The position numbers and the translations under genes were made by a program. A DNA stretch of 64,000 bases from NCBI GenBank assembly GCA_964422035.1, contig CAYQZQ010000001.1, forward strand, positions 249,013 to 313,012. The letters are read 5' to 3'. Of the stretch, positions 1 to 64,000 are shown one piece after another. The first letter of the stretch is position 1, and every line of letters begins with the position of its first letter. This DNA comes from an uncultured Pseudomonadales bacterium. GTDB taxonomy: Bacteria > Patescibacteriota > Microgenomatia > UBA1400 > Chazhemtobacteraceae. The notes beneath the pieces were generated by a model, which saw only the letters and a program-made list of their open reading frames with translations, did no database searches and was not told the origin of the DNA.

Positions 1-626
1 GCTTGAGGAGCTTTAATGGACAACTGACCTGCAATGTCTCTGCTGTTACTGGAGGTAATTAGAACACCAGGCTGGGTGACTTCAAGATCTGTCTGTCCTA
101 GATAACCATGGGTGAAGGCAAGAATTTGAATTCCAGTAAGAGGAGATTGTGGGTCAAATTTTAGACGCAGATCTGAAGTGCTGGTTTCTCCATCGATAAA
201 GACAAAGGTGTCTTTTAAAACATGAAGATTGTCACCTAAAGTAAAGTTAGTTTTGACGGTGCCAGTGCTTAGATCTTCATCAAAACTGCAGCTGCCACCC
301 GCGCTGCAGGTACCTAATAAAAAAGACCTGGTGTAAGGCAGATCGGTGGGAAATTCTACTGTGGCTCGACCTCCTTTGAGAGAGTTACCTGACAAGTACT
401 CGATTTCAAGCTTTGCTTCGGGAATATCTCCTGGCTTGTCAATCATCAAGGTTAAAAGTTTGCCGGTTGGGTGAGGAAAGAGAGCCACAAAGGGTCTTTG
501 GTTTATTTCAAGTTGATTAATTATTCTTTGAGTTGTCTTGGCCTCTTCTTGAGGAGCTTTTTTACCACAAGCACCCAAAAGAAGAGCAAAAGAGATTATT
601 AGTGTTAGTTTTAAGAATTTTTTCAT
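1..626 (-). CDS. Lipoprotein, partial (N-terminal part only; continues beyond window start)
   Basis: The minus-strand translation begins MKKFLKLTLIISFALLLGAC GKK. This is a signal peptide plus lipobox (LGAC). Its ATG (626..624) overlaps the glyQS TGA stop (625..623) as ATGA. The ORF runs off the window at position 1. It is not in the ORF track because it lacks an in-window stop. Confidence 0.55.
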   Translation of the reverse strand, partial: MKKFLKLTLIISFALLLGACGKKAPQEEAKTTQRIINQLEINQRPFVALFPHPTGKLLTLMIDKPGDIPEAKLEIEYLSGNSLKGGRATVEFPTDLPYTRSFLLGTCSAGGSCSFDEDLSTGTVKTNFTLGDNLHVLKDTFVFIDGETSTSDLRLKFDPQSPLTGIQILAFTHGYLGQTDLEVTQPGVLITSSNSRDIAGQLSIKAPQ

Positions 627-1990
627 TTAAGTTTTTCTTGTAGATAATTTCTAAGTTTACCAATGGCAACTCTTTGTTGGCCAGTGGTATCTCTATCTCT
701 GACAGTGACGGTGTCATCTTCTAAGGTATCGTAGTCGATTGTAATACAAAATGGGGTACCTATCTCGTCTTGGGTGTAGTAGCGCTTGCCGATATTGCCT
801 CGATCATCCCAAGCGGTAACCATATCTTGGTATAGAAGTCCGTGAACTTCTTTAGCTTTGCCGACGATGTCTTCTTTGTTGCTAACCAGTGGGAAGATGG
901 CTGTTTTGTAAGGAGATAGATGATTTGGAAGCTTGAGGACTGTTCTGTCGTTGGCTTTGTCCTCCCAATAGGAATTGATTAAGACGGTTGTTAGGGAGCG
1001 GGTAATACCAAAAGTTGGCTCGATGACATGAGGAATAAATTTTTCTTGAGTATGAGGATCGGTATAGTGCAGATCAGTGCCTGATTTATCCATGTGGTTT
1101 TTAAGATCAAAGTTTGTTCTGTATGCAATGGCAAACCATTCCTTGTATCCAAACGGGTATTTATATTCGAGATCTTCTGTCTTTTTTGAGTAGTGAGAGA
1201 GCTCATCTTCAGTATGTGGACGCCAGCGGAGTTTGTCATCCTCTACTCCAAGTAGGTTGGCGAAGCTTTGGGTTCTTTCTTTCCAGAAGTCATACCATTG
1301 AACCCATTCATCTTCTCTGATGAAGTATTCAAATTCAGCTAGATCAAACTCTAAAACCCTGAAGGTAAACTGACCCATGGTTATCTCATTGCGAAAGGCT
1401 TTGCCGACTTGAGCAAGACCAAAGGGAAGTTTGGGATGAAGAGAGTCTAGTACATTTTTGAAGTTAACAAACATTCCCTGAGCAGTCTCCCCTCTTAGAT
1501 AAGTAGTGTTTTTTTCATCTGTAATAAGACCAACGCTGGTTTCAAATAAAAGATTAAACGCCCTGGGTTCCGTCCAGTCGAATTGACCGCAAACCGGACA
1601 GTGAATTTCTTCCTTGTCAATAATGTCAGCTAGTTGCTTAGGTGACTTGCCCTCTACTTTGATGTCATCTAGTTTATTTTCAATTAAATGATCAGCTCTG
1701 GTGCGGTTTTGACAGTTTTTGCAATCCAGCAAGACATCTGTAAAGCTATCTGCATGTCCTGATGCATGCCAGACTTGAGGACTCATTAAAACTCCAGTGT
1801 CTAGACCATAAACTTCTGGTCTTCTGTGAACGAATTCCTGCCACCAAAGATTAACAATATTTCTTTTTAGCTCAACTCCTAAGGGACCAAGATCATAAGT
1901 ATTGGCTAGGCCTCCATAAATATCAGAGCCTGGATATATAAAACCTCTGCGCTTGCTTAATGAAACTACTTTTTCTAACAAATTAGCCAT
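623..1990 (-). CDS. glyQS: Glycine--tRNA ligase, single-chain alpha2 (GlyQS) type
   Basis: 455 aa. The N-terminus MANLLEKVVSLSKRRGFIYPGSDIYGGLANTYDLGPLGVELKRN is the hallmark start of class II GlyRS of the glyQS type. HIGH-free class II motifs are present further in. It ends with TGA. Confidence 0.85.
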   Translation of the reverse strand: MANLLEKVVSLSKRRGFIYPGSDIYGGLANTYDLGPLGVELKRNIVNLWWQEFVHRRPEVYGLDTGVLMSPQVWHASGHADSFTDVLLDCKNCQNRTRADHLIENKLDDIKVEGKSPKQLADIIDKEEIHCPVCGQFDWTEPRAFNLLFETSVGLITDEKNTTYLRGETAQGMFVNFKNVLDSLHPKLPFGLAQVGKAFRNEITMGQFTFRVLEFDLAEFEYFIREDEWVQWYDFWKERTQSFANLLGVEDDKLRWRPHTEDELSHYSKKTEDLEYKYPFGYKEWFAIAYRTNFDLKNHMDKSGTDLHYTDPHTQEKFIPHVIEPTFGITRSLTTVLINSYWEDKANDRTVLKLPNHLSPYKTAIFPLVSNKEDIVGKAKEVHGLLYQDMVTAWDDRGNIGKRYYTQDEIGTPFCITIDYDTLEDDTVTVRDRDTTGQQRVAIGKLRNYLQEKLK

Positions 1991-2011
1991 AGAAGTATTT
2001 TATCAGAAGTA

Positions 2012-2566
2012 TTAATCCAGACTTGATTTGGCAATCAAGCGGGAATCAATGATGTATTCAAAGTAATTTTTAAGACTTTCGAGATCTTTGTGTTTGGGTT
2101 GGCCGTAGCCTAGATGTTCTAAGAGGTTAAGTTGAAATTTTTTAACTCCGGCTTGTTGATGAAATTTGTTTTGGCGATTCGTCTCCTCCAGGAAAGAAAG
2201 TAATACTAAAAGTTCATTGAAGACATGAGGGTGAGCTTGTTGTTCTGGTAGAAGTTTGTCTAGTATCTCACCTACCTGAAAAGTTAAACTCATGGTAGAT
2301 AGTTCTTCTCGAAGTGAGGAGAATGAGCGAATTGTTTCGGCTTGAGTAACCAAAGGAATGAATTTGGTGCGAACTAAGTGAAGCTTGCTGTGAACGAAAG
2401 GTTCTAGATGGGGACCTTTTTTAGAAGTGGTTTTTCTAACTCCTTTGGCGACGATGTTCATCTTGCCATAGTTTTTGAAAAAAACTGTGATGATGCGGTC
2501 AGCTTCTTTGTAATTGAAACGTTTGAAAATTATTGCTTGATCAGTAAAGTTTCGGGGCAAACTCAT
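2012..2566 (-). CDS. recO: DNA repair protein RecO (short form)
   Basis: 184 aa. The N-terminal OB-fold pattern AIIFKRFNYKEADRIITVFFKNYGKMNIVAKGVRK matches the RecO N-terminal consensus (ahVL..r.y.EsD.i...ft...G.....AKGar). The recO-glyQ adjacency is conserved in many bacteria. Confidence 0.55.
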   Translation of the reverse strand: MSLPRNFTDQAIIFKRFNYKEADRIITVFFKNYGKMNIVAKGVRKTTSKKGPHLEPFVHSKLHLVRTKFIPLVTQAETIRSFSSLREELSTMSLTFQVGEILDKLLPEQQAHPHVFNELLVLLSFLEETNRQNKFHQQAGVKKFQLNLLEHLGYGQPKHKDLESLKNYFEYIIDSRLIAKSSLD

Positions 2567-2567
2567 G

Positions 2568-4544
2568 TTACTGCAAGTTAATTTTCAGATCTCCTGCAAC
2601 CTCTTCTTCATAAACATTACCGTTGTAGATGATTTGGTGTTTGATATTGGATTTACCTGGTTGCTTTTGAATCATAAGTGGCAAGTCTTGGGAGTATTCA
2701 CCTGAGAGCCTGTATTTGAAAACAAGCTTACTTGAAGACTGAGGTCGCAAGGTAAAGGAAGACTCAAAGACGGTTTTGCCAAGATCTTCACTTTCAGCTG
2801 CAGCTGTTTCTGAACCTATGACCTCAATTAACTGGGCACCCTTGGGAACATATAATCGAACCCATTGATGCAAAACGGCATTCAGACAAAGACCGGGAGC
2901 TTCTGGATCGCAGTTGGATGAAGGGTGGGGGTTGTTGTAGTTGATGGTAACTGTTTTTTCTACTTGACCATTATTGTTGGTGATTTCCTGTTCGACGGAC
3001 TGCTCGACAAAGAGGTTAGACTTAGCACCGCCAAAGTTAGCGTCATTGATATGAAGATAATCGCCATCAAATGGTCTGATTCTGCCAGCAGCTTGGAAAC
3101 TTTCAGCTGAATCTTGGGAACTTTCGTCAAAGAAATAGAAGAGTAAGTGCTTTTCTTGAATAGAACTAAGGCCAACGTTAAGTAATTTAGGCCATAAATG
3201 CTTAGGTGAGCCCATGGCATTAGCTAGAATTGAGTGCATTAAGGGACCTAAAACAGCTTTTCTATCCTCCCTTATATAACCAACTTGTCTGGTGGCGATG
3301 TTTTCTAAAGCGTAAACGACTTGAGGAATATTCCAGCGTTCATCTATTTCAGCACTAAACTCGCCCCATCCTCCTACTCCAACCGGACCAAGTACTTCTA
3401 GAAGACGAACCGGAACTTGTGTATCGATGGCGATAACTCCATCGACTTCTCGAGTGCCAGGAACATCTCTGAAATGGCCCATGAAAGTGTCCATGCTTGT
3501 TTTAAAATCTGGACTTAAGTTCATGTTGCGCAAGTGCCAGGTGTACTCATCTAAAAACTTCTTGATAGCTGGAGGTGCTTCAACGTTTTTGTTGAATCTG
3601 GCATCCAGATGGTAAATATCGCGTGACTCAAGCGGGGTAATCTTGCCGTTATGAACCTTTATATATGCGTAAGCGGTCAGAAAACCTCCGGTAGGCCGTA
3701 TTTCTCCGTCGTTTTGGAAAAGAAGTAGATAAATTTTTTCTTCATCTTGGCCTAAAAGTTGAGGTAGTAACTCGATTAGTGGCTTGGACTCGGAAAGGGC
3801 TTTCTGAGATTCTTTGAAGGTGTCTTGAGCTTTTGTGATGTTAGGTCTTATTTTTTTGCCAGCTATTGAGTAGGGGTAGTGGTTGGGATTGATCTGATCT
3901 AGCTCTTCTTGTGCTTTCTGAAGATCTGAGTTTATTTCCTCAAGCTGTGGAGAGATGGCATCAAGAGTTTGAGTGAGGAAGAGTATTCTTTCTTCAGCAG
4001 TCTGGGTCTCTACCTGGCCTTGACCTCCTTTGGCTTTAAAGCCAAGCAAGTCCGCATACGGATTTATAGCTGTAATTAGCTTTTGGCCTGCTTGAAGAGA
4101 ATGAGAGGCAGCATTAAGACCATGTTGTCCGTCAAGGTAGTAGATGCGTAAACCGGGAACAAATTTAAGCCAAACCAATCTTTGATATCGCTTATCGACT
4201 GTTTCTAGACTTTGCTTGGTTTCATCAAGGTGAGTTTGGGCGGCAGCAAGATCCTGATCTTGAATGCTGTCTACAATTTGTCTGCCTGAGTTTGCGGTCT
4301 CTTGTAGTGGTTGGCGCATGGAATATGCAGGAATACCAATGGCAAGGCTTAGGAGAAGAATAAGAGCCAACAAGCCACCCACTATGTATATTGCAGGGGA
4401 AAACTTTGCAGAAAAACCTGAAAATTTGGGAAGTGAGAGAGATTTAAATGAAAAACTAGGCAAACTAAATTTCTTTTTAGTCTTTTTATTATTCTCAGTC
4501 TCTTGAGAATTTTCTTGGTCGTTGTCTATCTTTTTTAGCTCCAT
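2568..4544 (-). CDS. Large N-terminally anchored extracytoplasmic protein, DUF4012-like
   Basis: 658 aa. It has a Lys/Ser-rich cytoplasmic tail with repeated FSxPxFS units (FSLPSFSFKSLSLPKFSGFSAKFS), then one TM (IYIVGGLLALILLLSLAIGI), then a long soluble domain. The motif YLLLFQNDGEIRPTGGFLTAYAYIKVHNGKI resembles the DUF4012 core as I recall it. Confidence 0.4.
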   Translation of the reverse strand: MELKKIDNDQENSQETENNKKTKKKFSLPSFSFKSLSLPKFSGFSAKFSPAIYIVGGLLALILLLSLAIGIPAYSMRQPLQETANSGRQIVDSIQDQDLAAAQTHLDETKQSLETVDKRYQRLVWLKFVPGLRIYYLDGQHGLNAASHSLQAGQKLITAINPYADLLGFKAKGGQGQVETQTAEERILFLTQTLDAISPQLEEINSDLQKAQEELDQINPNHYPYSIAGKKIRPNITKAQDTFKESQKALSESKPLIELLPQLLGQDEEKIYLLLFQNDGEIRPTGGFLTAYAYIKVHNGKITPLESRDIYHLDARFNKNVEAPPAIKKFLDEYTWHLRNMNLSPDFKTSMDTFMGHFRDVPGTREVDGVIAIDTQVPVRLLEVLGPVGVGGWGEFSAEIDERWNIPQVVYALENIATRQVGYIREDRKAVLGPLMHSILANAMGSPKHLWPKLLNVGLSSIQEKHLLFYFFDESSQDSAESFQAAGRIRPFDGDYLHINDANFGGAKSNLFVEQSVEQEITNNNGQVEKTVTINYNNPHPSSNCDPEAPGLCLNAVLHQWVRLYVPKGAQLIEVIGSETAAAESEDLGKTVFESSFTLRPQSSSKLVFKYRLSGEYSQDLPLMIQKQPGKSNIKHQIIYNGNVYEEEVAGDLKINLQ

Positions 4545-4587
4545 TAATCCAGTTTACCGTTTTGTTAAGGGTTAAATCAATACTTGC

Positions 4588-5238
4588 CTACCACTTAGAA
4601 ATCATAGCCAGAGGAGTACGCAGGATTATAAGCAGATCGTTGATAATGTTTCTTTTGTTGGCGTAGCGGGCGTCTATCTGAACTCTTTCATCCCAGGGGA
4701 TGTCGTTTCTGCCTGACACCTGCCAACGCCCGGTTAGTCCAGGTTTAACTCTCAAACTTTCGTCGATGTAAGCCTCAATCTTTTTTCCATAGCGCTTGAT
4801 GGCATCATCAAGTTCTTTTTGGACATAAGCTCTGGGACCAACTAAACTCATCTCTCCCATGAAGATATTAAAAACTTGAGGAGTTTCATCCAGTGATGTC
4901 TGTCTCATTATTTTGCCCAGCTTGGTGATTCGAGGATCTTCATCAAGACCCAGTTTCCATCCTTGCTTTTTATATTTTTCGTACAACTTTTTATCTTTTT
5001 CCCAGTATTTGACTGCGTGAACCAGTTCTCCATCTACTTTGAACATGCGCATAGAACGGAATTTGAGCATTTTAAAAGGTTTTCCACCTTGGCCAACCCT
5101 GATTGGTTTGTAAAAAATTGGACCAGGTGAGTCAAGTTTTATTAAGATGGGAATAATGATCCAGATGGGAAGAAAGAGAACAGCGAGAATTAGAGAAGCA
5201 ATGATATCAATCAAGCGCTTAGTTATTTTATAAAACAT
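4588..5238 (-). CDS. Small polyprenyl-phosphate phosphoglycosyltransferase (bacterial sugar transferase, PglC/WbaP C-terminal-domain type)
   Basis: 216 aa. It has an N-terminal re-entrant hydrophobic helix. The motifs SLVGPRA and KPGLTGRWQVSGRNDIPWDERVQIDARY are canonical for the PF02397 sugar-transferase family. Confidence 0.8.
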   Translation of the reverse strand: MFYKITKRLIDIIASLILAVLFLPIWIIIPILIKLDSPGPIFYKPIRVGQGGKPFKMLKFRSMRMFKVDGELVHAVKYWEKDKKLYEKYKKQGWKLGLDEDPRITKLGKIMRQTSLDETPQVFNIFMGEMSLVGPRAYVQKELDDAIKRYGKKIEAYIDESLRVKPGLTGRWQVSGRNDIPWDERVQIDARYANKRNIINDLLIILRTPLAMISKW

Positions 5239-5243
5239 TAATT

Positions 5244-6365
5244 TTAGGTGTATTTATTAAGTTTTTGCTTTTTGAGTAGGTTAACTAATTTTTTGACATC
5301 TTCTGCTTTGTCTTTGTGGCAAACTAAGAGAGCATCTTTGGTATCGACGATGATTAAGTCCTCCACACCAATTGTAGCAATTAACTGATCATCAAAGTGA
5401 ATAAGAGTGTTTTTTGTATCTATACTATGGTGACTACCCTCTTGTCCGTAGCTGATAACCACATTTCCGTCCTCATCTTTTTGTGAGAGGTCATAAACCG
5501 CCTGCCAATCTCCAATGTCACTCCAGCCGAATTTACCGGGAATGACAACGAGTTTGTCTGTTTTTTCCGAGATGGCATAGTCAATTGAGTCTGGACGAGC
5601 TTGTTTGTATTGCTCTATTAAAACGTCTTGTTGATCTGACTGGCCTATCGATTGATAGATTGTGTCGATGTTTTTGTATAAATCAGGGTCAAGTTTTTTG
5701 AATTCATCCAAGATGGTTTGTGAAGGCCAAACGTAGTTGTTGGCATTCCAGTAGTAGTTGCCTGCTTGAAGGAAACTTTGAGCTGATTTCAGGTCAGGTT
5801 TTTCTTTGAAGGCAGTGACTTTGTGAACTTCAGTACCGTTTACATCTCTCATCTTTTCTCCTGCCTCAATGTAACCTAGGCCGACGTGAGGAAACTTAGG
5901 TTGGATACCTACGGTAACAATCAGTTTTTCTTGAAAGGCTACTTTAGCAGCTTGCTTAAGTGTTGTTTGATATAAATCGACATCGTTAATAAGATGATCT
6001 GTGGCCAAGTTAATAATGACAGCATCAGGATCTTGTTTGTGAATATGAGCTGCCGCTACCCCCATGGCAAGGGCGGTGTTTTTCTTTTCTGGTTCTCCGA
6101 TTATGTTTTCTTCAGGAATAAGGGGTTCTTGATTTTGAATGTCCTCAACGTAGCTATCATTGGTGATAACAAAAACTCTTGAAAGAGGAATTAGATCTTT
6201 GACTCTTTTGATGGTTTGCTGGAAAAGTGTGTGGTGATGAAAAAGAGAGCTGAATTGTTTAGGGCTTGATTTGCGGGAGCGAGGCCAAAGTCTGGTACCT
6301 GTACCGCCAGCCAGAAGGCAGATATATGTATGATCTAGATAGTTTTCTGTTGATGGTTCTCCCAT
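5244..6365 (-). CDS. manC: Mannose-1-phosphate guanylyltransferase (nucleotidyltransferase domain only, no cupin/PMI domain)
   Basis: It carries LLAGGTGTRLWPRSR...PKQF, EPEKKNTALA, GIQPKFPHVGLGYIE and FKEKPD..AQSFLQAGNYYWNANNYVW, followed by SIDYAISEKT. Together these are the ManC/CpsB motif set. Confidence 0.75.
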   Translation of the reverse strand: MGEPSTENYLDHTYICLLAGGTGTRLWPRSRKSSPKQFSSLFHHHTLFQQTIKRVKDLIPLSRVFVITNDSYVEDIQNQEPLIPEENIIGEPEKKNTALAMGVAAAHIHKQDPDAVIINLATDHLINDVDLYQTTLKQAAKVAFQEKLIVTVGIQPKFPHVGLGYIEAGEKMRDVNGTEVHKVTAFKEKPDLKSAQSFLQAGNYYWNANNYVWPSQTILDEFKKLDPDLYKNIDTIYQSIGQSDQQDVLIEQYKQARPDSIDYAISEKTDKLVVIPGKFGWSDIGDWQAVYDLSQKDEDGNVVISYGQEGSHHSIDTKNTLIHFDDQLIATIGVEDLIIVDTKDALLVCHKDKAEDVKKLVNLLKKQKLNKYT

Positions 6366-7459
6366 AGAGTTTTGGTTTTTTGTTTAGTTAATTTTTGAAA
6401 ACGAGATTGGTTAAAGTTTTCAGCTTGATGTTGACATAGTTTATCAGAAAACTGATTAGTCATGTTTTCAAACTGACCAATAGTTTTGATGATAGCAGAT
6501 GGAGTTTGGTTTTTGAAAAACAAGCCAGTTTTACCCTCAATGACTGTTTCGGTGGCGCCACCTTTTTTATAAGCAATTACGGGAGTGCCAGCGGCCTGAG
6601 CTTCAAGAGGAACTATGCCAAAATCTTCCAACTGAGGAAAGACTAAAGCTTTAGCTTGAGAGTAGAGACTGCGCAGGTGCTGATCACTGACGTGGCCAAG
6701 AAACTGAATGTTTTGCTTAGCCATTTTTTGGAGCTTGTTGATCTGTGAGCCGGTACCAACTATTTTTAACTTTTTTTCTGACATTTGGTTGAAGGCTTTA
6801 ACTACTATGCTGGTTTTTTTGTATGACTCCAAACGAGAGACTAAAAGATAGAAGTCTTGTGTTTGCTGAGTGTCAGCTGAAAAGTACTGATAATTAACGG
6901 GTGGATAAATAACTTGCGACTGGCGATTATAAAATTTCTCAATCCTTTTTTGTACGGTTTTGGAGATAGCCAGATACTTATCTGGCCTTTGGGCAAAGAT
7001 ATAATCGCGTTTTTTAAGTCTTGGGCGGAATAGTTTGAAAAAGGGTTTAATCAGAGGAGACAAAAGACCAAAAGCGGGGTGTTTTAGATAATCTTGTTGA
7101 GCTGACCAAAGATATCGAGTGGGAGTCAGACAGTAACAGATATGCAGGGTGTCAGGCTTGGTAATAATACACTTGGCTGACTCTGAGGTGAGAGAAATGA
7201 CTAGATCAAAATCACGGAAGTCAAAACTTTCAAAACCTAAGGGGGCCAGGAGAGCTAAAAGCTGATGTCTAGTGCGTAAAAATTTAATTTTATTAAAGAA
7301 ACTAGGAATAACCTCTATGTGGCTGGCCCAGGTGGCAGTCCGGGGATTATGAACCAAGGTGTATAGGGGAGCATCCGGGAAAACTTTATGAAGTTGAAGT
7401 AGCAGTCTTTCCGCCCCACCAAACTTATTTACCCGATCGTAGACTAGTGCAACTTTCAT
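6335..7459 (-). CDS. GT4-family glycosyltransferase
   Basis: C-terminal EDFGIVPLEAQAAGTPVIAYKKGGATETV (E-x7-E GT4 motif). The track ORF starts at 7519, but the likely start is MKVALVYDR at 7459, whose ATG overlaps the upstream gene's TGA as ATGA. Confidence 0.8.
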   Translation of the reverse strand: MKVALVYDRVNKFGGAERLLLQLHKVFPDAPLYTLVHNPRTATWASHIEVIPSFFNKIKFLRTRHQLLALLAPLGFESFDFRDFDLVISLTSESAKCIITKPDTLHICYCLTPTRYLWSAQQDYLKHPAFGLLSPLIKPFFKLFRPRLKKRDYIFAQRPDKYLAISKTVQKRIEKFYNRQSQVIYPPVNYQYFSADTQQTQDFYLLVSRLESYKKTSIVVKAFNQMSEKKLKIVGTGSQINKLQKMAKQNIQFLGHVSDQHLRSLYSQAKALVFPQLEDFGIVPLEAQAAGTPVIAYKKGGATETVIEGKTGLFFKNQTPSAIIKTIGQFENMTNQFSDKLCQHQAENFNQSRFQKLTKQKTKTLWENHQQKTI

Positions 7460-8571
7460 GATTTTGCTGAAAGAACCTGTTGATAAGCTTGTAGTGTTTT
7501 TAGGGCTGTTTTTTTCCAAGAAAATTTGGTTACATGTTTTTTGCCTCTTTGGGAGAGCTCCTGTCTTAAGCTTTGATCTTGAACAATTTTTTCAAGCTTT
7601 AAGATAAAGTCTATTTGGTCGTGTGGGTCAAAATATAGAGCCGCATCTGAGTAAACTTCGGGCAGGCAGCTGGCAGATGAAGATAGCACAGGTAAACCAA
7701 CCCTCATTGCTTCCAGACCAGTTAATCCAAACCCCTCCAGTAAAGAAGGTTGCACTAAAGCTAAGCCTTGAGAATAAAGCTGAGCCATCTCATCGTCGGG
7801 AACATAACCTAAGGGCTTTATGTACTTGGTAGTTGAGAATCTGTCATGAAAAGCGTCACGAGCGCTTATTAGAGCCAAGGTGACTTTGTTGTGGTGATTT
7901 TTGTTGTACTGCTTTACTGCCTTAACCAGAAAGTCAACGTTTTTATGAGGATATAAATTGCCAGTATAGACGATAAATGGTTTTTGGAGTTTGTATTTGG
8001 AGAGAATCTTTTTATCTACTTTACGGGGGATTTTGAAATCACTGGTGACAGCTTCGTAAGTAACATGGATTTTTTGGGGATCAAGAGACATGTTGTTGAT
8101 TAAGTAATTTTTCCAGTAATGAGAGGGGGTAATGACGGCGTTTGATTTTTTGATGGTTTGATTTAAAACCAGCTTGTACCCCAAGCGCTTGACTTGATAC
8201 TGCCAGGGCGGCAAGGTACTGGTTTTAGTGCCAGTTGAAAAGTGTTTTATTAAATCATGTAAGGTGATAACTAGTGGCTGGTTGTAAAAGATGGGAGCAT
8301 TGAAATGAGGAACATGAAGAAGATCAAGATTTTGCTTTTTGAACTTGAATAAATTGACTAACTGCTCAGAAAAACTGTAAATTCTAGTCTTTAAGGGGAC
8401 GATTTTAATTTGAGAGGAGTTAAAGTCTTGTTGCAAAAGATCTGGATCTCCAAAAAGTACATACTGGTTTTTTTTATCAAGATTTATTAACTGACGAAGA
8501 AGATTTTGAGTGTATCGGCCGATACCGGTGTGTTTAGGGCCGTATAGACGTGCATCAATACCTATTTTCAT
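7456..8571 (-). CDS. GT4-family glycosyltransferase
   Basis: N-terminal MKIGIDARLYGPKHTGIGRYTQNLL and C-terminal EGFGLTGLEAMRVGLPVLSSSASCLPEV. Confidence 0.85.
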   Translation of the reverse strand: MKIGIDARLYGPKHTGIGRYTQNLLRQLINLDKKNQYVLFGDPDLLQQDFNSSQIKIVPLKTRIYSFSEQLVNLFKFKKQNLDLLHVPHFNAPIFYNQPLVITLHDLIKHFSTGTKTSTLPPWQYQVKRLGYKLVLNQTIKKSNAVITPSHYWKNYLINNMSLDPQKIHVTYEAVTSDFKIPRKVDKKILSKYKLQKPFIVYTGNLYPHKNVDFLVKAVKQYNKNHHNKVTLALISARDAFHDRFSTTKYIKPLGYVPDDEMAQLYSQGLALVQPSLLEGFGLTGLEAMRVGLPVLSSSASCLPEVYSDAALYFDPHDQIDFILKLEKIVQDQSLRQELSQRGKKHVTKFSWKKTALKTLQAYQQVLSAKS

Positions 8572-8586
8572 GTTTGTTGACCTAAT

Positions 8587-9507
8587 TTAAGACAATTTGT
8601 GTTTTAACACTCTGAAAAAACCTAAGAGTGAGATACCGCCCAGAACAAAACTAGTAACTATTTTGGGGTACTTATCTTTATAAAATTTCCTGTAAAAGAT
8701 CTTCATAGCCTTTACTGATGATTTGGCTACTTTAACTCGAGTGGCTTTAGGAGGTTTGGCGATTTCTTTGCTTTCCTTCCTTAAGCCTGAGCTGGCACCC
8801 TTATAGTGCATAACGACTGTGTGAGGATAGTAGACAATGTCTTTTCCAGCTTGATGTATCTGGTAGCAAAGGTCGATGTCTTCACCGTAAAAGAAGTACT
8901 CTTCTCCCCAACCACCAACTTGTAAAAAGAGTTCTTTGGGCATTAATAGATATGATCCAGCCGCTACCTCGATAGAGTGAGTTTCGTCAAAATTTTTGTA
9001 TGACTGGTAATATTGATTGAAGAGTTTGCTTTGGGGAAAGAGTCGGTCTAGGAAAGTGAAGTGGGTAATTGAAGTCCAGGGAGTGGGAAAACCGCGATGA
9101 TTGTCTGGATCTAGATCACCTGAGGCGAGTTTGAGCTTGACGGTTAAAGCCCCCACCTGAGGGTTCTCTTGCATGTATTTGACCGGTTTGGTTAGTGAGT
9201 TTTTGTTGACGACGGTGTCTGAATTTAGAAATAGAACGTATTCTCCGGTAGATATGTCTACCCCTTGATTGTTGGCAGCTGCAAAGCCGGTGTTATCCTT
9301 GTTAGCTATTAACTTTACCTGAGGGAATTCCTTTTTCACCATAGCAACACTGTCATCGGGGGAGTTGTTGTCCACTACTATAATTTCCAAACCACCCTCT
9401 GGGTGATCTGCTTTTTGTAGTGACTCAATGCAGTTTTTTAATAAGTTCTTGGTGTTGTAGGAGATGATGATAACTGAAAGTTTGTTTTGATATTTAGACA
9501 TTGGCAA
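8587..9507 (-). CDS. GT2-family glycosyltransferase
   Basis: LSVIIISYNTKNLL...EIIVVDNNSPDDS, with the DxD motif in LFLNSDTVV. Confidence 0.85.
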   Translation of the reverse strand: MPMSKYQNKLSVIIISYNTKNLLKNCIESLQKADHPEGGLEIIVVDNNSPDDSVAMVKKEFPQVKLIANKDNTGFAAANNQGVDISTGEYVLFLNSDTVVNKNSLTKPVKYMQENPQVGALTVKLKLASGDLDPDNHRGFPTPWTSITHFTFLDRLFPQSKLFNQYYQSYKNFDETHSIEVAAGSYLLMPKELFLQVGGWGEEYFFYGEDIDLCYQIHQAGKDIVYYPHTVVMHYKGASSGLRKESKEIAKPPKATRVKVAKSSVKAMKIFYRKFYKDKYPKIVTSFVLGGISLLGFFRVLKHKLS

Positions 9508-10696
9508 CTTTTTGATAGATATTACTCAATTTACTGGCTATTGATTTGTAACTATATTCTTTTTCTACAAAACGACGAGACTTTTTGGCCATTTTTTCTG
9601 CTTGTTGGGGGTTTTTAATCAGCTGAACCACGTACTGAGCCATTTTCTGGGGATCTTGAGAAACTAGAGCATATTCGCCTTCATTTATTCCCAATCCACT
9701 TATTCCTACAGGAGAGGAAACTATTGGAAGTTGGCTAGCCATGGCGGCCAGAGTTTTTAGTCTGGTCCCCCCCGGTCCAAATAGAGGGGCCACAAAAACA
9801 TCAGAGTTGTGATAAGCGTCGACGATGCCCTGGACATCGTCTTCTGCAAGCTCGTTTATTATCACGGAGTCGTTGGCTAGTTCTTTAAGATCATCGGGTT
9901 GATGTTGACCGACGATGTGAACTTGAGATCTGGGAAGCTGTTTTTGAACTATGGGAAAAACCTTGTTGATTAAGAACTTAGCAGCTTCTGTGTTCTGCAA
10001 CCAGTGAAAGTTGCCGATGAAGAGGAGTTTGGGGCTGTCTGTTTGCCAACTGGTTTTCTTTTTGAATAAATCAAGATTGACCCCGTTGGGGACGATGTTA
10101 ACGTCAAGATCTGGCTCGAGCTGGAGCATTTGCTCTTTGTCCTGTGAGGAGACAGCAATGGCTCTGTCGGCTTTTTGCCAGTAATGGCGCTCCCAGTACT
10201 TTAATTTGGCTACATCAAGATACATAAGGGGTTTAAGCGGCCAGAGAGCCGTCTTTTCTGTGTAGTGCTGATAGACTTTGTATTCGATTGTTTGGTCAAC
10301 TAAAACTACGGGGATATCAGTCTCGGGTATATGAGGCATGGCATAAAAGGTTTCGACGTGGATTAGATCGTAGTCGCCTTTCTGCAGTTCTTTTTCAATG
10401 GCTTTTTTGGCATCAGAGGAAAAGTTTCTGACGACTAGGAAGGGTTTTAGTGAAAAAGCGCTGTTAATTACATTTTTGAATGTAAAAGGTTTTTGGGAGC
10501 GCAGAAAGACTTTAACTTTTTTGCAGAAATCTTTTTCCAGAATAGGTATGTATTGCTTTTCTTTGGGATCTTTAATCAAAGAAAACAAAGTAATGTCGTG
10601 ATCGGATTTTAAGTGCTTGAGAAGATTCTGGGTGCGAATTTGCCCTCCGGAAGAGTCTGGATACGGCAGATATGGGGTGAGCATTAATATCTTCAT
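9494..10696 (-). CDS. GT-B fold glycosyltransferase (GT4-like)
   Basis: 400 aa. C-terminal PLFGPGGTRLKTLAAMASQLPIVSSPVGISG, with a GT-B N-terminal Rossmann-like region. Confidence 0.65.
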   Translation of the reverse strand: MKILMLTPYLPYPDSSGGQIRTQNLLKHLKSDHDITLFSLIKDPKEKQYIPILEKDFCKKVKVFLRSQKPFTFKNVINSAFSLKPFLVVRNFSSDAKKAIEKELQKGDYDLIHVETFYAMPHIPETDIPVVLVDQTIEYKVYQHYTEKTALWPLKPLMYLDVAKLKYWERHYWQKADRAIAVSSQDKEQMLQLEPDLDVNIVPNGVNLDLFKKKTSWQTDSPKLLFIGNFHWLQNTEAAKFLINKVFPIVQKQLPRSQVHIVGQHQPDDLKELANDSVIINELAEDDVQGIVDAYHNSDVFVAPLFGPGGTRLKTLAAMASQLPIVSSPVGISGLGINEGEYALVSQDPQKMAQYVVQLIKNPQQAEKMAKKSRRFVEKEYSYKSIASKLSNIYQKVANV

Positions 10697-12114
10697 GTTC
10701 GATCTAATTTTACAATGACATAGTCTTCGGTTTTCTCGATAACTTGGTGAGCGGGGTTGTTAAGTATATTACTGGTAGTTTGATCAAAGTTTATAGACAC
10801 ATAGTGGGTAGCACCCTGATCAATTAACTTTGTAAGATCGGTGGTAACAGCCGGCCAGCCCTGTCTTTTAATTTGATAGAGGAAGGCCGTATCACCATTG
10901 TATGGAGCAATCACTTTGGCATCATCAGGAAGTATTCTGTCAGCTTTTTGACCAACGGACACGATAGGAGGATTGTTGATTTTGTAGTATTCACGAACTT
11001 GATACCAGGAGAGGAAAACCATCATACCCAGTGAAAAGATAGATATGAGAATGGTTAGGGGTCTAATTAAGTTATTTTGGGGAGAGAAGAGATAAATTAA
11101 GCCTTTGGCAACAAAGACAGCCACAACTGGAGTGATGATGAACTGATAATAGTCATGAGTAACGTTGCCGCCAGCGAAGATAACCAGATAAGCGAAAATC
11201 CCTAACAACCAAAAGTGATAAAACCATTTCTCGGTCTTGAGTGGTTTTTGTAAAAGCCCAAAGACAAACAGTGGCAGACCCCAGTAGCCTAAGATGAGCT
11301 TTGATAAGCGCTCAGCAAATAACCATCTCCACCAAGCGGGGCGCAGGCGGATGTTGTCCATATTTAAAAGCCAGGCATTGACAGGGATACCGGCAGGGAA
11401 GTTTTGAATCCAGAGGCGCCAAAGAACCAGAGGAATAAAGACCAAAAGCGGATATAAGTAGAAGAGTGGTTTTTTAAAAAGCTTTATGCCCCATTTTTTG
11501 AGAGCTAAGGCAAACAAAGGCAGGAAGAAGAATAAGGTGTAGGGCTTTACCAGTAGAGACGCAGCTAAAAGCAAAGAGGAGATAAGAAAGTTTATGGCTT
11601 TAGTCTCTTCAATCATGCGCACGAAAAAATAGCTGCCAGCCATTAACAAAAAGAGCATTAAAGGCTCTGGCAGGATGGTACGTGAGTAGAAGATATTGAA
11701 AGGCATGATGGCAAGAATAAAAGCTGAAAGAAGAGCAGTTTTAGAGTTGGAAATCTTCTCGATAATTAGATACAAAAAGATGATAGTGCCCAGAGAAAAA
11801 GCAACAGAGAGGGCTCTGCCCCATTGGTCTAGTGTCCAGAAATCGCCGGCTTTGGCCAGTGAGGCATGGATAGCGTTGTAGAGGGGAAACTCAACCATGC
11901 GATAACCTTGAGGATTGTATTCACCTGAGGGGATGTTAGATAAGTCATGATAACTGGGGCGGAGCAGGTCGATGCCGTTTTTAAGATACTGATGTGAGAC
12001 TGAAGCGGTGTCTGCTTGGCGAAATGAATGCCAGTCGGCAACTGGGGCGTCAATTTTGTACCAGCGAGTAAAAAGAGCTAGTGCCAAGATGAGAGTTAAG
12101 GCAATTTTCTTCAT
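10693..12114 (-). CDS. Polytopic membrane protein, GT-C-like glycosyltransferase candidate
   Basis: 473 aa with at least 10 predicted TM helices and a C-terminal soluble domain of about 100 aa. Its start overlaps the upstream stop as ATGA. Confidence 0.5.
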   Translation of the reverse strand: MKKIALTLILALALFTRWYKIDAPVADWHSFRQADTASVSHQYLKNGIDLLRPSYHDLSNIPSGEYNPQGYRMVEFPLYNAIHASLAKAGDFWTLDQWGRALSVAFSLGTIIFLYLIIEKISNSKTALLSAFILAIMPFNIFYSRTILPEPLMLFLLMAGSYFFVRMIEETKAINFLISSLLLAASLLVKPYTLFFFLPLFALALKKWGIKLFKKPLFYLYPLLVFIPLVLWRLWIQNFPAGIPVNAWLLNMDNIRLRPAWWRWLFAERLSKLILGYWGLPLFVFGLLQKPLKTEKWFYHFWLLGIFAYLVIFAGGNVTHDYYQFIITPVVAVFVAKGLIYLFSPQNNLIRPLTILISIFSLGMMVFLSWYQVREYYKINNPPIVSVGQKADRILPDDAKVIAPYNGDTAFLYQIKRQGWPAVTTDLTKLIDQGATHYVSINFDQTTSNILNNPAHQVIEKTEDYVIVKLDRT

Positions 12115-12116
12115 GG

Positions 12117-13508
12117 TTATTTTTTATTTATAAAACCAACTGCAAGGCCGGTGTACATCCAAAACAAGGTAGCAACTTTACTGGCTTCAAATACATCCAA
12201 AAATGAAGCTATAGCCAAAAACCCGATCACCATGGAGACAATTCCTACAAGGAATTGATTAACGAAGTTATCTTTGACGATTTTTAATCCCTTGAAAAGG
12301 GCTGCCAGAAGAGAGAGTATGACTGAGGCAAAGGCAACAAAACCAAGAAGACCTGTTTCTCCTATGGCTCTTAGATAGTCATTGTCGGTGGCAAGCCCCA
12401 GCGAGCCGTAGCCTGTGCCCAAGAAGGGGTTTTTCTTAAATGAACGGATGGCCATTGGCCACTCAACATCAAACCTAATTGAAGTTGACCTGTCTTGCTG
12501 GATAGGCCTTAAAGCTGGTGCGGGAGCTGTGTCCTGTTGAGCATAAATTGGCTTGATTAGTAAGCTGCGATCATCAAACACTCCTTTAACTTGCTCTTGC
12601 ACGCTCTTGAACTGCAGAACTTTGATTAAACTACCAAAACGACTGGAGATGGCCGGAGTATTGGCTAAGCCTATTGCCGCTACAACAAAGACAGGAATAA
12701 TCCAGACAGGCTTGCGTGAAAGAAGCAGCGACAAGGGTAGTGAGATTAGAAGAGCAAAGAAAGCGATTCTGGAACCGGTTCGCAGTTGAAGCCAAAACAA
12801 GCCCAGTGAAAGAACTATCAAGAATAATTTCTGCCAGGATTTTTTGACCGCGAAAATTAAAGCTGAAAAGATTGATAAAGTCATGACTAGATAGGTGGCC
12901 AGGTCATAATGGCCGGCAAAAGTAGAGGCTAGATTTACCCCCGGCTCTAGGGTAAGAGCAAAGCCTTTGGAAAATTCAGCATTTTGAGTGGAGATTACAG
13001 GGGCCTTAAGATAAATCTGGGCCAGGCCATAGAAGAGCACCCCGACTGCAGTCACGACAATCACTTCAATGAAAAAACGTAGATTCTTCTTGTTGGCAAG
13101 AATTAAGCCAGCGAAGAAAGGAATAGCGTATTCAATACGTCGCAGCCAGTGAAGGGCAGCTATTTTAATTGAGACTGTGTGAGTTAAGAATGCTCCACTT
13201 ATTGTGGCTAAAAGACCAATTAGAAAGAAGATTATTAGCGACCTAACAACAAGAGATTTTTTAATCTGCTCTAGGTAATACGGTAAAGATAAGAGCAGAA
13301 GAAGAGCCAGGAAGGCGATAATAAAGTCTTCCAGACGAATGGCTACTGAAGTAAAGGGAAGAGTAAATAAGGGGAATTTGGGATACAAGGGAATAAACAC
13401 CAACAGAACTGCAAAGGTGTACTTTATGAGAGTGTTTAGTTTTTGTTTAGACAGATAATGCTTTAAGATAGACATCCCTTTTTTGTGAATCGTTTTTAAT
13501 AATACCAA
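12117..13508 (-). CDS. O-antigen ligase / Wzy-like polymerase family membrane protein
   Basis: Multi-TM. The periplasmic-loop motif NPFLGTGYGSLGLATDNDYLRAIGETGLLGFVAF resembles the Wzy_C (PF04932) signature G.G.G....HN.yL....E.G..G. Confidence 0.6.
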   Translation of the reverse strand: MVLLKTIHKKGMSILKHYLSKQKLNTLIKYTFAVLLVFIPLYPKFPLFTLPFTSVAIRLEDFIIAFLALLLLLSLPYYLEQIKKSLVVRSLIIFFLIGLLATISGAFLTHTVSIKIAALHWLRRIEYAIPFFAGLILANKKNLRFFIEVIVVTAVGVLFYGLAQIYLKAPVISTQNAEFSKGFALTLEPGVNLASTFAGHYDLATYLVMTLSIFSALIFAVKKSWQKLFLIVLSLGLFWLQLRTGSRIAFFALLISLPLSLLLSRKPVWIIPVFVVAAIGLANTPAISSRFGSLIKVLQFKSVQEQVKGVFDDRSLLIKPIYAQQDTAPAPALRPIQQDRSTSIRFDVEWPMAIRSFKKNPFLGTGYGSLGLATDNDYLRAIGETGLLGFVAFASVILSLLAALFKGLKIVKDNFVNQFLVGIVSMVIGFLAIASFLDVFEASKVATLFWMYTGLAVGFINKK

Positions 13509-14331
13509 AGACTAAAATGCGCAAAAGCGAACCAGCTTTAAATGCAAGTGCAGCAAGTGGCAATTGCCAAGCAGGTTTGTGTTTTCTAAAAAAGTATTTG
13601 ATGCCTTTGATCTCTGAGATAAGAGAGTAGCTAACGGATGAAGACTTGGCTTGAAGATGGGTGATGGTGGCAACTGGATCGTAAATAGCTTTGTAACCTT
13701 GTTTTTTAATCCGGTAGCACAACTCTAGCTCTTCGGCATACATGAAGATGTCAGGATCAAAACCGCCAGTTTTTTCATATACCTTTTTGGGGATGATGCT
13801 GAAAGCACCGGTTACCCAGTCAAGATTTCTTTTTTGGGTGTAGTGAGAAACTGGAGGATGAACTGATTTAATTAGTTTGGAGACAAAGGGTAGATCATCG
13901 ATAAAAAGTTGCCAAGCATATAAATTGCAGAGGGTGGGGAAGTAACCGCCGGTGGGTTGCAAGTCACCATCTTTGTAAACCAGTTTGCAAGTAAAAGCAC
14001 CGATCTTATCAATATTTTTGGCTGCATCTAAAGATGTTTTTAAGGCGTTGTCGTGAAGCAAGGTGTCGGAGTTTAAAAGCAAGATGTATTCACCTTTGGC
14101 CTGCTTAACCGCTTGATTGTTAGCTTTACCAAACCCGAGATTTTCCTTATTAGCAATTAAGTTAACCTGGGAGAATTTTTCTTTTATCATTTTAGGCGAG
14201 CCGTCATGAGAGTCGTTGTCTACAACGATAACTTCAAACTCGATGCCTTTGGTGTGTTTGTAGATGGAGTTGAGACAGTTTTGAGTGTCTTTTTTGGTGT
14301 TGTATGAGGGGATGATAATAGTTAGATCCAT
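13447..14331 (-). CDS. GT2-family glycosyltransferase
   Basis: LTIIIPSYNTKKDT...EVIVVDNDSHDGS and LLLNSDTLL. Confidence 0.85.
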   Translation of the reverse strand: MDLTIIIPSYNTKKDTQNCLNSIYKHTKGIEFEVIVVDNDSHDGSPKMIKEKFSQVNLIANKENLGFGKANNQAVKQAKGEYILLLNSDTLLHDNALKTSLDAAKNIDKIGAFTCKLVYKDGDLQPTGGYFPTLCNLYAWQLFIDDLPFVSKLIKSVHPPVSHYTQKRNLDWVTGAFSIIPKKVYEKTGGFDPDIFMYAEELELCYRIKKQGYKAIYDPVATITHLQAKSSSVSYSLISEIKGIKYFFRKHKPAWQLPLAALAFKAGSLLRILVFGIIKNDSQKRDVYLKALSV

Positions 14332-14924
14332 TATTGTTTTAAGTAACTGTTAATACTGGAGACAAAAGTTTTTGAAGAAATAAATAATTGCTTGAAAGCA
14401 AAATATGAAGCAGGAAAGATGGCTGTCCAGATTAAGACTCTGATCAAAAAGCTCGAGTAATAGGGATTGAGAATAATTTTTGAGCGATAAACTTTGTCTT
14501 TGAAGATAATTAATCTTTCGCTAATATCACCTTCTGACAAGTGAGCATATCGGGGAGATTTGCGTGGATTCCAGCCATGAACAAACAGTGACTCTCTTAA
14601 GGGGTGGACAACTTCTTCAAGATAGTAAGAGTCAATGTGTTTTCTAATGTACTTGTCTGCCTCTTCAGGTCGGTAGTTTAGTCTATAAGAAGGGATGGTT
14701 AAGCCAAAGAGCTTAAGAGAAAAATCTTCTTGCAGGGATGGCAAGACTTGTTTTCTTTCCCAGTTGGTGAAGTAAGCTGTTTGATTGGGGTTTTGCCAGG
14801 TATCACCGGGCTCGTCTGATATAGCGGCGTCAGGCAGTTGAGGAACTTTGGGAGCTGGAAGTGATAGATAAACTAAGCCTAAAATATAAACAAGTAAAAC
14901 GGGAATTATAAATATTTTTTTCAT
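14331..14924 (-). CDS. Hypothetical membrane-anchored protein
   Basis: 197 aa with an N-terminal signal anchor and a C-terminal hydrophobic segment. No recognisable domain. Confidence 0.5.
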   Translation of the reverse strand: MKKIFIIPVLLVYILGLVYLSLPAPKVPQLPDAAISDEPGDTWQNPNQTAYFTNWERKQVLPSLQEDFSLKLFGLTIPSYRLNYRPEEADKYIRKHIDSYYLEEVVHPLRESLFVHGWNPRKSPRYAHLSEGDISERLIIFKDKVYRSKIILNPYYSSFLIRVLIWTAIFPASYFAFKQLFISSKTFVSSINSYLKQ

Positions 14925-14927
14925 AGT

Positions 14928-15563
14928 TTATTGGAATAGACGAGGCCTACCTAAACGATAGTCTAGTTTTTCAAGATTTCTTTTCCCGATTGGTTTGGCA
15001 GGAATACCGCCAACGATGGTTTTTTCAGGAACATCCTTGGTGACGACCGCACCAGCTGCAATGACGGCGCCATCCCCTATTGTTACCCCAGGCAGAATAA
15101 TTACCCGAGGACCAATAAAAACGTAGTCGCCTATTTTGACCGGTTCTTCTGTAGCTGTCATGTCTGGATCGTGGATGTCGTGTTGTGAGTTATAGATCAT
15201 CACCTCTGAGGCGATGTCAGTGTGGGAGCCAATTTGGATAGTGTCGCGACCATCAAGGAAGGCACGGAAGCCAATGATTGTGCCTTTACCAACTTTAATA
15301 TTTTTAGGTTGGAAGAAATGCGCCCCGGTGTGAAAGGTTGAACCTCTACCAATTTTAATACCACAGAGCCTGAAGAAGTTGTTTCTAATCAAGTGAGAAG
15401 GTACCCAGCTTACCCAGAACATAACAAAAAGCTTAAAGTCCAAGTACCAATGATAGAAGCGGTTAAAAATCTTTTTGATGGCAGAGCTTACTTTTAGTTT
15501 GTTGTTGTGCTTATCAACAAAGTATATTCCCTGGGCTGAAATATTAAGATTTAAGATTTTCAT
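14928..15563 (-). CDS. Hexapeptide-repeat (left-handed beta-helix) sugar O-acetyltransferase
   Basis: [35 protein letters not shown] shows typical LbH repeats, WcaF/NodL-like. Confidence 0.8.
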
Positions 15564-15575
15564 AGGATCATTCTA

Positions 15576-16691
15576 TCAACTTTTAGCTACTTTCACTAAA
15601 GAGTCAAGGGTTTGCTTGGCTGCTTTGTCCCAAGAGAAGCGCTGAACGTTCTCTTTAGCGAGACTTTTACGCCTGACTCGCTCTTGCTTGGGCATGGAGA
15701 AAGCAGTTCTAAGAGCCTCGGCAATTTGCTTGACTGAGCGAGGGTCTTCTATATATATAGAGGCTGGACCAGCTATTTCTGGCAGGCTGGAGACGTTTGA
15801 TACCACGGTTTGAGCTCCACAAGCTTGGGCTTCGATGACCGGAATCCCAAAACCTTCGTAAAGTGAGGGAAGCACATATGCCTGAGAGGCTTTGTATAGA
15901 GCGGGAATGTCTTGATCAGGAGCAAAGCCGGTGAATATTACATCATCCTCAAGATCAAGATCTTTGACTTGTTGGAATATCTTTTCATAAAGCCAGCCCT
16001 TTTTGCCGACGATTACTAGTTTGCCGGTATTTAAGATTGAAAACGCTTCAATCAGACGAGAGATGTTTTTGCGGGGCTGTAGGGTGCCAAGATACAAAAG
16101 GTACTTGCCTTTAATGGCATATTTTTCTCTAACCTGCTTTTGTTTGGTTAAGGGGACACGACGGTGATAAAGATCTTGGTTGTAGCCTGGGTATATAACC
16201 TTGATCTTTTCTGAGGAAACTTGATAATACTCTTGGATATCTTTTTTTGTAGTTTGGGAGATAGTAGTGATCAACTTAGCTTTTTTGGCAGAAGCTCTTG
16301 TCCAGCGGCGTAGTTGATGCAGGTCTTTGGTTTTAAAATATTTTTCACCAAATTTTTCATAGGACAAATCCATAATAGAAAATACCTGCGGGACTGGAGA
16401 GAATAAGGGAATGTAATGGCTAGGTGAGAAAAAGATATCCGGTCTGGGTTTTTTAAACCATAAATTCCAGGTTAGACCCGTTAGCACCCAGGCCTTTTGA
16501 GGACCGAAAACTTTATAGGTAAAGTTGTCTGAAGGCTCGGGCAAGTCAGGAAGAGGTCTGTCTTTTAGATAAACAACAAATTTGTGCTCTGTATCTAGTT
16601 TGGATAGGTGCTGAATTAATTTAAAAGCTACCTGGTTTACTCCCACTCGCTGAGGAATGTTGGCTTCATTACCATCGATACCTATTATCAT
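15576..16691 (-). CDS. GT4-family glycosyltransferase
   Basis: MIIGIDGNEA... and EGFGIPVIEAQACGAQTVVSNVSSLPEIAGPAS. Confidence 0.85.
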   Translation of the reverse strand: MIIGIDGNEANIPQRVGVNQVAFKLIQHLSKLDTEHKFVVYLKDRPLPDLPEPSDNFTYKVFGPQKAWVLTGLTWNLWFKKPRPDIFFSPSHYIPLFSPVPQVFSIMDLSYEKFGEKYFKTKDLHQLRRWTRASAKKAKLITTISQTTKKDIQEYYQVSSEKIKVIYPGYNQDLYHRRVPLTKQKQVREKYAIKGKYLLYLGTLQPRKNISRLIEAFSILNTGKLVIVGKKGWLYEKIFQQVKDLDLEDDVIFTGFAPDQDIPALYKASQAYVLPSLYEGFGIPVIEAQACGAQTVVSNVSSLPEIAGPASIYIEDPRSVKQIAEALRTAFSMPKQERVRRKSLAKENVQRFSWDKAAKQTLDSLVKVAKS

Positions 16692-16700
16692 AGCCTTAGA

Positions 16701-17798
16701 TTATTGGTGATTGTTTATTATCTTTTGATAAACTTCTAACGTTTTTTCGGCAGTCTTTTGCCAAGAAAACTGTTCATTTCTTTGCTGACCTTTTTGTATT
16801 AAATCCTGTCTATTCTCGAACGCTTTGATTATACCAGTTTTGATGCTAGAAACGTCCTCTGGATCAACTTGAACCGCTGCATTACCAGCCACCTCGGGCA
16901 TGCTCGAGACATTACTGGTTACCACTGGTGTCTGGCTGGCAAAAGCATCCAGTATTGGTAAGCCAAAACCTTCATATAAAGAAGTGTATAAAACTAAGGC
17001 TGAGTTTTGATATAAAACAGGGATGTGTCTTTGATCAACAAAGCCTGTGAAGCGAACGTTTGCAGACTGGAGCTTTATCTCCTCTTCTGATGGCCGGCCA
17101 AAGATTGCCAACTGGTGGCTGGGAAGATCTGCTTGTTTGAAGGCCTGGATTTGACGATCGATGTTTTTGCGTGGATGGCCACAGCCGGGAATTAAGATGT
17201 AGGGCTTTTTAATGGCAAGCCTTTTTAGTATCCTTTCTTGTTCTTTTGTTGAAAAGTCTTGTTTTTTGGTTAAGGTGGTGGCCTCGTGAATGACGCTGAT
17301 GCGCTCTGGTTTAATTTTTAATAAATCAACCACATCCTTTTTGGTAGCGTGTGAGGGAGTGATTATATGGTCAGACTCTTTTTTAACCCAGAAAAGCTTC
17401 TTGCGATGAGTGCGCCTTATTGAGCCTGAAGCATACTGAGGGTTTTTCAGATGTGCCAGGTCGTGGATGGTAGTAACTTTAAGGGCATTTCTTACGGGTG
17501 GCTCTGCCCAGTCTGAGGTGTGAACCAGATCAATTGGGCCGGTTAGAAACTCTAAAGGAAGCAGATGCCATGTATTCCAAAGCAAGTTTAGAAACTTGGG
17601 AGGAATCGGCAGAATCTTTTTTTCAGCTGGCAAGCGATTGACTAGAAGCTTAAGCTTTTCTTTTTGACGCAGTGAGCCTGCAAAAAGCAGGAACTGATGA
17701 TCGGAGCCGGCCTTTAGGATATTTTCAACCAGATGTTGAGTGTAGCGAGAGACACCAGTGCCATAAACAATTTGGGAAACGTCGATACATATACGCAT
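16701..17798 (-). CDS. GT4-family glycosyltransferase
   Basis: EGFGLPILDAFASQTPVVTSNVSSMPEVAGNAAVQVDP. Confidence 0.85.
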   Translation of the reverse strand: MRICIDVSQIVYGTGVSRYTQHLVENILKAGSDHQFLLFAGSLRQKEKLKLLVNRLPAEKKILPIPPKFLNLLWNTWHLLPLEFLTGPIDLVHTSDWAEPPVRNALKVTTIHDLAHLKNPQYASGSIRRTHRKKLFWVKKESDHIITPSHATKKDVVDLLKIKPERISVIHEATTLTKKQDFSTKEQERILKRLAIKKPYILIPGCGHPRKNIDRQIQAFKQADLPSHQLAIFGRPSEEEIKLQSANVRFTGFVDQRHIPVLYQNSALVLYTSLYEGFGLPILDAFASQTPVVTSNVSSMPEVAGNAAVQVDPEDVSSIKTGIIKAFENRQDLIQKGQQRNEQFSWQKTAEKTLEVYQKIINNHQ

Positions 17799-17802
17799 AA
17801 GC

Positions 17803-19146
17803 TTAGTTTATCGCATCAGCTGATTTATATATATGCAAGGGGCCGACTGAGTCTGTCATTTGATAGTTTTGATAAACGTACTGAAGGACAGATGAGGCGT
17901 ATTTTTTGATACCAACACCCCCGAGAGAGCTTTGGGTGTTGATAATTACCGGAGCTTGAGGGTTGTTTTTTAGGGCATTGATTTGTTTTTGTACAAAATC
18001 AGGATTGGCGTGGTACCAGGGAAGACTGGGAAGATAGATATTGCCAGTGGGAGTTGAGTTGGTTAGCTGATAAAGCTGATCTGGCCCGCCGAGAATATAT
18101 AGCTGATCAAGGTTGGTCTTGCTTTCGATCTGGGCAGCTGTTGTTTGCAAGGAGGAGGGGTTAAAAAAGTTGATAGATTTGAAGGGGTGTATGTAGACAA
18201 GTAAAGACAGAGACAAAGCAACCCAGCCTAAAAGAAGTTTTTTGTTAACTTTTGAGGGAAGCAGGATCAAAATGGTGAGAGCGGCAGGTAAAAGATGAAT
18301 CAGCTCAAAGCGCGGATAAGCGCCGATTGATAGGGTGGCAAAAAAGATAAGTAGTAAGACGAGCTGGTCTTTTTTATGGACGATAAACACTAACAGTAAG
18401 ACTAGTAAGGTGATTATCAGATGATTAAAGTTGGGAGCTTTGGAGGAGAGAGATATGTAAAAACTTGAGTTAAACTGCATTAGCTGTAAGAAGGAGGGCC
18501 ATAACTGGTTTGCGGTTAACCAGATAAGTTGAGAAAGAGGGTACAAGGCGGAGGCAAGGATGAAGCTTGAGCCAAGGCTTTTTCTTTTTTGATAGACCAA
18601 GATTGCAAAAAAGAGCAAAAGAGTGGGGCGGGTACCTAAGGCCAGACCAAAGAGAAGACCTGAGATAACTTTTGCCCAGCTGGACGGATGGAAAAAAAGG
18701 TATAGACCCCAGATGAGAAATAGCAAGATAAAGCTTTCTAGCCAGAAATTACCTGAAGATAAAAGTATATAAGTGATGATGAAACCTGCAAAAACCAAAA
18801 GCTTGTCAACCTTTTGGGAGAGCTTTTTGTTAATCAGCAAAAGAGCGCCTAAGTTGGTTAAAAGCAAAACAGCAAGATAAGCATATAAAGCTGAAGTGGG
18901 TGTGGTGATGGAAAAGAAAGATAAATTAAAGGGACCAAAAAAAATGGCGGGGAAGTGTTGATCAATTAATTGGGTGTAGGGAGTGAGACCCTTGGTGATC
19001 AAGTATGGGTATAGGCTAATCTCGGGGAAGATATAGAAGGCCGAAGTGAAGGTAAAAAACAAATGAAATGAGCTGCCTAGTATGAAGGTTATTACAAGAA
19101 AGATCATCAGCTTAGTGCTGATATTGATAAACAAAACCCACTCCAT
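17803..19146 (-). CDS. Polytopic membrane protein (GT-C-like candidate) with C-terminal soluble domain
   Basis: 447 aa with about 10 TM helices and a C-terminal extracytoplasmic region. Confidence 0.45.
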   Translation of the reverse strand: MEWVLFINISTKLMIFLVITFILGSSFHLFFTFTSAFYIFPEISLYPYLITKGLTPYTQLIDQHFPAIFFGPFNLSFFSITTPTSALYAYLAVLLLTNLGALLLINKKLSQKVDKLLVFAGFIITYILLSSGNFWLESFILLFLIWGLYLFFHPSSWAKVISGLLFGLALGTRPTLLLFFAILVYQKRKSLGSSFILASALYPLSQLIWLTANQLWPSFLQLMQFNSSFYISLSSKAPNFNHLIITLLVLLLVFIVHKKDQLVLLLIFFATLSIGAYPRFELIHLLPAALTILILLPSKVNKKLLLGWVALSLSLLVYIHPFKSINFFNPSSLQTTAAQIESKTNLDQLYILGGPDQLYQLTNSTPTGNIYLPSLPWYHANPDFVQKQINALKNNPQAPVIINTQSSLGGVGIKKYASSVLQYVYQNYQMTDSVGPLHIYKSADAIN

Positions 19147-20551
19147 TGAAGTTGTAGATTTGTTCCTGGTTGTAGCCGGCGTTATTTAACCAGGCGGGAA
19201 TGTTGTCTTTAGGGTCAGTTAGTTCTGATAGGTATTCAAAGTAGTAGACGGTGTCTTTGCCGGTAGTGATTTGGCTTAGATTTAGATCAAGTTCTTGGGG
19301 ATCAATTGATAGATCAGTTAATGCACCCGATGAGTTTAGTTGAGGAGCATACCAGCGAACAGGAGCAAATGGCTGAGGAAAGGCAAATACAGAGACTGAT
19401 TGCTGGTCTTGTTTTTGTAATACAAAATCCGTTGCTTGTTTCCAGTTTTCGCGATGAAAACTGGGCGTGGTCCAAAACAAGAAATTGGAAAAGAGAAAAG
19501 TAATTGATAAAAGCAGGATGTTAACCATGCTTAGTTTGGCAGGTAGATGGAAGATACCGATGGCCAAAAGAGACGAAAAAGCAGGAAGCAAAAACAGATA
19601 ACGCCAGTAGCCAAGCATAGGTATTTTAAAGGAAAGAGCTACCCCGATTAAGAGAGGAACAACTAACCATAACCAGAAAAGACGGGAGAGTTTTTGGAAC
19701 AGTGACAAGGCCATTAAAGAAAAGGTGTAAAGAAGTGAAGCGATAATAGCTAGTAAATAAAAATCATCAGAGGAGATATTAACTCTACCTAAGATAAACT
19801 TAACAGGAATCAGGGCGATGTTTTTTAAGGATAAGTCACCAGATAGCTGACTCCAGTTGGGAAGAGCCTCAACAAGATACTGACCCCCCTGGGTTTGCTT
19901 TATAAAAGTTGGTAGCCAAGGCAAGAAAGAAAGGGCGGTGAGAAATGTCCAAGGTAGTAGCTTTTTAAGTAGTTTTTTGTCAGCCAGAAGCAAGTAAATT
20001 AATTGAGAAAGAATGTTAAAGCCAGAAAGATAGTAGGTGTAAAGACCAAGGGTATTGGTTAATGCCCAGAGAATAAACCAGCTATTTTTATTGCTTTTTT
20101 GAGCTGAGACAAGAAAGTACCAGGAAGCAGTAACTAGGAAAGCAGCGGGGGCAAACATGCGCAGCTCTTGAGAGTAGTAGATGTGCAGGGGATTTAATGC
20201 CAAAAATAAGGCAGCTGTTGCAGGCAGGCTAAGCTTAACGGGGCCAATGACTAATTTTGGCATCTTGTTACCAAGAGCTTTTTTGAAAAGCAAGTAAAGC
20301 AAATATATAGCAGCGACGGAAAAAAGAATGTTGGGAAGTCGTAAGAACCATTCTTGAGTTAGACCTATTTTTAGCCAAAAATGCATAAAAAGATAGTACA
20401 GAGGAGGATGGAAGTCACCAGCAAGACTGGATATCAGTTGAGTAAGATCTTGTCTGGCAATAATTAAGGAAGCAGCCTCATCGAGCCAAAAACTTTGATT
20501 GACTAAGATGAGTCTTAAAACTGCTGCTAGAACAAGAATAAAATAGATCAT
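19112..20551 (-). CDS. GT-C fold glycosyltransferase, ArnT/PMT (GT39/GT83)-like
   Basis: The first-loop motif FWLDEAASLIIARQ follows TM1 (the DE motif of ArnT/PMT-family enzymes). About 11 TM helices and a C-terminal soluble domain. Confidence 0.6.
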   Translation of the reverse strand: MIYFILVLAAVLRLILVNQSFWLDEAASLIIARQDLTQLISSLAGDFHPPLYYLFMHFWLKIGLTQEWFLRLPNILFSVAAIYLLYLLFKKALGNKMPKLVIGPVKLSLPATAALFLALNPLHIYYSQELRMFAPAAFLVTASWYFLVSAQKSNKNSWFILWALTNTLGLYTYYLSGFNILSQLIYLLLADKKLLKKLLPWTFLTALSFLPWLPTFIKQTQGGQYLVEALPNWSQLSGDLSLKNIALIPVKFILGRVNISSDDFYLLAIIASLLYTFSLMALSLFQKLSRLFWLWLVVPLLIGVALSFKIPMLGYWRYLFLLPAFSSLLAIGIFHLPAKLSMVNILLLSITFLFSNFLFWTTPSFHRENWKQATDFVLQKQDQQSVSVFAFPQPFAPVRWYAPQLNSSGALTDLSIDPQELDLNLSQITTGKDTVYYFEYLSELTDPKDNIPAWLNNAGYNQEQIYNFNGVGFVYQYQH

Positions 20552-21747
20552 TTTTCTTCAACGGATTGCATGTCACCGGCGTGACGCAAAGCCAATGAGT
20601 GCCTTAATACACTAATTATAGTAAATGGAACTAGCGATATGGCAAAAATAACACCTTCTAGTGCTCCAGGGTCTTTTAAGCTGACATTTAAAAATATTAG
20701 GACAAGGATGGGGATCAAGCGTCCAAAGCTTTGATAAATCTGAGAGAAAATGCCGTATTCAACAACAAGATCTTCGTTTAAAGAATCAAGAGAGGAGATT
20801 TGGCTGTTAATTGGATTGATGGTTAAACTGAAAGTGGTATTAAGAAGAGTGTAAGTAGTGGCAAACAGAATTAAACCGGTGAGATTAAACTGAGAAGCAA
20901 AGGCAATACTGCCGGCTGTAAAGGCCACTGCGCCGAAAGCAAGTAAAACCAAAGATTGTTCTTGATCAAAAAGATATTGATAAATTATCCCCAACAAGAA
21001 CGAGAAAGCACCAAGAGCAAAGGTAAATATTCCCCACCCTCTTAAACCACCTACTAAGAAAAAGATAATGATATTTAATAGCGAGAAGAAAAAGCCGTCT
21101 TTAATTCCCATAAGAAAGTGCGCTTTAGCAAGAATAGGTTTTTCAGGATTGGTTTTTCTTGTAGGTAAAAGTGCTGCCTTAAGATTAAACTTAAAATCTG
21201 TTGAAGGAAAGGGGGCAAGAATGGTGAATATAGAGAGAATTATCAGTGAGATTAGACCGAGCCTGAATATCAAACCAAATGAGTTGTAACTTAAAGCAAT
21301 AAAGGCGAGTACGGGAGGCATGGCAACTTTAACCAATGAGCTGATGGATGAGAATCGACCAATGTCTGCTTCTGTACGGGACAGCTTAGTTTGCAGAAAA
21401 TCAGCCACAGTTAACAAGCTACCCAAAGAGACACCTTTTATTAGGCCTAAAAGAAAAGGCTGGGCTACTATAAGGTCTTGAGTGAAGATTAAGACAAGGA
21501 CAAAACTAATTGAAAAGAATATGGCTAGTAAGTAGCTGATTTTGGGACCGATGTATTCAATTAACCAAGCGATGATAAAAGCCATGAGGGGCAAGGTTAT
21601 AAAGGCACCAAGATTGTAGATGAGAATGGTGCGCAGTGATTGAGTCTGCTGCCAAAGAAAAAGATCAACAAAAGCACCAGAGGCTACCGTAGATAGATGA
21701 AAAAAGAAGTTATGTAACAGCCAAACGGGGGTTATTGTGGCAAACAT
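20548..21747 (-). CDS. Polytopic membrane protein (about 12 TM; transporter/flippase-like)
   Basis: 399 aa and uniformly hydrophobic. No catalytic motifs recognised. Confidence 0.45.
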   Translation of the reverse strand: MFATITPVWLLHNFFFHLSTVASGAFVDLFLWQQTQSLRTILIYNLGAFITLPLMAFIIAWLIEYIGPKISYLLAIFFSISFVLVLIFTQDLIVAQPFLLGLIKGVSLGSLLTVADFLQTKLSRTEADIGRFSSISSLVKVAMPPVLAFIALSYNSFGLIFRLGLISLIILSIFTILAPFPSTDFKFNLKAALLPTRKTNPEKPILAKAHFLMGIKDGFFFSLLNIIIFFLVGGLRGWGIFTFALGAFSFLLGIIYQYLFDQEQSLVLLAFGAVAFTAGSIAFASQFNLTGLILFATTYTLLNTTFSLTINPINSQISSLDSLNEDLVVEYGIFSQIYQSFGRLIPILVLIFLNVSLKDPGALEGVIFAISLVPFTIISVLRHSLALRHAGDMQSVEEK

Positions 21748-21759
21748 GGGACTAGTATA

Positions 21760-22497
21760 TCAGTTGGAAAGTGTGTAAAGCTTAACTTGAACTACCTGGT
21801 GATAAATAGCTTGCAAGATACTTAAAAACAAACCGTGCAAGCCGTCTAGGAAACCCAGTTTGTAAAAGTAGCGCTTGGAAAAATCCATAACCGGATCTAT
21901 AAAAAAACAGAACAAAGAGAATCTTTCCCCATTTTGATGTAGTCTTTGAGCTTGCAGGGTGGAATAATGATTTAGTTTGCGTATATATTCAGACACAGTG
22001 CTGTAATTGTAGTGAATTAAATAGTTATCAAGTGATTCTGGTTTTACGTTGGTTATAAACTGCTCGTGCACTTGTGCTTGCCATTTGCCCAGACTCTTGT
22101 GATAAAGCCTAATATGGTTATCATCTCTTGGTCCCCAATCTGTGTGTAGAATCGGCTTGCCCCAGATGATATTTATTCGACCGATTTTGTAAGCGGCTGG
22201 TTTACTAGGCAAACTAGCTATCTCTTCAGCGAGACTTGAGGGCACTTGAACGTCTGCATCGACCGAGAGAATCCACTGATTATCTGCCTTTTGGTCAGCA
22301 AAGTTTCTGGTATCAGCAAAGTTTTTAAATTGGTGATGGACAACGTCTGCGCCGTAGCTTTTAGCTATTTCAACTGTTTTGTCTTCAGAGCCGGAGTCAA
22401 CAATTAACACTTGGTCAGCAAAATCTAGTGAATCAAGAAGTCTGGGTAGGTTTTCTTGTTCATTATATGTTGGCACTGCCACTGTAATTTTTTTCAT
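21760..22497 (-). CDS. GT2-family glycosyltransferase
   Basis: ITVAVPTYNEQENLPRLLDSL...VDSGSEDKTVEIA. Confidence 0.8.
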   Translation of the reverse strand: MKKITVAVPTYNEQENLPRLLDSLDFADQVLIVDSGSEDKTVEIAKSYGADVVHHQFKNFADTRNFADQKADNQWILSVDADVQVPSSLAEEIASLPSKPAAYKIGRINIIWGKPILHTDWGPRDDNHIRLYHKSLGKWQAQVHEQFITNVKPESLDNYLIHYNYSTVSEYIRKLNHYSTLQAQRLHQNGERFSLFCFFIDPVMDFSKRYFYKLGFLDGLHGLFLSILQAIYHQVVQVKLYTLSN

Positions 22498-23522
22498 AAG
22501 TTTGTGAATAATTCTATGTACTCTTCAGCTATTTTATCCCAGTCAAATTTTTTAGCTTGTTTTCTGGGTAGATTTCTCCAGTTTTTTTCCAGTGCGGATC
22601 TGAGTAACCTGGCATACCTATCGGTATCTGAAGGATCATCTATATATAAGCCTGCGGGTCCTACGATTTCGTGTCTTGAAAAGTCATCGGTGGCAACCAC
22701 AGGCAGACCAGAGGCAAGGGCCTCAAGATAGACGATGCCAAAAGCCTCACTTGATTGTGATACTAAAGTAAACAGATCGGCAGATCTGTAGTATTTAGGC
22801 ATTTGATTGTGCGACGTGGTAGTGTGAAGGTAGCGTTTTTCTCCCAACAGTCTTTGAGCTAAATTATCCAAGTGTTCATCAAGTGGGCCTTTTCCTAAAA
22901 ATAATAACGAACCTTTTTTTAACTGTGAGACTGCTTTTATTGTCTCCCCTACCCTTTTGTATTTTTGTGAAGCGGCTACACAGATAATAATTGGACGTTC
23001 TAGTTTAAGCTTGACTGTCCTGCCCTCAAGTGAAAACTTTTTTAGATCAACTCCGTTGGGAATAGTGCTAAAGTACTGGTTTTTATATATAGAAGCTTTT
23101 TTGGCCCAGGACAGTTGACTTTGGGTGAGACAAACAAAGGCGTTTGGTTTCCAGAGAAGATTCCAGCGATCATCCCAGCCAGGCCCGGATTGTCCAACTA
23201 GAACTAGACTTTTACCCTTTAACCAGGTCCATATGCGTAGAATCGCTGTTTGCCAGCCATTGTTTAGTCCCAGTACAATGTCGGGGTTAAATTTAGCTAA
23301 ACGAGGAAGAACTGAAAATGTCCAGCGACATATTTTTAGACTGGCTTTATCCAAAAAGAAGCGTCGAAGTATAGTTAAAGTAGATTTTCCAACTTGAGCA
23401 TCATCTGGACCTGATAAAACCAGAACTTGATGATCGACTAGACGACCAGACAGCTGGTCGACATAGGTTTCCAGGCCTCTGTCTACTGCCTCTTGATAGT
23501 AGTTTAAGAATGCTATTTTCAT
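22494..23522 (-). CDS. GT4-family glycosyltransferase
   Basis: EAFGIVYLEALASGLPVVATDDFSRHEIVGPAGLYIDDP. Confidence 0.8.
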   Translation of the reverse strand: MKIAFLNYYQEAVDRGLETYVDQLSGRLVDHQVLVLSGPDDAQVGKSTLTILRRFFLDKASLKICRWTFSVLPRLAKFNPDIVLGLNNGWQTAILRIWTWLKGKSLVLVGQSGPGWDDRWNLLWKPNAFVCLTQSQLSWAKKASIYKNQYFSTIPNGVDLKKFSLEGRTVKLKLERPIIICVAASQKYKRVGETIKAVSQLKKGSLLFLGKGPLDEHLDNLAQRLLGEKRYLHTTTSHNQMPKYYRSADLFTLVSQSSEAFGIVYLEALASGLPVVATDDFSRHEIVGPAGLYIDDPSDTDRYARLLRSALEKNWRNLPRKQAKKFDWDKIAEEYIELFTNL

Positions 23523-23544
23523 AGATTAAGTATACAAGTGAAGA

Positions 23545-24387
23545 TTAGTAGCCCCTAGTGGGTGGAAACAACGATCTTTTTAGGCGGCGCAGAGGTGTTA
23601 GCAGTGCAGCAATTATCCAGAAAGATAGGGGGGCTTTGGGGGTAACATCAGGAACTTGAGGAGGTTTGTTTTCAAAAAAGACTTGAGGAATATCTTGATC
23701 GGGTATTTTTTCTCCCAGCTCGTATTTGTATTTACCAGGCCTTTTGATTACTTTTTTGTCCTCTACCCTACTTGAAGATCTTTGCAGATGAGTGGCGTGA
23801 TGATAGAAAAGGTCAAAGAATTTAATTTTCTGAGGATTTCTGTCCTGCACCAGAGTGCCGTTTTTATCAAAATATCCTTGCTGCCCATGAGGGCGGGAGA
23901 CGTTAAGGCCAGGAATTGTTTTTAAATTCATAAAGCGTAAACTTAGGTGTCCCTGCCTCCCGGCTAGTGAATAGTTGCCGGCGGACTCAGGTAAACGATG
24001 ATAAATATCACCTACCAAGTTATGAGTTCTCAGGACAATTGATTCGTAGTCGGGGCTGTTGACAGCAAAATCAGTAATTTTTTTAAGAGTATCGTGCGGC
24101 CAGACTTCGTCACCATCTAAAAGCATCAACCAGGTGTATTTTTCAGGAGTCTTTTCTAGCATTTGGTTGCGCATTTGGGTGAAAGTATGGGGGTCAACAG
24201 ATTCTTTTTGCTGAAAATCGATTTTGTCGGACTTGATTGACTTGATTATTTCTACGGTTTTATCAGTTGAGCCGGTGTCCCAAACCATAATCTTGTCTAC
24301 AAAAGGCAGGACTGATTTAAGAGAGTAGTAGATGAATCTTTCTTCGTTTTTAACCAGTGAGTGGGCAATAATTTGAGTCTTGTCCAT
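23545..24387 (-). CDS. GT-A fold glycosyltransferase (GT2-like)
   Basis: IIAHSLVKNEERFI...MVWDTGSTDKTVEII, with DxD in LLDGDEVW. Confidence 0.65.
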   Translation of the reverse strand: MDKTQIIAHSLVKNEERFIYYSLKSVLPFVDKIMVWDTGSTDKTVEIIKSIKSDKIDFQQKESVDPHTFTQMRNQMLEKTPEKYTWLMLLDGDEVWPHDTLKKITDFAVNSPDYESIVLRTHNLVGDIYHRLPESAGNYSLAGRQGHLSLRFMNLKTIPGLNVSRPHGQQGYFDKNGTLVQDRNPQKIKFFDLFYHHATHLQRSSSRVEDKKVIKRPGKYKYELGEKIPDQDIPQVFFENKPPQVPDVTPKAPLSFWIIAALLTPLRRLKRSLFPPTRGY

Positions 24388-24459
24388 ATATGTATTTTAC
24401 ACATACTGTTAAATTTATCTGGCAGAAAAGGGGTTTGTAAATTACTATTTGTAACTGAT

Positions 24460-26352
24460 ATGATGGGAGTGATGAGCTTAGTAACACTGGCTATTTCAGT
24501 AATTTTGGCAACATTAATAGGAATCCAGCAGATGATGCCTTCTTTTACATATGGATTGATTAATCTGGAAGGAATTATGCCCGCATGGAGAGGAGTTGTG
24601 TTTGTAACCATCAGTATCTGGATTGGTGGATTGTTGATCTGGTTGTTGTTATGGCAGATTGGGAAAATGGTTTCAAAGAAAATTAATGTTTTGGAAGAGA
24701 TAATGACCAATCAAAGAGTTGTTGATCTAATGATGTTTGGAGTTTTTCTTAGTTTGGGGATGTTTCTTTTTATATTAGAAAAGGTGCCTTTGTTTGCCAC
24801 ACCCTATCCCCTACTTGCATATGGGGTAACCATCTTGATGATTGGGTCGTTTAACCTTGTGGTTGGCTTGATGATATATGGAAGTTTAGAGTTCTATAAA
24901 AAATGGATAGACAAAATTAAGTTCACAGACGTGGTGGCAAAAAGCTTGGCTGGTTTGTTGGTGGTTTTTTGGTTAGTGATGCTGGTACCTGTGGTGGTAG
25001 CCAGAATGGGATTGAGAACTAGAAACTCCGATCTGAAAAACGTAGTTTTGATAACATCTGATACTTTAAGAGGTGACAGATTCTCCCCAGAGTACATGCC
25101 AGAGACTTATCAGTGGTTTGAGGACAAGGGAATTATTTTCAAGCAAGCATATTCGACGTCGCCTTGGACAACTCCTTCTTTTGCTTCGATGATGACTGGC
25201 AGGTATCCAGCGGAATTGGGGGCTGATCAGAATGTGGCTTGGGTGCGAGAAAACTTAATTATTTTACCTGAAATTGAAACCATGGCTGAAAAGTTTCAAG
25301 ACAAAGATTACTATACAGCAGCTATCTTGACTAATACTTGGCTGCAAGAAGAAAGAGGATTTGATCAGGGCTTTGATTACTTTGAAAATATTGAAATTCC
25401 AGATGTCTATCATTGGGGAATGACTGTGAAGGATTCGGGATGGCACAAAGTAATCGAAGAACTTGGAATAAAGAAAGTAACCAGGCTGGGTTTTGAGTAT
25501 TTTGTGGGGACAACGAGCGAAGAAAATGATTTTAGAGCAAATGCTGACATGGTTAGCAGGGAAGCAATCTGGAAATTAAAAGAATTACCTGAACCGTTTT
25601 TTATGTGGGTACACTATGTTGATCCTCACGCTCCATACGAGCCACCACAAGAAATGGGGCCTGATCTTTCAAAGTTATCTGAAAAATTAAGATTCAGTGT
25701 TGTTCGAGGTGATCTTGTACCCGAGCAAAAGCACCTAAGACCAACTGTGGTTGAGTTATACGATGGAGAGGTGCGATATCACGACAAAGAAATAGCTAAA
25801 ATCTTAAGATTTCTTGATAAAAGAGGGTTGAGTAAAAAGACTGCTGTAGTATTTACAGCCGACCACGGAGAACAGCTTTATGAAAATGATGTCATAGGAC
25901 ATGGGCTGTCATTGCGTAGAGAAGAAATTAATGTGCCCTTAGGCGTTTATCCAAAATTTCCAGTAGAGCAAGAAGTTGTTGATAACGAAGAAGTAAGCCT
26001 ACATTTACTTGGAGATTGGTTGCTAAAAATGGGAGAAAACAAAGCTGAGGAATGGTTGGCAGAAGAAATTGACAGGTCGGTATTTGCTGAAGGATTAAAT
26101 CGGGGAAATGAAAAGAAGGGCATTGTTGAAGGAGGGTGGAAATTGGTGTGGGAAGATAATAAAGATACAAATACCTGGGTTAGATCAGAAAATGATGAAG
26201 AAGTAATGTTACCTTACTATTACCCTACCCAAGCTAAAGACATGCAAAGTAAATTAGAAAGCTGGAGAGAAAGTAATCTTGAAGATAAAGAAAATTATTC
26301 TAAGAAATTGGAAAGACAGGATCTTATGCTAGAGGGAGCTGCTGGTTATTAA
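24460..26352 (+). CDS. Membrane-anchored alkaline-phosphatase/sulfatase-fold enzyme, Thr-nucleophile type (LtaS/EptA/OpgB-like phosphotransferase candidate), paralog A
   Basis: About 5 N-terminal TM helices. The catalytic-domain motifs are VVLITSDTLRGDRF, SPWTTPSFASMMTGRYP (T where type I sulfatases have the C of CxPxR, and no R), FFMWVHYVDPHAPYEPP and FTADHGEQ. The start was chosen at MMGVMSL (24460) by alignment with the paralogs. The track ORF starts at 24361 and overlaps the divergent upstream gene. Confidence 0.75.
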   Translation: MMGVMSLVTLAISVILATLIGIQQMMPSFTYGLINLEGIMPAWRGVVFVTISIWIGGLLIWLLLWQIGKMVSKKINVLEEIMTNQRVVDLMMFGVFLSLGMFLFILEKVPLFATPYPLLAYGVTILMIGSFNLVVGLMIYGSLEFYKKWIDKIKFTDVVAKSLAGLLVVFWLVMLVPVVVARMGLRTRNSDLKNVVLITSDTLRGDRFSPEYMPETYQWFEDKGIIFKQAYSTSPWTTPSFASMMTGRYPAELGADQNVAWVRENLIILPEIETMAEKFQDKDYYTAAILTNTWLQEERGFDQGFDYFENIEIPDVYHWGMTVKDSGWHKVIEELGIKKVTRLGFEYFVGTTSEENDFRANADMVSREAIWKLKELPEPFFMWVHYVDPHAPYEPPQEMGPDLSKLSEKLRFSVVRGDLVPEQKHLRPTVVELYDGEVRYHDKEIAKILRFLDKRGLSKKTAVVFTADHGEQLYENDVIGHGLSLRREEINVPLGVYPKFPVEQEVVDNEEVSLHLLGDWLLKMGENKAEEWLAEEIDRSVFAEGLNRGNEKKGIVEGGWKLVWEDNKDTNTWVRSENDEEVMLPYYYPTQAKDMQSKLESWRESNLEDKENYSKKLERQDLMLEGAAGY

Positions 26353-26404
26353 TGATCATGAATATATTAACAATCCTTGATTTTAAGGAAGATAATTAAC
26401 TGAT

Positions 26405-28282
26405 ATGCTAATAGAGATGAACTTAGTAGCACTGGCTATTTCAATAACTTTGGCAACACTAATAGGTATCCAGCAGATGATGCCTTCTTTTACCTTTGGG
26501 TTGGCTAGTAGTCAATACCTGTTGCCAGCTTGGAGGGGAGTAGCAGTAGTAAGTGTTTTTATCTGGTTGGCGGGAGTGATCATTTTTATAGCAATAAAGG
26601 AAAGTTTTTTACTGACAACCAAGAAGGTTAAGTTTTTGGCAGAAATCAAGCTGAGTGAACAACTGAAGAGTATTTTGATGTTGGGAATATTTTTAAGTCT
26701 GGGAATGTTTTTGTTTATTAGCGAGAAAGTGCCTATATTTGCAGCGCCCTATCCGCTACTGGCTTATGGAGTGACGATTTTGGCGATTGGTCTTTTTAAT
26801 ACTGTTTTGGGCCTGATGGTCTACGCAAGTTTAGAGTTTTACAAAAAATGGCTCAATAAAATCAACTGGCAGATACCGGCAAAGGTGATGGCAGGAGCAA
26901 TATTGTTTTTCTGGATGGGACTACTGCTACCAGTAGTAGTTAAGAGGGTAGGAATTAGAGCCAAGACAAACGACAAGAAGAATGTGGTCGTAATCACCTC
27001 AGACGCTTTAAGAGGTGATAGGTTTAACACTGAGTACATGCCAGAAACTTACAGCTGGTTTGAAAATAAGGGAGTAATATTTGAAAATGCTTACGTACCA
27101 GCGCCTTGGACGGTGGCTTCATTTACAAGCATGATGAGTGGTAAGTATCCATCTCAGCTGGGAGCTGACAGAGGAGTAACTTGGATTAGAGAGAATTTGA
27201 TTTTATTACCAGAACTGGAATTGATAGCAGAAAGATTTCAGGATGAAGATTATTACACTGCAGCAGTATTAACAAACACTTGGTTGACTGAAGAGAGAGG
27301 GTTTGATCAAGGTTTTGATTATTTTGAAAATATTGAAAAACCAGATCTATATCATTGGGGAATGACAGTGAAAGATTCGGGATGGTTTAAGGTATTAGAA
27401 CAGTTAGGAGTAGACAAGAAAGTAAGACTGGTATACGAGTATTTTGTGGGAGCCACCAGTGAAGAGAATGACTTTAAAGCAAATGCTGACATGGTAAGCA
27501 GAGCGGCGATTTCAAAAATCAAGGAGTTACCGGAACCCTTTTTTATCTGGATTCATTATGTTGATCCCCATGATCCTTATGAACCACCGGTAGAACTGGG
27601 ACCTGATATCTCACAACTCTCAGAGGAAAAAAGACAGGATATTGTCAGTGGTAATCTAAATGAAAATGAAAAAGATCTAATAGAAATAATGATAGGGCTT
27701 TACGACGGGGAGGTAAGGTATCACGACAAAGAAATTGTCAAGATATTAAACTTTCTGGACAGAAGAGGGTTAAGCAAAAGAACAACGGTAGTGTTTTCAT
27801 CGGATCACGGCGAGGAATTAAATGAAGTAGGAGAGATTGGGCACGGACTATCTTTACGCGAGGAAGAAGTAAATATTCCCTTGGCTATATACCCCAGAGT
27901 AACCGAGGAATCTCTAATAAATGATGAAGTAAATCTGTGGAACATAGGAGATTTGTTGTTGGAGCTTGGTGATGGCAAAATAGACGAGTGGTTATCTAGT
28001 CAAAATGAAGGAGAAGTATTTTTAGAAAGCTTAAGTTACGGTAGTGAGAGAAAGGCAATAGTTAGTAATGGGAAAAAACTAGTCAGATTTATGGAGGAAG
28101 GAAGATACGAATTAAAAGATCTGAGAGGAGATGAATCTATAGCTCTCCCCTACTCGGCTCTAGCAAGAGAGTTGCAAGTTAAGTTAGACAACTGGATTGA
28201 AGGCAATCTAGAAGAAAGAGAAGAATACTCCAAAAAAATGGAAAGGCAAGATCTTATGCTTGAAGGAGCTGCAGGTTATTAA
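26405..28282 (+). CDS. Same family, paralog B
   Basis: VVVITSDALRGDRF, APWTVASFTSMMSGKYP, FFIWIHYVDPHDPYEPP, FSSDHGEE. The C-terminus MERQDLMLEGAAGY is nearly identical to that of paralog A. Confidence 0.75.
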   Translation: MLIEMNLVALAISITLATLIGIQQMMPSFTFGLASSQYLLPAWRGVAVVSVFIWLAGVIIFIAIKESFLLTTKKVKFLAEIKLSEQLKSILMLGIFLSLGMFLFISEKVPIFAAPYPLLAYGVTILAIGLFNTVLGLMVYASLEFYKKWLNKINWQIPAKVMAGAILFFWMGLLLPVVVKRVGIRAKTNDKKNVVVITSDALRGDRFNTEYMPETYSWFENKGVIFENAYVPAPWTVASFTSMMSGKYPSQLGADRGVTWIRENLILLPELELIAERFQDEDYYTAAVLTNTWLTEERGFDQGFDYFENIEKPDLYHWGMTVKDSGWFKVLEQLGVDKKVRLVYEYFVGATSEENDFKANADMVSRAAISKIKELPEPFFIWIHYVDPHDPYEPPVELGPDISQLSEEKRQDIVSGNLNENEKDLIEIMIGLYDGEVRYHDKEIVKILNFLDRRGLSKRTTVVFSSDHGEELNEVGEIGHGLSLREEEVNIPLAIYPRVTEESLINDEVNLWNIGDLLLELGDGKIDEWLSSQNEGEVFLESLSYGSERKAIVSNGKKLVRFMEEGRYELKDLRGDESIALPYSALARELQVKLDNWIEGNLEEREEYSKKMERQDLMLEGAAGY

Positions 28283-28382
28283 GCAATCTTTGATTATTTC
28301 TATAATTTAATTAAATCTATAGCGAAGTAAAAAGACACAGAGAGAGCTTTGGGCCTTTTTGGCAAACCGATGGGTAACTGAT

Positions 28383-30266
28383 ATGCTAGAAGTGATGAAT
28401 TTGTCTACACTATCTATCTCATTTATCTTGGGAGCCCTAATAGGCACCCAACAAACTTTAAAGACCTTGATTTATGGCTTGAGTAATAGAGAAGATTTAT
28501 TGGTTTCTCTAAGGGGCTCGATTATAGTGACGATAACTATCTGGTTGATCGGCTTTTTAATCTGCGGTGTTCTCAAAAGCTTGATCAAGATATTGAGCGA
28601 CAAAAACAAAAAAATTAGCGAACTGAATAAGGATAGAAGATTTAACGATCTGGTAATGGCAGGAGTATTTTTGAGCATTGGTATGTTTTTGTTTGCTGCC
28701 GAGAGAGTGCCACTGTTTGCCACCCCATATCCCCTATTGGCTTATAGCGGATTGGTTATGATCGTTGTCTTGATAAGTACTGTCATGGGTTTAATGGTTT
28801 ATGCTAGCTTGGATTACTACAAAAAATGGATTAATAAAATAAATTGGAATATTTGGATAAATGCTTTGGGAGGAGTAGTGTTGGTATTTTGGATAGGAGT
28901 AACTACACCTCTTTTGATTAAGAGGTTGGGACTGAGAATTCGAAGAACTGATAAAACAAATGTTGTATTGATTACTTCAGACACACTGAGAGGAGACAGA
29001 TTTACTGCTGAATACATGCCAGAAACATATGAGTGGTTTAGTAAAGGAACCATCTTTGAAAGAGCATATTCCACTTCTCCTTGGACAGTGCCCTCTTTTG
29101 CAAGCATGATGACCGGCAAGTATTCGGGTGAGTTGAGTGCAGACAATTTTCAATGGTGGATTGATGACAATTTTTTATTATTACCTAAGGAAGAAACATT
29201 GGCAGAGAAATTTCAAGATCGCGGCTATAGTACAACAGCAGTGTTGACAAATGGTTATTTAGTAGAAGACAGGGGGTTTGACCAGGGATTTGATGTCTAT
29301 GAAAATGTGGAGTTTACAAAGAGCTATCATTGGAGGCCAGCAATGAAAGAAACAGGATTGTATATAACCCTGGAACAACTTGGCCTGGAGAACCAGATGA
29401 GAAAAGTGTATGAATATTTTGTGGGCATGACTGAAGAGAGCGATGAGCTGATAGCTGACGCTGAGATGGTGAGTAGCGAAGCTATTCGCCAAATACAAGG
29501 GTTAAAGGAGCCATTCTTTGTCTGGATTCACTACTATGACGCTCACGGTATATATAATCCACCAGAAGGATATGGGCCAGATATTTCTAATTTATCTGAT
29601 GATTTGAAAAAAGCTGTGATGTCAGGTGATATTGACAAAGACAACTTGGAACTCAGAGAAGTAGTGATTGGCTTATACGACGGAGAAGTGCGTTATCACG
29701 ATAAGGAAATTGCACGAGTGTTAAGATTTCTAGACAGAAGAGGGCTAAGCAAACGTACAGCGGTGGTATTTACAGCAGATCATGGTGAACAGTTTTGGGA
29801 AGGAGGTCAGTACGGACACGGGTTTAGCTTGCGTAATGAAGAGATTAGGGTGCCTTTGGCAGTATCCTCAATCTTTGATTTTGATAATCAAATAGCAGAA
29901 AATAACGAAGTGAGCTTATATCTTTTAGGAGATTGGCTGCTAGATATGGCAGAAGGAGATCCCGATCACTGGTTAGAAGAAGAGTTGAGCAGGTCGGTGT
30001 TCGCTGAGGGTTTGAGAAGTGGAGTAGAAAAGAAAGGAATAGTAAATGAAGAGTGGAAACTGGTGTGGGAGATAGAAAATAACAATACAAGCTTGAAAAA
30101 CGCCTTTAATGATGAATCATACAGAGGTTATATGTATCCAAGCATAAGCGGTACTCTTGAGTCAGAACTTAGATCATGGAATGAAAATAATGAGGAAGCA
30201 GGGGGAAACTACCGTAAAGCTTTGGAGAGAGTTGATGTTAATTTACCAGAAGTTTCTGGTTACTGA
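28383..30266 (+). CDS. Same family, paralog C
   Basis: VVLITSDTLRGDRF, SPWTVPSFASMMTGKYS, FFVWIHYYDAHGIYNPP, FTADHGEQ. Start chosen at MLEVMNLS (28383). The track ORF begins at an upstream TTG (28359). Confidence 0.7.
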   Translation: MLEVMNLSTLSISFILGALIGTQQTLKTLIYGLSNREDLLVSLRGSIIVTITIWLIGFLICGVLKSLIKILSDKNKKISELNKDRRFNDLVMAGVFLSIGMFLFAAERVPLFATPYPLLAYSGLVMIVVLISTVMGLMVYASLDYYKKWINKINWNIWINALGGVVLVFWIGVTTPLLIKRLGLRIRRTDKTNVVLITSDTLRGDRFTAEYMPETYEWFSKGTIFERAYSTSPWTVPSFASMMTGKYSGELSADNFQWWIDDNFLLLPKEETLAEKFQDRGYSTTAVLTNGYLVEDRGFDQGFDVYENVEFTKSYHWRPAMKETGLYITLEQLGLENQMRKVYEYFVGMTEESDELIADAEMVSSEAIRQIQGLKEPFFVWIHYYDAHGIYNPPEGYGPDISNLSDDLKKAVMSGDIDKDNLELREVVIGLYDGEVRYHDKEIARVLRFLDRRGLSKRTAVVFTADHGEQFWEGGQYGHGFSLRNEEIRVPLAVSSIFDFDNQIAENNEVSLYLLGDWLLDMAEGDPDHWLEEELSRSVFAEGLRSGVEKKGIVNEEWKLVWEIENNNTSLKNAFNDESYRGYMYPSISGTLESELRSWNENNEEAGGNYRKALERVDVNLPEVSGY

Positions 30267-30268
30267 AT

Positions 30269-32149
30269 ATGATTAACGCTATGACATTGATAAGTTACTG
30301 GGTAGTTCTGGGGATCATGGTGGGAGCACAACAACTTATGCCAGTAACTGTTTTTGCTTTCTTAAAGCCCTGGCAGGCTGAAATTTCCTTTAGAGCAGTG
30401 ATGGCATTTTCAATCTGGTTGATTTTTTTAGGCGGGGCATTAGTAGCACTACTTAGGGGGCTTATTAAAACTGTTAGCAGAAAACTTGAGTGGAACAGTA
30501 TTAGAAAAGCAAGTGATGAGTTGGGCTTTGGACTGGCTTTGAGTACAGCAGTGTTTTTGACAATGGGAGTGTTTCTCCTTTCAGTTGAAAAAATTCCGGT
30601 TTTGGAAAAGGAAAAACTTTTAGGAGCAGTGTTGATGAGCAGTTTAGTGTTAATTATTTTGACCACCTTTGTTTTTTACGGAGCATGGAAGTATTACGAG
30701 AAATGGATCGAAAAATATGCCAGGATAACTATCTTGGGCCTAGGTGGTTTAGTAGTTTTGCTAACCACTACTTTGTTTGGAGTTAAGCTTATTGGAGATC
30801 GATGGCCTATTAAGGCAGAAAAGTCAGATAAGCCCAGTGTTATCTGGGTAACAGTAGATGCCTTAAGACATGACAGATTCACATTAGAGTATATGCCACA
30901 AACTTATCAGTGGTTTGAGGAGGAGGGGTATATTTTTGAAAACGCCATGGCTCCTGCCCCCTGGACTGTCCCCTCTTTTGCATCCATGGTTACAGGCGAG
31001 TATCCATCTCAGATGCGAGCGGATCTGCCAATGAATGAACAGGAAAAGAATTTTGAGGTTTTGCCAGAAAAAATTACCATAGCAGAGGAATTTAAGGATC
31101 TGGGGTACAGTACAGCTGCGGTAGTAACCAACGGTTGGCTAAATGAGAGAAGAGGTTTTGATCAGGGGTTTGACTATTTTGTTAATCTGGAAGCGACAAA
31201 TGTCTACGACTGGGGGAAAGTCACTCATGATTCTGGGTTTTATAAATTAAGCGAGGCAATTGGCTGGGAAAATAAATTAAAAAACTGGTACCAGGGCCTG
31301 GTAAGAGTGAGAAGTACTGAATCGGCTTTTGAAATTGACGGTGAAGTGGTGGTGAATGAGGCGCTGAAGGTGAGAGAGCGCTTGCAGGAACCATACTTTT
31401 TATGGATTCACCTGATTGACCCGCACGGACCATACATTCCACCAATTGAGTTTTACCCCAACACAGCTGGTTACACAGGAGATGAGGTTTATAAAGCAGA
31501 ACACATGGTTGACCGGGAAGCCTCTGATAAGCTGCGTGAGCTTACGGTTACTTTTTATGATCAACTGGTCGCCTATACTGATCAACAGCTTTACAGACTG
31601 TTCTCAGAGCTGGAGAAGAGCGATGAGAGCATGGTGATAGTGTTTAACAGCGATCATGGAGAGCAGTTTTGGGAGAATGATGGGGAAATCGGACATGGTC
31701 ACAATTTGTATGCTGAAAATGTTCATGTACCAATGGCAATTGCCACAGATGGAGATTGGGAGTGGAAAGAAGAATCAGAGGACCTGGTGGACTTAAAAGA
31801 GATTAAAAACATCATGCTTTCTATTGCTGAAATTGAAGAGGTAGATTTTTTGGGAGAGGACAAGATGGTGTTTGTGGAGGGCAGAATTGAGGGACCAGGT
31901 CAGCAAGCAGTAATAAATCCTGACACCTGGAAGCTGATCACCAAAAAAGGAGCTGAAGAACTTTACATTTTGCTTTTCGATCCTAAAGAAATGATGAATC
32001 TACGAGCAGTTAGAAGGTATTTGGGCGGGAGACTAAGCGGTCAGATTGAAGACTGGCAGAGCGGTATGCAGCAGAAAAGAAAAGAATACGCCAGAAAGTT
32101 AGAACAAAGACATGGAGGAGAAAGCTTGCCAGATGTGGCAGGTTATTAG
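30269..32149 (+). CDS. Same family, paralog D (most divergent)
   Basis: VIWVTVDALRHDRF, APWTVPSFASMVTGEYP, YFLWIHLIDPHGPYIPP, FNSDHGEQ. Its start is 2 nt after the paralog C stop. The C-terminus ...SLPDVAGY matches the family tail. Confidence 0.7.
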   Translation: MINAMTLISYWVVLGIMVGAQQLMPVTVFAFLKPWQAEISFRAVMAFSIWLIFLGGALVALLRGLIKTVSRKLEWNSIRKASDELGFGLALSTAVFLTMGVFLLSVEKIPVLEKEKLLGAVLMSSLVLIILTTFVFYGAWKYYEKWIEKYARITILGLGGLVVLLTTTLFGVKLIGDRWPIKAEKSDKPSVIWVTVDALRHDRFTLEYMPQTYQWFEEEGYIFENAMAPAPWTVPSFASMVTGEYPSQMRADLPMNEQEKNFEVLPEKITIAEEFKDLGYSTAAVVTNGWLNERRGFDQGFDYFVNLEATNVYDWGKVTHDSGFYKLSEAIGWENKLKNWYQGLVRVRSTESAFEIDGEVVVNEALKVRERLQEPYFLWIHLIDPHGPYIPPIEFYPNTAGYTGDEVYKAEHMVDREASDKLRELTVTFYDQLVAYTDQQLYRLFSELEKSDESMVIVFNSDHGEQFWENDGEIGHGHNLYAENVHVPMAIATDGDWEWKEESEDLVDLKEIKNIMLSIAEIEEVDFLGEDKMVFVEGRIEGPGQQAVINPDTWKLITKKGAEELYILLFDPKEMMNLRAVRRYLGGRLSGQIEDWQSGMQQKRKEYARKLEQRHGGESLPDVAGY

Positions 32150-33384
32150 AGCAGACTTTTTAATTTCCAGCCAGTTAAGACTAAAACGACGGTGTTTGAG
32201 ACAGCTAAAGCTATGGTTGGGGCCATAGGGCCCATGGTGGGAATAAGAATTACTTCAATAATGACCAGTAACCCCACCTGTATAGCGGTAGCAAGAGCGG
32301 TGAAGTTGGGTTTATTGAAAAAGTATATTAATGGATTAGTAGTGATAATGGAAAGCAAAAACGGGATCATGGCTAAGGTCAGATATCTAAACACAGGAAT
32401 GGCCGCAGCATATTGGCTACCAAAGACTGTGTTGACGATGAGAGGAGCCAGCAGGATAGACAAAACCATTAAGACTGAGATTCCTCCGATTAGAAGTGAG
32501 GTCTTTTTAATGTAGGCGGTTACTTGTTTTTTCTTATTAAATGACGAGAAGCGAGGAGCAACCACACTACCAAGAGAGGAAACCAGCAAGGCAAAAAGCA
32601 TGGTGATGCGGGAAGCAGCAGCGTATATGCCCGCCTGATGGTTAGTGCCAAGGGCATTTAGCAGAATTACATCAACACGAGAGATGGCCACACTGAAGCT
32701 TCGCATGATGGCAACCCATTTTGTGAAGTGGAATATTCTTTTCAGGTACTGTTTGGGGAAGATAAAAGAGATGTTGCCCAGCTCTTTGAAAAGACCAATG
32801 CTGGCAGCTAGAGTAACTGAACCAATAATGGATAAGAGAACTATGCGGATGTCTAACGTAAATAAGAAGAACAATAAGCCAACGGGAATTAATTTTCCGA
32901 CAGATTCGATTATTTGAACTATAGCTGAGTACAAGAAATTCTTTTCTGCTTTAAGAAGGTATTGAGCAAACCCACTGATTAGAGCGGCAGAAGTAAGAAT
33001 GGGTAATAAAAGAAAGTGAGTAAGAGTTGAGCCGGGGATTATCTGACTGTGCCAAGGACTAACAACTAGAATTAAGAGAGCTAAGAAAATGGCAATTATT
33101 ATCTGAATCCAGAAAGACAGGGAAACAATAGAGTTCCTGTCTGACTTGTACTTGGGAATAAAATTAACTAAGGCTGAGGATATGCCCATGTCCCCTAAGC
33201 TAGCTAGCAGAATAGCTGTAGAGGTTAAGGCTGACAAGACACCAAACTGGGAGGGAGCCAGACCTCGAGCTACCAGAATGGTAAAGGTAGCGCCAGAGAC
33301 AGCCACTATGCCGTTGCCCATTAAGGTAATAAAGGTATCTTTGGAAGTGTCTGAAAAAACCAGGTGTTTAATTTTGCTGATCAT
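32146..33384 (-). CDS. wzx: Polysaccharide biosynthesis / Wzx-like flippase (MOP superfamily)
   Basis: 412 aa with about 12 TM. The N-terminus FITLMGNGIVAVSGATFTILVARGLAPSQFGV is typical of Polysacc_synt/Wzx proteins. Its stop overlaps the paralog D stop by 4 nt (convergent). Confidence 0.55.
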   Translation of the reverse strand: MISKIKHLVFSDTSKDTFITLMGNGIVAVSGATFTILVARGLAPSQFGVLSALTSTAILLASLGDMGISSALVNFIPKYKSDRNSIVSLSFWIQIIIAIFLALLILVVSPWHSQIIPGSTLTHFLLLPILTSAALISGFAQYLLKAEKNFLYSAIVQIIESVGKLIPVGLLFFLFTLDIRIVLLSIIGSVTLAASIGLFKELGNISFIFPKQYLKRIFHFTKWVAIMRSFSVAISRVDVILLNALGTNHQAGIYAAASRITMLFALLVSSLGSVVAPRFSSFNKKKQVTAYIKKTSLLIGGISVLMVLSILLAPLIVNTVFGSQYAAAIPVFRYLTLAMIPFLLSIITTNPLIYFFNKPNFTALATAIQVGLLVIIEVILIPTMGPMAPTIALAVSNTVVLVLTGWKLKSLL

Positions 33385-34954
33385 TGCTGACTAGAATTGT
33401 ACCGATAAATTCACGATTTTCGTAGATTTGACCGGGATTAATTTCAAATGTAGTTAAAACTTGATAATTTTCTGAGAGAAACTCATTTTCAATATTTTTA
33501 GGGCTGTAAACCACCTCACTCCACTCCCCTAGTGCAAAATCTGCATCGTGCTCTTTGTAGTTGGTAATAACTATGTAATCTACTTTATTTTGGAATCCCT
33601 CAAGCATATCTGGCTTAATAGGAAACCACATAGTAGTTAAGCCTTCATACCAAGCTGCCCAAGCGTCTAGGTTGGTGATTATCAAATGATCTTTAGGAAT
33701 GTGCTGAGCCATAATGCGAGAGATTTCACGATAAACGGGCGGTTTATTAGTGTTATATTTTTGAGCTCTGAAGCGAGCATCTATAGTGAAGTGCCCTATT
33801 GATGGCAGGAGAATGAAAAATACAACAACAGATAAAGCCAGATTGGAAAACTTGAGATTTGCTTTTTTGATGATCTGGACTAAAGAAATAGATGCAGAGA
33901 TAAAAACCAGTGGCATAGCTGGATGGATATAGCGGGCGTTAGGTAAGGTAAGAGCCGAGGAGAGAATAAATAAGGATAGAGTGATAAGAGTAAAGAGGTT
34001 AAATTTTTTGATTTTAGCAGGCAAATTTCTTAGGAAAAAGCCTAAGATGAAGAAGATAAAGATGCCGGCAGGGGCTAAGCGAGAAGGGTCTTTAAGGAAA
34101 TTGTAAGTGTTGTAAAAAAGTTTAGAAGCTGTTTGAAATAGGGAAGTTGATGAGTAGCCACCACCTCGAATGAAGGTTCCTGGATTTAGAGACGGAAGAA
34201 TGTTTATAGACCCTAAATGAGAGGTAAAAACAGACAAAAAACCAAGCGCTCTGAGAAGGAAAAAGATAACCGCAATGCCGATGAGACGAGGAGCTAAATA
34301 ATTGAACTGTTTGCGTTTGGATTGTTTGGTTTTGGCTAAGATGAGTAGTAAGTAGAGGCTAAAGGCTAAATAAATTATGATTGCTTGAGGGCGAGTAAAA
34401 TACATTAATATCAGGGGGATAAAGCCAAGATATTTATATCTAGATTTGACGATAATAAATAGATAGACAGATAATAAGATTTCAAGTGTAAAGATAATCT
34501 CTGTAGAAAAATTCAAAGAATATTCAAAGAAAAAGAGATTGGTAAGGAGAAGCAAGCAAGCAATGATAGCTGATTTCAGGTGAGAAATCTTTTTAGTGAT
34601 TTTGAAAACAATAACAGCTGAGATGAGCAAAACAAAGAAACCTGTCAAAGCTACCGAGGTGTCAGAGGCGGGGAAAATTCTAAAGACTAAGTTGAGAATA
34701 ATACTGATTAGGGGCCTGAAGTTGCTGGAAAAACCGCCTCCCGTATATTCGGCTAGAACAACAGGGTTAAAAAAACTGTGGTTGATGGCTAATATACCTT
34801 TATTGAGTAAATTGTTGGCAGCTTGGGCATATTTAGCAGAATCAGAAAATGATAGATAGAAGCTCATATGCTTAATTGTACCTGAAAGAATGATCTTGTT
34901 TAATTCTTCCAGCACACTAGTATAATTTGTACTTATGATAGGAAGTGTTGTCAC
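33368..34954 (-). CDS. GT-C fold glycosyltransferase candidate (ArnT/GT39-like, degenerate DE motif)
   Basis: 528 aa, polytopic. SFSDSAKYAQAANNLLNKG resembles the (D-E..Y.A..A.NM) first-loop motif of ArnT-like enzymes, with D-S in place of D-E. The start is uncertain; an alternative M lies at MSFYLSF. Confidence 0.45.
   Translation of the reverse strand: MTTLPIISTNYTSVLEELNKIILSGTIKHMSFYLSFSDSAKYAQAANNLLNKGILAINHSFFNPVVLAEYTGGGFSSNFRPLISIILNLVFRIFPASDTSVALTGFFVLLISAVIVFKITKKISHLKSAIIACLLLLTNLFFFEYSLNFSTEIIFTLEILLSVYLFIIVKSRYKYLGFIPLILMYFTRPQAIIIYLAFSLYLLLILAKTKQSKRKQFNYLAPRLIGIAVIFFLLRALGFLSVFTSHLGSINILPSLNPGTFIRGGGYSSTSLFQTASKLFYNTYNFLKDPSRLAPAGIFIFFILGFFLRNLPAKIKKFNLFTLITLSLFILSSALTLPNARYIHPAMPLVFISASISLVQIIKKANLKFSNLALSVVVFFILLPSIGHFTIDARFRAQKYNTNKPPVYREISRIMAQHIPKDHLIITNLDAWAAWYEGLTTMWFPIKPDMLEGFQNKVDYIVITNYKEHDADFALGEWSEVVYSPKNIENEFLSENYQVLTTFEINPGQIYENREFIGTILVSNDQQN
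34896..34926 (+). promoter_or_regulatory. Candidate sigma70-type promoter (TTGTTT ...19 nt... TATAAT) 8 nt upstream of the ATG at 34935
   Basis: A perfect TATAAT hexamer sits at 34921..34926 and a TTGTTT at 34896..34901. This implies a very short leader for the plus-strand membrane-protein gene. Confidence 0.3.
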
Positions 34955-37088
34955 AGTTTTGGCGTTTCTAATCCTGAGTTATTGTATATATAAACTCTTT
35001 GAATACTTAGTGGATTGGGACAAAGTGACATTACTCCTTTTGTCTTTTGTCCTGGGCCCAATGGTTTTGGGGTGGTTTTTATTTGAATTAATATTGTTGG
35101 TGCCAGGACAAAGAACTTATTTTTATCCAATCGTAGTTTTATCTTTATCTGTAATACTTTTTTTAATTAAACCAGTTAAGGAAGTAGTTTTTGATTTTAA
35201 AAAAGCATTAGAAAAGGTGTTAGAAATAATCAGAAGCTTTTCTAATATGGACAAGGATGTGATGTGCTTAACCGTATTGATTCTATGTATCTTGGTGGGG
35301 ATTATGACTTTAGTTGTTTTTTGGCCTCCCTCGTGGAGTGACCAGCTGACATACATCTTACAAGCGAAAGGGGTGGTGATAAATCGAAACTTATCGGTAT
35401 TTGGCAAGCTTCAACAGTTCAGATTTTCTGGTTCATGGTTCAGTAATAATACAATGGTTAGACCCGGACTAACAATGGTTTATGCGTTTTATTTTTTTTG
35501 TAAACCAAGCTTTTTATACCTAGGCCATATCGTCAATTTTGTCGCTACATACTACTGGATAATTATGGTGGCAACTGCGTTTTACGTGTCTTACAGAAGG
35601 AGGGGTGTCGAGGTTGGATTGCTAACAGTATTATTGACCATCACTGTGCCCTATCTAAACAAATTTTTGATTATGGGATCAAAAGAACTAATATTGATTC
35701 CGCTTATTCTGCTGTTGATAGACCTAATCTCATCATCAGATGCGGCGTATACCAATATAGAGATGTTGGTTTTCGGATTGATTCTGGGATTTATGAGTAT
35801 GATTAATTTTAGTGGTGTTATCATGGCTTCGATAATTGGAATATTGGCATTGATATTCAGGAGACGGAGTAAAACTTTGATTGGCTCTCTGCTACTACTT
35901 ATAGGAGTTTGCCTGATTGCCCATTTTGAGATCAGCTTCTTTTTAAACTGGCTGGACATAGACTGGTTTAGTATAGATTTGAGCAATCTTTCTAACGGAG
36001 CAAGAAAAATTTCATTAATAAAAGATATTGTGACAACGAAAGATACTATTGGGAGCGAACTAGCACAAACCGAGTTACCAGGATATGGTATCGCCAATAA
36101 GTTGCAGATATTTACCAATGGTAAATTGCAAGCATTTACTCATATTCATCACTATGGATTGTTATTTTGGGGGTTTTTAATTACAAGTGCTTTAAATTTC
36201 AAAAAGATTGTAAAGAACAGGTTTCTGAAGATCAACATGATTTGGATCATAGTCTATTATGTGTTGATAATAGATCTGTTTAACTTGAATCCGCACCCTA
36301 GAGCATATGTGTTAACCATTAATCCTAAATATCATATGATGATTGCTCCATCGATGGCAGTAATGTTAGCTAGCTTAATGTCAGAATCTGGAATAATTTC
36401 CAATAATAAAGCGCAAAGATTGTGGAAATTTACGGGCATTACAGTAGGTGTGTTGTCTTTATTAATATTCATCTATCCCAAGTTTTTTATTCATTTGTTA
36501 GGCAAGGTATGGGGACGGGTGTTACCTTTAACATTAAGCGCAATATATTACACTGATAAATTGAGAGTGGTGGGAGGTGCCTTGATAGTTGGTTTTGTAG
36601 TTGTTAAGTTATTATCTTTTTTGTGGAAGGATAGTAAAAATAAAAACGCTCTGAGGAAATGCTTAATATATTGGATGGTTTTTGTGGTGCCATTTTTATC
36701 TTATTTTGGCACAGAGTACCAATTTGATATCTATAAACATCTTTTTGGAGCTCCAATTGAGAAAGCTGAAGCATTTAGTAAAGGAAATCGCAATTTTTTC
36801 CCGATAATTAAATTTTTAAACAAAGAGTCTAAATATGAAAACAGTTTGATAATTACTAGCTCTGGTCATTATCCTAAGATGCTGTTCTATCTTGATAAAC
36901 ATAAATACTCTGTTGCCAGGTGGTCAAAAATGAATGCATTTCAAAAGGAGATACAAAAGAATAAATCAATTATTTTGGTGTGGCCTGCCGGCAAGGTTAA
37001 TAACATGCTAGAACGATTTAGTGGTAGCAGCAAACTTATATATGAGCGGAATGGATTAGTTGTATATTATATATATGAAGATGAGTAG
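34935..37088 (+). CDS. Large polytopic membrane protein (about 14 or more TM), unknown function
   Basis: 717 aa and hydrophobic throughout, with short loops. It sits inside the glycan locus. No catalytic motif recognised. Confidence 0.5.
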   Translation: MIGSVVTVLAFLILSYCIYKLFEYLVDWDKVTLLLLSFVLGPMVLGWFLFELILLVPGQRTYFYPIVVLSLSVILFLIKPVKEVVFDFKKALEKVLEIIRSFSNMDKDVMCLTVLILCILVGIMTLVVFWPPSWSDQLTYILQAKGVVINRNLSVFGKLQQFRFSGSWFSNNTMVRPGLTMVYAFYFFCKPSFLYLGHIVNFVATYYWIIMVATAFYVSYRRRGVEVGLLTVLLTITVPYLNKFLIMGSKELILIPLILLLIDLISSSDAAYTNIEMLVFGLILGFMSMINFSGVIMASIIGILALIFRRRSKTLIGSLLLLIGVCLIAHFEISFFLNWLDIDWFSIDLSNLSNGARKISLIKDIVTTKDTIGSELAQTELPGYGIANKLQIFTNGKLQAFTHIHHYGLLFWGFLITSALNFKKIVKNRFLKINMIWIIVYYVLIIDLFNLNPHPRAYVLTINPKYHMMIAPSMAVMLASLMSESGIISNNKAQRLWKFTGITVGVLSLLIFIYPKFFIHLLGKVWGRVLPLTLSAIYYTDKLRVVGGALIVGFVVVKLLSFLWKDSKNKNALRKCLIYWMVFVVPFLSYFGTEYQFDIYKHLFGAPIEKAEAFSKGNRNFFPIIKFLNKESKYENSLIITSSGHYPKMLFYLDKHKYSVARWSKMNAFQKEIQKNKSIILVWPAGKVNNMLERFSGSSKLIYERNGLVVYYIYEDE

Positions 37089-37875
37089 CTCAGATCCTTT
37101 TTTTTCAGTCATTACCTGTACGAAGAATGTGGGTCGGCATTTAAAAGAAAATATTGACTCCGTAAAGAATCAGGACTTTAATAATTATGAACATCTGTTT
37201 GTAGATGGTTATTCAACTGATAATACTGAAGCTTTGATTAAAAAATACATGAAGAAGGGCAGCCGAGTGCGCTTAGTTTCAAGGAAACCCGAAGGGATCT
37301 CCAGGGCCATGAACGAAGGTATCAGAGTTAGTCGAGGAAGATACTTAATCCATCTACACGGGGATGATCGTTTGTCTGACGACCAAACGTTAATGCGGTT
37401 GCATAATTTCTTGATTAGTAGCCCAAGACTGGATTGGTTATATGGCAAGATAAAGGTAATTGAGAAAGATGAAAGAATAATAGGTAGTTTTCCGGAAAAT
37501 AGATTGCTTCAGCTTGGTTCTCAGAATTGTCTTACCTATCAATTATTGAAATTTTATAATTTTATACCTCATCAGGCAGTGGTGATAAAAAGAAAAGTGT
37601 TTCAAAGATTTGACATGTTTGATGAGTCACTTAGTTCAAAGATGGATTATGATCTATGGCTAAGGATAGCAAAAAATACAAACTGGTCTTTCTTTGACAG
37701 TTATATTAGTAATTTTATGATCAGGGCAGGGGCCCAATCATCTTCGATCGACAAGAAAAAAGAGAACTGGAAGAATTTAAATACAGTGCAGAAAAGGTAT
37801 CTTAATATTGTTGAATTGTGTTTTGCACGATTGATGAACAAGGCGCTGTATTTTTTTGCTAGGAACACTAGATAG
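37060..37875 (+). CDS. GT2-family glycosyltransferase
   Basis: FFSVITCTKNVGRHLKENIDSV...FVDGYSTDNTEALI. Confidence 0.8.
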   Translation: MYIIYMKMSSSDPFFSVITCTKNVGRHLKENIDSVKNQDFNNYEHLFVDGYSTDNTEALIKKYMKKGSRVRLVSRKPEGISRAMNEGIRVSRGRYLIHLHGDDRLSDDQTLMRLHNFLISSPRLDWLYGKIKVIEKDERIIGSFPENRLLQLGSQNCLTYQLLKFYNFIPHQAVVIKRKVFQRFDMFDESLSSKMDYDLWLRIAKNTNWSFFDSYISNFMIRAGAQSSSIDKKKENWKNLNTVQKRYLNIVELCFARLMNKALYFFARNTR

Positions 37876-37922
37876 TAATGGGTGGAGTGATTGCAGTTAA
37901 TTTTGTAAGTAAATCTTTGTAC

Positions 37923-38993
37923 TTATTTGATTAAAGAGCGGTAAACTTCGTATGTTTTTTCTGATGTCTTACGCCAAGTAAATTTTTTTATTCTTTTTCT
38001 ACCTTTCTTGATTTGAGATATTTGGTTGTTTTTTAGATTACCGATGTAATCTTGGACCGTTGATCGCATGCTTTGTATCGAATAGGGGTCAAAATATATT
38101 CCTGCATTGCCTGCTACTTCGGGGGGAGAGGATGTATTACTAGTAATTACTGGGCAGTCACAACCCATTGCCTCAACTATTGGTAGACCGAAACCTTCGT
38201 ATAGAGAGGGGTAAATAACCGCCAGCGATTTTGAGTATATGAAGGCCAGTTGATTGTCAGTAGCTGATCGTTGAGATACTAATCGAATAACTTGGTGTCT
38301 GTCTAATAACTTTTTTTCTTGCTTGGTAAATTTCCCTCCTCCTACACACAGAAGATTTATCTTGCTTTGCATTAATATTGGACTTATGGCCTTGATCAGA
38401 TTATCAAAGTTTTTATATGAGTTACGCGCTCCGACAAACGTGAAGTAATTATCAGGTACGTTGGTTTCTATTTTATTTTTTAGACTGATGGATGACGCCA
38501 AGTGAATAGTTTTAATTAATTCTGGCTTTATCTTGTAATAGTTTACTAGATCTTTTTTTGTATTCCTTGAAATAGATATTATTACCTTGGCATTTTGAAT
38601 CACCATCTTCTTTTTTTGGGAAGTATCGTCATAAAATGGGAATTTTTTTGGAAAAAGTTCGTGAACCAAGTCAAAAACTGTTAGGACATAAGGGATTTTG
38701 AGCTCAAGTACATATGGATCATAATAAGTGGGGTGGATTAAGTTAATATTTTCTTTCTGAATATGCCTTCTGGTTGAGATTACATTTCTTTTGTGTATTC
38801 TTTTTCTATTAGTTAGATTGCTGATTTTATGAAGTGGATTGTGTGTGTACGTTTGGTGGTATTTATACGGGCAATATATTTGTGTATCGATGTCTGGAGC
38901 ATAATGGGAAAATTTGTTTAGATTGATAAAGTAGCGCTTAATGCCTCGAATTCCTGGTGCTTGGAACTTTTGAAAATCGTAGAGTACTTTCAC
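37923..38993 (-). CDS. GT4-family glycosyltransferase
   Basis: EGFGLPIVEAMGCDCPVITSNTSSPPEVAGNAGIYFDP. Confidence 0.8.
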   Translation of the reverse strand: MKVLYDFQKFQAPGIRGIKRYFINLNKFSHYAPDIDTQIYCPYKYHQTYTHNPLHKISNLTNRKRIHKRNVISTRRHIQKENINLIHPTYYDPYVLELKIPYVLTVFDLVHELFPKKFPFYDDTSQKKKMVIQNAKVIISISRNTKKDLVNYYKIKPELIKTIHLASSISLKNKIETNVPDNYFTFVGARNSYKNFDNLIKAISPILMQSKINLLCVGGGKFTKQEKKLLDRHQVIRLVSQRSATDNQLAFIYSKSLAVIYPSLYEGFGLPIVEAMGCDCPVITSNTSSPPEVAGNAGIYFDPYSIQSMRSTVQDYIGNLKNNQISQIKKGRKRIKKFTWRKTSEKTYEVYRSLIK

Positions 38994-39133
38994 GTTTTAT
39001 TAGAAAATAATTTTCATTATGCAGCTATTTTTGTTTTATTCAGTGTATAAGGAGAATTATAATGTATTAATGAGTTTGCTTACTTGGTCGACCATATTTT
39101 TTGATTTAGAAATAATTCTAATTCAGGCCTTGA

Positions 39134-39637
39134 TCAAGGTTTCACGGTATGAGTTTCTTTAACTTCGGATGTAATTTTGTCTTGATCAATTCCAAGAAAA
39201 TAAAATTTGACATCAAAAGTGTTGTTGTGATGAGACATTGAAAGAGCATAGCAAATGATTTTCTTATTTTTAGATATTGAGATTTCGCTTTCTTTGTTTC
39301 TGAGAGGATCGTTGTGTACAGCTGATAAATACCAACAATATAACAACAACATTGCCCCTTTTTTAAGGTGTGAGTGAGTATTTTCTAGGAAACTAGCAAA
39401 ATCGCTGTTTGTTGCTTGATAACCTACTACATTAAACAGTGATATCGCTGCGTCAAACTTATTAGATAAAGTAAAATTTCTTACATCTAGTTGGTGTAGT
39501 TTTATTTTTAATTCTAGACTCTTTTTTTTATTTTTTTTAGCTATTTTGAGCATGGGTAGCAAGATATCAAGCCCCTCAATGCGATATCTTTGAGACAAGT
39601 AGATTTCATGACCGCATGTTTCACAACCCAAACTCAA
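39134..39637 (-). CDS. Class I SAM-methyltransferase-like remnant (N-terminally truncated; possible pseudogene)
   Basis: 167 aa starting at TTG. The upstream in-frame sequence reads stop-TECIIRLLGKFDISDNSSI before SLGCETCGHE, so only about 20 codons precede a degenerate motif I (LSLGCETCG vs the usual LDLGCGTG). Motif II-like FDAAISLFNVV is present. It is flanked by AT-rich non-coding DNA on both sides. Confidence 0.4.
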   Translation of the reverse strand: MSLGCETCGHEIYLSQRYRIEGLDILLPMLKIAKKNKKKSLELKIKLHQLDVRNFTLSNKFDAAISLFNVVGYQATNSDFASFLENTHSHLKKGAMLLLYCWYLSAVHNDPLRNKESEISISKNKKIICYALSMSHHNNTFDVKFYFLGIDQDKITSEVKETHTVKP

Positions 39638-39734
39638 TATCGACGAATTGTCGCTAATGTCAAATTTCCCTAAGAGGCGTATGATGCATTCTGTTTATTT
39701 CTTGCAGTCTTGGTTTTAATACAAAACAGTATAA

Positions 39735-40652
39735 TTGGAAGTAGTTATTGAAGTTATTAATTATCGCATAGTGTGTTACTATCACAATAATATCTTATTA
39801 CATTATATGAATAGATGCGACTTATGCAATTCGAGAGAGATACGTTTTTATAGTTATGGAAATCATTCTGGCAACTGGTTAAGTTTATTTTACCTAAAAC
39901 ATTTCTTGCTAAGATACGCCATGCCTTTATTTGTCGTGTCCAAGAACCTCTACAGACAACTAAAGAGCGTCAGCTTATTTACTCCTCTTGAAAATCTGGC
40001 TCGATGCGATAGTTGTGGTTATGGAAAATATCTTGCGGATATCTCTAATAAAGATTTAAATGATTACTACACTTACTTCTATTGGCAGAATAAGGATGAC
40101 GATTGTGATTTTGATCTTAATCCAAAAGCTTACAAACAATGGAGATATGTGTCAGACAAAATTAAAATTGGGTCAATTCGTAAAGCTCTTGAGATCGGGG
40201 CAGGATCAGCCGGTTTTTCTCGAGTATTGAAAGAACATATAGGTGAAAATGAGGTCAGAGTAGGAGTAATTGAACCAGCTGAGAAATATGAAAGAATGTA
40301 TAAAAAAGAAGGACTAAAAAAGGAGGCGGATTTTTTTCCTGTTATTCTAAGTCGGAAATATGATTATATTCACATGTCTCATTGGCTTGAGCATGCACTT
40401 GATTTAGGAAAAGTCATGAGTGCAATTGTTAATCTATTAGAAACCAACAGTCATGTGTATGTTGAAGTACCAAATTGCGGTAAAGATTACTTTGCATCAA
40501 ATAGTAGAGATTTGCCTCATATTCATTTTTTCAGTGATAAGTCCTTGAGGTTGTTGTTTTCAAAATGGGGTTTTAGTCCAATTGATGTGAGTACAAACGG
40601 TGACGATAATAAATGGTTGCGTGGAATTTTTAGATACAAAAACAATAATTAG
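39735..40652 (+). CDS. Class I SAM-dependent methyltransferase with N-terminal Cys4 zinc-ribbon (Methyltransf_13/14-like sugar methyltransferase candidate)
   Basis: CDLCNS...CDSCGY (two CxxC pairs), then ALEIGAGSAGFS (motif I), then the acidic motif VIEPAEKY. Confidence 0.6.
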   Translation: MEVVIEVINYRIVCYYHNNILLHYMNRCDLCNSREIRFYSYGNHSGNWLSLFYLKHFLLRYAMPLFVVSKNLYRQLKSVSLFTPLENLARCDSCGYGKYLADISNKDLNDYYTYFYWQNKDDDCDFDLNPKAYKQWRYVSDKIKIGSIRKALEIGAGSAGFSRVLKEHIGENEVRVGVIEPAEKYERMYKKEGLKKEADFFPVILSRKYDYIHMSHWLEHALDLGKVMSAIVNLLETNSHVYVEVPNCGKDYFASNSRDLPHIHFFSDKSLRLLFSKWGFSPIDVSTNGDDNKWLRGIFRYKNNN

Positions 40653-40859
40653 TAAGTGATGAAACTCAAACTCCTTAAGTTTTATCCATACATCCTAGTG
40701 ACATCTTTAGTGGTAGTGTGTAGTAAATAAATAAATTTTGGTTAGCACATGATATGGTTGTTCACAGTGTTTGTCATGCTCGTTGTGGGGACCGAAAAAA
40801 ATTGGTGCTATAAATTGATAGATTGTTTTTAAACTGAATTGTGATACTATGCTCACAGT

Positions 40860-42452
40860 ATGAAAAAGGTTGTGATTATTTTGTTGTTTTTGTTATTTGT
40901 CTTGATATATCCTGTCACCCCTTTCGTAGAAGATCTTAGAACTTTTTTCTCCGCTGCCCATCAAGCTGAGTTAACAGGTTTGAGATTCCCAATTAATGTT
41001 TATAGAGCCTGGGAGCTGAAGCTCATTGGTAACAGAATTTTCATCTTTGCTTTGTATAAACTAGCTACAACAATGGTGGATTTTTCAAATAAATTGATGT
41101 TTGAGGTCATTGTACGAAGCATATATTGCTTGTTGTTTATTGGTGCAAGTTACTATTTTTCAAGAAGTTTGTTAAAGGGTAGAAAATTTAAGTACTTTTT
41201 CTTGATTGTTGCTATAGCATTTTTGGCAGCTGGAGGTAGGATGAATATTCAGAGTGAAGAAATTGCCTTGTTACTTGCGATTTTAGGGGGAAGTATGTCT
41301 TTATCTAGTACTAAACTAATAAGGTTTTTTTCTGGGGTTTTCTTCGCTTACAGTTTTACCCTAAAAGGAGTCAGTGGTGCGATAAGCGTACAGATGTTAC
41401 TGCTTTTAGCTCTGCTTGGTACAAATAAGAAGAAAGTTAAGGACGCAATCATAAGTAGTATATTTTTTGGGTTATTATTCTTAGCTGGATTTATATTTCT
41501 TTTTCCAAATGAAATTCAAGCTATGTATGAACTGGCTGTTTATAAGTCGCTAGCTTTCCAAGGGAGAAGTTGGTTTAAGTTTGGCTATATGATGATCGTT
41601 TCGTTCTTTATGTGGTCATGGCAGCACCCGTATCTGATGGTTGCGAGCCTACTGGGCACAGTACAGTTGGCGTACTGGTTACTTGAGTCTAAATGGATGA
41701 AGTTGCTTGAGATAGGACTATTGTGGCTGCCTGGAATTATGGCGATTGCATTGCAGGCTAGAAATTTTCCCTATGACGTCTATTTTCATATAATTCCGAT
41801 CAGCTATTTAGGTTACTACTGCATTAGAAAACTAATAACTAAAGGTGTGAACAGAAAAATGCTTATATCATTGATGGTAATTTTGGTAGGAGTTATGTTG
41901 TTAGCATTATTTTGGGGACAAACCTATTATAAGCTCTATTTTTACATGTTGGTCTGGTGGTTAATTGGGTTGAGTATTTTGCTATCTAAAAAGATTCGAT
42001 TAGGTCGCATTGTGATAATTATTTTATTTGGAGTACTACTTAGTTTTAGTTTCGGGTTTATGAATGACGAATATCGCTGGAAACATCTAGAGCAAAGAAC
42101 TACTCTGGAAAGTTTATTTGCCAATCTTGACAAGACTATAGAAAATGACCACAGCTCTATACTTTATCTGGCAAGTGGTGACGCATCATATTTTTTGGGC
42201 ATGAAATCTCATTGCGAACAAACTGAACCGCATGCTGTGCAAAGAGGAAGAGAATATTCTAAGAAAAGTTTACCTAATTTCCAGGAACAAATGAACTGTG
42301 TTCTTGGATATAAAGGCAAATATATACTAATGGATTCCTGGTTTAATATAAGCGACTTGGAGAAGGTAAGGAGCAAATTGCTTAATGAGTATGGATTGAT
42401 AACCTTAAAGTCCACCAAGTATCGTTCGATGAAGCTATATAAGAGGAAGTGA
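40860..42452 (+). CDS. Polytopic membrane protein (GT-C/polymerase-like candidate)
   Basis: 530 aa with about 12 TM and a C-terminal soluble segment. Confidence 0.45.
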   Translation: MKKVVIILLFLLFVLIYPVTPFVEDLRTFFSAAHQAELTGLRFPINVYRAWELKLIGNRIFIFALYKLATTMVDFSNKLMFEVIVRSIYCLLFIGASYYFSRSLLKGRKFKYFFLIVAIAFLAAGGRMNIQSEEIALLLAILGGSMSLSSTKLIRFFSGVFFAYSFTLKGVSGAISVQMLLLLALLGTNKKKVKDAIISSIFFGLLFLAGFIFLFPNEIQAMYELAVYKSLAFQGRSWFKFGYMMIVSFFMWSWQHPYLMVASLLGTVQLAYWLLESKWMKLLEIGLLWLPGIMAIALQARNFPYDVYFHIIPISYLGYYCIRKLITKGVNRKMLISLMVILVGVMLLALFWGQTYYKLYFYMLVWWLIGLSILLSKKIRLGRIVIIILFGVLLSFSFGFMNDEYRWKHLEQRTTLESLFANLDKTIENDHSSILYLASGDASYFLGMKSHCEQTEPHAVQRGREYSKKSLPNFQEQMNCVLGYKGKYILMDSWFNISDLEKVRSKLLNEYGLITLKSTKYRSMKLYKRK

Positions 42453-42463
42453 TGCTTTACATA

Positions 42464-43324
42464 TCAAGCGGTTTTGAGTTTTTTGCGCTGGGGTTTTTCA
42501 ACCGGTAGGATGTCTTGTGTTTTGTAGGTAAGAGCTTGGGAAACATGGTCTAAGTCTCTTACTAACTTTCGCATTCCCCCAGGCTCAAGCGAGGCAGCGT
42601 GGTCTGTGCCTTTCCAAGTTCGGTCTAAAGTGAAGTGTCTTTCTATGTATTCTGCTCCAAGAGTCATGGCAGCGATATCAGCTGCTATACCCAAATGGTG
42701 GCCCGAAAACCCAATGGTTTTGACTAAATGCCCGTATTGGCGCTTAAGATGTTTTATCTCTAGTAAAGAAAGAGATGAGAATGGAGCCGGATATGCAGAG
42801 GTGCAACTATACAGGATTGTACTTTTTAAACCATTATTACTTTTTAGGAACTTAATGATTAGGTCAATTTCTTCCTTGCTGGTCATTCCTAACGAGATGT
42901 GGATTTCTCCCGAGAAATTTTTCAAAATAAAAAAGAGTAATTCAAAATTAAGATTACAAGCTGATGGAATTTTAATCATGTTGGGGCTCATACTTATTAT
43001 CTCTCTTGCGGAAGTTAGGTCCCAAACCGAAGTAGAATATTCCATATCAAGTTTCTCACAATAATCTTTAAGTTGCTGATGTTCTTTTTTTGTAAACTCA
43101 AGAAACTCCCTATGTTGGCCATATGTTTCTCCATACGAATTGTAGGGCACAGGATGAGGGGAATTGTATTCTGCTTCAGATAGCAGCTCCTTAGGGTTTC
43201 TTTTTTGAAATTTGACGACATCCACATCACAAAAATCCTTGGCTATTCGAATCATTTTCTTGGCAATTTTAAAGTCTCCTTTATGATTACAACCTATTTC
43301 TGCTATGACTTTAGGTCTGTTCAT
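42464..43324 (-). CDS. neuB: NeuB-family nonulosonic acid (sialic/KDN-like) synthase, without C-terminal SAF domain
   Basis: VIAEIGCNHKGDFKIAKKMIRIAKDFCDVDVVKFQKR, then GFSGHHLGIAADIAAMTLGAEYIERHFTLDR..GTDHAASLEP. At 286 aa it is too short to include an antifreeze-like SAF domain. Confidence 0.75.
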   Translation of the reverse strand: MNRPKVIAEIGCNHKGDFKIAKKMIRIAKDFCDVDVVKFQKRNPKELLSEAEYNSPHPVPYNSYGETYGQHREFLEFTKKEHQQLKDYCEKLDMEYSTSVWDLTSAREIISMSPNMIKIPSACNLNFELLFFILKNFSGEIHISLGMTSKEEIDLIIKFLKSNNGLKSTILYSCTSAYPAPFSSLSLLEIKHLKRQYGHLVKTIGFSGHHLGIAADIAAMTLGAEYIERHFTLDRTWKGTDHAASLEPGGMRKLVRDLDHVSQALTYKTQDILPVEKPQRKKLKTA

Positions 43325-44453
43325 TGTTTTTTTGGAAAATTTCTAATATTTCTCTTATCACTCCATGCCCCCCCTTTGTGGATGTAATATAGTTAGTACT
43401 TGTTTTTACTTTGCGGTGGGCATCTAGTGGAGCAAATGAGTAACCAGACTTTTTAATTGCACCCAGATCGTTTAGGTCGTTTCCTATATAGCATATATTT
43501 TCCCAATTATAATTATGCTTCTTTAGGAAATTCTCAATTACAGCAACTTTGTTTGTAGCTTGATCAATAACCGGTATTTTTAATTTTTCAAGTCTTTTTT
43601 TAACTACAGGATTTTTTTCGCGAGAAACAACCGAAAAACCAATATTAAGCTGGGGTAACAATATATCCAGGCCTAAACTGTCAGTTTTGGAGGTAACAAT
43701 CGTTTCTTTGCCATCTTGAGATGTCAAAATTGTATTATCAGTAAAGACTCCATCAAAATTTGAGATTATATGCTTAATCTGATGAAGTTTTGAAAGCGGG
43801 TGTTTGTTTATTAACAATTTCTCGACAATTGTCCAGTCCTCAGGCTCATCAATTTCAGTTGCAGTATCATTACTCATCTTGTAGATTCCTATGTTTCCCC
43901 CTAGTCTGTTTTTGTAATTTTTAAGTATTTCATACTTGGTTATGTAAAATGCTCCATTTTCTAAAAACGAACCCTCAAAGTCTTGCCTTCTTGGTCTGTT
44001 GAATGGATCATAATTGAATGGCTTAAAGTTATGACTCCATACAAACCGTTTAAACTCAACAGCACTGAGTAATGAATCAAGATTGTTCTCATCAAAGGTT
44101 TTGAGTGCTTTGCTCAAGTCTTGTGAAGACAGAAGTGGTGATGTGGCTTGTATGGTAACTAGGACTTCAAAATCGACTTTTTCCTGAAAGTGGAGCATGA
44201 CAGACTCTGTTGATGCAGTATCTGTGGCAAACTCAGGAGGACGTTTAATTATCTTTGCACCATATTTACGGGATATCTCAGCTATTTTTTCACCGTCGGT
44301 AGACACCCAGACTTCATCAATTTGATCACACTGCTTGGCGGCTGTGATAACCCAATAACAAAGTGGCTTTCCAGCAATAGGTTTTATGTTTTTAAGCGGA
44401 ATTGATTTAGATCCTTTTCTAAGCGGTATTAGTGCGACAATCTTTTTTTTCAT
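43311..44453 (-). CDS. neuA: Acylneuraminate (nonulosonate) cytidylyltransferase NeuA fused to KdsC-like HAD phosphatase
   Basis: The N-terminus IVALIPLRKGSKSIPLKNIKPIAGKPLCYWVI...VWVSTDGEKIAEISRKYGAKII is the CMP-NeuAc synthetase signature. The C-terminus FDGVFTD...IGNDLNDLG...KGGHGVIRE is KdsC/YrbI HAD-IIIA-like. Confidence 0.75.
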   Translation of the reverse strand: MKKKIVALIPLRKGSKSIPLKNIKPIAGKPLCYWVITAAKQCDQIDEVWVSTDGEKIAEISRKYGAKIIKRPPEFATDTASTESVMLHFQEKVDFEVLVTIQATSPLLSSQDLSKALKTFDENNLDSLLSAVEFKRFVWSHNFKPFNYDPFNRPRRQDFEGSFLENGAFYITKYEILKNYKNRLGGNIGIYKMSNDTATEIDEPEDWTIVEKLLINKHPLSKLHQIKHIISNFDGVFTDNTILTSQDGKETIVTSKTDSLGLDILLPQLNIGFSVVSREKNPVVKKRLEKLKIPVIDQATNKVAVIENFLKKHNYNWENICYIGNDLNDLGAIKKSGYSFAPLDAHRKVKTSTNYITSTKGGHGVIREILEIFQKNNEQT

Positions 44454-44524
44454 AGTGGCTTATATTTTTCTGTATTATATAGCAAACTTTTGTATGAAAC
44501 AGAAAATATAGGTTGCTATTATCA

Positions 44525-45355
44525 TCAGATGATGTCTTGATAGTTTTTTTGAGGGAATGTTTCTAGCCAAGTATCATGAGATAGATTGATAATACGACTC
44601 GGATCTTTTGCTGCCCGATAATACTTATCATATTGCTCAAAAAGTTTTAAGTTATTCTTATGGAGCTTGATTATTGAATCCCACGCTTTATTTTTTGTGG
44701 AGTTCTGGCGGACGTCGTCTTTAGGGTCATAAAAGTTTTTAGCCGTTTTACCATAGTCTCTTAGGACTGTGTGATCACAACCTAATAGATAGATTGGGTT
44801 ATACCCCATGTATAAGAGTACCGGCAGCACCATAATGGGAACTGATTGGGGACTTAAGACTGGTTTTGTAATATCTGTATTAATTTTTAGTAACGAGGAT
44901 GTTATTAGATAGTATATTTCTCTATTGGGAAAAAGGTTGAATTTTTTAACTAAAGCTTGATCAGTATGACCTAGAAAGATGTTCGTTTGCGGCGGCAAGA
45001 TACCATCAGCTCTTTTCATCCACCTTACGAAGTTTTTTAATTTCAATGGGGAGTGAAAGGGAGCGAAAAAGTGGAATTTAGGTTTAATAATTTTAATATC
45101 CTTGTGAAGAAAAGCATTGCTGACAGAAAACACATCTTCGTTTTTTAGTTTTTTTAAGTTGTACTTTTTAATACTGGGACCTGTAGCCAGTAGAAAGGCT
45201 TGCTTGTTTTTACCCTTGCCTTTTAGTTTGGTGTTCTTAGCCGTAAGGTGTTGGTGTCTCAAATAAGAGTAGTTTTTAGCCAAGATAACCTTAAGAGGTG
45301 ATGGCAGAACTTGACTGAGTGCTGTAATCGATAGGGGTATTTTTTTATTTAACAT
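44525..45355 (-). CDS. DUF115/MptE-fold (Maf-like) protein; candidate nonulosonic-acid transferase
   Basis: LLATGPSIKKYNLKKLKNEDVFSVSNAF and LLGCDHT are reminiscent of the DUF115 GPSL...N and G.D motifs. It is adjacent to neuA/neuB. Confidence 0.35.
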   Translation of the reverse strand: MLNKKIPLSITALSQVLPSPLKVILAKNYSYLRHQHLTAKNTKLKGKGKNKQAFLLATGPSIKKYNLKKLKNEDVFSVSNAFLHKDIKIIKPKFHFFAPFHSPLKLKNFVRWMKRADGILPPQTNIFLGHTDQALVKKFNLFPNREIYYLITSSLLKINTDITKPVLSPQSVPIMVLPVLLYMGYNPIYLLGCDHTVLRDYGKTAKNFYDPKDDVRQNSTKNKAWDSIIKLHKNNLKLFEQYDKYYRAAKDPSRIINLSHDTWLETFPQKNYQDII

Positions 45356-45373
45356 TTCTTACTACTTTACATA

Positions 45374-46501
45374 TTAGAATATTTTTTTAGGTTTTGTTTT
45401 TAGATCGGTTATAAAGCATTCAGAAGGCAATTCTTGGGTAATACTATCATAGTATTCAACTATGCTTTTACTAAAAGGAAAAATTTTGTAGTAAAGATAT
45501 CCGTTGAGGGCAAAGTTTACTGCTGTACTTATTCCTGTGCTACTAATGCTAAAAACAGAGTGAATTGATTTAGCATTCTTAAGCAAGAAAACTTCTAGGT
45601 TGTCTTGTTTGCTTAAGATTTTAAACTTTTTGAGATCTATCATTTTGATTTCTTTGGTTTCTCGGGGGTGAGGTTTGTATAACAACTGGTAGTTCGGGTA
45701 ACTAGATCTAATATGGTTAAGGCACCGGTTCATACATTGAGCATATTTTTGGTGATCAAGATTATCAAAACATAAAAATATGGATCCTAGAAATAGAATG
45801 TGCTTTTTCTTCTGATCGGATTGGGAAAATACTCTAAAGGGGTAATGCATTTGGACAATGTTTTTTTGTTTTTTTTTGGTTTGTTTTGTAATTGGAACCA
45901 GATGAACTTGCTGATCATAAACTTTGACCGATCCTTCCCTATATTGCAATCTCAAAGCCCCATCTTCAGACTTAGTTTGATAACCAAATATCTGATTTTC
46001 CTTCTGAACGAGATAGTCGGTTTTGTGCATTTTGAACAAGGGGAAGATTAAGGAATTCGCAATTTTTCCTTCAATCTTGGGGACAAAATTGTGTTGATCA
46101 TATAGATAATTATCATATTGATATTTGGGAATTATCAATGTAGAGAGTGCTTGATCATAGTTAGAAATAAGGTAATTAGATATAAACTGGCAATCAGCAA
46201 AGCAGTAAATTTTATCCTTAGAAGTAATATTTATTTTTGAAATTGCATGCGCAGCCTTGAACAAACGATAGATTTGTATTGGAAAAAAAAATGAGTAATC
46301 CGGCCTTGATAGATATAGCACTTGAGAAAAGTATTTTTTGGGTAGCTTCTTATCTATGTATTGCCAATAATTATGTAGGGAGACTATGAGTATGGATTGA
46401 TTTTTAAGTATTTTTTTTGTTTTACGATACCCAATAGCTGCAATCAGCTGCTTGGGATGATCTACGCTGAATACATGCTTTATGTCTTTTGAGTGGCCCA
46501 T
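45374..46501 (-). CDS. Hypothetical protein, possible GT-B-like transferase
   Basis: 375 aa. The C-terminal half HILFLGS...LLYKPHPRE...SVFSISSTGIS resembles Rossmann-type sugar or phosphate transferase cores. No confident family call. Confidence 0.3.
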   Translation of the reverse strand: MGHSKDIKHVFSVDHPKQLIAAIGYRKTKKILKNQSILIVSLHNYWQYIDKKLPKKYFSQVLYLSRPDYSFFFPIQIYRLFKAAHAISKINITSKDKIYCFADCQFISNYLISNYDQALSTLIIPKYQYDNYLYDQHNFVPKIEGKIANSLIFPLFKMHKTDYLVQKENQIFGYQTKSEDGALRLQYREGSVKVYDQQVHLVPITKQTKKKQKNIVQMHYPFRVFSQSDQKKKHILFLGSIFLCFDNLDHQKYAQCMNRCLNHIRSSYPNYQLLYKPHPRETKEIKMIDLKKFKILSKQDNLEVFLLKNAKSIHSVFSISSTGISTAVNFALNGYLYYKIFPFSKSIVEYYDSITQELPSECFITDLKTKPKKIF

Positions 46502-46528
46502 CCTTGAGATCTAAATGATATTTTCATG

Positions 46529-47803
46529 TTACTTAGGTGAGTTCTTACATCTAGGATTAATCTTTTTTGTCTTCCATTCTGGTAGAAAGGCCAGTTCATT
46601 ATTGTGATGTCTTGGAATTTTATTTACTGGAGCAACCTTGGATTTTTGGTCTAGGAAAGATATATGAATTCCGTCTTGCTGGTCGATTACCTGCCCTCTT
46701 CTTTCCAGCTTGACTAATAACTCATAATCATTGCTGTTAAAGCTGATCTCTCCTTGAGGGTGATATGTCAAGGTTGAGGTATATTTGCCCTCACTTCTGG
46801 TCTTTGGTTTGTTGAAGTGGGTTTCCGAGGTGGCAAATAGTTCTCTACCTGTTGGAGTTCTGAAAATAATTTTTAATTCAGCAGAAGGGGTGTCGTGATT
46901 TAGTTGATAGTTGATTTTGATTCTGAAAGGTTGAGATACATCAAAAATAGAGCTTTGCTTGTCGTTTGTATAAAGAGTGATTTGGTTGATTTGCCCTTCT
47001 TTTTTATCTAGTTTGGGAAAGATATATTGCGATTTTTGTTTTTGGGTTGTGCTTAAATATTGCTCTACCACTTCGTTAGTGAGACCAAGGTTTTTGACCT
47101 TTCCGTTTTCTATGTGCAAAGTTTTTTGACAGATGTTTTGGATAGCGGTCATATCGTGGCTGACTAATATTAGTGTTTGTCCTTGGTTGGCAACGTTACT
47201 CATTTTTTTGAGACTTTTTCTTTGGAAGTCTGCGTCACCGACTGATAGAACCTCGTCTACTAGAAGGATCTCCGGTTGGAGATGAGCCGCCACGGAAAAG
47301 GCAAGTCTGAGGCGCATGCCGGAGGAATAGTGCTTGATTGGTGTGTCGATGAATTCTTCTACCTCTGCAAATTTAATTATTTTTTCAAGTTTGTCTTCTA
47401 CCTCACTTCTGGTCATACCAAGGATAACTCCGCTTAAAAAAATGTTTTCTTTACCGGTAAGCTCTTGGTGAAAACCGGTACCCACTTCTAGCAGGCTACC
47501 CACTCTGCCTCTAAGAATGGCCTCTCCAGAGGTGGGAGTAGTGATTCGACTGAGAACTTTTAAGAGAGTGCTTTTACCAGCTCCATTTTTGCCGATGATA
47601 CCTAGAACCTCCCCTTTTTGCACTGAAAATGAGATGTTTTTTAAGGCCCAAAATTCATTTTTTTGAAGATTATCTAATGGTTTGATGTTTTGGGTTGGGT
47701 TTTTGAGGATACCTGAGATTGTATCTCTGAGGGAGTAGTAAAGTTGCTTTTCACCTTTACGGTATTTTTTGGAGATATTTTTGACTTCGATTATTGGTTT
47801 CAT
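46529..47803 (-). CDS. wzt: ABC transporter ATP-binding protein, Wzt/TagH-like, with about 170-aa C-terminal beta-rich extension (carbohydrate-binding-domain candidate)
   Basis: Walker A GKNGAGKST, signature LSGGMRLRLAF and Walker B LLVDEVLSVGD. It extends about 170 aa beyond the nucleotide-binding domain. Confidence 0.8.
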   Translation of the reverse strand: MKPIIEVKNISKKYRKGEKQLYYSLRDTISGILKNPTQNIKPLDNLQKNEFWALKNISFSVQKGEVLGIIGKNGAGKSTLLKVLSRITTPTSGEAILRGRVGSLLEVGTGFHQELTGKENIFLSGVILGMTRSEVEDKLEKIIKFAEVEEFIDTPIKHYSSGMRLRLAFSVAAHLQPEILLVDEVLSVGDADFQRKSLKKMSNVANQGQTLILVSHDMTAIQNICQKTLHIENGKVKNLGLTNEVVEQYLSTTQKQKSQYIFPKLDKKEGQINQITLYTNDKQSSIFDVSQPFRIKINYQLNHDTPSAELKIIFRTPTGRELFATSETHFNKPKTRSEGKYTSTLTYHPQGEISFNSNDYELLVKLERRGQVIDQQDGIHISFLDQKSKVAPVNKIPRHHNNELAFLPEWKTKKINPRCKNSPK

Positions 47804-48633
47804 GTTATGTCAGCAAAGAATTTTTCAGTGAGATTAAAGTAGACAAGTCCAAGGATAAGTGCTAATACAGCGGCTACAGATGATATTGCCAAATTGAAAG
47901 TATTTAGAGAAGATGAAAATGCAAGACTGCTTCTAACCGCCTCAATAACTCCTGTCATGGGGTTGAGAGCTAGTATGAATTGATTTGATTCCCGAACTAT
48001 GGAGGTGGGATAAATGACAGGCGCAACAAAAATCAGAAGCTGGATAAAGAAGGGTAGGATATAGCGCACATCGCGATATTTGACATTAATAGAGGCAAGC
48101 AGAGTTCCCAGCCCGGAGGCAGCAATGAAGGTAATTAAGAAGCCCAAGGGGACTATCCATAACGAAGAAAGAGTTGGAGGGTGAGAGAAATACAAAGAAG
48201 CTAGAAGTAAAAGAGCTAGATTAATAACAAAGTCTATTGAGCTGGTGATGACTGATGATAGGGGTAAAATAAGGCGAGGAAAATATACTTTTTTAATTAG
48301 GTGTTCGTTGGATATAAATGAGTTGGCAGCATTGGTGAGCGATTGAGAAAAAAAGTTCCAGAAAACTAAACCGGTGAGGACAAAAAGAGGATAGGGCAGA
48401 TCTCCTGATGGTACTTTGGCTAGTTTGCCGAAAAAAACGGTAAAGATAAAGGTACTCATAAGTGGCTGGAGAATGACCCAAAGGATGCCTAGGACAGTTT
48501 GTTTGTAACGAACTTTGATATTACGCCAAGCAAAGATAATTAAGAGTTCTCGATAGCGATATAGTTCTTTGAGATCTGGTAAGAAAGAACTACCTTTGGG
48601 TTTGATAGTGATAGTGTGAGGATTTTTACTCAT
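47800..48633 (-). CDS. wzm: ABC-2 type polysaccharide export permease (Wzm/TagG-like)
   Basis: 6-TM ABC-2 permease pattern. The track start is at 48690, but the likely start is MSKNPHT at 48633, whose ATG overlaps the upstream methyltransferase TGA as ATGA. Confidence 0.75.
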   Translation of the reverse strand: MSKNPHTITIKPKGSSFLPDLKELYRYRELLIIFAWRNIKVRYKQTVLGILWVILQPLMSTFIFTVFFGKLAKVPSGDLPYPLFVLTGLVFWNFFSQSLTNAANSFISNEHLIKKVYFPRLILPLSSVITSSIDFVINLALLLLASLYFSHPPTLSSLWIVPLGFLITFIAASGLGTLLASINVKYRDVRYILPFFIQLLIFVAPVIYPTSIVRESNQFILALNPMTGVIEAVRSSLAFSSSLNTFNLAISSVAAVLALILGLVYFNLTEKFFADIT

Positions 48634-49346
48634 ATGTTTTCTTTTTTGATTGCAACCATGATTATATTGGATGCAAGCAGTTGTGGCCAAAGTTGTCTGA
48701 TATTAAACAATAAGCCTGACTGGGTTTTTTTGATGATTTGAAAGTTGTGCTGCCTTAAAAGATCGGTTAGAGATCTGTGAGTAAAGTAGTGAAGATGACC
48801 GATGTCATAGTCACTCTGTCCTGAGCCAGTGCGCGGCAGTTTACCCAATAAGATACTAAGGCGGCGAGGTAAAAATGCGAGATTGGGAACCTCAATTATC
48901 AACTGGCCACCTAGTTTAAGTATACGATGGACTTCTTTGAGAACAAAATTGACATCAAAGACGTGTTCTAAAACTGCTACCATGGTGATGGTGCCAAAAT
49001 AGTTGCTTTGATAGTCGGTTTTGTTGTCAATATTGTGGACTGATAGTGTAGTATCGAGTTTTTCTGAGTTTAGGTTTTTGTTGGCTTGCTTAACAAGATC
49101 TTTTGAGATATCAAGCCCATGTAACTGACTGAAGCCTTTATCGCTGGCTTTGATGAGAAGATTGCCTGCGCCTGTTCCAATATCAAGAATATTTCCGCCT
49201 GGTTTTAGGAGATTGACAACGGCATCGGTGCGGTGGAGTTCATAGTTGATTAGAGAGTAGTGGATTCTTTCAAGTAAGGTGAGGTCTTTGCTGTTCTTGT
49301 TGAGTCTTTTTTGGTAGAAATGAGTGGCAGTGTTGTTATTTGGCAT
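48630..49346 (-). CDS. Class I SAM-dependent methyltransferase
   Basis: ILDIGTGAGNLLIKASDKGFSQLHGLDIS (motif I plus the post-I acidic residue). Confidence 0.75.
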   Translation of the reverse strand: MPNNNTATHFYQKRLNKNSKDLTLLERIHYSLINYELHRTDAVVNLLKPGGNILDIGTGAGNLLIKASDKGFSQLHGLDISKDLVKQANKNLNSEKLDTTLSVHNIDNKTDYQSNYFGTITMVAVLEHVFDVNFVLKEVHRILKLGGQLIIEVPNLAFLPRRLSILLGKLPRTGSGQSDYDIGHLHYFTHRSLTDLLRQHNFQIIKKTQSGLLFNIRQLWPQLLASNIIMVAIKKENI

Positions 49347-50442
49347 AGTGATGGTATAGATTTTCTATTTGACTCAGGTGTTTTTTCCAAGTGAACTGTT
49401 TTATTATTTTATCTCCTTTTTTTGTTTTTTGAGATGAAAGTTTGTCTGACGAAATAAGCTTCTCTAATGCTTTGCAAATATCTTTGGGCTCTTGAGGATC
49501 AAAGTAGACTGCGGCATCTTGTAGGATTTCAGGAAAGGTGTTGTTTTGGGCAGCTGCGATAGGGGTGTGGCAGGCTAGAGCTTCAAGAGACGGGAGACCA
49601 AAACCTTCATAAAACGAAGGAAGGGCACAGAGTCTGGCTGTCTTCATAATTTTTATTACTTTGGCGTAGTTTACCCAGCCAAGGAAGTTGACTCTATTGT
49701 CTAAGTTGTTTTTTTTAATGATATTCTTGATTTCATTTTGGGCTTTGCCTTGGCTGCCGGAGATGATTAACTTGTAGTGTTTGAATTCTTTATCTTGAAT
49801 TAGGAGAGTGTAGGCTTGGACTAAGTTTTTGAGATTTTTATGAGGGTGAGTGGCAGAGGGGGTGAAGATGATTGGATCGCGTTTTTTGAGAGGTGTCTTG
49901 TCTTGTGAAGGTAGTGGTGTTCCCCAGGATATTTTTTTGATTGGGGTAAGTTTGGTTAGCAAAGGGAAGTTATCTTGGATTTGTTTTTTGATTGCATCAG
50001 TAGCAGTGATAATTTGGTTATTGGTTACGATAACCAGAGGCAAAAGAAGCCTGTAAGCCAATCTGGTAAGTATAGGGACTGTTTGAGGGTGGGGTTGGTA
50101 TTGGAGGTCGTGAATGACTGTTATCTTAGGGCAAGGAGTGATAGGAGGCGAAGTGTAGCCTAAGGAATGAAGTAGATCCGATTTGTTACACAATAAATAG
50201 AAGGGGAGAATTATGATTTCAATTAGAATTCTTTTTATTTTGTTTTTAGCTGAGTTAATTATTGGTTTTAGGTTTATATTTTGGTATTGATACTTTTGAG
50301 TAAAACTTTTGGTGCAATAGACGTCTACTTGATTGTTTGTAGCGAATTGTTTATCAAGTTCTTTGAGGAAGCAAGTTGATATAATCTCAGTCCCCCCTAC
50401 TCTACCCGGCTCCAAAAACAAAATATTAATTGCAATTTTCAT
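49336..50442 (-). CDS. GT4-family glycosyltransferase
   Basis: EGFGLPSLEALACHTPIAAAQNNTFPEILQDAAVYFDP. Confidence 0.8.
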   Translation of the reverse strand: MKIAINILFLEPGRVGGTEIISTCFLKELDKQFATNNQVDVYCTKSFTQKYQYQNINLKPIINSAKNKIKRILIEIIILPFYLLCNKSDLLHSLGYTSPPITPCPKITVIHDLQYQPHPQTVPILTRLAYRLLLPLVIVTNNQIITATDAIKKQIQDNFPLLTKLTPIKKISWGTPLPSQDKTPLKKRDPIIFTPSATHPHKNLKNLVQAYTLLIQDKEFKHYKLIISGSQGKAQNEIKNIIKKNNLDNRVNFLGWVNYAKVIKIMKTARLCALPSFYEGFGLPSLEALACHTPIAAAQNNTFPEILQDAAVYFDPQEPKDICKALEKLISSDKLSSQKTKKGDKIIKQFTWKKHLSQIENLYHHYAK

Positions 50443-51563
50443 AAACTGTTAATTGTTTGATGAAAGTTGTCAGCGGCATGTGTGGGAGTAAAGTTTTGAA
50501 TAATTTTGAGACTGTATTTTGACATTCTCTCTTTGTCAGTAAGGATTTCCTGAACCTTATCTGCAAGTTCTGAAATAGAATCCGGTTGAAAAGTAAAGCC
50601 ATTTTTATCTGATTTAACTAAATCTGAAGCAGCACCACATTTGCTTGAGACTATAACCGGAAGACCTGAAGCCATAGCTTCGTTGACCACTAGCCCCCAA
50701 ACTTCTTCATAAGACGGTACAACAAGTAGATCTGCCAGGTTGTATATAGCTGGCATGTGTTGATAGGGAATATGATCTGAAAAGTGTACTTCATGGAGTC
50801 CTAGACTGCTAACCTGTTCTTCTAACTTCTGCTTTAAAGGACCATAGCCTTGTAAGATCAGACCTATCTTTTTTCCCTTTTGTTGCAAATTTGAGACAGC
50901 CTCTATGAGAGTGGAAACATTTTTCCTCTCAATAAACTGGCCAACATAAAGAATATACTGCCAATTTGATTTTAGAGAAAGTTTACTTTTTAACCCTTCG
51001 ACAAAGGTCTGATTTTGATAACTATTGAAGTGCTTAGTATCAATATTGTTATAAGCAATACTAATATCTTTTTTGTTTGCCCCCAAGCTTTGTAGATATT
51101 GTTTAGACTTACTACCAATGGCAATATATTTATCAGCTAGGCTGACAAGAAGCTTGGTGTATGGTTTGGTAATCCGCCTGAGAAAGCTCTTTTCACTTTC
51201 TGTGCTGCCGGACCAGAGAATTAATTTGTAACCAATAAGGGGTTTTAAGAGAATAGCTAGCTGTATAGTAATGTCTAGCCAGCCAGAAACAATTACCACA
51301 TCATCTTTATTCAAAGAAAAAAGCCATTTAATGGTTTTGGGGTTAATGTTTATTTCGTTCCAGTCTTTAAGACCAAAACCAAATTTAATACCTGATTCAA
51401 CTCGAGATTTAAATCCAGTGTCTTGTGATGTTTCCCAGCACCTGTTTTTTGCTGATGAGCTTAAGAAGATAATTTCAAGCTCATCATTTAACAGATCACT
51501 AAGTTTTTTGAAGAAAGTAAAACGGTAAGGAGTTATGGTCGGATGGATGATGTAAATACTCAT
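50439..51563 (-). CDS. GT4-family glycosyltransferase
   Basis: EVWGLVVNEAMASGLPVIVSSKCGAASDLV. Confidence 0.8.
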   Translation of the reverse strand: MSIYIIHPTITPYRFTFFKKLSDLLNDELEIIFLSSSAKNRCWETSQDTGFKSRVESGIKFGFGLKDWNEININPKTIKWLFSLNKDDVVIVSGWLDITIQLAILLKPLIGYKLILWSGSTESEKSFLRRITKPYTKLLVSLADKYIAIGSKSKQYLQSLGANKKDISIAYNNIDTKHFNSYQNQTFVEGLKSKLSLKSNWQYILYVGQFIERKNVSTLIEAVSNLQQKGKKIGLILQGYGPLKQKLEEQVSSLGLHEVHFSDHIPYQHMPAIYNLADLLVVPSYEEVWGLVVNEAMASGLPVIVSSKCGAASDLVKSDKNGFTFQPDSISELADKVQEILTDKERMSKYSLKIIQNFTPTHAADNFHQTINSL

Positions 51564-51583
51564 AAATAAGCTGTGTTGTAACT

Positions 51584-52969
51584 TTATTCTATCACTGAGG
51601 CTTTTAATTTATTGTTTGCGTCTAAGACAGTTATTAGAACTGAAGTTCCAGGGTCACGAGGAAAATCTGTCGCGGGGTACTTGTGTTGGAGATAGTCCCA
51701 CCAAATGGCGATGTTACCTTTAATTTCTTCTTTGTATCGAGGTGAAGGAGGTTGTTGAAAAGAGATGTTATACCGGCTAGGGAAAGATGGGTGAAGTTGT
51801 TTAATAAATGATTGATGATTGGTAAAGAGGTGTGGGTGAGCGTAGTTAGGATTGATGGTCCTGATGGCGTGCGTAACAAGGAACGGATTAATGTGTCCGG
51901 AGCCCGAAAGAAGAGAGATAGTAAATGGAATAAAAGAAAGAAGGGCTAGTCGCTTCAATTTGGTAGTCTTCTTGAAATACAAAATGAATATATCTAAGAA
52001 ATAGTAAAGGTAGAGTGCAAAAATAGGTAGATAGTAAACATATTGACGAGGAGTAAAAAAAAATGATTGAGAACGGGTAACTAAGAATGAAACCGGGCCC
52101 AGAATAATCCAGCCTAAAGAGGTTAGAGTAGCCTTGAAGCTGGCTTTGCGAGAGTTGAGATAATGATAGAGACTTAAGACTGAACCAGTAATAATTAGAG
52201 GGATAAAGTTTCGGTAGTATTCCCAAAACAATGAGAAAGATGTATCAAAGTTCCAAGAATGAACATGGCGAGCATAAAAAACGGACACCAAAGAAGCAAT
52301 TAAGACACTGATTATAGGCTTACTTACCCTGAACTCTGAATGAAATATAAGTTGAGAAAATAGAAGTGTAGATAACAGGGTGGCAAACTGAAAAATACTG
52401 GCCGTAGAGGTTGCGGCCAGAGCCAAAAGGGTAATCGTAAAAAGGATTAATGGTTTATTGTTGAGCTCAATAACGTAAAGCAGTAAGAACGAAAGAGAGA
52501 TCCATAAGCTGTATGGTCGCATCTGACTGGCATATTGAACCATAGCAGGATTAAAGAGAAATAAGGGCAGGCTGAGGGTGAAAAACAAGAAGTATTTAAG
52601 TTTTTTGTAGAGATAGATTAGATAGGTAATGATTCCAATCGTAAAGTGAGTTGCTAAGAGATAGTAAAGACGAAAGTACTGATGGGGTGCGAGAAACAAA
52701 TATTTTAGTGGTTTACGTATTAAGTAGAAAATCCGAAGGATAAAGTAATCAAGAGGGGCCGGGCTACCTTGATAAGCAACTCCTAACAAGATCGATTTTA
52801 AACTAGAAGTAGATATAGTTCTATTGAAACTCGCTAATTCATCTATCCAAAACAATTTTTGATTGGCAAGCTCAAACCAATTGAGAGAGAAGAGTGTAAG
52901 TTGGGCAAAAATCAGCAAAAGACAAAATAGATAGAGGGTTTTTTTATTTTTTAGGTTCATTACCAGCAA
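51584..52969 (-). CDS. GT-C fold glycosyltransferase candidate (DE first-loop motif)
   Basis: LFWIDELASFNRT follows TM1. About 12 TM helices. Confidence 0.5.
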   Translation of the reverse strand: MLVMNLKNKKTLYLFCLLLIFAQLTLFSLNWFELANQKLFWIDELASFNRTISTSSLKSILLGVAYQGSPAPLDYFILRIFYLIRKPLKYLFLAPHQYFRLYYLLATHFTIGIITYLIYLYKKLKYFLFFTLSLPLFLFNPAMVQYASQMRPYSLWISLSFLLLYVIELNNKPLILFTITLLALAATSTASIFQFATLLSTLLFSQLIFHSEFRVSKPIISVLIASLVSVFYARHVHSWNFDTSFSLFWEYYRNFIPLIITGSVLSLYHYLNSRKASFKATLTSLGWIILGPVSFLVTRSQSFFFTPRQYVYYLPIFALYLYYFLDIFILYFKKTTKLKRLALLSFIPFTISLLSGSGHINPFLVTHAIRTINPNYAHPHLFTNHQSFIKQLHPSFPSRYNISFQQPPSPRYKEEIKGNIAIWWDYLQHKYPATDFPRDPGTSVLITVLDANNKLKASVIE

Positions 52970-54356
52970 TTATATAGACTGATTGACCAAAGGGCGGTTT
53001 TATGCTCTTTTCAACCAATTTCATTAGAGGAACAATCATTTGGTCAAAGATAGAAATCTGACCTGAGAGTGTTTGACTCGATGGAGTTGTGCACAAAAGC
53101 TTGTTTAGGTACCAACCAAAGGCACCGATGATATTGAAGTACTTTGATTTGATAATTTTGAAATCATTTTTTTTGAGCAGCTGAGAAAGTGAGTGATGGT
53201 TGTATCTTCTGTAATGACTGACGCTTTTATCCCATCGGCTGTAAAGGCGTTGGTGAGCAGGAACAAAGATAAATATTTTACCCCGTGATTTTAGGATTTT
53301 TTTAATATTTTGAATCATCTGCTCTTGGTTTTTTACATGCTCAAGAGTATTGATAAGAACTACTAAGTCATATTTGCGTGGCAATTCTTTTGCCTGATCG
53401 ACTTGTGATAGATCAAGAATCCATGGCTCGACATTGCGATGTGACTTGAATTTATTTTTTAACTGCTGATGATATTGCTCATCTACTTCTAGGATGTCTA
53501 AGTGTTGTGCGCGGGGAGCAATCAAAGAAGAAAAAGTGCCTATTCCCCCGCCAATTTCAAGGACATTCCCCTTAATGTAGTGACAGAATTGACTAAATAT
53601 CCAGTTGTTATAGTTCTCGGCTTGGGAAACTTTGTGTAAACCGGTAACTAGCTGGTTGGGTGGAAAAAACTTATACTTTAAAAGGGTTTGGATGGCTACT
53701 AAGCCGTCTTTCCAATTGATCTTTTTGCCCTGTTTAACACTTCGCGGTTGGTAGCTGATAGGAAGCTCAATTATCTTTTCACCTCTTAGACCAAGTTTGG
53801 CTGTTACTTCGGGGCAAAACTCAAATCCAGTACACTCAAGATTTAGATTTTTTAGAAGATCAGTTTTTATGAGCTTGTAGCAGGTCGGCTCGTCGGTTAT
53901 TTCAAGACCAAAGAGAAGATTAGCCAGTTGGGTGACAAATTTGCCCCCAAGATAGAAGAAGCGACTTGAATAAATTCCCCTTTGAGCATATTTAAAGCGA
54001 GAACCGTAGACGACATTGGTTTTATCTTTTAAGACTGGGTAGATCAGAACTTCAAGATCCTTGGGGTTGTATTCCAAATCTGCATCCTGAATAACTGTAA
54101 AACTTCCGGTGGCTTCTTCTAGACCTGTTCGAATAGCACTACCTTTTCCTTTATTTATGTCATGGAATTTCTTTATGAGTGGTTTTGTAGTCTTAACTTT
54201 TTTGATTATTTGAGTCGAACCATCAGTTGAACCATCATCCACCATAATAATTTGCACATCGAGATCTATGGAGTCAACTTTAGAGACAAGTTCTTTGATG
54301 GTGTTTTTCTCATTATACACAGGGATTATAACAGATAGTATGGGAGGTTGATTCAC
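52944..54356 (-). CDS. Bifunctional GT2 glycosyltransferase (N-terminal) and class I SAM methyltransferase (C-terminal)
   Basis: N-terminal LSVIIPVYNEKNTIKELVSKV...IMVDDGSTDGS...DADL. C-terminal VLEIGGGIGTFSSLIAPRAQHLDILEVD. Confidence 0.75.
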   Translation of the reverse strand: MNQPPILSVIIPVYNEKNTIKELVSKVDSIDLDVQIIMVDDGSTDGSTQIIKKVKTTKPLIKKFHDINKGKGSAIRTGLEEATGSFTVIQDADLEYNPKDLEVLIYPVLKDKTNVVYGSRFKYAQRGIYSSRFFYLGGKFVTQLANLLFGLEITDEPTCYKLIKTDLLKNLNLECTGFEFCPEVTAKLGLRGEKIIELPISYQPRSVKQGKKINWKDGLVAIQTLLKYKFFPPNQLVTGLHKVSQAENYNNWIFSQFCHYIKGNVLEIGGGIGTFSSLIAPRAQHLDILEVDEQYHQQLKNKFKSHRNVEPWILDLSQVDQAKELPRKYDLVVLINTLEHVKNQEQMIQNIKKILKSRGKIFIFVPAHQRLYSRWDKSVSHYRRYNHHSLSQLLKKNDFKIIKSKYFNIIGAFGWYLNKLLCTTPSSQTLSGQISIFDQMIVPLMKLVEKSIKPPFGQSVYIIAGNEPKK

Positions 54357-54433
54357 AAGTAACCCGTTTAATTTATAAATAATTGAGCTTCATGACAGCA
54401 TATCATAGCTCTAAAAAGACAGGGTCTTTACTA

Positions 54434-55768
54434 CTATGAAAGCTTGTTAGAATTGATCAATTGATGACGCTTAATATTGTAGGTTATTTTTTTCCAAAGA
54501 GTGCGTAACTTTTGGAAGATTTTACCCACAACATCAGGTCTAACTTTGGAGACAAGATGTCTGGCTGGTTTGGTGCCCAAGAGCAGAAATAAGCTGCTGA
54601 TAACAATCTCCATAAGATAACGAGAGAAAGGGAAGCCTTTGATTTGATAGCCATAATCTGGAACAGGGAAGCCTAATTTTTTAAGAAACTGGATACGAAT
54701 AAAAGCTCCACGTTTTTTTAAATCATAACCATGTGAGTGCATCTTGATGGCTTTGTCTTTTGAGATATTTTTTAAGCTGATAACACCTTGGTGCTGCATC
54801 TTTTCAAGAATATTTTGGCCCTTTTGAGACCTGACTATGACCATGGAAAAACCCTTACCTTTTTGTTCATATTTGGGAGCCCATGCATCACCGACTGAGA
54901 TGTCAGTAAACTCATTAGTCAGATCAGTAGAAAGAAGGCTACGTTTGACAATGTGAAATGGAATCAGGTAGTTAGCATAGAACTTAGGTAGTTTAATGAC
55001 TTCTCCCGATTGGAGGACGATTTTGGTGTATCCAGGCCACTTTCCTTCTCGGAAAGACAGACTTTTTATTTTTTTATGATCATCGATACCATAGGACTTA
55101 AGTAGGTATTTGATTGAACTGAAGTGCAAGGTATTGCCGTAGAAGGGACCAATTATGTATTTGATTTTTTTAACGACCTCATCATTGACCATTTGCAATT
55201 TGCGAATTGAATGGACTTGAGGAGGAATACCAACAAGGGCGAGGTTTTCCTGAGAATCAGTTACATGAGAGAGGGCCTGATTATTGGAGCTTAATAGATA
55301 TTTACTACCAGCCGCAGAGATGATTTGCTCGGGGGTGGTAGCAATAAAAGGTCTGGTAAGCCATGGTTTCTTTTCATCCATGCCTAAAACCACTGCTCCA
55401 GAGATTTTTTTGTTTTGCAAAAGCCAAAGGAGAACCTGGGTAATGATTCCTCCGCTACTAGCCAGTCGTCTAATTTTTTGGTTGGTGGTAAAACCTATGT
55501 GTAGTGACCGGTAATGCCCCAGATACTGATCTCTTTTTGGAGAATTGTAAACAAATTGATTTAAACGCGGAAAGTTAACATTTTGAGCTGGACAGCCAGT
55601 CCAGATTCTTTTTGCCAGGTCGTCTTCTAAATCGATTGGTATCTTGGGTAGATAATTACCCTCCTTATCTTTAAATTTAATTTTCCCCTGAGAGAGCCCT
55701 ATGCAAGTACCACAACGGTTACATAAACCGTTTTTGGTAACGTCAATGAGTTTATTTTTTGCAGACAT
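54434..55768 (-). CDS. FrhB/FdhB-like protein (coenzyme F420 hydrogenase beta-subunit family) with N-terminal Cys cluster
   Basis: CNRCGTCIGL...WTGCPAQN (four Cys, consistent with a 4Fe-4S site), followed by a long FrhB_C-like region. This family recurs in polysaccharide loci next to pyruvyl/acyl-modifying enzymes. Confidence 0.45.
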   Translation of the reverse strand: MSAKNKLIDVTKNGLCNRCGTCIGLSQGKIKFKDKEGNYLPKIPIDLEDDLAKRIWTGCPAQNVNFPRLNQFVYNSPKRDQYLGHYRSLHIGFTTNQKIRRLASSGGIITQVLLWLLQNKKISGAVVLGMDEKKPWLTRPFIATTPEQIISAAGSKYLLSSNNQALSHVTDSQENLALVGIPPQVHSIRKLQMVNDEVVKKIKYIIGPFYGNTLHFSSIKYLLKSYGIDDHKKIKSLSFREGKWPGYTKIVLQSGEVIKLPKFYANYLIPFHIVKRSLLSTDLTNEFTDISVGDAWAPKYEQKGKGFSMVIVRSQKGQNILEKMQHQGVISLKNISKDKAIKMHSHGYDLKKRGAFIRIQFLKKLGFPVPDYGYQIKGFPFSRYLMEIVISSLFLLLGTKPARHLVSKVRPDVVGKIFQKLRTLWKKITYNIKRHQLINSNKLS

Positions 55769-56462
55769 AGAATTGGCGAATACCTAATTCCGAGATGAAT
55801 GTATTCTGAAAGCGTTTGATAATTTTTTCTGCCAATGACTTGATAACGGTAGGACCTAAGGGAAGCAATAGGGTACCCTTGTGGCTAATAAGCTTCCATC
55901 CCGACTTTTCCAGCAAATCTTTGACTTGTCTTGAGGTCAGGAAGCGATGAGGGCCTTCACCGTGACCGCCATAAAAGAAGGTATAGACCCTGTAGGGGAT
56001 TTCTGCTGTGGCCGGTGGGCAACTTAAGACCAGAGTTGCATCATCCTTGGCCACTCGATGCAGTTGTTTAAGAAATTCCAAAGGGCGGGAGACATGCTCT
56101 AGTGTTTCCAGGCTGACGATGACATCAAAGCTTTGATCTTCAAGGGGGAGTTGAGAATAAGTGGAGATTTTGACCTGCTTGGCTTTAGGATACAGGCGTT
56201 TGGCTTGGGAGATTAACTTTGAGGATATTTCTGCATTAACTAGTTGGCAGGAAGGGCAGGCTTTTTTTATGAAGGGGTAAAGACCGCTATCACGACTGGA
56301 TATATTCAGTATCTTTTGATTTTTTTTGAGATCGAGAAGTTCTAGAGTTTGGTGGAAGCGTTGATTGTGAGCTTGGTCGACTTTTTGGTTTTCTCTTATA
56401 TAAATGTCGGCTACGCTATTCCAAAACTTTTCTACTTGTTTGTCTGTCCAAGTATTTTGCAT
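55752..56462 (-). CDS. Class I SAM-dependent methyltransferase
   Basis: KILNISSRDSGLY... and DVIVSLETLEHV (motif II/III). The MTase fold signature is weak at motif I. Confidence 0.55.
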   Translation of the reverse strand: MQNTWTDKQVEKFWNSVADIYIRENQKVDQAHNQRFHQTLELLDLKKNQKILNISSRDSGLYPFIKKACPSCQLVNAEISSKLISQAKRLYPKAKQVKISTYSQLPLEDQSFDVIVSLETLEHVSRPLEFLKQLHRVAKDDATLVLSCPPATAEIPYRVYTFFYGGHGEGPHRFLTSRQVKDLLEKSGWKLISHKGTLLLPLGPTVIKSLAEKIIKRFQNTFISELGIRQFYVCKK

Positions 56463-56463
56463 G

Positions 56464-57330
56464 TTAAGTGGATTTTTGTTTTAAATTAAGCATCGATATT
56501 TGGTCTGCCAACAACCCAAAGAAGAAGAGCAGCATGCCTAAAACAGTGATTAGAATAGAGCTATTGGGGACTCTGGGACCGATGATAAAGCCATAGAGAG
56601 CCCATGATAATCCTAAAAAAGTAGTAGTTAAACTGGCTGGAAAAAAAAGCTTCAAAGGGTTAAAAAGCATGATAATACGCATAATTAAGAGTAAAGTTTT
56701 GCTGCCGTCTTTGATTAAGTTCAAATTACTGGGACGACCTTGTCTTTTTTTGGTTTTGATGGGAAAGGTGGCTACATCGTGACCCAGTTTATAAAAAGCA
56801 AAAGTGGAGGTGGTAGAAAATGAAAACCCATTAGGCATTAAGTGAAGTAAGTTGAAGATCTTTTGGCGGTGAAAACCCCGAAAACCAGAGTTAAAGTCTG
56901 GTAGATCCTGTTCTAGAAGATACTGGCCAAGTTTTTTCAAAACTGCTTTGCCAAGCAACCTAGATTGATGTTGAGAGCTTTCGTCGGTTCTCTCTCCTAT
57001 GACCAAGGGGTGCTTGGGTAAAAGTTTTTTCAGCTGATCTAGATATTTTATTGAGTGCTGACCGTCTGAATCCATGGTTATGATAAACTCAGTTTGGCTG
57101 TATCGAATACCGGTTTTTAGGGCAGCTCCATAGCCTTTGTTTTGAGTATGAGAGATGATCTTGATAGGGTATTTTTTAACTATTTGTGACGTTTTATCTG
57201 TAGAACCGTCATTGACAACTAGAACGTCCATTTGTTGGTGGATATTGTTTTTAATGAGCGAGTCCAAGACAGAGTTTATTGACTCGGCTTCATTGTATGC
57301 AGGAATGATGAGAGTGGTATTAGTTTTCAC
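56464..57330 (-). CDS. Polyprenyl-phosphate sugar synthase (GT2; GtrB/ArnC/DPM1-like) with C-terminal TM helices
   Basis: TLIIPAYNEAESINSVLDSL...VVNDGSTDKTSQIVKKY. Two C-terminal TM helices (LLLIMRIIMLF... and LLFFFGLLADQ) end in the ADQ/LL tail typical of GtrB-type enzymes. Confidence 0.7.
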   Translation of the reverse strand: MKTNTTLIIPAYNEAESINSVLDSLIKNNIHQQMDVLVVNDGSTDKTSQIVKKYPIKIISHTQNKGYGAALKTGIRYSQTEFIITMDSDGQHSIKYLDQLKKLLPKHPLVIGERTDESSQHQSRLLGKAVLKKLGQYLLEQDLPDFNSGFRGFHRQKIFNLLHLMPNGFSFSTTSTFAFYKLGHDVATFPIKTKKRQGRPSNLNLIKDGSKTLLLIMRIIMLFNPLKLFFPASLTTTFLGLSWALYGFIIGPRVPNSSILITVLGMLLFFFGLLADQISMLNLKQKST

Positions 57331-58585
57331 TTTTTGAAATTTTGCTTGCTAATTGATTGATAGATGATGTGACAACCGGAAAAGTAAAGCTGGTGGCTAC
57401 AATTAAGGGATATAAACTAATAAAATGTCTTTTCATGGCATTATATAAAAGAGCTTGCCACGAATTAAGAGGAAGAAAGCGCAAACGACTGGCTAAAGCC
57501 AGAGCAAACCAGGTTAAAGAATAAAATAAGGTGACAACTGAAATAGAATTAAATAATTTTTTAAACTTGGTTAATGACTGAACAATAAGGCTAGTTAAAA
57601 AAAACAACGCCAAACCACCAGATAAAGAAGGAAGAAAATAGTGAAATAAAGCTTTTGCAGTTGCTAAAATCATAAAAGGGAGATCATTAACAATAGTGGG
57701 AACATTTTTGAATGAGTTAACTTGAGTGCTTGAGAGGTCAAGATGATATTTTTTAAAGTACCCCCAAGGAAGGGTGAAAAGGGTATAGAACAGAATAATG
57801 ATAAATAAGTGGCGGTAGTTTTTAGTTCTTACAAATTTATAAGCTATCAATATAAGGCTTGTTAGAAAAAAGGGTAAATTGGCTGGCCGAGTCCAGGCTG
57901 CAAAGGAAAGCATAGCACTAGTAAGGGTTAAGGAAGATAAAGAAGAGTCTGTAAGATAGTTAGCCAGATATAGTCCGGACAAAGAAAGATAAATCATATA
58001 AGGAAAATTTGTGTAAGCAATGCGACTTTGAAAAAAAGCCCAAGGAATAGAGACAACAAAAAGACAGGCTAAAAGAGCGGTGAGAGATTGAGAACGCCTT
58101 TTTATATAGGAAAAGAAGACCAACAAAAAACCAATTAAAAGGAAACTATAGAAAACCTTAGGATTTGAAAAGCCTAGAATGTAAAGGGCAGTGTGAGCCA
58201 ACGAGGTGTACAAAGGATAGCTGCCATGATAGCTGTTACCTATTCCTGTGATGTCTCGGTGATGAACGAAAAGTTTGGCTCTAAAATCATACATTGTGAG
58301 AGTATCGAAAAAATAAGGAGGGTAGTACCAATTGAAAATAAAGTTAAGTATGACGACAGATAATACAAGTGCGAGAAGTAATATAGAAAATGAATTGAAT
58401 TTCAGCTTAATCTTGTTTTTTTTGATGAGTTTAACCAGCATTAGTGATAGTAGTGAGGCTGGCAAAAAACTTAATAATAAACTGGTTAAATTGATGGGAA
58501 TGTTTAAAAAGACATTAGACAAGAACCAAAAAAAGGTGGTAAATGGAAAAATGGAAATGATACCTATACCAATAGCTTCAATCAT
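57320..58585 (-). CDS. Polytopic membrane protein (GT-C-like candidate)
   Basis: 421 aa with about 11 TM. Confidence 0.45.
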   Translation of the reverse strand: MIEAIGIGIISIFPFTTFFWFLSNVFLNIPINLTSLLLSFLPASLLSLMLVKLIKKNKIKLKFNSFSILLLALVLSVVILNFIFNWYYPPYFFDTLTMYDFRAKLFVHHRDITGIGNSYHGSYPLYTSLAHTALYILGFSNPKVFYSFLLIGFLLVFFSYIKRRSQSLTALLACLFVVSIPWAFFQSRIAYTNFPYMIYLSLSGLYLANYLTDSSLSSLTLTSAMLSFAAWTRPANLPFFLTSLILIAYKFVRTKNYRHLFIIILFYTLFTLPWGYFKKYHLDLSSTQVNSFKNVPTIVNDLPFMILATAKALFHYFLPSLSGGLALFFLTSLIVQSLTKFKKLFNSISVVTLFYSLTWFALALASRLRFLPLNSWQALLYNAMKRHFISLYPLIVATSFTFPVVTSSINQLASKISKSEN

Positions 58586-59108
58586 TTTGCAGGTTGATAA
58601 TTCCCCATGGTGGTTTTTCCTGTATTAGAGTCACTTGGCTGGGAGGATAGTCCTTGCGGGGCCAGAGATACTGGTCTTGTTCAAGTCCGGAGACTTCTCC
58701 CCAAATCAAAAAAACGTGAGTGGCAGATGCAGGAGGAGGATGATTGACTGACTCAGGGCGAACAAGTTTGCGAGGATATAAAAAGTAGTTCATATATAAC
58801 CCGGAGGAGGTGTTAGGCCAAGCTGGGCCAGAGGGTGGCAGAGCAATGACTGCATCTGGGGGGAGATTATTTTGAGCGTATTGAATGAAATCAAACAAGG
58901 GCGAGCCTAATTTAGACTTTAGGCGTTGGTCATATGGCAAACGAGAGTTATTAATGATGAATTTTAATTCTTCTTTATCTGAAATAAGAAAGTAGAAGTT
59001 GATAACCAGGGAAATAGCAAGGATAAACAAGACGATAGGGTGTTTTTTAGTCAAAAGTAATGGCTGAATTTTAAAAATATATTGTCCATGTGATTTGTCT
59101 TTGGCCAA
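58578..59108 (-). CDS. Hypothetical single-pass membrane protein with Pro/Trp-rich extracytoplasmic domain
   Basis: 176 aa. TM at IVLFILAISLVINFYFLI. No known domain. Confidence 0.45.
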   Translation of the reverse strand: MAKDKSHGQYIFKIQPLLLTKKHPIVLFILAISLVINFYFLISDKEELKFIINNSRLPYDQRLKSKLGSPLFDFIQYAQNNLPPDAVIALPPSGPAWPNTSSGLYMNYFLYPRKLVRPESVNHPPPASATHVFLIWGEVSGLEQDQYLWPRKDYPPSQVTLIQEKPPWGIINLQND

Positions 59109-60507
59109 TTATCTGCTGATTTTCTAAATTGTTGTTAAAGACTGCTTTGAGAAAACTTATCAGGCCTTGGTTAATTATAGGTGATGAACGGAAGATTGAC
59201 ACTTTTTCTTTGTTTTTGGTGTATTTTGAAAGTTTTTTAGAGTCTAAATGTTGAAACTTATTCCAAATTATTATCATTTCATTTTCCTTACCTTGAGGAT
59301 TTTTTTGCCAAATATAATATGCTTGAGGGCTAAGATCATAAAATAGATCTAGATGTTGACCGGTCTCTTTAAACCACTCCTGGGCGTTGATGTCTCGATT
59401 GAAATTAAAATAGATTGTGGTTTGATTATTTGAGTATCGGGCTAATGTTGAGATCATTTCGCTGTTGGCTTTTTCTCGAGCAAAATAACCGGAGACAAAA
59501 ATGAAAGAGTTGAGAGATGAATAAAAAAGGGAAAAAATAATAAATGGAACCCAGATCAGTTTTGTTAAAAGAGAGCCCTGTCTGCAGGCTTGAAGTAGGT
59601 AAAAAGCTATAATGATACTTAAATGCAAAACAACTGGGAATAGATAGCGTAGTAAAGAGTGGGGCCAAAATGAATGAAGAATTAGATATGAGAAAGCTGC
59701 TATGAAATTCAAGATTACTAACGGAGGTATTGTTTTATTCTTAAAATAGTCTTTGAAAATTAATATGCCAGAAATAGCAAGTAAAAAGAGATGACCTGAG
59801 TTAAGGAGATGGATAAGATTTTTTTTGAAAGTATTAAGTATGAGACCAAGATTAAAAGTTGTGTTAGCAGCATAGCCTTTTTGTGTGAGAGCAAAAGAAA
59901 GCAATAGAAGAATGCTAGAGGCAACTAGATTAAAAATTAAGTAAATAGATTGTTTTTTAGTGAGTTTATCTTTGATTAGAACAGCCGCCATTAAAAAGAC
60001 TGGAAGCAGATAAAAACTGGTTTCTTTGCTAGTAAATAATAAAAATGAGGAGAGAAGAGCAGGCCAGAGCTTGTTTTTATAGGCAAACCAAAGGGATAGA
60101 ACAAGCCAAAGAACCAATAAAGTTTCCTGAGTTCCTAACCTCCAGAAATTGATGACTGTGCCGGGAAAAATAAAAGTTAACAAAATCGACAGAGTAGCAA
60201 AGTACTTATTTTTAAAGTTTTTAAAAAATTTAAAAAGCAGGACAATTGTGACAAGTAAAATCAATAACTGAAAAGCGTGGTGAGCAAAAACGGAAGTGCC
60301 AAATAGCTTATATTTGAATTTGTGGAATAGCCAATATGATGGTCGTAGTCTGCCCAGGTTTTTATCAATAAAAAAAAGATTAGACAGTTTTTGACTCCGG
60401 AGATTGGTAAGAATTTGACCATCATCGATAAGTGACCATGGGAGAAGAAGTGAGGGGAGATAGAAGGAAATTATAATTGTAATTAGAATAAAGAAAAGAA
60501 AAAGCAT
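59071..60507 (-). CDS. GT-C fold glycosyltransferase candidate (DD first-loop motif)
   Basis: SLIDDGQILTNL follows TM1. About 12 TM helices. Confidence 0.5.
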   Translation of the reverse strand: MLFLFFILITIIISFYLPSLLLPWSLIDDGQILTNLRSQKLSNLFFIDKNLGRLRPSYWLFHKFKYKLFGTSVFAHHAFQLLILLVTIVLLFKFFKNFKNKYFATLSILLTFIFPGTVINFWRLGTQETLLVLWLVLSLWFAYKNKLWPALLSSFLLFTSKETSFYLLPVFLMAAVLIKDKLTKKQSIYLIFNLVASSILLLLSFALTQKGYAANTTFNLGLILNTFKKNLIHLLNSGHLFLLAISGILIFKDYFKNKTIPPLVILNFIAAFSYLILHSFWPHSLLRYLFPVVLHLSIIIAFYLLQACRQGSLLTKLIWVPFIIFSLFYSSLNSFIFVSGYFAREKANSEMISTLARYSNNQTTIYFNFNRDINAQEWFKETGQHLDLFYDLSPQAYYIWQKNPQGKENEMIIIWNKFQHLDSKKLSKYTKNKEKVSIFRSSPIINQGLISFLKAVFNNNLENQQIIGQRQITWTIYF

Positions 60508-60518
60508 CGTGAATGGAT

Positions 60519-62735
60519 TTAGAGCTTATGTAGGTGCCAAATGTATGAAGATGAATAGGTGGGAATCAGAGGAGTGCCTGACTCAACAAGCGTTTTTAAG
60601 CTGTCTTTAAGAATAGGATTATACTGCTGAGTCTTTGTTTCAATTTTTTTGAGCAAAACATCATCGCTGAGAGAGCTAATTGGGATTTGATTGTCAGGGA
60701 AAGACCAAGTTGCTAAAAATTCTACATCGCTTTTTTCATTAAATAGGCTGGTTTTAAGATCTGACCTATTATGAAATAGTCGAAAATGCCTCTCTGCTTC
60801 ACTAATCCACTCATAATGATTAGGGTTCTTTTCAAAATTAAAGTATAAGGTTGAATTTTTGGGCATACTTTTTACTGCGGTATCGACCATCACGGCATTA
60901 GCTTTCTCGCGGGCGACAAAGTCTGTAGCAATATTTAATGACTGAATGGTGTTGGTAAAAATAAAATTTGCCCAATAGTAAACAAAGACACCCAGTAGTA
61001 TTACAAAAATTGGATTCTTTAATGAATACTTAATTTGTCGATAAGTTTCGAAAGCGATGAATAGACCAATGGCAGGGAGAACAGGTGTTAAATAACGCCC
61101 CAGAGCTAATTTCCAAGGAAGCAAGATCAGAAAGGAGGCTGACAGCCAAACCAGAGATATCAGTGAAATTTTAAGTCTATCCTTTTTAATTGCTGCAATC
61201 ACTAAAGAAATACCTGACAGTTGAAGTAGTCTGGACAGCCAGGAGGAATCAAGTTGGAGCTTGTATTCTTGAAAAGTCTTAAACCAAGTCTGAAGATCAA
61301 CTTTAAAATTTGATGAATAATTTTGCTTGCCATAATTGAAAAATCTAGCAATAAAAATGTATGCTATGCCAATTAGTGAAGTTAAAAATAATTGTTGCCA
61401 TGTCTTCTCGTTTTCTTTGTCAATAAGTAACCCCAGTAGTAATAAAGGGACAACAAATATTGCTGTTTCTTTGGTTAAAATCGCAGACAAGATCAAAAGT
61501 GGGCCAACAATCTTTCCCAGCCATTTTTTTTTAAACTCAAAAGCTAGCACTATGCCTAACAACAAAAATAAAGTCATGGGTATTTCTTGAGAGACAAGTC
61601 GGTAAAAGTTCTCAACATTGCGATAAAAAAGCAAAGCTGGCAAAGAAGCTAGGATTCCTACAAATTTGGATTTGGTTAGTTTATAAGATATGTAATAAAC
61701 AAGTGATATTAATGATGCTGAGAATATGATTCTCAAAATATGGAGAGTAAATGAATTATTACCTACAAACCAGTACTGTATAAACATGAACAGCCAAAAA
61801 ATGGGCCTGCTTCTACCAGTCCTAGATTCTAATAATAACCAGTCAAGTTCTCTAAAATTTAAATTAGTAATTTTGGACACAAATTCATTTGACTTGTCGA
61901 TTACTAAACCATCATCGATTAATGAAAAAGGTAGCTGAAGAGAAGATTTCATTATAAGCAATGAAATGATTACTAAAGCAAGCATTGGCCAGTACTGAAA
62001 AATTGATTTACGATGCCAGGATGAGAGATTTTCTCGAAGAAAATAGAATTTTAGTTTGACTAAATCTTTTAATGTTTTTAAGCCTCTGACAAATATTGAT
62101 GACCTAGACTGTCTTTTTTCTATAACTGATATTGGCAACTCTCCTATTTCAAAATTATTCTTTTGAGCTCTAAGCAATAGCTCTGTATCAAAAAGTTCTT
62201 TTGTCATCCGCGATTGTTTAATCAGCGGCAAAAATTTCTTTCTCTTGAGAATTTTTATCCCATGAGTATCAGATATTTTTAGGCCGAAAAGCATTTTCAA
62301 GATTGAACTAAACACTAGTGTTGCAAAACGACGATGAATTGACCTTGTATCTTGGGATTCCGGATCCAACTTGCTACCGACTACCACGTCATATTTATTC
62401 ATTTTGAGAATAGCTTGATCAATAAAATTTGTATCATAGTAATCAAGATCAAATAGTACTAAGTAGTCTCCATCTGCAGCTAAGAAGCCCTTTTTAACAG
62501 CCAGACCATAATCCGGATTGGGAGAGGTAAGCACTTGGACATCCTTGGTGCGCTTTGCATATTCCTGGGCTAGTTGTAGGGTATTGTCACTGCTTCCATT
62601 CTCTGAGACTATCAGTTGCCAGTTGAAAGAGGTTTTGTTTAGTTTCCAAACTAGTTCGGGTAAGAACTTAAAAAGGTAATTCTCTTCATTGTGGATGGGA
62701 ATTATTATGGAAATTTTGGGAGTATCCTGGTTCAT
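60519..62735 (-). CDS. Fusion protein: N-terminal GT2 (polyprenyl-phosphate sugar synthase-like) plus C-terminal polytopic GT-C-like domain
   Basis: N-terminal ISIIIPIHNEENYLFKFLPEL...VSENGSSDNTLQLAQEY...FDLDY (GT-A). After about 240 aa come at least 11 TM helices, with SLIDDGLVIDKSNEF after the first TM. This is the same LIDDG motif as in 59071..60507. Confidence 0.65.
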   Translation of the reverse strand: MNQDTPKISIIIPIHNEENYLFKFLPELVWKLNKTSFNWQLIVSENGSSDNTLQLAQEYAKRTKDVQVLTSPNPDYGLAVKKGFLAADGDYLVLFDLDYYDTNFIDQAILKMNKYDVVVGSKLDPESQDTRSIHRRFATLVFSSILKMLFGLKISDTHGIKILKRKKFLPLIKQSRMTKELFDTELLLRAQKNNFEIGELPISVIEKRQSRSSIFVRGLKTLKDLVKLKFYFLRENLSSWHRKSIFQYWPMLALVIISLLIMKSSLQLPFSLIDDGLVIDKSNEFVSKITNLNFRELDWLLLESRTGRSRPIFWLFMFIQYWFVGNNSFTLHILRIIFSASLISLVYYISYKLTKSKFVGILASLPALLFYRNVENFYRLVSQEIPMTLFLLLGIVLAFEFKKKWLGKIVGPLLILSAILTKETAIFVVPLLLLGLLIDKENEKTWQQLFLTSLIGIAYIFIARFFNYGKQNYSSNFKVDLQTWFKTFQEYKLQLDSSWLSRLLQLSGISLVIAAIKKDRLKISLISLVWLSASFLILLPWKLALGRYLTPVLPAIGLFIAFETYRQIKYSLKNPIFVILLGVFVYYWANFIFTNTIQSLNIATDFVAREKANAVMVDTAVKSMPKNSTLYFNFEKNPNHYEWISEAERHFRLFHNRSDLKTSLFNEKSDVEFLATWSFPDNQIPISSLSDDVLLKKIETKTQQYNPILKDSLKTLVESGTPLIPTYSSSYIWHLHKL

Positions 62736-62770
62736 TAAATGACTTATTGTTGATCTGGGGCAGGATATTT

Positions 62771-63619
62771 TTATGCTTGTTTACAAGCCGTTACCTTCAT
62801 TATATCCCAAAGATTAACTGGAACAACAAGAGAGTTAATTTTTTTTGGAATTGATAGTTTTAAATCATAGAGACTGCCAAGTTTGTGTGAAAGATATGAT
62901 AAGGGATAGTAGGCAGGGGGATGAGAAATTTGGATATCTGAAAAACCAATTGAGGACAACAGGGTCTTGATAGTTTTGGGTGAAAAATAACTTAGATGTT
63001 GAGGGGGGTTATATAGATGCCATTTTTTACCTAATATCTTGGCTAAAAGTGAGTTTACATTGCCCGTCGAGAGAGCAAACCTGCCACTGCCTTTTAGAAG
63101 ATCAAAGATAATTTTTAAATCTTGCTTGGGGTTGTTCAAGTGCTCTATAACATCCCACATGGTAATCAGGTCAAACTTTTCTCTTGGAAATGTGTTTGAT
63201 TCTAGTTTGCCAATTTTGATGCTGGCATCGGGATTATTTTTTTTAGCTTTCTGGGCTGCATGGGATGAAATTTCGATTCCAAATTTATTCCATGAGCTTG
63301 GCATTTGTTGTAAAAAATACCCATAAGCACAGCCAAAATCCAAAGCGTTTCCCTGGCTCTCTTTTTTAATGCTCAAACTATCAATTCTACACTTGAAAGT
63401 CTGATTGAGAGATTTCTTCTCAGTGGAGTAATCATCATAACTTCTTTTGTTCTCCCCTTGGATAAAGTAGTCTTTTTTGTAAAAATCTTGATAAAAATTT
63501 TTGTCTGGTGAAAAATTAGTAATAATTAATGAACAATCTTGGCATTCTACTATCCAAAAATTATATTTTTTGAACTTCTTTTTAAAATTTGAACTACCGC
63601 AAACACGACATTTATCCAT
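62771..63619 (-). CDS. Class I SAM-dependent methyltransferase with N-terminal Cys4 zinc-ribbon
   Basis: CRVCGS...CQDCS, then ALDFGCAYGYFLQQM (motif I), then DLITMWDVIEHL. Confidence 0.65.
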   Translation of the reverse strand: MDKCRVCGSSNFKKKFKKYNFWIVECQDCSLIITNFSPDKNFYQDFYKKDYFIQGENKRSYDDYSTEKKSLNQTFKCRIDSLSIKKESQGNALDFGCAYGYFLQQMPSSWNKFGIEISSHAAQKAKKNNPDASIKIGKLESNTFPREKFDLITMWDVIEHLNNPKQDLKIIFDLLKGSGRFALSTGNVNSLLAKILGKKWHLYNPPQHLSYFSPKTIKTLLSSIGFSDIQISHPPAYYPLSYLSHKLGSLYDLKLSIPKKINSLVVPVNLWDIMKVTACKQA

Positions 63620-63621
63620 AT

Positions 63622-64000
63622 TTATTTGTAAAGTTTGTAAATTAGAACAGTAATTTGCATTAGAAGCCAGTGAATTGCGGTAAGCAGAGGGTTGTAATTG
63701 TACCTGGACAGAACTTGCAGATCTTCTTTAAACTGCTGGTTGAATTCTTTTGAACCCTTAGATTGGGAGTGGACACGAAAAACAGCCAGCTTGTCTTTGA
63801 ACCTGTCCGGCAGGGAAACTTCAAGACAGCGAAGCCAGTAGTCATAGTCGAATGCGTAGTTTAGGCTTTGATCAAACTCCCCTACTTTGTCTACGAGTTC
63901 TTTTTTAATAAAGACAGCCGGTTGATTAATGGTGTTGAATATTTTTAGGAAAAATCTTGCTTTATCAATCGGCCAGATATGTTTTATCTTAAAAGTCCAT
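63622..64000 (-). CDS. GT2-family glycosyltransferase, C-terminal fragment (gene continues beyond window end)
   Basis: The minus-strand translation reads ...INQPAVFIKKELVDKVGEFDQSLNYAFDYDYWLRCLEV...KLYK-stop. This is a typical GT2 C-terminal region. It is not in the ORF track because there is no in-window start. The track ORF 63660..63845 is in another frame and is probably spurious. Confidence 0.55.
   Translation of the reverse strand, partial: WTFKIKHIWPIDKARFFLKIFNTINQPAVFIKKELVDKVGEFDQSLNYAFDYDYWLRCLEVSLPDRFKDKLAVFRVHSQSKGSKEFNQQFKEDLQVLSRYNYNPLLTAIHWLLMQITVLIYKLYK

Follow-up and report, generated by a model that had tools for sequence, protein, structure and literature searches.

Does a run of glycan genes some 60 kb long represent an island with three export and assembly routes, as a preliminary description proposed, or a composite locus of another kind? 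ORF calling with Pfam and NCBIfam searches of the window, the entire 64,000-nucleotide stretch analyzed here, revealed 51 complete ORFs, spanning 2568 to 63619, and a cut ORF at 63622-64000 that runs to the window edge. Each of these is either a glycan-assembly gene or encodes a membrane or small protein without an assignment. Judged by these annotations, the ~61 kb form an uninterrupted run of 51 genes for making and decorating surface sugar polymers. The locus even exceeds the window, as the right edge cuts into it, such that ~60 kb is a minimum size. As had been described, mobile-element genes were absent from the Pfam matches between 2568 and the window end, and most genes are co-directional (43 of 51 on the minus strand), with five same-strand ATGA overlaps plus further short overlaps. 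No tRNAs or Rfam matches were found in the window.

The left flank, outside the locus, consists of genes for glycyl-tRNA synthetase (GlyRS; 623-1990) and RecO (2012-2566), both assigned by Pfam and on the minus strand. In relatives, this pair adjoins the same glycan genes. Since the best matches of GlyRS were a Patescibacteria MAG (71% identity) and a Microgenomates MAG (63%), sequence similarity places the host as a tiny-genome, Microgenomates-type Patescibacteria (CPR) bacterium.

The genes from 2568 to 24387 are described here as one block, read from the minus strand. The first gene of the locus, g03 (2568-4544), encodes a 658-residue DUF4012 protein (Pfam, 6.9e-22) with one N-terminal transmembrane (TM) segment and no match in a PDB sequence search. 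DUF4012, a CPR-enriched family that also adjoins the priming glycosyltransferase of a Bifidobacterium EPS cluster, lies next to the phosphoglycosyltransferase in ~20 relatives. Here that enzyme is g04 (4588-5238; Bac_transf, 2.4e-57), small, monotopic and PglC-like (216 residues, one TM segment). With g05, a ManC-type mannose-1-phosphate guanylyltransferase (NTP_transferase plus ManC beta-helix), it occupies 4588-6365, and both genes are kept in relatives. Cytoplasmic GT4, GT4, GT2 and GT4 enzymes follow (g06-g09; 6335-10696; Pfam), in the same order as in relatives and at 35-66% identity. The next pair (10693-13508) comprises the GT-C enzyme g10 (PMT_2/PMT; PMT_2, 4.3e-12) and the Wzy_C protein g11 (12117-13508; 2.6e-13), whose family allows for a polymerase, ligase or O-oligosaccharyltransferase role; both are kept in the related loci L081, L083 and L164. 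Five relatives retain the order of g12-g16 (13447-17798; Pfam), which encode a GT2, a small membrane protein (g13; orthologues in L081 and L083 at 1e-62), a Hexapep acyltransferase (g14) and two GT4 enzymes.

Between g16 and g18 lies g17 (17803-19146), a member of a small family (26 homologues found) without a Pfam or NCBIfam match. Its AlphaFold2 model (pLDDT 91.7, pTM 0.90) supports assignment as a GT-C-fold glycosyltransferase of a family without a Pfam model: the top 28 Foldseek matches in the PDB were all GT-C enzymes (ArnT, TMq 0.57). The block closes with g18 (GT-C, PMT_2), the 11-TM protein g19, and g20-g22 (GT2, GT4, GT2) at 19112-24387 (Pfam). While g18 and g20-g22 are kept in L081, the polytopic proteins at the position of g19 in relatives have no homology to it. 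With a weak MFS_1 similarity (0.0011) as its sole family match, g19 is a candidate Wzy-polymerase or transporter. The 12-TM Wzx-type MOP flippase g27 (32146-33384, minus strand; Polysacc_synt, 2e-24) shares 53% and 45% identity with its L081 and L083 orthologues, respectively, and is part of the conserved core.

The order GlyRS-RecO-DUF4012-phosphoglycosyltransferase-ManC-GT4-GT4-GT2-GT4-GT-C (g01-g10) was colinear in ~21 of 80 GlyRS loci, all from Microgenomates-type relatives. Similarly, L081, L083 and L164 preserve the order of g07-g22 with an adjacent Wzx, and L082 and L165 preserve part of it. These loci center on homologues with 29-41% identity to g17, and core proteins reach up to 70% identity to L081 orthologues. 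On this comparative evidence, a stretch of at least 24 kb, together with Wzx, has been conserved vertically as a core common to the Microgenomates lineage. The gene order shared by relatives makes the left half a lineage core, so the term island does not apply to it.

In our model, this first layer (2568-24387 plus Wzx at 32146-33384) would be a Wzx-dependent pathway anchored beside GlyRS and RecO. The small PglC-type enzyme would prime polyprenyl phosphate, and ten cytoplasmic GT4/GT2 enzymes would extend the chain, with ManC supplying GDP-mannose and the hexapeptide acyltransferase modifying the glycan. Flipping of the lipid-linked product would fall to Wzx, and its polymerization or ligation to an acceptor to the Wzy_C protein, perhaps aided by the variable g19 and by the DUF4012 protein. 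The conserved GT-Cs g10, g17 and g18 would add sugars outside the membrane from polyprenyl-phosphate-sugar donors. A core product that is a long, non-repeating protein-linked oligosaccharide instead of a repeat unit would fit equally well; ten cytoplasmic glycosyltransferases are many for a repeat unit.

Beyond the Wzx-dependent core, four tandem paralogues on the plus strand (g23-g26; 24361-32149) share 33-61% pairwise identity. Each combines 5-6 N-terminal TM segments, predicted by a crude hydropathy scan, with a Sulfatase/alkaline-phosphatase-superfamily domain (PF00884, 1e-27 to 1e-33). All four carry DHGE and GHG metal-site motifs and an invariant Thr, within PWT[TV][PA]SF, where sulfatases have Cys or Ser. 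Because of this replacement and the metal-site motifs, they are predicted to be phospho-head-group transferases of LtaS/EptA-type architecture. Overall their sequences resemble arylsulfatases more closely than LtaS, GacH or EptA, which makes their lipid donor a guess. The array sits between g22 and Wzx; in L081 and L083, Wzx directly adjoins the g22 orthologue, which marks the array as an insertion. No homologue of g23-g26 was found among 85 CPR loci that span the same anchor genes.

Near these anchors in relatives, neither the array nor the stretch from 33.4 kb on was seen; the comparison covered ±10 kb around two anchors, such that right-hand genes could sit farther off there. Accessory genes had no homologues among the 85 CPR loci. 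Together with two near-orphans (g29 and g38), a GC content that falls from ~33 kb and the LtaS-type insertion, this argues for an accessory part made up of the array and the stretch beginning at g28/g29. About half of the locus thus appears lineage-wide, and the remainder behaves as a strain-specific add-on. Chimeric assembly is an unlikely explanation for the two halves, because the left 24 kb and the right 22 kb agree in GC-normalized tetranucleotide signature (correlation 0.85-0.87, equal to within-half values and above those against other CPR loci). In addition, database copies at 100% identity exist for g17, g29 and g38 alike, and in each case the longest contig with such a copy measures 725,544 bp.

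The accessory part opens with the GT-C g28 (33368-34954, minus strand; PMT_2, 1.6e-10) and the 717-residue g29 (34935-37088, plus strand). The latter had no Pfam match and was an orphan by word-indexed search; full HMMER recovered 96 remote relatives, with Asp136 invariant in WxDQxxY and 5 of 49 matching PMT_2. Its AlphaFold2 model (pLDDT 84, pTM 0.89; best PDB match ArnT, 3.7e-07) supports a divergent GT-C-fold family without a Pfam model. The stretch of lowest GC follows (37060-42452; Pfam), with g30 (GT2, plus), g31 (GT4, minus), g32 (methyltransferase, minus), g33 (methyltransferase, plus) and g34 (9 TM, plus). Of these, g32 starts inside SAM motif I and looks truncated, and g34 had no Pfam or NCBIfam match.

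A nonulosonic-acid module (g35-g38; 42464-46501, minus strand) was delineated by Pfam, NCBIfam and PDB comparison. It comprises a short NeuB-type synthase (g35; NeuB, 2.9e-66), a CMP-Kdn-type synthetase fused to a HAD phosphatase domain (g36), an MptE/Maf-like protein (g37; MptE-like, 7.7e-07, below cut-off) and a candidate nonulosonic acid transferase (g38). The single family match of g38, a near-orphan in database searches, was the T. forsythia transferase family BFO_1060 (1.1e-05), and its EDG and HP motifs are present. The best PDB match of g36 was the Kdn-specific CMAS PpNeuA (184 bits). Its Arg183 aligned with the Kdn gatekeeper Arg196 and was invariant in all 81 family members. The HAD half, which matched KDN-9-P phosphatase and KdsC models, is fused in 68 of 80 family members. 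However, g36 retains a Lys that, according to the PpNeuA paper, Kdn-specific CMAS lack. Given the PpNeuA match, the invariant Arg, the fused phosphatase and the absence of NeuC, Pse or Leg pathway genes from the Pfam matches in the window, Kdn is the most likely identity of the nonulosonic acid.

Adjoining this module is an ABC exporter (46529-48690, minus strand; Pfam), formed by the ABC-2 permease g40 (Wzm; ABC2_membrane) and g39 (Wzt), in which ABC_tran is joined to a C-terminal glycan-binding Wzt_C domain (31.4 bits against a cut-off of 30.4). On two unrelated metagenome contigs, NeuB/CMAS/MptE-like genes likewise adjoin Wzm/Wzt and a methyltransferase gene (L129) or a Wzm homologue and methyltransferase genes (L090). 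These neighborhoods and the above-cut-off Wzt_C domain support a link between nonulosonic acid and the exporter. The remaining genes, all on the minus strand, begin with g41-g47 (48630-56462; Pfam): a methyltransferase, two GT4 enzymes, the polytopic g44 (no Pfam or NCBIfam match), a GT2-methyltransferase fusion (g45), an FrhB/FdhB-like Fe-S/flavin protein (g46; NCBIfam) and a methyltransferase. The final stretch (56464-64000; Pfam/NCBIfam) contains a GtrB/AglJ-like polyprenyl-phosphate-sugar synthase (g48; 56464-57330; GT2, two C-terminal TM segments; best NCBIfam matches AglJ, PpgS, PgfS and Dol-P-hexose transferase), the polytopic g49, the small membrane protein g50, the GT-C g51, the GT2/GT-C fusion g52, whose N-terminal half is of the same GtrB-like type, the methyltransferase g53 and the cut ORF.

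Homology and fold comparisons left almost all of the originally proposed family calls in place. The PglC-type initiator, Wzx, Wzy-like protein, Wzm/Wzt pair, GtrB-like synthase, acetyltransferase (g14) and nonulosonic-acid genes were all recovered. Of at least eight GT-C-like proteins proposed, seven were supported: g10, g18 and g28 (above the PMT_2 cut-off), g51 and g52 (below it, and mutual paralogues at 1.8e-33), and g17 and g29 by AlphaFold/Foldseek. The polytopic g49 is weakly GT-C-like (hhalign probability against the g10 family, 51%), and g34, g44 and g19 are left as polytopic proteins without an assignment. For the ~18 GT2/GT4 enzymes, Pfam identified nine GT4 and eight GT2-domain proteins, two of the latter as fusions (g45 and g52); the cut ORF is GT2-like by a recognized motif alone, with no Pfam match. 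Six methyltransferase genes were found (g32, g33, g41, g45, g47 and g53) rather than seven. Missing from the inventory was the LtaS-architecture array, whose predicted phospho-head-group transfer would add a fourth logic to the locus.

The second layer would comprise this array and everything from 33.4 kb rightward, past the 64 kb edge of the window. Using the Thr nucleophile, g23-g26 may take a phospho-head group (e.g. glycerol-phosphate or phosphoethanolamine) off a membrane lipid and place it on the exported glycan. Wzm/Wzt would export a second chain completed in the cytoplasm, its non-reducing end probably capped by Kdn and/or methyl and recognized by the C-terminal domain of Wzt. The GtrB-like synthases, g48 and the N-terminal half of g52, would feed GT-Cs g28, g29, g51 and g52 for extracytoplasmic branching. 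Genes for an LCP ligase, a WecA/TagO-type initiator, a GtrA flippase or a Wzz-type co-polymerase were absent from the window, which leaves the ABC branch with no visible initiator and attachment to peptidoglycan unsupported. The comparisons themselves show which families and folds are present, which gene order relatives share and what is conserved, as well as the Thr in the nucleophile site and the gatekeeper residue of Kdn type. Substrates, step order, which chains join and the final acceptor, for which an S-layer, a pilin, a wall polymer and a capsule are all candidates, are what we infer from them.

All constituent enzymes belong to already known families, and their mixture has precedent. 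Two single wall-polysaccharide loci, S. pyogenes gac and L. lactis cwps, each hold an ABC exporter, a Wzx-family flippase, a GtrB-like GT-A and GT-Cs, and gac additionally has an LtaS-family GroP transferase (PMC9574508). The component families of the three proposed routes stand, but given this precedent their co-occurrence does not imply three separate products. The gene content supports a surface-glycan assembly locus of very large size with much non-sugar decoration. We modestly favor reading it as its host's main locus for cell-envelope glycan, with a conserved Wzx-dependent core and an accessory extension, and, to judge from its genes, the whole may work in the same composite manner as the loci with which Gram-positive cocci assemble their wall polysaccharides.

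The ORF listing and Pfam/NCBIfam scans gave 53 complete genes in the window, numbered here g01 to g53 from left to right. Two housekeeping genes, glycyl-tRNA synthetase (GlyRS, g01; 623-1990) and RecO (g02; 2012-2566), lie to the left of the glycan locus. The locus itself holds 51 genes between 2568 and 63619, 43 of them on the minus strand, and all 51 are either glycan-assembly enzymes or membrane or small proteins without assignment. A cut ORF after the last complete gene (63622-64000) is a GT2-like fragment at the window edge, and the locus itself extends past this edge. Outside the locus, downstream of GlyRS, another cut ORF (1-625, minus strand) opens with a lipoprotein-type signal (MKKFLKLTLIISFALLLGACG...) and has no Pfam match.

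From its left end, the minus strand of the locus encodes a DUF4012 protein (g03), a small phosphoglycosyltransferase (PGT, g04), ManC (g05), glycosyltransferases (GTs) in the order GT4, GT4, GT2, GT4 (g06-g09), a PMT_2 GT-C protein (g10), a Wzy_C protein (g11), a GT2 (g12), a small membrane protein without family assignment (g13; 14331-14924), a hexapeptide acyltransferase (g14), two GT4 enzymes (g15-g16), a polytopic protein (g17), a PMT_2 GT-C protein (g18), another polytopic protein (g19), and a GT2, a GT4 and a GT2 (g20-g22). Four sulfatase-domain membrane proteins (g23-g26) are encoded on the plus strand, followed on the minus strand by Wzx (g27) and a PMT_2 GT-C protein (g28). Next come a polytopic protein (g29) and a GT2 (g30) on the plus strand, a GT4 (g31) and a methyltransferase (MT, g32; 39134-39637) on the minus strand, and an MT (g33) and a polytopic protein (g34) on the plus strand. 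All further genes are on the minus strand: NeuB (g35), a CMP-sialate synthetase fused to a HAD domain (g36), an MptE-like protein (g37), g38, which has no assignment in the gene table, Wzt and Wzm (g39, g40), an MT (g41), two GT4 enzymes (g42-g43), a polytopic protein (g44), a GT2+MT protein (g45), an FrhB-like protein (g46; 54434-55768), an MT (g47), a GtrB/AglJ-like GT2 (g48), a polytopic protein (g49), a small membrane protein without family assignment (g50; 58578-59108), a weak PMT_2 protein (g51), a GT2+PMT_2 fusion (g52) and an MT (g53). Even at lenient thresholds, Pfam and NCBIfam returned nothing usable for g13, g17, g19, g29, g34, g44, g49 and g50.

The PGT, Wzx, Wzy_C protein, Wzm/Wzt pair, GtrB-like enzyme, acetyltransferase and nonulosonic-acid (NulO) module named in the preliminary description were all confirmed by these scans. 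Its "about 18" GT2/GT4 enzymes agree with nine GT4 and eight GT2-domain proteins plus the fragment at the window edge, and the overlapping co-directional genes it described are reflected in five same-strand ATGA overlaps and other short overlaps. The absence of mobile-element genes also held: across the window there were no transposase, integrase or phage domains by Pfam/NCBIfam, no tRNA genes and no Rfam matches, and the last two results dispose of a regulatory RNA or tRNA border. Seven MT-related ORFs had been claimed and six were counted, among them the truncated-looking g32. This ORF starts inside SAM-binding motif I (ILSLGCETCG), is preceded by only about 22 open codons with no ATG, has the lowest GC of the window (0.325) and is flanked by the widest intergenic gaps; the gene has probably been truncated or is decaying. 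The 7.8-kb g23-g26 array was absent from the earlier list. In the middle of the glycan operon, g46 resembles the coenzyme-F420-hydrogenase beta subunit (FrhB/FdhB) and carries an N-terminal CxxCxxC; no pyruvyl-transferase domain was found near it.

Comparison with relatives divided the locus into two parts. The GlyRS is 71% identical to that of a Patescibacteria MAG and 63% to that of a Microgenomates-group MAG. Of 80 GlyRS loci, about 21 share the window's order GlyRS-RecO-DUF4012-PGT-(ManC)-GT4-GT4-GT2-GT4-GT-C, with a GlyRS at least 52% identical in every one. Around homologues of g17 (29-41% identical), the comparison loci L081, L083 and L164 were colinear with the window and L082 and L165 partly so. 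In the direction of transcription, these read Wzx, GT2, ..., GT4, GT2, (PMT_2) and g17, followed by GT4, GT4, Hexapep, a g13-like gene, GT2, Wzy_C, PMT_2, GT4, GT2 and GT4. Core proteins are up to 70% identical to their L081 orthologues. No homologue of g23-g26, g28, g29, g34-g38, g40, g44, g46, g49, g51 or g52 was present in 85 CPR loci covering the same anchors, and the one weak match to g39 among the anchor loci (26% identical) lies in a non-CPR locus, L080. Upstream of Wzx, relatives carry GDP-mannose-dehydratase-like epimerases and other PMT or unassigned polytopic genes instead.

Given this colinearity and the absence of the right-hand genes from relatives, the sequence comparison indicates that 2568-24387 together with Wzx (32146-33384) is a lineage-conserved core, and that the rest is variable within the +/-10 kb of relatives' sequence around two anchors. 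Description of the whole region as an island is therefore not sustained: relatives have the left 24 kb and Wzx in the same order, the window contains no integrase, transposase or tRNA gene, and only the g23-g26 array (24361-32149) and the genes from 33.4 kb onward are missing from relatives' neighbourhoods. As Wzx directly abuts the g22 orthologue in L081 and L083, g23-g26 are an insertion in this genome. Literature searches on Microgenomates glycan loci returned nothing relevant, and we did not find the GlyRS-anchored core described.

Several details of the relatives deserve mention. The small protein g13 is strongly conserved in their core (E ~1e-62) and is thus likely a real pathway component; that it acts as a GacJ-like activator is speculation. 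In L082, a Fic/RhuM-domain gene (13548-14540) is inserted in the core between the GT4 pair and the hexapeptide acyltransferase. Seven contigs with the CPR-type colinear block (L005, L007, L010, L019, L022, L023 and L026) are labelled "Candidatus Bathyarchaeia archaeon", "uncultured Pseudomonadales" or "uncultured Gammaproteobacteria", and the taxonomy of these bins is probably wrong. A PDB sequence search with g03 gave nothing meaningful. DUF4012 is a CPR-enriched family that has been linked to a Bifidobacterium exopolysaccharide (EPS) cluster, where it lies beside the priming GT (PMC5412050). In B. longum 105-A this adjacency is direct, as in g03/g04 and about 20 CPR relatives, but the PGT of that EPS cluster is a large CpsD/WelE-type enzyme, and a Wzz gene and IS elements also occur there (PMC5412050).

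Among the initiation, flipping and export components, the PGT g04 is a 216-aa protein with one TM (Bac_transf, 2.4e-57). Wzx (g27) has 12 TM and matches Polysacc_synt (2e-24) and Polysacc_synt_3; it adjoins the core in relatives too. The Wzy_C domain of g11 is common to polymerases, ligases and O-oligosaccharyltransferases (O-OTases), and g11 had no PglL-specific domain match and no NCBIfam match. Among the 53 ORFs, no Pfam match to a Wzz/PCP co-polymerase was found. The 11-TM protein g19 has a faint MFS_1 match, and the proteins found at its position in relatives show no sequence relationship to it. Non-homologous polytopic proteins at an equivalent position are a pattern typical of Wzy-type polymerases.

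Wzm (g40; ABC2_membrane, 2.4e-19) and Wzt (g39; ABC_tran, 3.4e-23) are joined by an ATGA overlap, and the Pfam Wzt_C match of g39 lies just above its cut-off (31.4 versus 30.4 bits). In characterised systems, Wzt_C recognises the cap that terminates the chain. Candidate caps adjoin the exporter in the form of the MT g41 and the predicted Kdn module g35-g38, and we infer that Kdn and/or a methyl group is the cap read by g39. No Glycos_transf_4 (PNPT) and no second Bac_transf match was found within the window. With neither a WecA/TagO-type enzyme nor a second PGT there, the ABC branch has no visible initiator, and a dedicated one may lie elsewhere in the genome.

In the NulO module, the synthase g35 is a short NeuB (286 aa; NeuB match 2.9e-66) with no SAF domain. 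In g36, a CMP-sialate synthetase (CMAS) is followed by a KdsC/KDN-9-P-phosphatase-like HAD domain, and this C-terminal half scored 95.8 bits as KDN-9-P phosphatase and 93.5 as KdsC, both below cut-offs. Against the PDB, the synthetase half scored 184 bits with PpNeuA, compared with 137 for mouse CMAS and at most 96 for bacterial NeuA. PpNeuA comes from Prymnesium parvum and is a Kdn-specific CMAS whose Arg196 gates Kdn versus Neu5Ac; the R196L mutation swaps this preference (PMC12934254). Arg183 of g36 aligns with PpNeuA Arg196 in the HMMER alignment, whereas mouse CMAS has Leu there. All 81 family members, g36 and 80 metagenome relatives, carry the gating Arg, and 68 of the 80 relatives share the fused HAD domain. 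Lys16, the equivalent of NmCMAS Lys16, is kept in g36 and in 79 of the 80 relatives; loss of this Lys has been reported for Kdn-specific CMAS and is a trait that g36 does not share. No NeuC, aminotransferase or dehydratase gene for Neu5Ac, Pse or Leg occurs in the window. Together with the gatekeeper Arg and the Kdn-specific closest structural relative, this led us to reject those three sugars and to favour Kdn. On these sequence features, formation of Kdn from mannose-6-P via Kdn-9-P would be the most economical reading of g35 and g36.

The Kdn pathways of Bacteroides thetaiotaomicron and P. parvum likewise comprise a NeuB-type synthase, a KDN-9-P/KdsC-type HAD phosphatase and a CMAS (PMC6200933, PMC12934254), the last with the Arg that gates Kdn versus Neu5Ac (Arg183 in g36). 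Unlike those systems, synthetase and phosphatase are fused in g36, which is the domain layout of vertebrate CMAS; g36 retains the Lys reported as absent from Kdn-specific CMAS, and g35 is without the C-terminal SAF domain. The short NeuB and the CMAS-HAD fusion (window 42464-44453) form a widespread two-gene cassette in metagenome contigs (L084-L163). Homologues of g35 are about 60% identical in most of these loci and about 30% in a few; those of g36 are 36-55% identical over the full length and up to 62% where the synthetase half alone matches. The two are adjacent in 66 of 80 metagenome loci, in eight of which an MptE/Maf-like homologue of g37 is next. L129 has a Wzm/Wzt pair and an MT alongside its NeuB/CMAS genes, and L090 has Wzm and MTs, so the association of exporter and predicted Kdn genes recurs elsewhere. 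The spread of the cassette and its invariant gating Arg suggest that Kdn-type sugars are common in uncultured environmental bacteria. A literature search on CPR and nonulosonic acid found nothing relevant, and the Kdn prediction in this bacterium may be the first link between the two.

The candidate transferase for this sugar is g38. In a word-indexed search, it had a single homologue in databases. Its sole family match, the Tannerella forsythia Pse/Leg transferase BFO_1060 (E 1.1e-05), was far below cut-off. Residues 179-181 of the protein form an EDG motif and residues 278-279 an HP motif, the latter inside an invariant KPHPRE; motifs of the EDG and HP types have been described for bacterial sialyltransferases and Tannerella enzymes (PMC5420450). 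PDB sequence searches with g37 and g38 gave nothing meaningful.

The four proteins of the g23-g26 array (625-663 aa) are 33-61% identical to one another. Each has five to six N-terminal TM by a crude hydropathy scan, followed by a PF00884 domain (1e-27 to 1e-33). Their sulfatase signature, C/S-x-P-x-R, reads T-[TV]-[PA]-S-F in four of four paralogues: Thr270 (g23 numbering) is invariant and aligns with the Ser/Cys of the SxPxR motif, and Phe stands in place of the Arg. DHGE and GHG are likewise invariant across the four paralogues. A Thr nucleophile on a sulfatase-type scaffold with an N-terminal multi-TM anchor is a hallmark of LtaS, GacH and EptA. The best PDB and NCBIfam relatives of g23-g26 are arylsulfatases; matches to EptA, CptA and YejM were weak, and none to LtaS appeared at E<=1e-3 in the same searches. 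We therefore read g23-g26 as predicted extracytoplasmic phospho-head-group transferases that would work like LtaS/EptA, not as members of those families. True sulfatases were rejected on the exchange of Thr for Cys/Ser and Phe for Arg in the signature, and GT-C proteins on the alkaline-phosphatase-superfamily domain.

Extracytoplasmic glycosylation is represented by seven GT-C proteins supported by PMT_2 matches or by AlphaFold and Foldseek, one short of the "at least 8" first proposed. PMT_2 matches were above cut-off in g10, g18 and g28 and below it in g51 and g52, which are mutual paralogues (E 1.8e-33). The remaining two were recognised by structure. Only 26 homologues of g17 were present among 5.8 billion clusters, with no Pfam/NCBIfam match, yet the AlphaFold model from this 26-homologue alignment reached pLDDT 91.7 and pTM 0.90. 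Its top 28 Foldseek PDB matches were all GT-C enzymes, including DPY19, AftD, STT3/PglB, AftA, ArnT, ALG3/9, Emb, PimE and Pmt1/2. For g29, a word-indexed search returned the protein itself only, and full HMMER gave 96 remote relatives of about 700 aa with an invariant Asp in a WxDQxxY motif and a PMT_2 match in 5 of 49. The g29 model (pLDDT 84, pTM 0.89) matched ArnT best (E 3.7e-07), then OST, AglB, AftA and ALG12. On their predicted folds, g17 and g29 represent two Pfam-less GT-C families.

Among the other polytopic proteins, weak profile similarity connects g49 to the g10 family. Using phmmer and hhalign among the window's polytopic proteins and against small family alignments, g34, g44 and g19 gave no match. 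These methods are too insensitive here, as even the structurally confirmed GT-C proteins g17 and g29 fell below 50% probability, so the failure of g34, g44 and g19 is uninformative.

Donor synthesis points to g48, a GT2 with two C-terminal TM whose best NCBIfam matches (AglJ, PpgS, PgfS and a Dol-P-hexose transferase) are all below cut-offs. The window gave no Pfam match to the GtrA family, and no 4-TM ORF of about 120 aa is left without an assignment. The g51/g52 pair (59071-62735, minus strand) includes a second candidate: g52 combines a polyprenyl-P-sugar-synthase-like GT2, its N-terminal half being similar to g48, and a GT-C domain in one polypeptide. As predicted from these domains, g52 joins donor maker and donor user in a single chain, and we know of no characterised example of such a GT2-GT-C fusion. 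The GT-C half also has a stand-alone paralogue, g51 (29% identity).

The following model, the most likely reading, combines these assignments. For the core, where gene identity and conservation are observed directly, the functions are predicted from sequence. There, g04 would prime polyprenyl-P; ten GT4/GT2 enzymes would extend the chain, with GDP-Man from g05 among the donors; g14 would acylate the glycan, Wzx would flip it, and g11, possibly with g19 and the DUF4012 protein, would polymerise or ligate it. Residues would be added outside the membrane by g10, g17 and g18. In the accessory part, g42, g43 and g45 would assemble a second chain, which would receive a methyl and/or Kdn cap and leave through Wzm/Wzt. 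Polyprenyl-P-sugars made by g48 and the GT2 half of g52 would serve g28, g29, g51 and g52, perhaps also g34, g44 and g49, and g23-g26 would add phospho-substituents.

The closest parallels to this composite are gacA-L of Streptococcus pyogenes and the "dual-chain" cwps of Lactococcus lactis, rhamnose-rich wall-polysaccharide loci of Gram-positive cocci (PMC9574508). Within a single locus of this kind, one chain is built in the cytoplasm and leaves through an ABC exporter, and a Wzx-family flippase handles a second lipid-linked unit; GtrB-like GT-A enzymes make polyprenyl-P-sugars, and several sequence-divergent extracytoplasmic GT-Cs are, as here, recognisable mainly by fold and not by sequence (PMC9574508). 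In S. pyogenes, the LtaS-family protein GacH adds glycerol-phosphate (PMC9574508), with g23-g26 as the predicted counterpart in the window. The present locus differs in having ManC and the predicted Kdn module instead of rml/rhamnose genes, priming by a small PglC-type PGT instead of GacI/J- or TagO-type enzymes, and no LCP ligase or GtrA in the window. It also has four LtaS-like paralogues whose sequences lie nearer to arylsulfatases than to GacH or LtaS, is roughly double the length, and belongs to a CPR bacterium.

Mycobacterial arabinogalactan/LAM assembly by AftA-D, Emb and PimE, with Wzm/Wzt-type export of galactan, offers a further analogy. There too, a cytoplasmic lipid-linked chain is exported and then elaborated by a battery of GT-Cs using polyprenyl-P-sugars, and the structural matches of g17/g29 include AftA, AftB, AftD, Emb and PimE. 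In contrast to the mycobacterial system, the genes here are contiguous in one locus, the sugars are others and no orthology exists at the sequence level.

The main rival to a composite wall polymer is general protein O-glycosylation, which we consider possible though short of probable and which sequence alone does not separate from it. Here the core would make one long lipid-linked oligosaccharide, Wzx would flip it, and g11, as a PglL/PilO/WsaB-type O-OTase, would move it en bloc to S-layer protein and/or type IV pilins, with the PMT_2 GT-Cs O-mannosylating proteins directly. A single Wzy_C protein with no Wzz-type or LCP gene in the window fits this account, ten conserved cytoplasmic GTs would suit a decasaccharide-type glycan as in Tannerella, and CPR are rich in pilins and sortase substrates. 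The absence of LCP, WecA/TagO, GtrA and Wzz genes from the window likewise weakens the wall-polymer version. The best NCBIfam match of g48 is AglJ of archaeal S-layer N-glycosylation, PgfS of protein O-glycosylation scores too, and the sole family match of g38 is the T. forsythia S-layer-glycan NulO-transferase family. Presumably, the PGT, many GTs, MTs including an MT-GT2 fusion, Wzm/Wzt and Wzy_C-family transferase also resemble the slg cluster of Geobacillus stearothermophilus. The general O-glycosylation locus of T. forsythia, whose glycan ends in Pse/Leg, similarly has a PGT, many GTs, MTs, Wzm/Wzt or Wzx and a Wzy_C-family transferase, and places a CMP-NulO pathway beside a GT-B-like NulO transferase with D/E-D/E-G and HP motifs (PMC5420450). 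However, g38 reaches only 24.7 bits with BFO_1060 against a cut-off of 200, and the sugar predicted here is Kdn, not Pse/Leg. Against protein O-glycosylation, Wzy_C does not separate polymerases, ligases and O-OTases, and g11 lacks a PglL-specific or NCBIfam match. Neither an acceptor protein gene within the window nor an S-layer gene close by was found, the latter a difference from the Geobacillus and Tannerella systems. LtaS-type enzymes and an ABC exporter with Wzt_C are typical of polymers, not of short protein glycans.

It is rather improbable that three independent routes make three separate glycoconjugates merely sharing a neighbourhood, such as a capsule made by Wzx/Wzy, a polymer exported by the ABC route and Gtr-type decoration of something else. 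This is the literal sense of the preliminary description. Its three sets of components are indeed present, and the modules are separable by strand and operon breaks at 24.4, 32.1, 34.9, 37.9, 39.7 and 42.5 kb. Moreover, the core occurs in relatives without the ABC/Kdn module, and NeuB, CMAS and ABC genes associate on their own in unrelated contigs. The window nevertheless has one PGT and no second initiator, and the genes of the core and those of the ABC module are both interspersed with GT-C and GtrB-like genes. Three products are not required, since characterised loci with such a mixture, gac and cwps, combine the same routes in one composite wall polysaccharide.

Sequence composition bears on a last alternative. 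Near 34 kb, GC steps down from about 0.41 to about 0.35; the step coincides with the divergent pair g28/g29, whose predicted start codons overlap by 20 nt (34935-34954). The overlap lies exactly where GC drops and the conserved part ends, and one of the two starts is probably mis-called. GC-normalised tetranucleotide correlations were 0.85-0.87 between left (1-24 kb) and right (42-64 kb), 0.90 within the left half, 0.88 within the right half and about 0.2-0.8 between the window and other CPR loci; inside the window, the 35-42 kb segment agreed least with the remainder (0.70-0.76). A chimera joining contigs of separate organisms, which the preliminary description had named as a threat to its reading, or a recently acquired island is very unlikely, despite the GC step, the 35-42 kb segment and the placement of the closest relatives of g35-g37 on contigs without a known taxon. 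Left and right share a signature, their correlation being as high as within the halves and above that with other CPR loci; the left half shows vertical conservation; the g28/g29 junction interrupts no ORF, and the window is free of integrase, transposase and tRNA genes; g17, g29 and g38 each have 100%-identical database copies (longest contig 725,544 bp for each); and a lower-GC variable half is usual in polysaccharide loci.

For glycobiology generally, these results hold no new principle: every part falls in an established family or fold, and Gram-positive wall polysaccharides already provide a precedent for this mixture of routes. What stands out is the class-wide core, the g17 and g29 families, the Thr-type sulfatase-derived array, the predicted Kdn pathway and the GT2-GT-C fusion. 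CPR/Patescibacteria have reduced genomes and are mostly episymbionts, and to our knowledge the chemistry of their envelopes is essentially unknown. The scale of glycan investment is noteworthy for such a genome, with at least 61 kb spent on surface glycans, or at least 8% of the 725-kb contig with identical g17, g29 and g38. Gene order in half of the locus is maintained throughout a class-level lineage. Its conserved gene set (DUF4012, a new GT-C family and Wzy_C) is an entry point to the cell coat of CPR, with bearing on attachment, phage recognition and immune-like interactions.

Taken together, we tentatively propose, as a possibility more than an expectation, that a GlyRS-anchored core of about 25-30 kb makes a lineage-defining envelope glycopolymer of Microgenomates-type bacteria, to which this strain adds an ABC-exported, Kdn-capped polymer of its own. 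The core may extend from DUF4012 through the small PGT, ten GTs, Wzy_C and three GT-Cs, one of them from a Pfam-less family, to Wzx. If this is true, its product would be a previously undescribed stand-in for teichoic acids or secondary wall polymers, or an S-layer or pili glycan. The strain's extra polymer would be Kdn-capped, methylated and phospho-decorated, similar to a teichulosonic acid. In an organism with a host-attached life and almost no other biosynthesis, the variable half would then be a strain-specific surface for host or phage recognition.

What the first reader, a model, noticed from the sequence alone, without database searches (positions are those of the whole stretch)
24460..32149. 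Tandem array of four diverged membrane-anchored Thr-type alkaline-phosphatase-superfamily enzymes inside a glycan island
Four consecutive plus-strand genes encode proteins of about 625 aa. They are the only long plus-strand block in the left 37 kb. Each has about 5 N-terminal TM helices and an extracytoplasmic sulfatase-fold domain. All keep the metal-site motifs of the fold: ITSD(T/A)LRGDRF, W(V/I)HYVDPH.PY.PP and (A/S)DHGE(Q/E). Where type I sulfatases have the C/S-x-P-x-R formylglycine motif, all four have W-T-(T/V)-(P/A)-S-F, with Thr at the nucleophile position and no Arg. This matches LtaS, EptA/MCR and OpgB-type phospho-alcohol transferases, which use Thr, rather than sulfatases. Pairwise divergence is graded: A and B are closest, then C, then D. 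They sit among about 30 glycosylation genes. That suggests a diversified set of enzymes decorating a surface glycan or lipid with phospho-substituents such as phosphoglycerol, phosphoethanolamine or phosphocholine. Alternatively they could synthesise a polyol-phosphate polymer.
Basis: partly seen in the sequence, partly recalled or inferred. Interest (0 to 1): 0.85.

Follow-up and report, generated by a model that had tools for sequence, protein, structure and literature searches.

The report
Four threonine-type sulfatase-fold membrane enzymes
Four neighbouring genes in the sugar-coat gene island of a tiny-genome (Patescibacteria) bacterium encode membrane-anchored enzymes built on a sulfatase scaffold, but the sulfatase catalytic residues are replaced by a threonine-plus-histidine set typical of phosphate-transferring enzymes, so they most likely add or trim phosphate-linked decorations on the surface glycan; the family is large, unstudied and routinely mislabelled 'arylsulfatase'.

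Summary
Four intact tandem plus-strand paralogs (A 24460-26352, B 26405-28282, C 28383-30266, D 30269-32149; 625-630 aa; 61/53/33% identity to A) each have 5 N-terminal TM helices plus a PF00884 domain. Thr sits exactly where S1 sulfatases have the formylglycine Cys/Ser.

They belong to a large uncharacterised W-T-x-P-S clade (8,257 cluster representatives at E<=1e-30) with no solved structure. The 144 closest alignable representatives all have Thr.

Membrane-anchored members recur as clustered paralogs and sit in Wzx/Wzy or GT-C glycan loci in unrelated lineages.

Best reading: extracytoplasmic Thr-nucleophile metallo-phosphotransferases that decorate the surface glycan. A hydrolase role is not excluded. 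I rate it a new variant of a known kind, of moderate interest.

The parts
24460..26352 (+). Gene A, 630 aa: 5-TM N-terminal module, Thr-type sulfatase-fold catalytic domain, C-terminal subdomain ending ...GAAGY*
   Evidence: ORF. It is identical to the NCBI/Logan protein P0001. PF00884 E 3.8e-33 and PF01663 43 bits. AF2 model pLDDT 85.8.
26405..28282 (+). Gene B, 625 aa, 61% identical to A. Nucleophile motif W-T-V-A-S-F.
28383..30266 (+). Gene C, 627 aa, 53% identical to A. The ORF extends upstream to a TTG at 28359, but the ATG at 28383 has the conserved start context.
   Evidence: It equals P0003.
30269..32149 (+). Gene D, 626 aa, 33% identical to A. It starts 2 nt after the stop of C, and its end overlaps the convergent Wzx gene by 4 nt.
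24460..25008 (+). Membrane module of A (aa 1-183): five TM helices. Lys/Arg-rich loops 2 and 4 predict an N-in/C-out topology. A G-x-Q-Q motif sits at the outer end of TM1.
   Evidence: KD scan, AF2 helices 7-24, 36-72, 85-108, 117-152 and 158-183, loop charges, subfamily alignment.
25030..25959 (+). Catalytic core of A (aa 191-500), alpha/beta AP-superfamily fold. Putative active-site residues: D201, R204, T237, H385, D388, H390, D468, H469, H481.
25960..26349 (+). C-terminal subdomain of A (aa 501-630): four-stranded sheet, a long helix at 589-621 and a disordered tail ending in the conserved GY.
   Evidence: AF2. PF16347 SGSH_C in homologs. C-terminal motif.
25168..25170 (+). Codon of the putative nucleophile Thr237 of A. 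Equivalent codons: B Thr236 at 27110-27112, C Thr235 at 29085-29087, D Thr233 at 30965-30967.
   Evidence: It aligns with the FGly Cys/Ser of 8di0, 9ihk, 6bia, 6ust and 3ed4 and with the EptA Thr. It is the first residue of helix 237-246.
23545..24387 (-). Context: divergently transcribed GT2 glycosyltransferase, 72 nt upstream of A.
32146..33384 (-). Context: Wzx-type flippase (Polysacc_synt, 12 TM), convergent with D.
33368..34954 (-). Context: PMT_2 (GT-C fold) glycosyltransferase that acts on the outer face. Similar genes lie at 10693-12114, 19112-20551 and 59071-60507.
12117..13508 (-). Context: Wzy_C polymerase/ligase-type protein.
4588..5238 (-). Context: Bac_transf initiating phosphoglycosyl transferase.

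Best explanation
A-D are four diverged paralogs of an uncharacterised Thr-type branch of the sulfatase/phosphonate-monoester-hydrolase lineage of the alkaline-phosphatase superfamily. The host is a Patescibacteria (Microgenomates-group) bacterium.

Architecture:
- Each protein is held in the membrane by five helices (N-in, C-out).
- The catalytic domain sits on the outer face, directly on the membrane. The linker is only about 10 residues.

Active site (inferred to be binuclear):
- Thr237 is the nucleophile.
- D201, D468 and H469 bind one metal.
- D388, H390 and H481, possibly with H385, form a second metal or phosphate-binding site.

Proposed reaction (ping-pong):
1. Thr attacks the phosphorus of a membrane-embedded phosphodiester donor, most simply a phospholipid headgroup as for EptA, OpgB, GacH and BcsG. 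A polyprenyl-phosphate-linked donor is also possible.
2. The lipid leaves, and a phospho-alcohol-Thr intermediate forms.
3. The phospho-substituent is passed to a hydroxyl of the surface glycan. That glycan is flipped by the adjacent Wzx and elaborated outside by the many GT-C enzymes of the island.

The four paralogs would differ in acceptor position and/or donor.

Shown: gene structure, fold, residue identities and their family-wide invariance, loss of the sulfate-binding residues, and recurrence in glycan loci.

Inferred: binuclear metal geometry, phosphoryl rather than sulfuryl chemistry, transfer rather than hydrolysis, and the identities of donor and acceptor.
For: 1. Thr at the nucleophile position.
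- HMMER alignments place W-T-T-P-S-F-A-S-M-M-T-G on C/S-x-P-x-R-x-x-x-x-T-G of crystallised sulfatases and on the Thr of EptA's G-T-A-T-A-V-S.
- In the model, Thr237 starts helix 237-246. D201, H390 and D468/H469 sit just after strands 194-200, 380-386 and 461-467.

2. Sulfate-specific residues are lost.
- The motif Arg is replaced by F/V/I/M and is never R in 121 + 145 homologs.
- The S1 G-K-x-W-H signature reads L-T-N-T-W-L.
- The late sulfate-binding Lys is replaced by the invariant H481, within one residue in the alignments.

3. Phosphotransferase-like motifs are gained. D-T-L-R-x-D matches EptA E-T-S-R-A-E. ADHGEQLYENDVIGHG matches EptA SDHGESLGENGIYLHG. PF01663 scores above its gathering threshold for A-C.

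4. Invariance of the seven-residue set. D201 143/144, T237 144/144, D/E388 145/145, and H390, D468, H469 and H481 each 145/145. The order D, Thr, D-x-H, D-H, H is that of AP/NPP binuclear sites (established knowledge).

5. Architecture. All known polytopic (4-5 TM) AP-superfamily enzymes transfer phospholipid headgroups or bind lipid. Other clade members are fused to the PF03706 MprF/YbhN-type lipid-flippase-like domain.

6. Context.
- The window is a 64-kb glycan island with Wzx, Wzy and at least 10 polytopic GT-C/Wzy-like proteins.
- In a Planctomycetota MAG, three clade paralogs sit inside a PGT-GT4-GT4-Wzx-Wza-Wzz-Wzy-AcT-deacetylase locus.
- Two more members lie next to PMT_2 or Wzx genes.

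7. All four paralogs keep every catalytic residue, so all are probably active.
Against: - No member of the clade has been characterised or solved (literature), so the chemistry rests on analogy.
- I could not measure distances in the model because its coordinates are not exposed. The binuclear site and Thr-metal contact are therefore inferred from alignment and topology only.
- About two thirds of the clade have no or one N-terminal hydrophobic segment and are probably soluble secreted enzymes. That fits hydrolases better than lipid-donor transferases.
- The TM module is not conserved across the clade, unlike the EptA or LtaS membrane domains. It may be just an anchor.
- Three of the seven other contexts examined (L002, L010, L012) show no glycan genes, and L003 has only a GT9 and an acyltransferase several kb away.
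- The related genome lacks lipid biosynthesis, which makes phospholipid a costly donor.
Confidence: 0.5

Rival explanations
1. They are extracytoplasmic hydrolases (phosphodiesterases or phosphomonoesterases of NPP/PafA type) tethered to the membrane. They would trim phosphate-linked groups from the glycan or its lipid carrier (for example release, remodelling or carrier recycling), or scavenge phosphate, nucleotides or lipid headgroups for a metabolically dependent cell.
For: - The active-site residue set is the same as in NPP/AP hydrolases, and PF01663 scores above threshold.
- Most clade members appear soluble or single-anchored (86 of 121 have 0-1 hydrophobic segment).
- The TM module is not conserved across the clade.
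- Several contexts lack glycan genes.
- The nearest characterised relatives (sulfatases, PMH) are hydrolases.
- The lineage depends on external lipids and nucleotides.
Against: - A five-helix anchor with a 10-residue linker is not needed for a soluble-substrate hydrolase. Among known AP-superfamily proteins it is confined to lipid-headgroup transferases and lipid binders.
- Four paralogs sit in the middle of a glycan assembly locus, and there is an independent triplet inside a Wzx/Wzy locus in Planctomycetota.
- Some clade members are fused to a lipid-flippase-like domain.
Confidence: 0.28
2. They are LtaS-like polymerases or primases that build a polyol-phosphate (teichoic-acid-like) chain on a glycolipid, with the four paralogs acting as primase and synthases.
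For: - The gross architecture matches LtaS/LtaP (5 TM plus an outside PF00884 domain with Thr).
- Multi-paralog sets (LtaS, YfnI, YqgS, YvgJ) are known in Bacillus (established knowledge).
Against: - There is no LtaS-type T-x-N-x-E motif, and no LtaS family model is hit.
- OpgB, the nearest E. coli relative of LtaS, scores only 10 bits against the clade profile.
- Polymerisation needs a large flux of phosphatidylglycerol, and relatives of this organism cannot make lipids.
- The clade occurs mainly in diderm phyla such as Planctomycetota, Acidobacteriota and Myxococcota.
Confidence: 0.07
3. They are true sulfatases, or sulfate-group enzymes, that use Thr or a modified Thr instead of formylglycine.
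For: - The closest relatives by sequence and fold are S1 sulfatases.
- Databases call the homologs arylsulfatase or choline-sulfatase.
- One subfamily member sits next to a PAPS-reductase-family gene.
Against: - All sulfate-binding or FGly-activating residues (motif Arg, GK-WH Lys and His, late Lys) are replaced.
- Thr cannot give formylglycine.
- No FGE or anSME gene is present among the 55 ORFs of the window.
Confidence: 0.04
4. They are non-catalytic, PbgA/YejM-like lipid or glycan sensors, or scaffolds.
Against: All nine putative catalytic residues are kept in four paralogs that have diverged to 33% identity, and they are invariant in 145 representatives. That pattern is expected for active enzymes.
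Confidence: 0.04

Closest known systems
Type I (S1) formylglycine sulfatases and S1_0 phosphonate monoester hydrolases (e.g. SpAS1 4upi, SpAS2 4upl, choline sulfatase 6g5z/7pth, A. muciniphila sulfatase 7ebp)
   Same: - They share the N-terminal alpha/beta core plus the C-terminal SGSH_C-like subdomain, the GFDxF motif and the nucleophile-helix spacing x-P-x5-T-G.
- They share the D-H-G metal motif in its PMH/SpAS2/EfAS His variant.
   Different: - Thr replaces Cys/Ser-FGly, and there is no motif Arg.
- The GK-WH Lys and His are lost, and the late Lys is replaced by His.
- The second Asp of the D-D motif is Thr or Ala.
- An invariant H-x-x-D-x-H and an R204/D206 pair are added.
- The proteins have a polytopic membrane anchor.
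- No maturation enzyme gene lies nearby.
EptA/MCR-1/EptC phosphoethanolamine transferases
   Same: - Five N-terminal TM helices plus an outside AP-superfamily domain.
- A Thr nucleophile.
- Motif I (D/E)-T-x-R-A-(D/E).
- DHGE-x-L-x-E-x5-H-G, with the second His 12 residues after the D-H pair.
   Different: - Only about 61 residues align by BLASTP (33% identity, E 7e-7).
- No PF08019 EptA N-terminal domain is detected.
- The first metal ligand is Asp, not Glu.
- There is an extra D388 and an extra sulfatase-type C-terminal subdomain.
- A, B and D have no cysteines, whereas EptA/MCR have disulfides (my own knowledge).
- The linker is very short.
LtaS/LtaP, OpgB and GacH phosphoglycerol transferases
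   Same: The architecture and Thr nucleophile are shared, and these enzymes act on surface glycans or glycolipids. GacH and OpgB are precedents for decorating a polysaccharide encoded in the same locus.
NPP/PhoK/PafA-type binuclear Thr phosphodiesterases and phosphatases (PF01663)
   Same: They share the Thr nucleophile followed by x-P and, nine residues after the Thr, T-G. The order and type of the seven putative ligands are the same. PF01663 scores above its gathering threshold for A, B and C.
PbgA/YejM (LapC)
   Different: PbgA acts mainly as a lipid/LPS-binding regulator. Here the full catalytic set is invariant. The NCBIfam LapC model matches only about 75 residues at 24.5 bits against a cutoff of 825.

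Membership tests
Alkaline-phosphatase superfamily, PF00884 'Sulfatase' domain | Significant match to PF00884 and the alpha/beta AP-superfamily fold | tested here: met
   [not shown]
Type I (S1) formylglycine-dependent sulfatases | C/S-x-P/A-x-R motif with Cys or Ser at the nucleophile position | tested here: not met
   A-D have T-(T/V)-(P/A)-S-F, and 264 of 265 aligned homologs have Thr. The regex hits S-D-A-L-R in B and S-E-A-I-R in C lie elsewhere and are not conserved.
Type I (S1) formylglycine-dependent sulfatases | G-Y-x-[TSCV]-x3-G-K-x-W-H signature (Lys and His that bind sulfate/FGly) and the late sulfate-binding Lys | tested here: not met
   The signature reads (D/G)-Y-x-T-x3-(L/V)-T-N-x-(W/Y)-L (pattern from PMC5066984). 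The late Lys of 9ihk and AslA aligns, within one residue, with the invariant H481.
Type I (S1) formylglycine-dependent sulfatases | A maturation enzyme (FGE or anSME) is available | tested here: not met
   No PF03781 or radical-SAM protein is found among the 55 ORFs of at least 150 aa in the window. The rest of the genome was not available.
Type I (S1) formylglycine-dependent sulfatases | Overall sequence and fold similarity, including the C-terminal subdomain | tested here: met
   The profile gives E 1.8e-73 to 4upi. The Foldseek top 50 are all S1. Homologs carry PF16347.
EptA/MCR phosphoethanolamine transferases | N-terminal EptA_B_N (PF08019) membrane domain and a full-length match to EptA family models | tested here: not met
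   Pfam gives no PF08019 hit. NCBIfam EptA/MCR models score 15-30 bits over about 55 residues against cutoffs of 500-1250.
EptA/MCR phosphoethanolamine transferases | Catalytic Thr, an acidic first ligand in (E)-T-x-R, D-H, and a second His 12 residues later | tested here: met
   Profile and BLASTP alignments to E. coli EptA. The first ligand is Asp rather than Glu.
LtaS/LtaP lipoteichoic acid synthases | Thr in a T-x-N-x-E context and a match to LtaS-type models | tested here: not met
   The motif is W-T-x-P-S-F. No LtaS model appears among the NCBIfam hits. The T-x-N-x-E description comes from PMC5066984.
LtaS/LtaP lipoteichoic acid synthases | Five N-terminal TM helices followed by an extracellular catalytic domain | tested here: met
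OpgB (MdoB) phosphoglycerol transferase I | Sequence relationship to OpgB | tested here: not met
   The clade profile scores 10.0 bits against E. coli OpgB.
NPP / type I phosphodiesterase (PF01663) | Match above the Pfam gathering threshold | tested here: inconclusive
   A scores 43.0, B 31.5 and C 37.7 bits (cutoff 23), while D scores 19.0, below the cutoff. PF00884 scores far higher in all four.
NPP / type I phosphodiesterase (PF01663) | Binuclear Zn site formed by D, T, D-H plus D, H, H | not testable with these tools
   Residues of the right type and order are invariant.
Phospholipid-headgroup transferases in general (functional class) | Release of diacylglycerol from PE/PG and transfer of the phospho-alcohol to an acceptor | not testable with these tools
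   This requires biochemistry.

The most novel reading that the evidence does not exclude
The W-T-x-P-S clade would be an independent, sulfatase-derived invention of extracytoplasmic phospho-substituent transferases. A formylglycine, one-metal sulfatase scaffold would have been rebuilt into a Thr, two-metal phosphoryl-transfer site that converges on EptA/NPP chemistry. In this Patescibacteria genome, four paralogs would install distinct phosphodiester-linked groups (for example P-EtN, P-Gro or P-Cho taken from scavenged host lipids) on the surface glycan, diversifying the surface that mediates episymbiotic contact.
Probability: 0.3. Interest if true: 0.75.

Novelty: new variant of a known kind. 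Interest (0 to 1): 0.55.

Why it matters
1. Annotation. Thousands of proteins are labelled 'arylsulfatase A-like' or 'choline-sulfatase' (8,257 cluster representatives at E<=1e-30 to this profile, and the 144 closest alignable ones all have Thr). They cannot be formylglycine sulfatases. Sulfatase counts used in glycan-degradation and sulfur-cycle surveys are inflated by them.

2. Enzyme evolution. The clade is a natural intermediate inside the alkaline-phosphatase superfamily. It pairs a sulfatase/PMH scaffold with an EptA/NPP-type nucleophile and ligand set. That makes it directly useful for the long-standing question of how nucleophile and metal stoichiometry switch between sulfuryl and phosphoryl transfer.

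3. Biology of ultra-small bacteria. A 725-kb genome spends about 7.7 kb on four such enzymes, inside a glycan island that fills the whole 64-kb window. This points to phosphate-linked surface decoration as an important trait, possibly one relevant to host contact.

Tried and rejected
- Source contig look-up for protein A found no record.
- The genome-contig scan with the four-paralog alignment found no relatives. I therefore have no named-genome survey.
- The afdb50 fold library was unavailable.
- EfAS, the 'manganese-dependent arylsulfatase' model NF052527, looked like a possible Thr or odd-metal precedent. It is a Cys/FGly enzyme.
- The OpgE-like gene of the Shewanella vesiculosa P49 cluster belongs to the EptA family, not this clade.
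- The CPR and AP-superfamily literature searches gave no paper on the W-T-x-P-S clade.
- An alignment of membrane modules across 22 polytopic clade members showed no conservation beyond hydrophobicity.
- A TM-module-only AlphaFold2 model was too poor (pLDDT 52.7, pTM 0.33) to search against EptA, LtaS or PbgA membrane domains, so I did not run that search.
- The promoter/terminator scan gave fewer promoter-like sites than the shuffles and terminator-like sites at about the shuffle expectation, so operon structure is inferred only from spacing (52, 100 and 2 nt).
- The weak ENPP hits are disregarded, because the last 8 residues of that query peptide were my own extrapolation.
- The antisense ORFs inside the genes (24297-24710, 28817-29146, 30295-30666) are treated as spurious.

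Full report
**Observation.** The window holds four consecutive plus-strand ORFs at 24361/24460-26352, 26405-28282, 28359/28383-30266 and 30269-32149.
- A conserved start context (taactgatATG at 24460, 26405 and 28383; tactgaatATG at 30269) fixes the starts. The resulting products of 630, 625, 627 and 626 aa are identical or near-identical to proteins already called on a 725,544-bp NCBI contig.
- Spacers are 52, 100 and 2 nt. The array is flanked by a divergent GT2 gene and a convergent Wzx gene.
- Identity to A is 61% (B), 53% (C) and 33% (D). The catalytic domain is the best conserved part (71/59/41%), and the membrane module (55/47/25%) and C-terminal part (47/48/24%) are less so.
- Each protein has five hydrophobic helices before residue ~185. 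These are reproduced as long helices in an AlphaFold2 model of A (mean pLDDT 85.8, pTM 0.76).
- Loops 2 and 4 carry 3-7 Lys/Arg against 0-3 in loops 1 and 3. This predicts an N-in/C-out topology with the catalytic domain outside.
- PF00884 matches residues ~190-500 of all four at E 4e-33 to 6e-27.

**Source and surroundings.** The GlyRS at 623-1990 is 75% identical to that of Candidatus Chazhemtobacterium aquaticus, and 65% identical to those of Collierbacteria and other Microgenomates-group Patescibacteria. That relative has a closed genome of about 0.8 Mb and lacks lipid, amino-acid and nucleotide synthesis.

Almost every gene in the 64 kb is glycan-related:
- an initiating phosphoglycosyl transferase and ManC;
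- 9 GT4, 8 GT2 and 4 PMT_2/GT-C genes, plus about six more 8-10-TM proteins without a Pfam hit;
- Wzy, Wzx and Wzm/Wzt;
- NeuB with a CMP-sugar synthetase;
- an acetyltransferase and five methyltransferases.

Much of this machinery works on the outer face of the membrane. That is where the catalytic domains of A-D are predicted to sit.

**Which residue is the nucleophile.** HMMER alignments to crystallised sulfatases put A's S-P-W-T-T-P-S-F-A-S-M-M-T-G on the C/S-x-P-x-R-x-x-x-x-T-G signature. Thr237 lands on the formylglycine Cys/Ser, and Phe241 lands on the motif Arg. The clade profile aligns the same Thr with the Thr of E. coli EptA's G-T-A-T-A-V-S segment.

In the model, Thr237 is the first residue of helix 237-246. 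D201, H390 and D468-H469 follow strands 194-200, 380-386 and 461-467. This is the canonical arrangement of superfamily active sites, and the EfAS paper describes the nucleophile at the N-terminus of a helix next to the sheet. I could not measure distances, because model coordinates are not exposed to scripts. 'Thr at the metal site' therefore rests on homology and topology, not on geometry.

**Family placement.** The proteins are not LtaS, EptA or OpgB family members.
- NCBIfam gives only far-sub-threshold hits. The best are arylsulfatase and choline-sulfatase models over the whole domain, while EptA/MCR models match only about 55 residues around DHGE.
- A profile of 50 clade members hits solved S1 sulfatases and phosphonate monoester hydrolases at up to 251 bits (E 1.8e-73), with no LtaS or EptA among the best 60.
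- The same profile scores 90.4 bits on E. coli AslA, 42.6 bits on the C-terminal part of the EptA catalytic domain and 10.0 bits on OpgB.
- BLASTP of A against EptA aligns 61 residues.
- The Foldseek top 50 are all S1 sulfatases.
- Homologs also carry the sulfatase C-terminal subdomain (PF16347) and the GFDxF motif.

By descent, this is a branch of the sulfatase/PMH lineage.

**But they are not sulfatases.** Every residue that defines FGly-sulfatase chemistry is replaced.
- The nucleophile is Thr, which cannot yield formylglycine.
- The motif Arg (99% conserved in S1) is F/V/I/M/L/H and never Arg.
- The G-K-x-W-H signature reads L-T-N-T-W-L.
- The late sulfate-binding Lys is replaced by an invariant His.
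- No maturation enzyme gene lies in the window.

The replacements are phosphotransferase-like.
- D-T-L-R-x-D parallels EptA's E-T-S-R-A-E.
- ADHGEQLYENDVIGHG parallels EptA's SDHGESLGENGIYLHG, with the same 12-residue spacing from the D-H pair to the second His.
- PF01663 (NPP) scores above its gathering threshold for A-C.
- The clade adds an invariant H-x-x-D-x-H (H385/D388/H390).
- In the 145 closest cluster representatives, T237 is 144/144, D201 is 143/144, and D/E388 is 145/145. H390, D468, H469 and H481 are each 145/145.
- The order D, Thr, D-x-H, D-H, H is that of the binuclear sites of alkaline phosphatase and NPP (established knowledge).

I therefore infer a two-metal, Thr-nucleophile, phosphoryl-transfer site. 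The inference is not verified.

**The clade.** An exhaustive profile search of 1.84 billion cluster representatives gives 79,124 hits at E<=1e-3 and 8,257 at E<=1e-30.
- Named members come from Planctomycetota, Acidobacteriota (Thermoanaerobaculia), Myxococcota (including Sandaracinus) and others. They are annotated 'arylsulfatase A-like', 'sulfatase' or 'choline-sulfatase'.
- Architectures vary. Of the 121 sequences examined, 43 have no N-terminal hydrophobic segment, 43 have one, and 26 have 3-5. A few have 7-12 TM helices, among them fusions to the PF03706 MprF/YbhN flippase-like domain. Some chains carry two catalytic domains.
- Most end in L-R-A-L-G-Y-(I/L/V)-x.
- A narrow subfamily of about a dozen representatives (P0004, P0243-P0252, P0255; 24-28% identical to A) shares A-D's 5-TM form, P-W-T-x-P-S-F, DHGEEF-x-(E/D)-H...GH and an extreme C-terminal G-(D/E)-V-V-G-Y.
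- No solved structure and no paper on a W-T-x-P-S enzyme was found. SulfAtlas only remarks that PF00884 contains Thr-bearing, LtaS-type T-x-N-x-E sequences that are not sulfatases.

**Context elsewhere.**
- Paralog clustering recurs. One Guaymas-sediment contig has three copies interleaved with two 11-TM proteins. Two other contigs have two copies each, and a Planctomycetota MAG has three.
- In that MAG the three copies sit inside a complete PGT-GT4-GT4-Wzx-Wza-Wzz-Wzy-acetyltransferase-deacetylase locus.
- Another member is flanked by PMT_2, sugar epimerases and many polytopic proteins. P0243 follows a Wzx gene.
- Other contexts (L002, L010, L012) show no glycan genes, so the association is suggestive rather than universal.

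**Mechanistic reading.** All known polytopic (4-5 TM) AP-superfamily proteins (EptA/B, CptA, MCR, OpgB, OpgE, BcsG, LtaS, GacH) transfer a phospholipid headgroup to an envelope acceptor. PbgA, the exception, binds lipid instead. Four things point the same way:
- this architecture;
- the very short linker, which places the active site on the membrane surface;
- the Thr/His-rich site;
- the location between Wzx and GT-C genes.

The best-supported model is a ping-pong phospho-substituent transfer from a membrane-embedded phosphodiester donor to the flipped glycan. The four paralogs would provide different acceptor or donor specificities (confidence about 0.5).

The main rival is a tethered phosphodiesterase or phosphatase (about 0.28). 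It is favoured by the many apparently soluble clade members, by the non-conserved membrane module and by the hydrolase nature of the nearest characterised relatives. The LtaS-like polymerase, true sulfatase and PbgA-like non-catalytic readings are each unlikely, for the reasons given in the rivals section.

**Verdict.** Its family assignment needs correcting. These are members of a large, uncharacterised, systematically misannotated Thr-type offshoot of the sulfatase/PMH lineage, with EptA/NPP-like catalytic motifs. I rate it a new variant of a known kind with moderate interest (0.55). It is valuable for annotation hygiene and for alkaline-phosphatase-superfamily evolution, and it is directly testable by simple biochemistry.

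Noticed in passing
window 1-64000: GC skew is positive in every 2-kb bin (0.04-0.32, cumulative 5.85), even though about 90% of the genes are on the minus strand. The related Ca. Chazhemtobacterium aquaticus was reported to have an unusual strand compositional disparity, suggesting largely unidirectional replication (PMC7143001).
   Followed up: partly
window 26329-26349, 28259-28279, 30243-30263, 32126-32146 (last 7 codons of A-D): All four proteins end in ...GY*. The narrow subfamily ends ...(L/F)-G-(D/E)-V-V-G-Y*, and most of the wider clade ends ...L-R-A-L-G-Y-(I/L/V)-x*. The tail is disordered in the model (pLDDT<50). The role of this conserved extreme C-terminus is unknown; it could be a docking or sorting signal, or an oligomerisation element.
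   Followed up: partly
window 24450-24462, 26395-26407, 28373-28385, 30259-30271: The sequence immediately upstream of each start codon is conserved (taactgatATG, or tactgaatATG for D). The duplications therefore carried the translation-start context with them. This also argues for the ATG at 28383 as C's start.
   Followed up: yes
window 42464-48690: NeuB (42464-43324), a CMP-sugar cytidylyltransferase fused to a HAD phosphatase (43311-44453), an MptE/Maf-like protein (44525-45355) and Wzt/Wzm ABC transporter genes (46529-48690). This looks like a second, ABC-exported glycan containing a nonulosonic acid, in a Patescibacteria genome.
   Followed up: no
window 54434-55768: A protein like the F420 hydrogenase/dehydrogenase beta subunit (FrhB_FdhB N and C domains) is embedded among glycosyltransferases and methyltransferases. 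Its role in a glycan locus is unclear.
   Followed up: no
window 60519-62735 and 52944-54356: Two fusion proteins: GT2 plus PMT_2/GT-C (738 aa), and GT2 plus a SAM methyltransferase (470 aa).
   Followed up: no
window 17803-19146, 20548-21747, 34935-37088, 40860-42452, 57320-58585: Five polytopic proteins (8-10 predicted TM helices) have no Pfam hit. They are probably divergent GT-C or Wzy-like enzymes. Similar unannotated 10-11-TM proteins flank clade members in L002 and L008.
   Followed up: partly
L011 5976-8533: The subfamily member P0243 lies next to a PF01507 (PAPS-reductase family) gene and a 574-aa PF01663 (NPP-type) protein. This is the only hint of sulfur-nucleotide chemistry near a clade member, and nothing comparable is in the window.
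   Followed up: no
P0096, P0098, P0109, P0120; P0253, P0254, P0259: Some clade members are fused to the PF03706 LPG_synthase_TM/YbhN flippase-like domain (11-12 TM helices). One of them is a Sandaracinus amylolyticus protein annotated 'choline-sulfatase'. Others carry two Thr-type catalytic domains in one chain.
   Followed up: partly
window 24460-32149: A, B and D contain no cysteine at all, and C has one. EptA/MCR ectodomains, by contrast, are disulfide-rich (my own knowledge).
   Followed up: partly
window 24297-24710, 28817-29146, 30295-30666 (minus strand): Antisense ORFs of 109-137 aa lie inside or overlap genes A, C and D. They have no support and are treated as spurious.
   Followed up: no

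Follow-up and report, generated by a model that had tools for sequence, protein, structure and literature searches.

Why do four neighbouring paralogs whose catalytic domains have drifted apart all close with the same few residues, (A/S)GY-COOH? The window, by which we mean the whole 64,000-nucleotide stretch of DNA analysed here, carries four tandem genes on the plus strand (A-D, Table 1), each encoding five predicted transmembrane (TM) helices and a Pfam Sulfatase domain. They sit in a large surface-glycan island of a CPR organism. A sequence-only reading of the locus had taken the common ending for a functional C-terminal signal, for instance a sorting tag, a docking tail or a processing site, appended to diverging enzymes. 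Here, this ending is considered in the light of homologues, predicted structures and gene contexts.

Table 1. Features of the A-D locus and of the adjoining glycosyltransferase gene (positions in the window)
Feature	Position	Strand	Basis or remark
GT2 glycosyltransferase	23545..24387	-	Unrelated fold, divergent; ends ...PPTRGY; GY codons 23548-23553
Paralog A	24460..26352	+	ORF list; five predicted TM helices and sulfatase-fold domain, Pfam Sulfatase 115 bits
Tail of A, MLEGAAGY	26326..26349	+	Followed by stop TAA
Paralog B	26405..28282	+	ORF list, Pfam Sulfatase match
Tail of B, MLEGAAGY	28256-28279	+	Stop TAA
Paralog C	28359..30266	+	ORF list, Pfam Sulfatase match
Tail of C, NLPEVSGY	30240-30263	+	Stop TGA
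Paralog D	30269..32149	+	ORF list, Pfam Sulfatase match; identical to database protein P0001
Codon of Thr233 of D	30965..30967	+	Sulfatase Cys/Ser (formylglycine) nucleophile position; context PWTVPSF, without CxPxR
Long C-terminal helix of D, residues 583-617 (35 residues)	32015..32119	+	AF2 secondary structure; carries the tail at its tip
Tail of D, SLPDVAGY	32123..32146	+	Followed by stop TAG

Paralogs with a sulfatase-like fold and a threonine nucleophile

Global alignments give 61% identity for A-B, 53% for A-C and 49% for B-C, and D shares 35-36% with each of the other three, in agreement with the earlier estimate that D is roughly one-third identical to A and that the catalytic domains have diverged. 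For A, the mechanical open reading frame (ORF) opens with a GTG at 24361, inside the divergent GT2 gene; judged by the sequence itself and by how it aligns with B-D, translation likely starts at an ATG within 24460-24472.

All four proteins score 95-115 bits against Pfam Sulfatase (PF00884; gathering cut-off 25), and Foldseek finds a sulfatase-like fold, matching choline sulfatase and arylsulfatases at an E-value of about 1e-16. The metal-binding Asp at the start of the domain and the Asp-His pair of type I sulfatases are present and invariant (D197, D462 and H463), as are T233, H386 and H476. The nucleophile position is occupied by Thr in all 124 aligned sequences (the four paralogs and 120 listed homologues), and the paralogs read WT-[VT]-[PA]-S-F, none of them with Arg at the fifth position of C/S-x-P-x-R. 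Formylglycine cannot arise from Thr, and according to the SulfAtlas authors Thr-bearing PF00884 proteins should not be counted as functional sulfatases (PMC5066984). With a Thr nucleophile and no CxPxR, the proteins of this family are therefore not true sulfatases.

Below the level of the general Pfam Sulfatase model, no curated family reaches its cut-off: the choline sulfatase equivalog TIGR03417 scores 46-55 bits (cut-off 433), and the best EptA/MCR-type models score 15-54 bits (cut-offs 500-1250) and cover the DHGE region alone. Five hydrophobic segments and the Thr, both EptA/MCR features, are present, and the invariant H386 and H476 may be counterparts of MCR-1 metal ligands, an assignment made by pattern. 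With E <= 1e-30 as the limit, the profile search collected 41,737 cluster representatives, true sulfatases included. Judged by sequence, the family is an unnamed, uncharacterised Thr-type clade of the alkaline-phosphatase superfamily.

The shared ending is under purifying selection

The four C-termini quoted in the sequence-only reading are present exactly as written, namely ...KKLERQDLMLEGAAGY in A, ...KKMERQDLMLEGAAGY in B, ...KALERVDVNLPEVSGY in C and ...RKLEQRHGGESLPDVAGY in D, each followed by the stop codon, and all of them end in (A/S)GY. The last 13 residues of A and B are identical, with five synonymous codon differences. An identical end in tandem paralogs might be ascribed to chance resemblance, or to gene conversion that recently homogenised the duplicates, and would then have no function; this is scarcely credible, as the five synonymous differences and the differing stops (TAA, TAA, TGA, TAG) argue against gene conversion, and GY is retained at 24-30% identity in homologues of unrelated phyla, so that the proposal is effectively refuted. 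The A and B tails, which differ only synonymously, are under purifying selection. A nucleotide-level cause, such as the stop context or the ribosome-binding site of the next gene, was also rejected, since the stops, the intergenic distances and the tail codons all vary. In an alignment of D with homologues (eight sequences, down to 24-33% identity to D), the only invariant columns among the last ~55 are those of G625 and Y626.

A helix-Leu-Gly-Tyr motif ends the catalytic module across the family

Homologues had been named as the place to look for the tail, and there it proved to be family-wide. Of 266 homologues, drawn from many phyla, about 85% have GY no more than 12 residues from the C-terminus; it lies within the last 20 residues in 104/124 family members, where 7% would be expected if GY were as frequent there as in the remainder of the proteins, and at most 12 residues from the end in 126 of 146 further representatives (50% clustering). 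The consensus is [LMI]-[DST]-[PE]-E-[TL]-x-[ER]-x-L-[RK]-[AS]-L-G-Y-[IVL]-[QED], and intermediate forms such as LRxGGY, LRNLGY and LGDVVGY bridge this canonical motif and the version found in the window. The motif is located a median of 50 residues (mostly 46-55) downstream of DPxE, and in most homologues 0-12 or more residues come after GY. In the context L..[LMIAV]G-X, the Tyr is kept in 176 of 178 sequences, with zero Phe or Trp.

Two-domain fusions account for 24 of the 266 members, and in 20 of them an internal LGY ends the first domain, just ahead of domain 2, so that a free carboxyl end is unnecessary. An origin as the remnant of a TPR helix was considered and rejected: the three homologues with C-terminal TPRs are tail-less, the LGY spacing is unlike the TPR consensus, and the fusion data provide a simpler account. 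A signal peptide, lipobox or TM anchor is present in nearly all members, and the motif occurs in Planctomycetota, Acidobacteriota, CPR bacteria and Halorubrum (an archaeon, by source name). Its presence outside the cytoplasm in bacteria of very different envelopes and in an archaeon favours an intrinsic role over a conserved external partner.

Predicted structures of the tail

Neither Pfam and NCBIfam nor the PDB covers the tail: SGSH_C matches stop 25-50 residues short of the C-terminus, solved chains leave the last ~18-28 profile positions unaligned, and the motif is absent from solved structures. In the AF2 model of P0042, a canonical member, a terminal helix (417-425) is followed by GYIN, and the whole block is confidently packed (pLDDT 81-89, coil residues included). 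The AF2 monomer model of D has a mean pLDDT of 87.7; along its long C-terminal helix the pLDDT drops from 97 to 63, and residues 619-626 are coil with pLDDT below 50. In the window lineage the tail is trimmed exactly to GY, and since the monomer model of D assigns it no confident docking position, it may dock in trans, onto another subunit.

The fixed spacing after DPxE, the internal copies in fusions and the packing in P0042 indicate that the motif is part of the catalytic domain and not an appended one, an outcome that the sequence-only reading had itself named as counting against its proposal. That reading was right to see a functional tail on which selection acts; sorting, docking and processing are not the favoured kinds of function for a motif that ends each catalytic module.

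Among the single-domain members, 30 of the 37 that end exactly at GY (81%) are polytopic, compared with 91 of 172 others (53%), and the free carboxylate or the membrane domain could matter in that subgroup. The same enrichment would be expected if, in polytopic proteins of the CPR type, the terminal helix returned to the membrane and the Tyr anchored in lipid head-groups or in the protein's own TM domain, orienting the catalytic domain over a lipid-linked substrate. Such an anchor, which we regard as rather unlikely, would suit the end of the D helix, which is unpacked on the domain, the typical interfacial location of Tyr residues, and the amphipathic helix with a basic patch that precedes GY in the GT2 neighbour. 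However, the motif is also present in soluble, lipoprotein and signal-peptide forms without a TM domain and inside fusion proteins, the segment ahead of it is acidic or polar rather than amphipathic and basic, and the enrichment may merely mirror phylogeny.

The GT2 neighbour and alternative roles for the tail

The GT2 glycosyltransferase encoded next to A also ends in GY, as do 113 of 120 GT2 homologues; its closest solved relatives, GmaR, SunS and ThuS, glycosylate proteins or peptides, and two PMT_2 GT-C proteins are also encoded in the cluster. That GY-COOH might be a signal used generally in this lineage was rejected by a scan of 79 Microgenomates loci and the window (1.42 Mb, 1150 ORFs), in which the 51 GY-ending ORFs comprise 47 GT2 homologues, the one in the window included, and the four paralogs, and nothing else. 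No sulfatase-like gene was found within 10 kb of GT2 in any other locus, no GT2 gene lies beside the homologues P0002, P0004, P0005 and P0006, and the PF01663 neighbour in loci L001 and L081 has no such tail.

The GT2 ending is one of three observations that could speak for a free C-terminal recognition peptide, be it a tag for sorting or secretion, a sequence that docks on a scaffold or in PDZ-like fashion, or a protease processing site; the others are that GY forms the very end of 41 of 270 family sequences and that D has a disordered tail on a protruding helix, as is typical of short linear motifs. We consider such a peptide unlikely. A ligand recognised by its free C-terminus, whether by a PDZ domain or by a tail-specific protease, does not fit a motif that is internal between fusion domains, has a variable trailing length (1-12 or more residues in most members) and is confidently packed in the canonical model. 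The signals of sortase, exosortase or rhombosortase substrates do not fit either, since the proteins end 0-2 residues past GY with no hydrophobic segment; tail-bearing members have none after the domain. Planctomycetota, Acidobacteriota, CPR bacteria and Halorubrum have no common envelope sorting machinery, the homologue gene contexts examined contain no recurrent partner gene, and the 79 Microgenomates loci yielded no further GY-ending family. Moreover, a shared partner is topologically awkward, as it would have to meet the GT2 tail in the cytoplasm and that of the sulfatase-like proteins outside.

The strict preference for Tyr over Phe (176/178) implies that the hydroxyl matters, and could be read as a sign that the Tyr takes part in chemistry: it might serve as a tethered acceptor, a pseudo-substrate or a lid that reaches the Thr-metal centre, either in the same domain or in that of a partner, or as a residue phosphorylated or glycosylated by enzymes of the cluster. 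The active site, with its six invariant residues, resembles that of Thr-type phospho-transferases, and both the PMT_2 proteins and a GT2 akin to protein- and peptide-glycosylating enzymes are at hand. Weak residue differences between tail-bearing and tail-less sequences, sought as pointers to the docking site, also occur beside the DHGE loop (E256 and E272, P0042 numbering), in a comparison that includes 22 tail-less sequences and is phylogenetically confounded. Yet a hydrogen-bonding structural Tyr accounts for the same invariance, and the GT2 and PMT_2 genes are unlinked to the family in other genomes, so that a chemical role for the Tyr appears distinctly unlikely.

Proposed role of the motif

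With moderate confidence, we interpret (A/S)GY-COOH as the trimmed lineage form of the family-wide helix-Leu-Gly-Tyr, serving as a domain-closing latch or an oligomerisation tip. Because helix-Leu-Gly-Tyr closes the catalytic domain across the family, a structural latch, rather than a sorting tag, is the most likely role of the tail.

The docking site, the choice between cis and trans docking and the effect on catalysis are what we infer in the following model. The motif, a short N-capped helix with Leu-Gly-Tyr at its end and, as a rule, a hydrophobic and then a polar residue behind it, would terminate every catalytic module of this very large extracytoplasmic clade of sulfatase-fold proteins with a Thr nucleophile. 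Once the C-terminal subdomain has completed its final long helix, the chain would come back to the protein surface, the Gly would terminate the helix and permit a turn, and the Tyr side chain would plug a putative pocket on the catalytic core, its hydroxyl presumably being needed because Phe is never accepted. The core that offers the socket could belong to the same chain or, as in the nearest solved relatives, to a neighbouring protomer near the active-site entrance. The plug would thus latch the domain or the oligomer, and may help to shape the substrate entrance; the four window paralogs would keep the same plug for their own fold or for a common socket in homo- or hetero-oligomers.

In a bolder version, which we find fairly improbable, helix-Leu-Gly-Tyr would be a plug acting in trans, with the Tyr hydroxyl at the partner's Thr-metal site; the enzymes would be obligate dimers, the fusions covalent dimers, and A-D hetero-oligomers that decorate a surface glycopolymer with different phospho-substituents. 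If true, this would amount to a universal plug-and-socket interface kept in A-D while the catalytic pockets diverge, and, more strongly still, the Tyr itself may be transiently or stably modified.

Implications

On present evidence, the finding is unsurprising in kind and is not a new sorting system. It bears on annotation: tens of thousands of database proteins called 'sulfatase' or 'arylsulfatase A-like' fall in sulfatase-fold families, and in the Thr-type clade no formylglycine is possible and no member has been characterised. The combination of WT-x-PS with a terminal helix-LGY ~50 residues past DPxE provides a diagnostic pair that would separate this clade cleanly from real sulfatases. 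A literature search on the 'LGY motif', Thr-nucleophile sulfatase-like enzymes and the C-terminal tyrosine in Patescibacteria glycosyltransferases returned nothing relevant to the motif, which appears to be undescribed so far. The GY element probably controls folding, oligomerisation or active-site access, and it is plausible that the four paralogs modify an envelope polymer of the CPR organism.

Comparison with known systems

The LPXTG, PEP-CTERM, GlyGly-CTERM and PGF-CTERM signals and the T9SS CTD are likewise conserved C-terminal sequences on extracytoplasmic proteins. The window tail differs from them in that no TM helix, basic cluster or basic tail follows the motif, no ~80-residue beta-sandwich is formed and internal copies exist; no sortase-type gene lies near the window paralogs.

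The phosphoethanolamine transferases EptA/MCR-1 and the lipoteichoic acid synthase LtaS resemble the window family, in which a predicted five-TM N-terminal anchor is joined to an extracytoplasmic domain of the alkaline-phosphatase superfamily with a Thr nucleophile and a similar pattern of an invariant Asp, an Asp-His and two further His; the placement of the window genes in a cell-surface glycan gene cluster adds to this likeness. In overall sequence, however, the window family is nearer to the arylsulfatase and choline-sulfatase models, and neither EptA nor LtaS is known to us to have an LGY tail. Members of PF00884 in which Thr replaces the catalytic Cys/Ser were noted by the SulfAtlas authors; their paper covers a TxNxE group from Streptococcus and, in general terms, Pfam seed members, and neither the WT-x-PS clade nor a C-terminal motif is described there (PMC5066984).

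The nearest solved folds, by Foldseek and profile, are the choline sulfatase SmCS (6FNY, 6G5Z), the phosphonate monoester hydrolases (PMH; 2VQR, 2W8S) and the dimeric arylsulfatases SpAS1/2 (4UPI, 4UPL). These enzymes use formylglycine (CxPxR), whereas the window family carries Thr and lacks the Arg, and their tails are without an LGY sequence, so that the analogy is one of architecture and not of sequence. The fold is common to both, and in each the extension after the SGSH_C-type subdomain opens with a long helix. In choline sulfatase, PMH and SpAS1/2, these C-terminal extensions cross to the other protomer and mediate oligomerisation, with the extreme C-terminus at the active-site entrance, and removal of the last 12 or 23 residues reduces activity and tetramer content (PMC5870055). 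A candidate counterpart of this oligomerisation arm in the window family is the long terminal helix with its tail, as predicted in the AF2 monomer models.

A threonine-type membrane paralog array

The four tandem sulfatase-fold paralogs A-D share 61% (A-B), 53% (A-C) and 49% (B-C) pairwise identity, and D is 35-36% identical to each of the others. Each protein opens with a region of about 190 residues that contains five hydrophobic helices; the Pfam Sulfatase domain after it (PF00884, 95-115 bits) is predicted to be outward-facing when the positive-inside rule is applied to the loops. The AF2 model of paralog D has a mean pLDDT of 87.7 and a pTM of 0.81. Where sulfatases have their formylglycine precursor, A-D and all 120 listed homologues carry Thr in the context (A/S)(P/S)WT-x-PS, and the Arg of CxPxR is absent. 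Six residues are invariant (D197, T233, H386, D462, H463 and H476, paralog D numbering), a pattern that we take to resemble Thr-type phospho-transferases such as EptA/MCR-1. None of the curated NCBIfam models came close to its cut-off on A-D. According to the SulfAtlas authors, Thr-bearing members of PF00884 cannot count as functional sulfatases (PMC5066984). A-D may plausibly attach phospho-substituents to an envelope glycopolymer or lipid, or take them off.

The C-termini quoted for A-D in the sequence-only reading match our translations exactly. The last 13 residues of A and B are identical, yet their codons contain five synonymous differences; given these and the differing stop codons, the tails are conserved at the protein level, and neither a DNA motif nor recent gene conversion accounts for them. 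With the mechanically assigned GTG start (24361), A shares 27 nt with the 5' end of the divergent gene for a family 2 glycosyltransferase (GT2). Alignment to B-D, together with the local sequence, supports ATG 24460 instead, which would leave a 72-bp divergent promoter region between the two genes. In locus L082, the D orthologue P0002 (68% identical) is followed by a convergent, overlapping gene for a 412-aa Polysacc_synt flippase, arranged as in the window, so the D-flippase pair is syntenic.

Coordinates of the paralogs, their neighbours and related loci (window positions unless a locus is named)
Feature	Position	Strand	Remarks
Wzy_C protein	12117-13508		
Hexapeptide-repeat acetyltransferase	14928-15563	-	
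PMT_2 GT-C protein	19112-20551		
GT2 glycosyltransferase	23545-24387	-	adjoins A, divergent; unrelated to A-D; ends …PPTRGY
Paralog A	24361/24460-26352	+	...LMLEGAAGY, TAA
Paralog B	26405-28282	+	...LMLEGAAGY, TAA
Paralog C	28359-30266	+	...NLPEVSGY, TGA
Paralog D	30269-32149	+	...SLPDVAGY, TAG
Polysacc_synt flippase	32146-33384		
PMT_2 GT-C protein	33368-34954		
NeuB	42464-43324		
Cytidylyltransferase-HAD fusion	43311-44453		
MptE-like protein	44525-45355		
Wzt-type ABC ATPase	46529-47803		
PF01663 gene	L001 940-2622		upstream of sulfatase-like gene, divergent
PF01663 gene	L081 3541-5268		downstream of sulfatase-like gene, convergent
D orthologue and flippase	L082 303-3412		
Three-paralog array	L083 1-9995		

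Conservation of the tail across the family

Alignment of the homologues showed the tail to be family-wide. In a set of 124 sequences (120 matches plus A-D), GY lies within the last 20 residues of 104, against 7% expected; exactly two residues follow it in 57 sequences and none in 13. The aligned tail logo, [LMI]-[DST]-[PE]-E-[TL]-x-[ER]-x-L-[RK]-[AS]-L-G-Y-[IVL]-[QED], reads as a predicted short helix, N-capped, with a hydrophobic stripe and closed by Gly-Tyr. When 1.84 billion representatives were searched exhaustively with HMMER, a profile of the CPR-type subclade returned 146 new sequences: 126 have GY at most 12 residues from the end, 28 terminate exactly with it, and one subclade ends in (L/F)G(D/E)VVGY. 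Tails such as …LRSGGY, …LRNLGY and …LEDLGY bridge the canonical LGY motif and the version in the window, and several seemingly tail-less members have LGY at a greater distance from the terminus, with acidic extensions after it. Chance resemblance, like gene conversion, is excluded by this 146-sequence survey and the A/B synonymous differences.

The named sources of the homologues include Planctomycetota, Acidobacteriota, candidate division BRC1 and Halorubrum, among others. A contig from Guaymas Basin sediment (L083) encodes a row of three paralogs that share one orientation and a GGY ending, and paralog arrays therefore recur outside the lineage of the window. Two unannotated genes of ~680-700 aa lie between these three.

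Of 178 occurrences of the context L..[LMIAV]G-X, 176 have Tyr as X, and neither Phe nor Trp is found there. The failure of Phe to replace Tyr, and the nearby genes for protein-glycosylation-type enzymes, would suit a Tyr that is itself reactive or modified, an unlikely reading.

Position of the tail relative to the catalytic domain

The tail is an element that terminates the domain rather than a signal at a free end. From DPxE in the C-terminal subdomain to GY the median distance is 50 residues, with most values at 46-55, and tandem fusions of two complete Thr-type catalytic domains, which make up 24 of 266 members (P0251-P0338), mostly carry LGY at the end of each copy. In 20 of these fusions, the internal first domain closes with canonical LGY directly before the second, and a free carboxylate is therefore unnecessary; in P0252, …RADLEALGYLED occupies residues 460-466 and the second domain begins at 468. 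The other four lack LGY in both copies.

In the AF2 model of the canonical-tail member P0042, a helix (387-404), a linker, a second helix (417-425) and GYIN have block pLDDT values of 83, 81 and 89, with no loss at the terminus, which implies packing of the segment against the domain. The model of paralog D has a single long helix (583-617) of confidence falling along its length, and an 8-residue coil tail with pLDDT below 50. Pfam SGSH_C matches end 25-50 residues short of the C-terminus and no solved chain aligned with the family profile over its last ~18-28 positions; the motif thus lies outside existing domain models and structures.

The sequence-only reading was right to regard the tail as functional. 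Its proposal of a sorting, partner-binding or processing signal is unlikely in view of the internal copies, the varying number of residues that trail GY and the spread over many phyla; neither a transmembrane segment nor a basic tail follows the motif, and the contexts examined contained no recurrent partner gene. Anchoring at the membrane interface has some support within the polytopic subgroup, since 81% of the proteins ending exactly in GY-COOH are polytopic versus 53% of the others, but it leaves the soluble and fused forms unexplained.

Genomic context

Nearly all of the window (1-64000), which belongs to a contig of 725,544 bp, is one surface-glycan island, A-D included; the island also encodes many GT1/GT4 and GT2 glycosyltransferases. 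The large ORFs 17803-19146, 20548-21747, 34935-37088 and 40860-42452 had no Pfam match. At 34001-48000, covering the nonulosonic-acid genes and their neighbours, G+C falls from ~0.41 to 0.34-0.37, and this block may have been acquired separately. In loci L001 and L081, a gene for a 560-575 aa type I phosphodiesterase (PF01663) adjoins the sulfatase-like genes of the CPR-type homologues P0004/P0005 on the opposite strand; the two could possibly form a functional pair, and the PF01663 protein lacks the GY tail in both loci.

The GT2 protein next to A also ends in GY, as do 113 of its 120 homologues (54-88% identity), where a conserved amphipathic helix and a basic patch precede the terminus. In some sublineages the final ~6 residues are missing, and three have an SGYI ending. 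The closest homologues of the GT2 belong to CPR bacteria of the Microgenomates group; among solved structures it comes closest to GmaR, SunS and ThuS, which glycosylate proteins or peptides. Since GT2 and sulfatase-like genes were not found adjacent in other loci, and the membrane would separate the two tails, the common GY is probably a coincidence, though an unexplained one.

Names of the 120 GT2 homologues, where given, are those of CPR bacteria, with one labelled 'archaeon'. Many contigs of loci L002-L080, on which GT2 is 37-65% identical, bear the title 'uncultured Pseudomonadales' or 'Gammaproteobacteria'; Woese-, Ames-, Davies- and Collierbacteria give matches that are just as close, and the titles look like mislabelled MAG taxonomy. 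The terminus …LGR(A/P)RLFQ of the acetyltransferase is invariant in the window and 24 related loci, so invariant C-termini are not rare among orthologues. This gene lies ~9 kb from GT2 in many Microgenomates genomes, so part of the glycan cluster forms a conserved core.

Comparison with C-terminal extensions of the sulfatase fold

The nearest solved folds are choline sulfatase, E. faecium arylsulfatase, SpAS1/2 and phosphonate monoester hydrolases. Choline sulfatase, phosphonate monoester hydrolases and dimeric arylsulfatases oligomerise through C-terminal extensions; in choline sulfatase, a long helix steers the tail onto the other protomer, the extreme C-terminus touches loops above that protomer's active-site entrance, and the Δ12 and Δ23 truncations lower both activity and tetramer content (PMC5870055). 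By analogy with these arms, we favour a latch, acting in cis or in trans. Gly would terminate the helix, and Tyr, via its hydroxyl, would fill a pocket on the catalytic core of the same or another protomer. By Rosetta-stone reasoning, the two-domain fusions hint at domains acting in pairs, and paralog arrays might then yield hetero-oligomers with one common plug-and-socket interface. Residues correlating with tail presence gave weak hints only, near the DHGE loop. The tail of this uncharacterised, Thr-type clade appears to be an undescribed variant, though not a surprising one, of the C-terminal extensions already known from the sulfatase fold.
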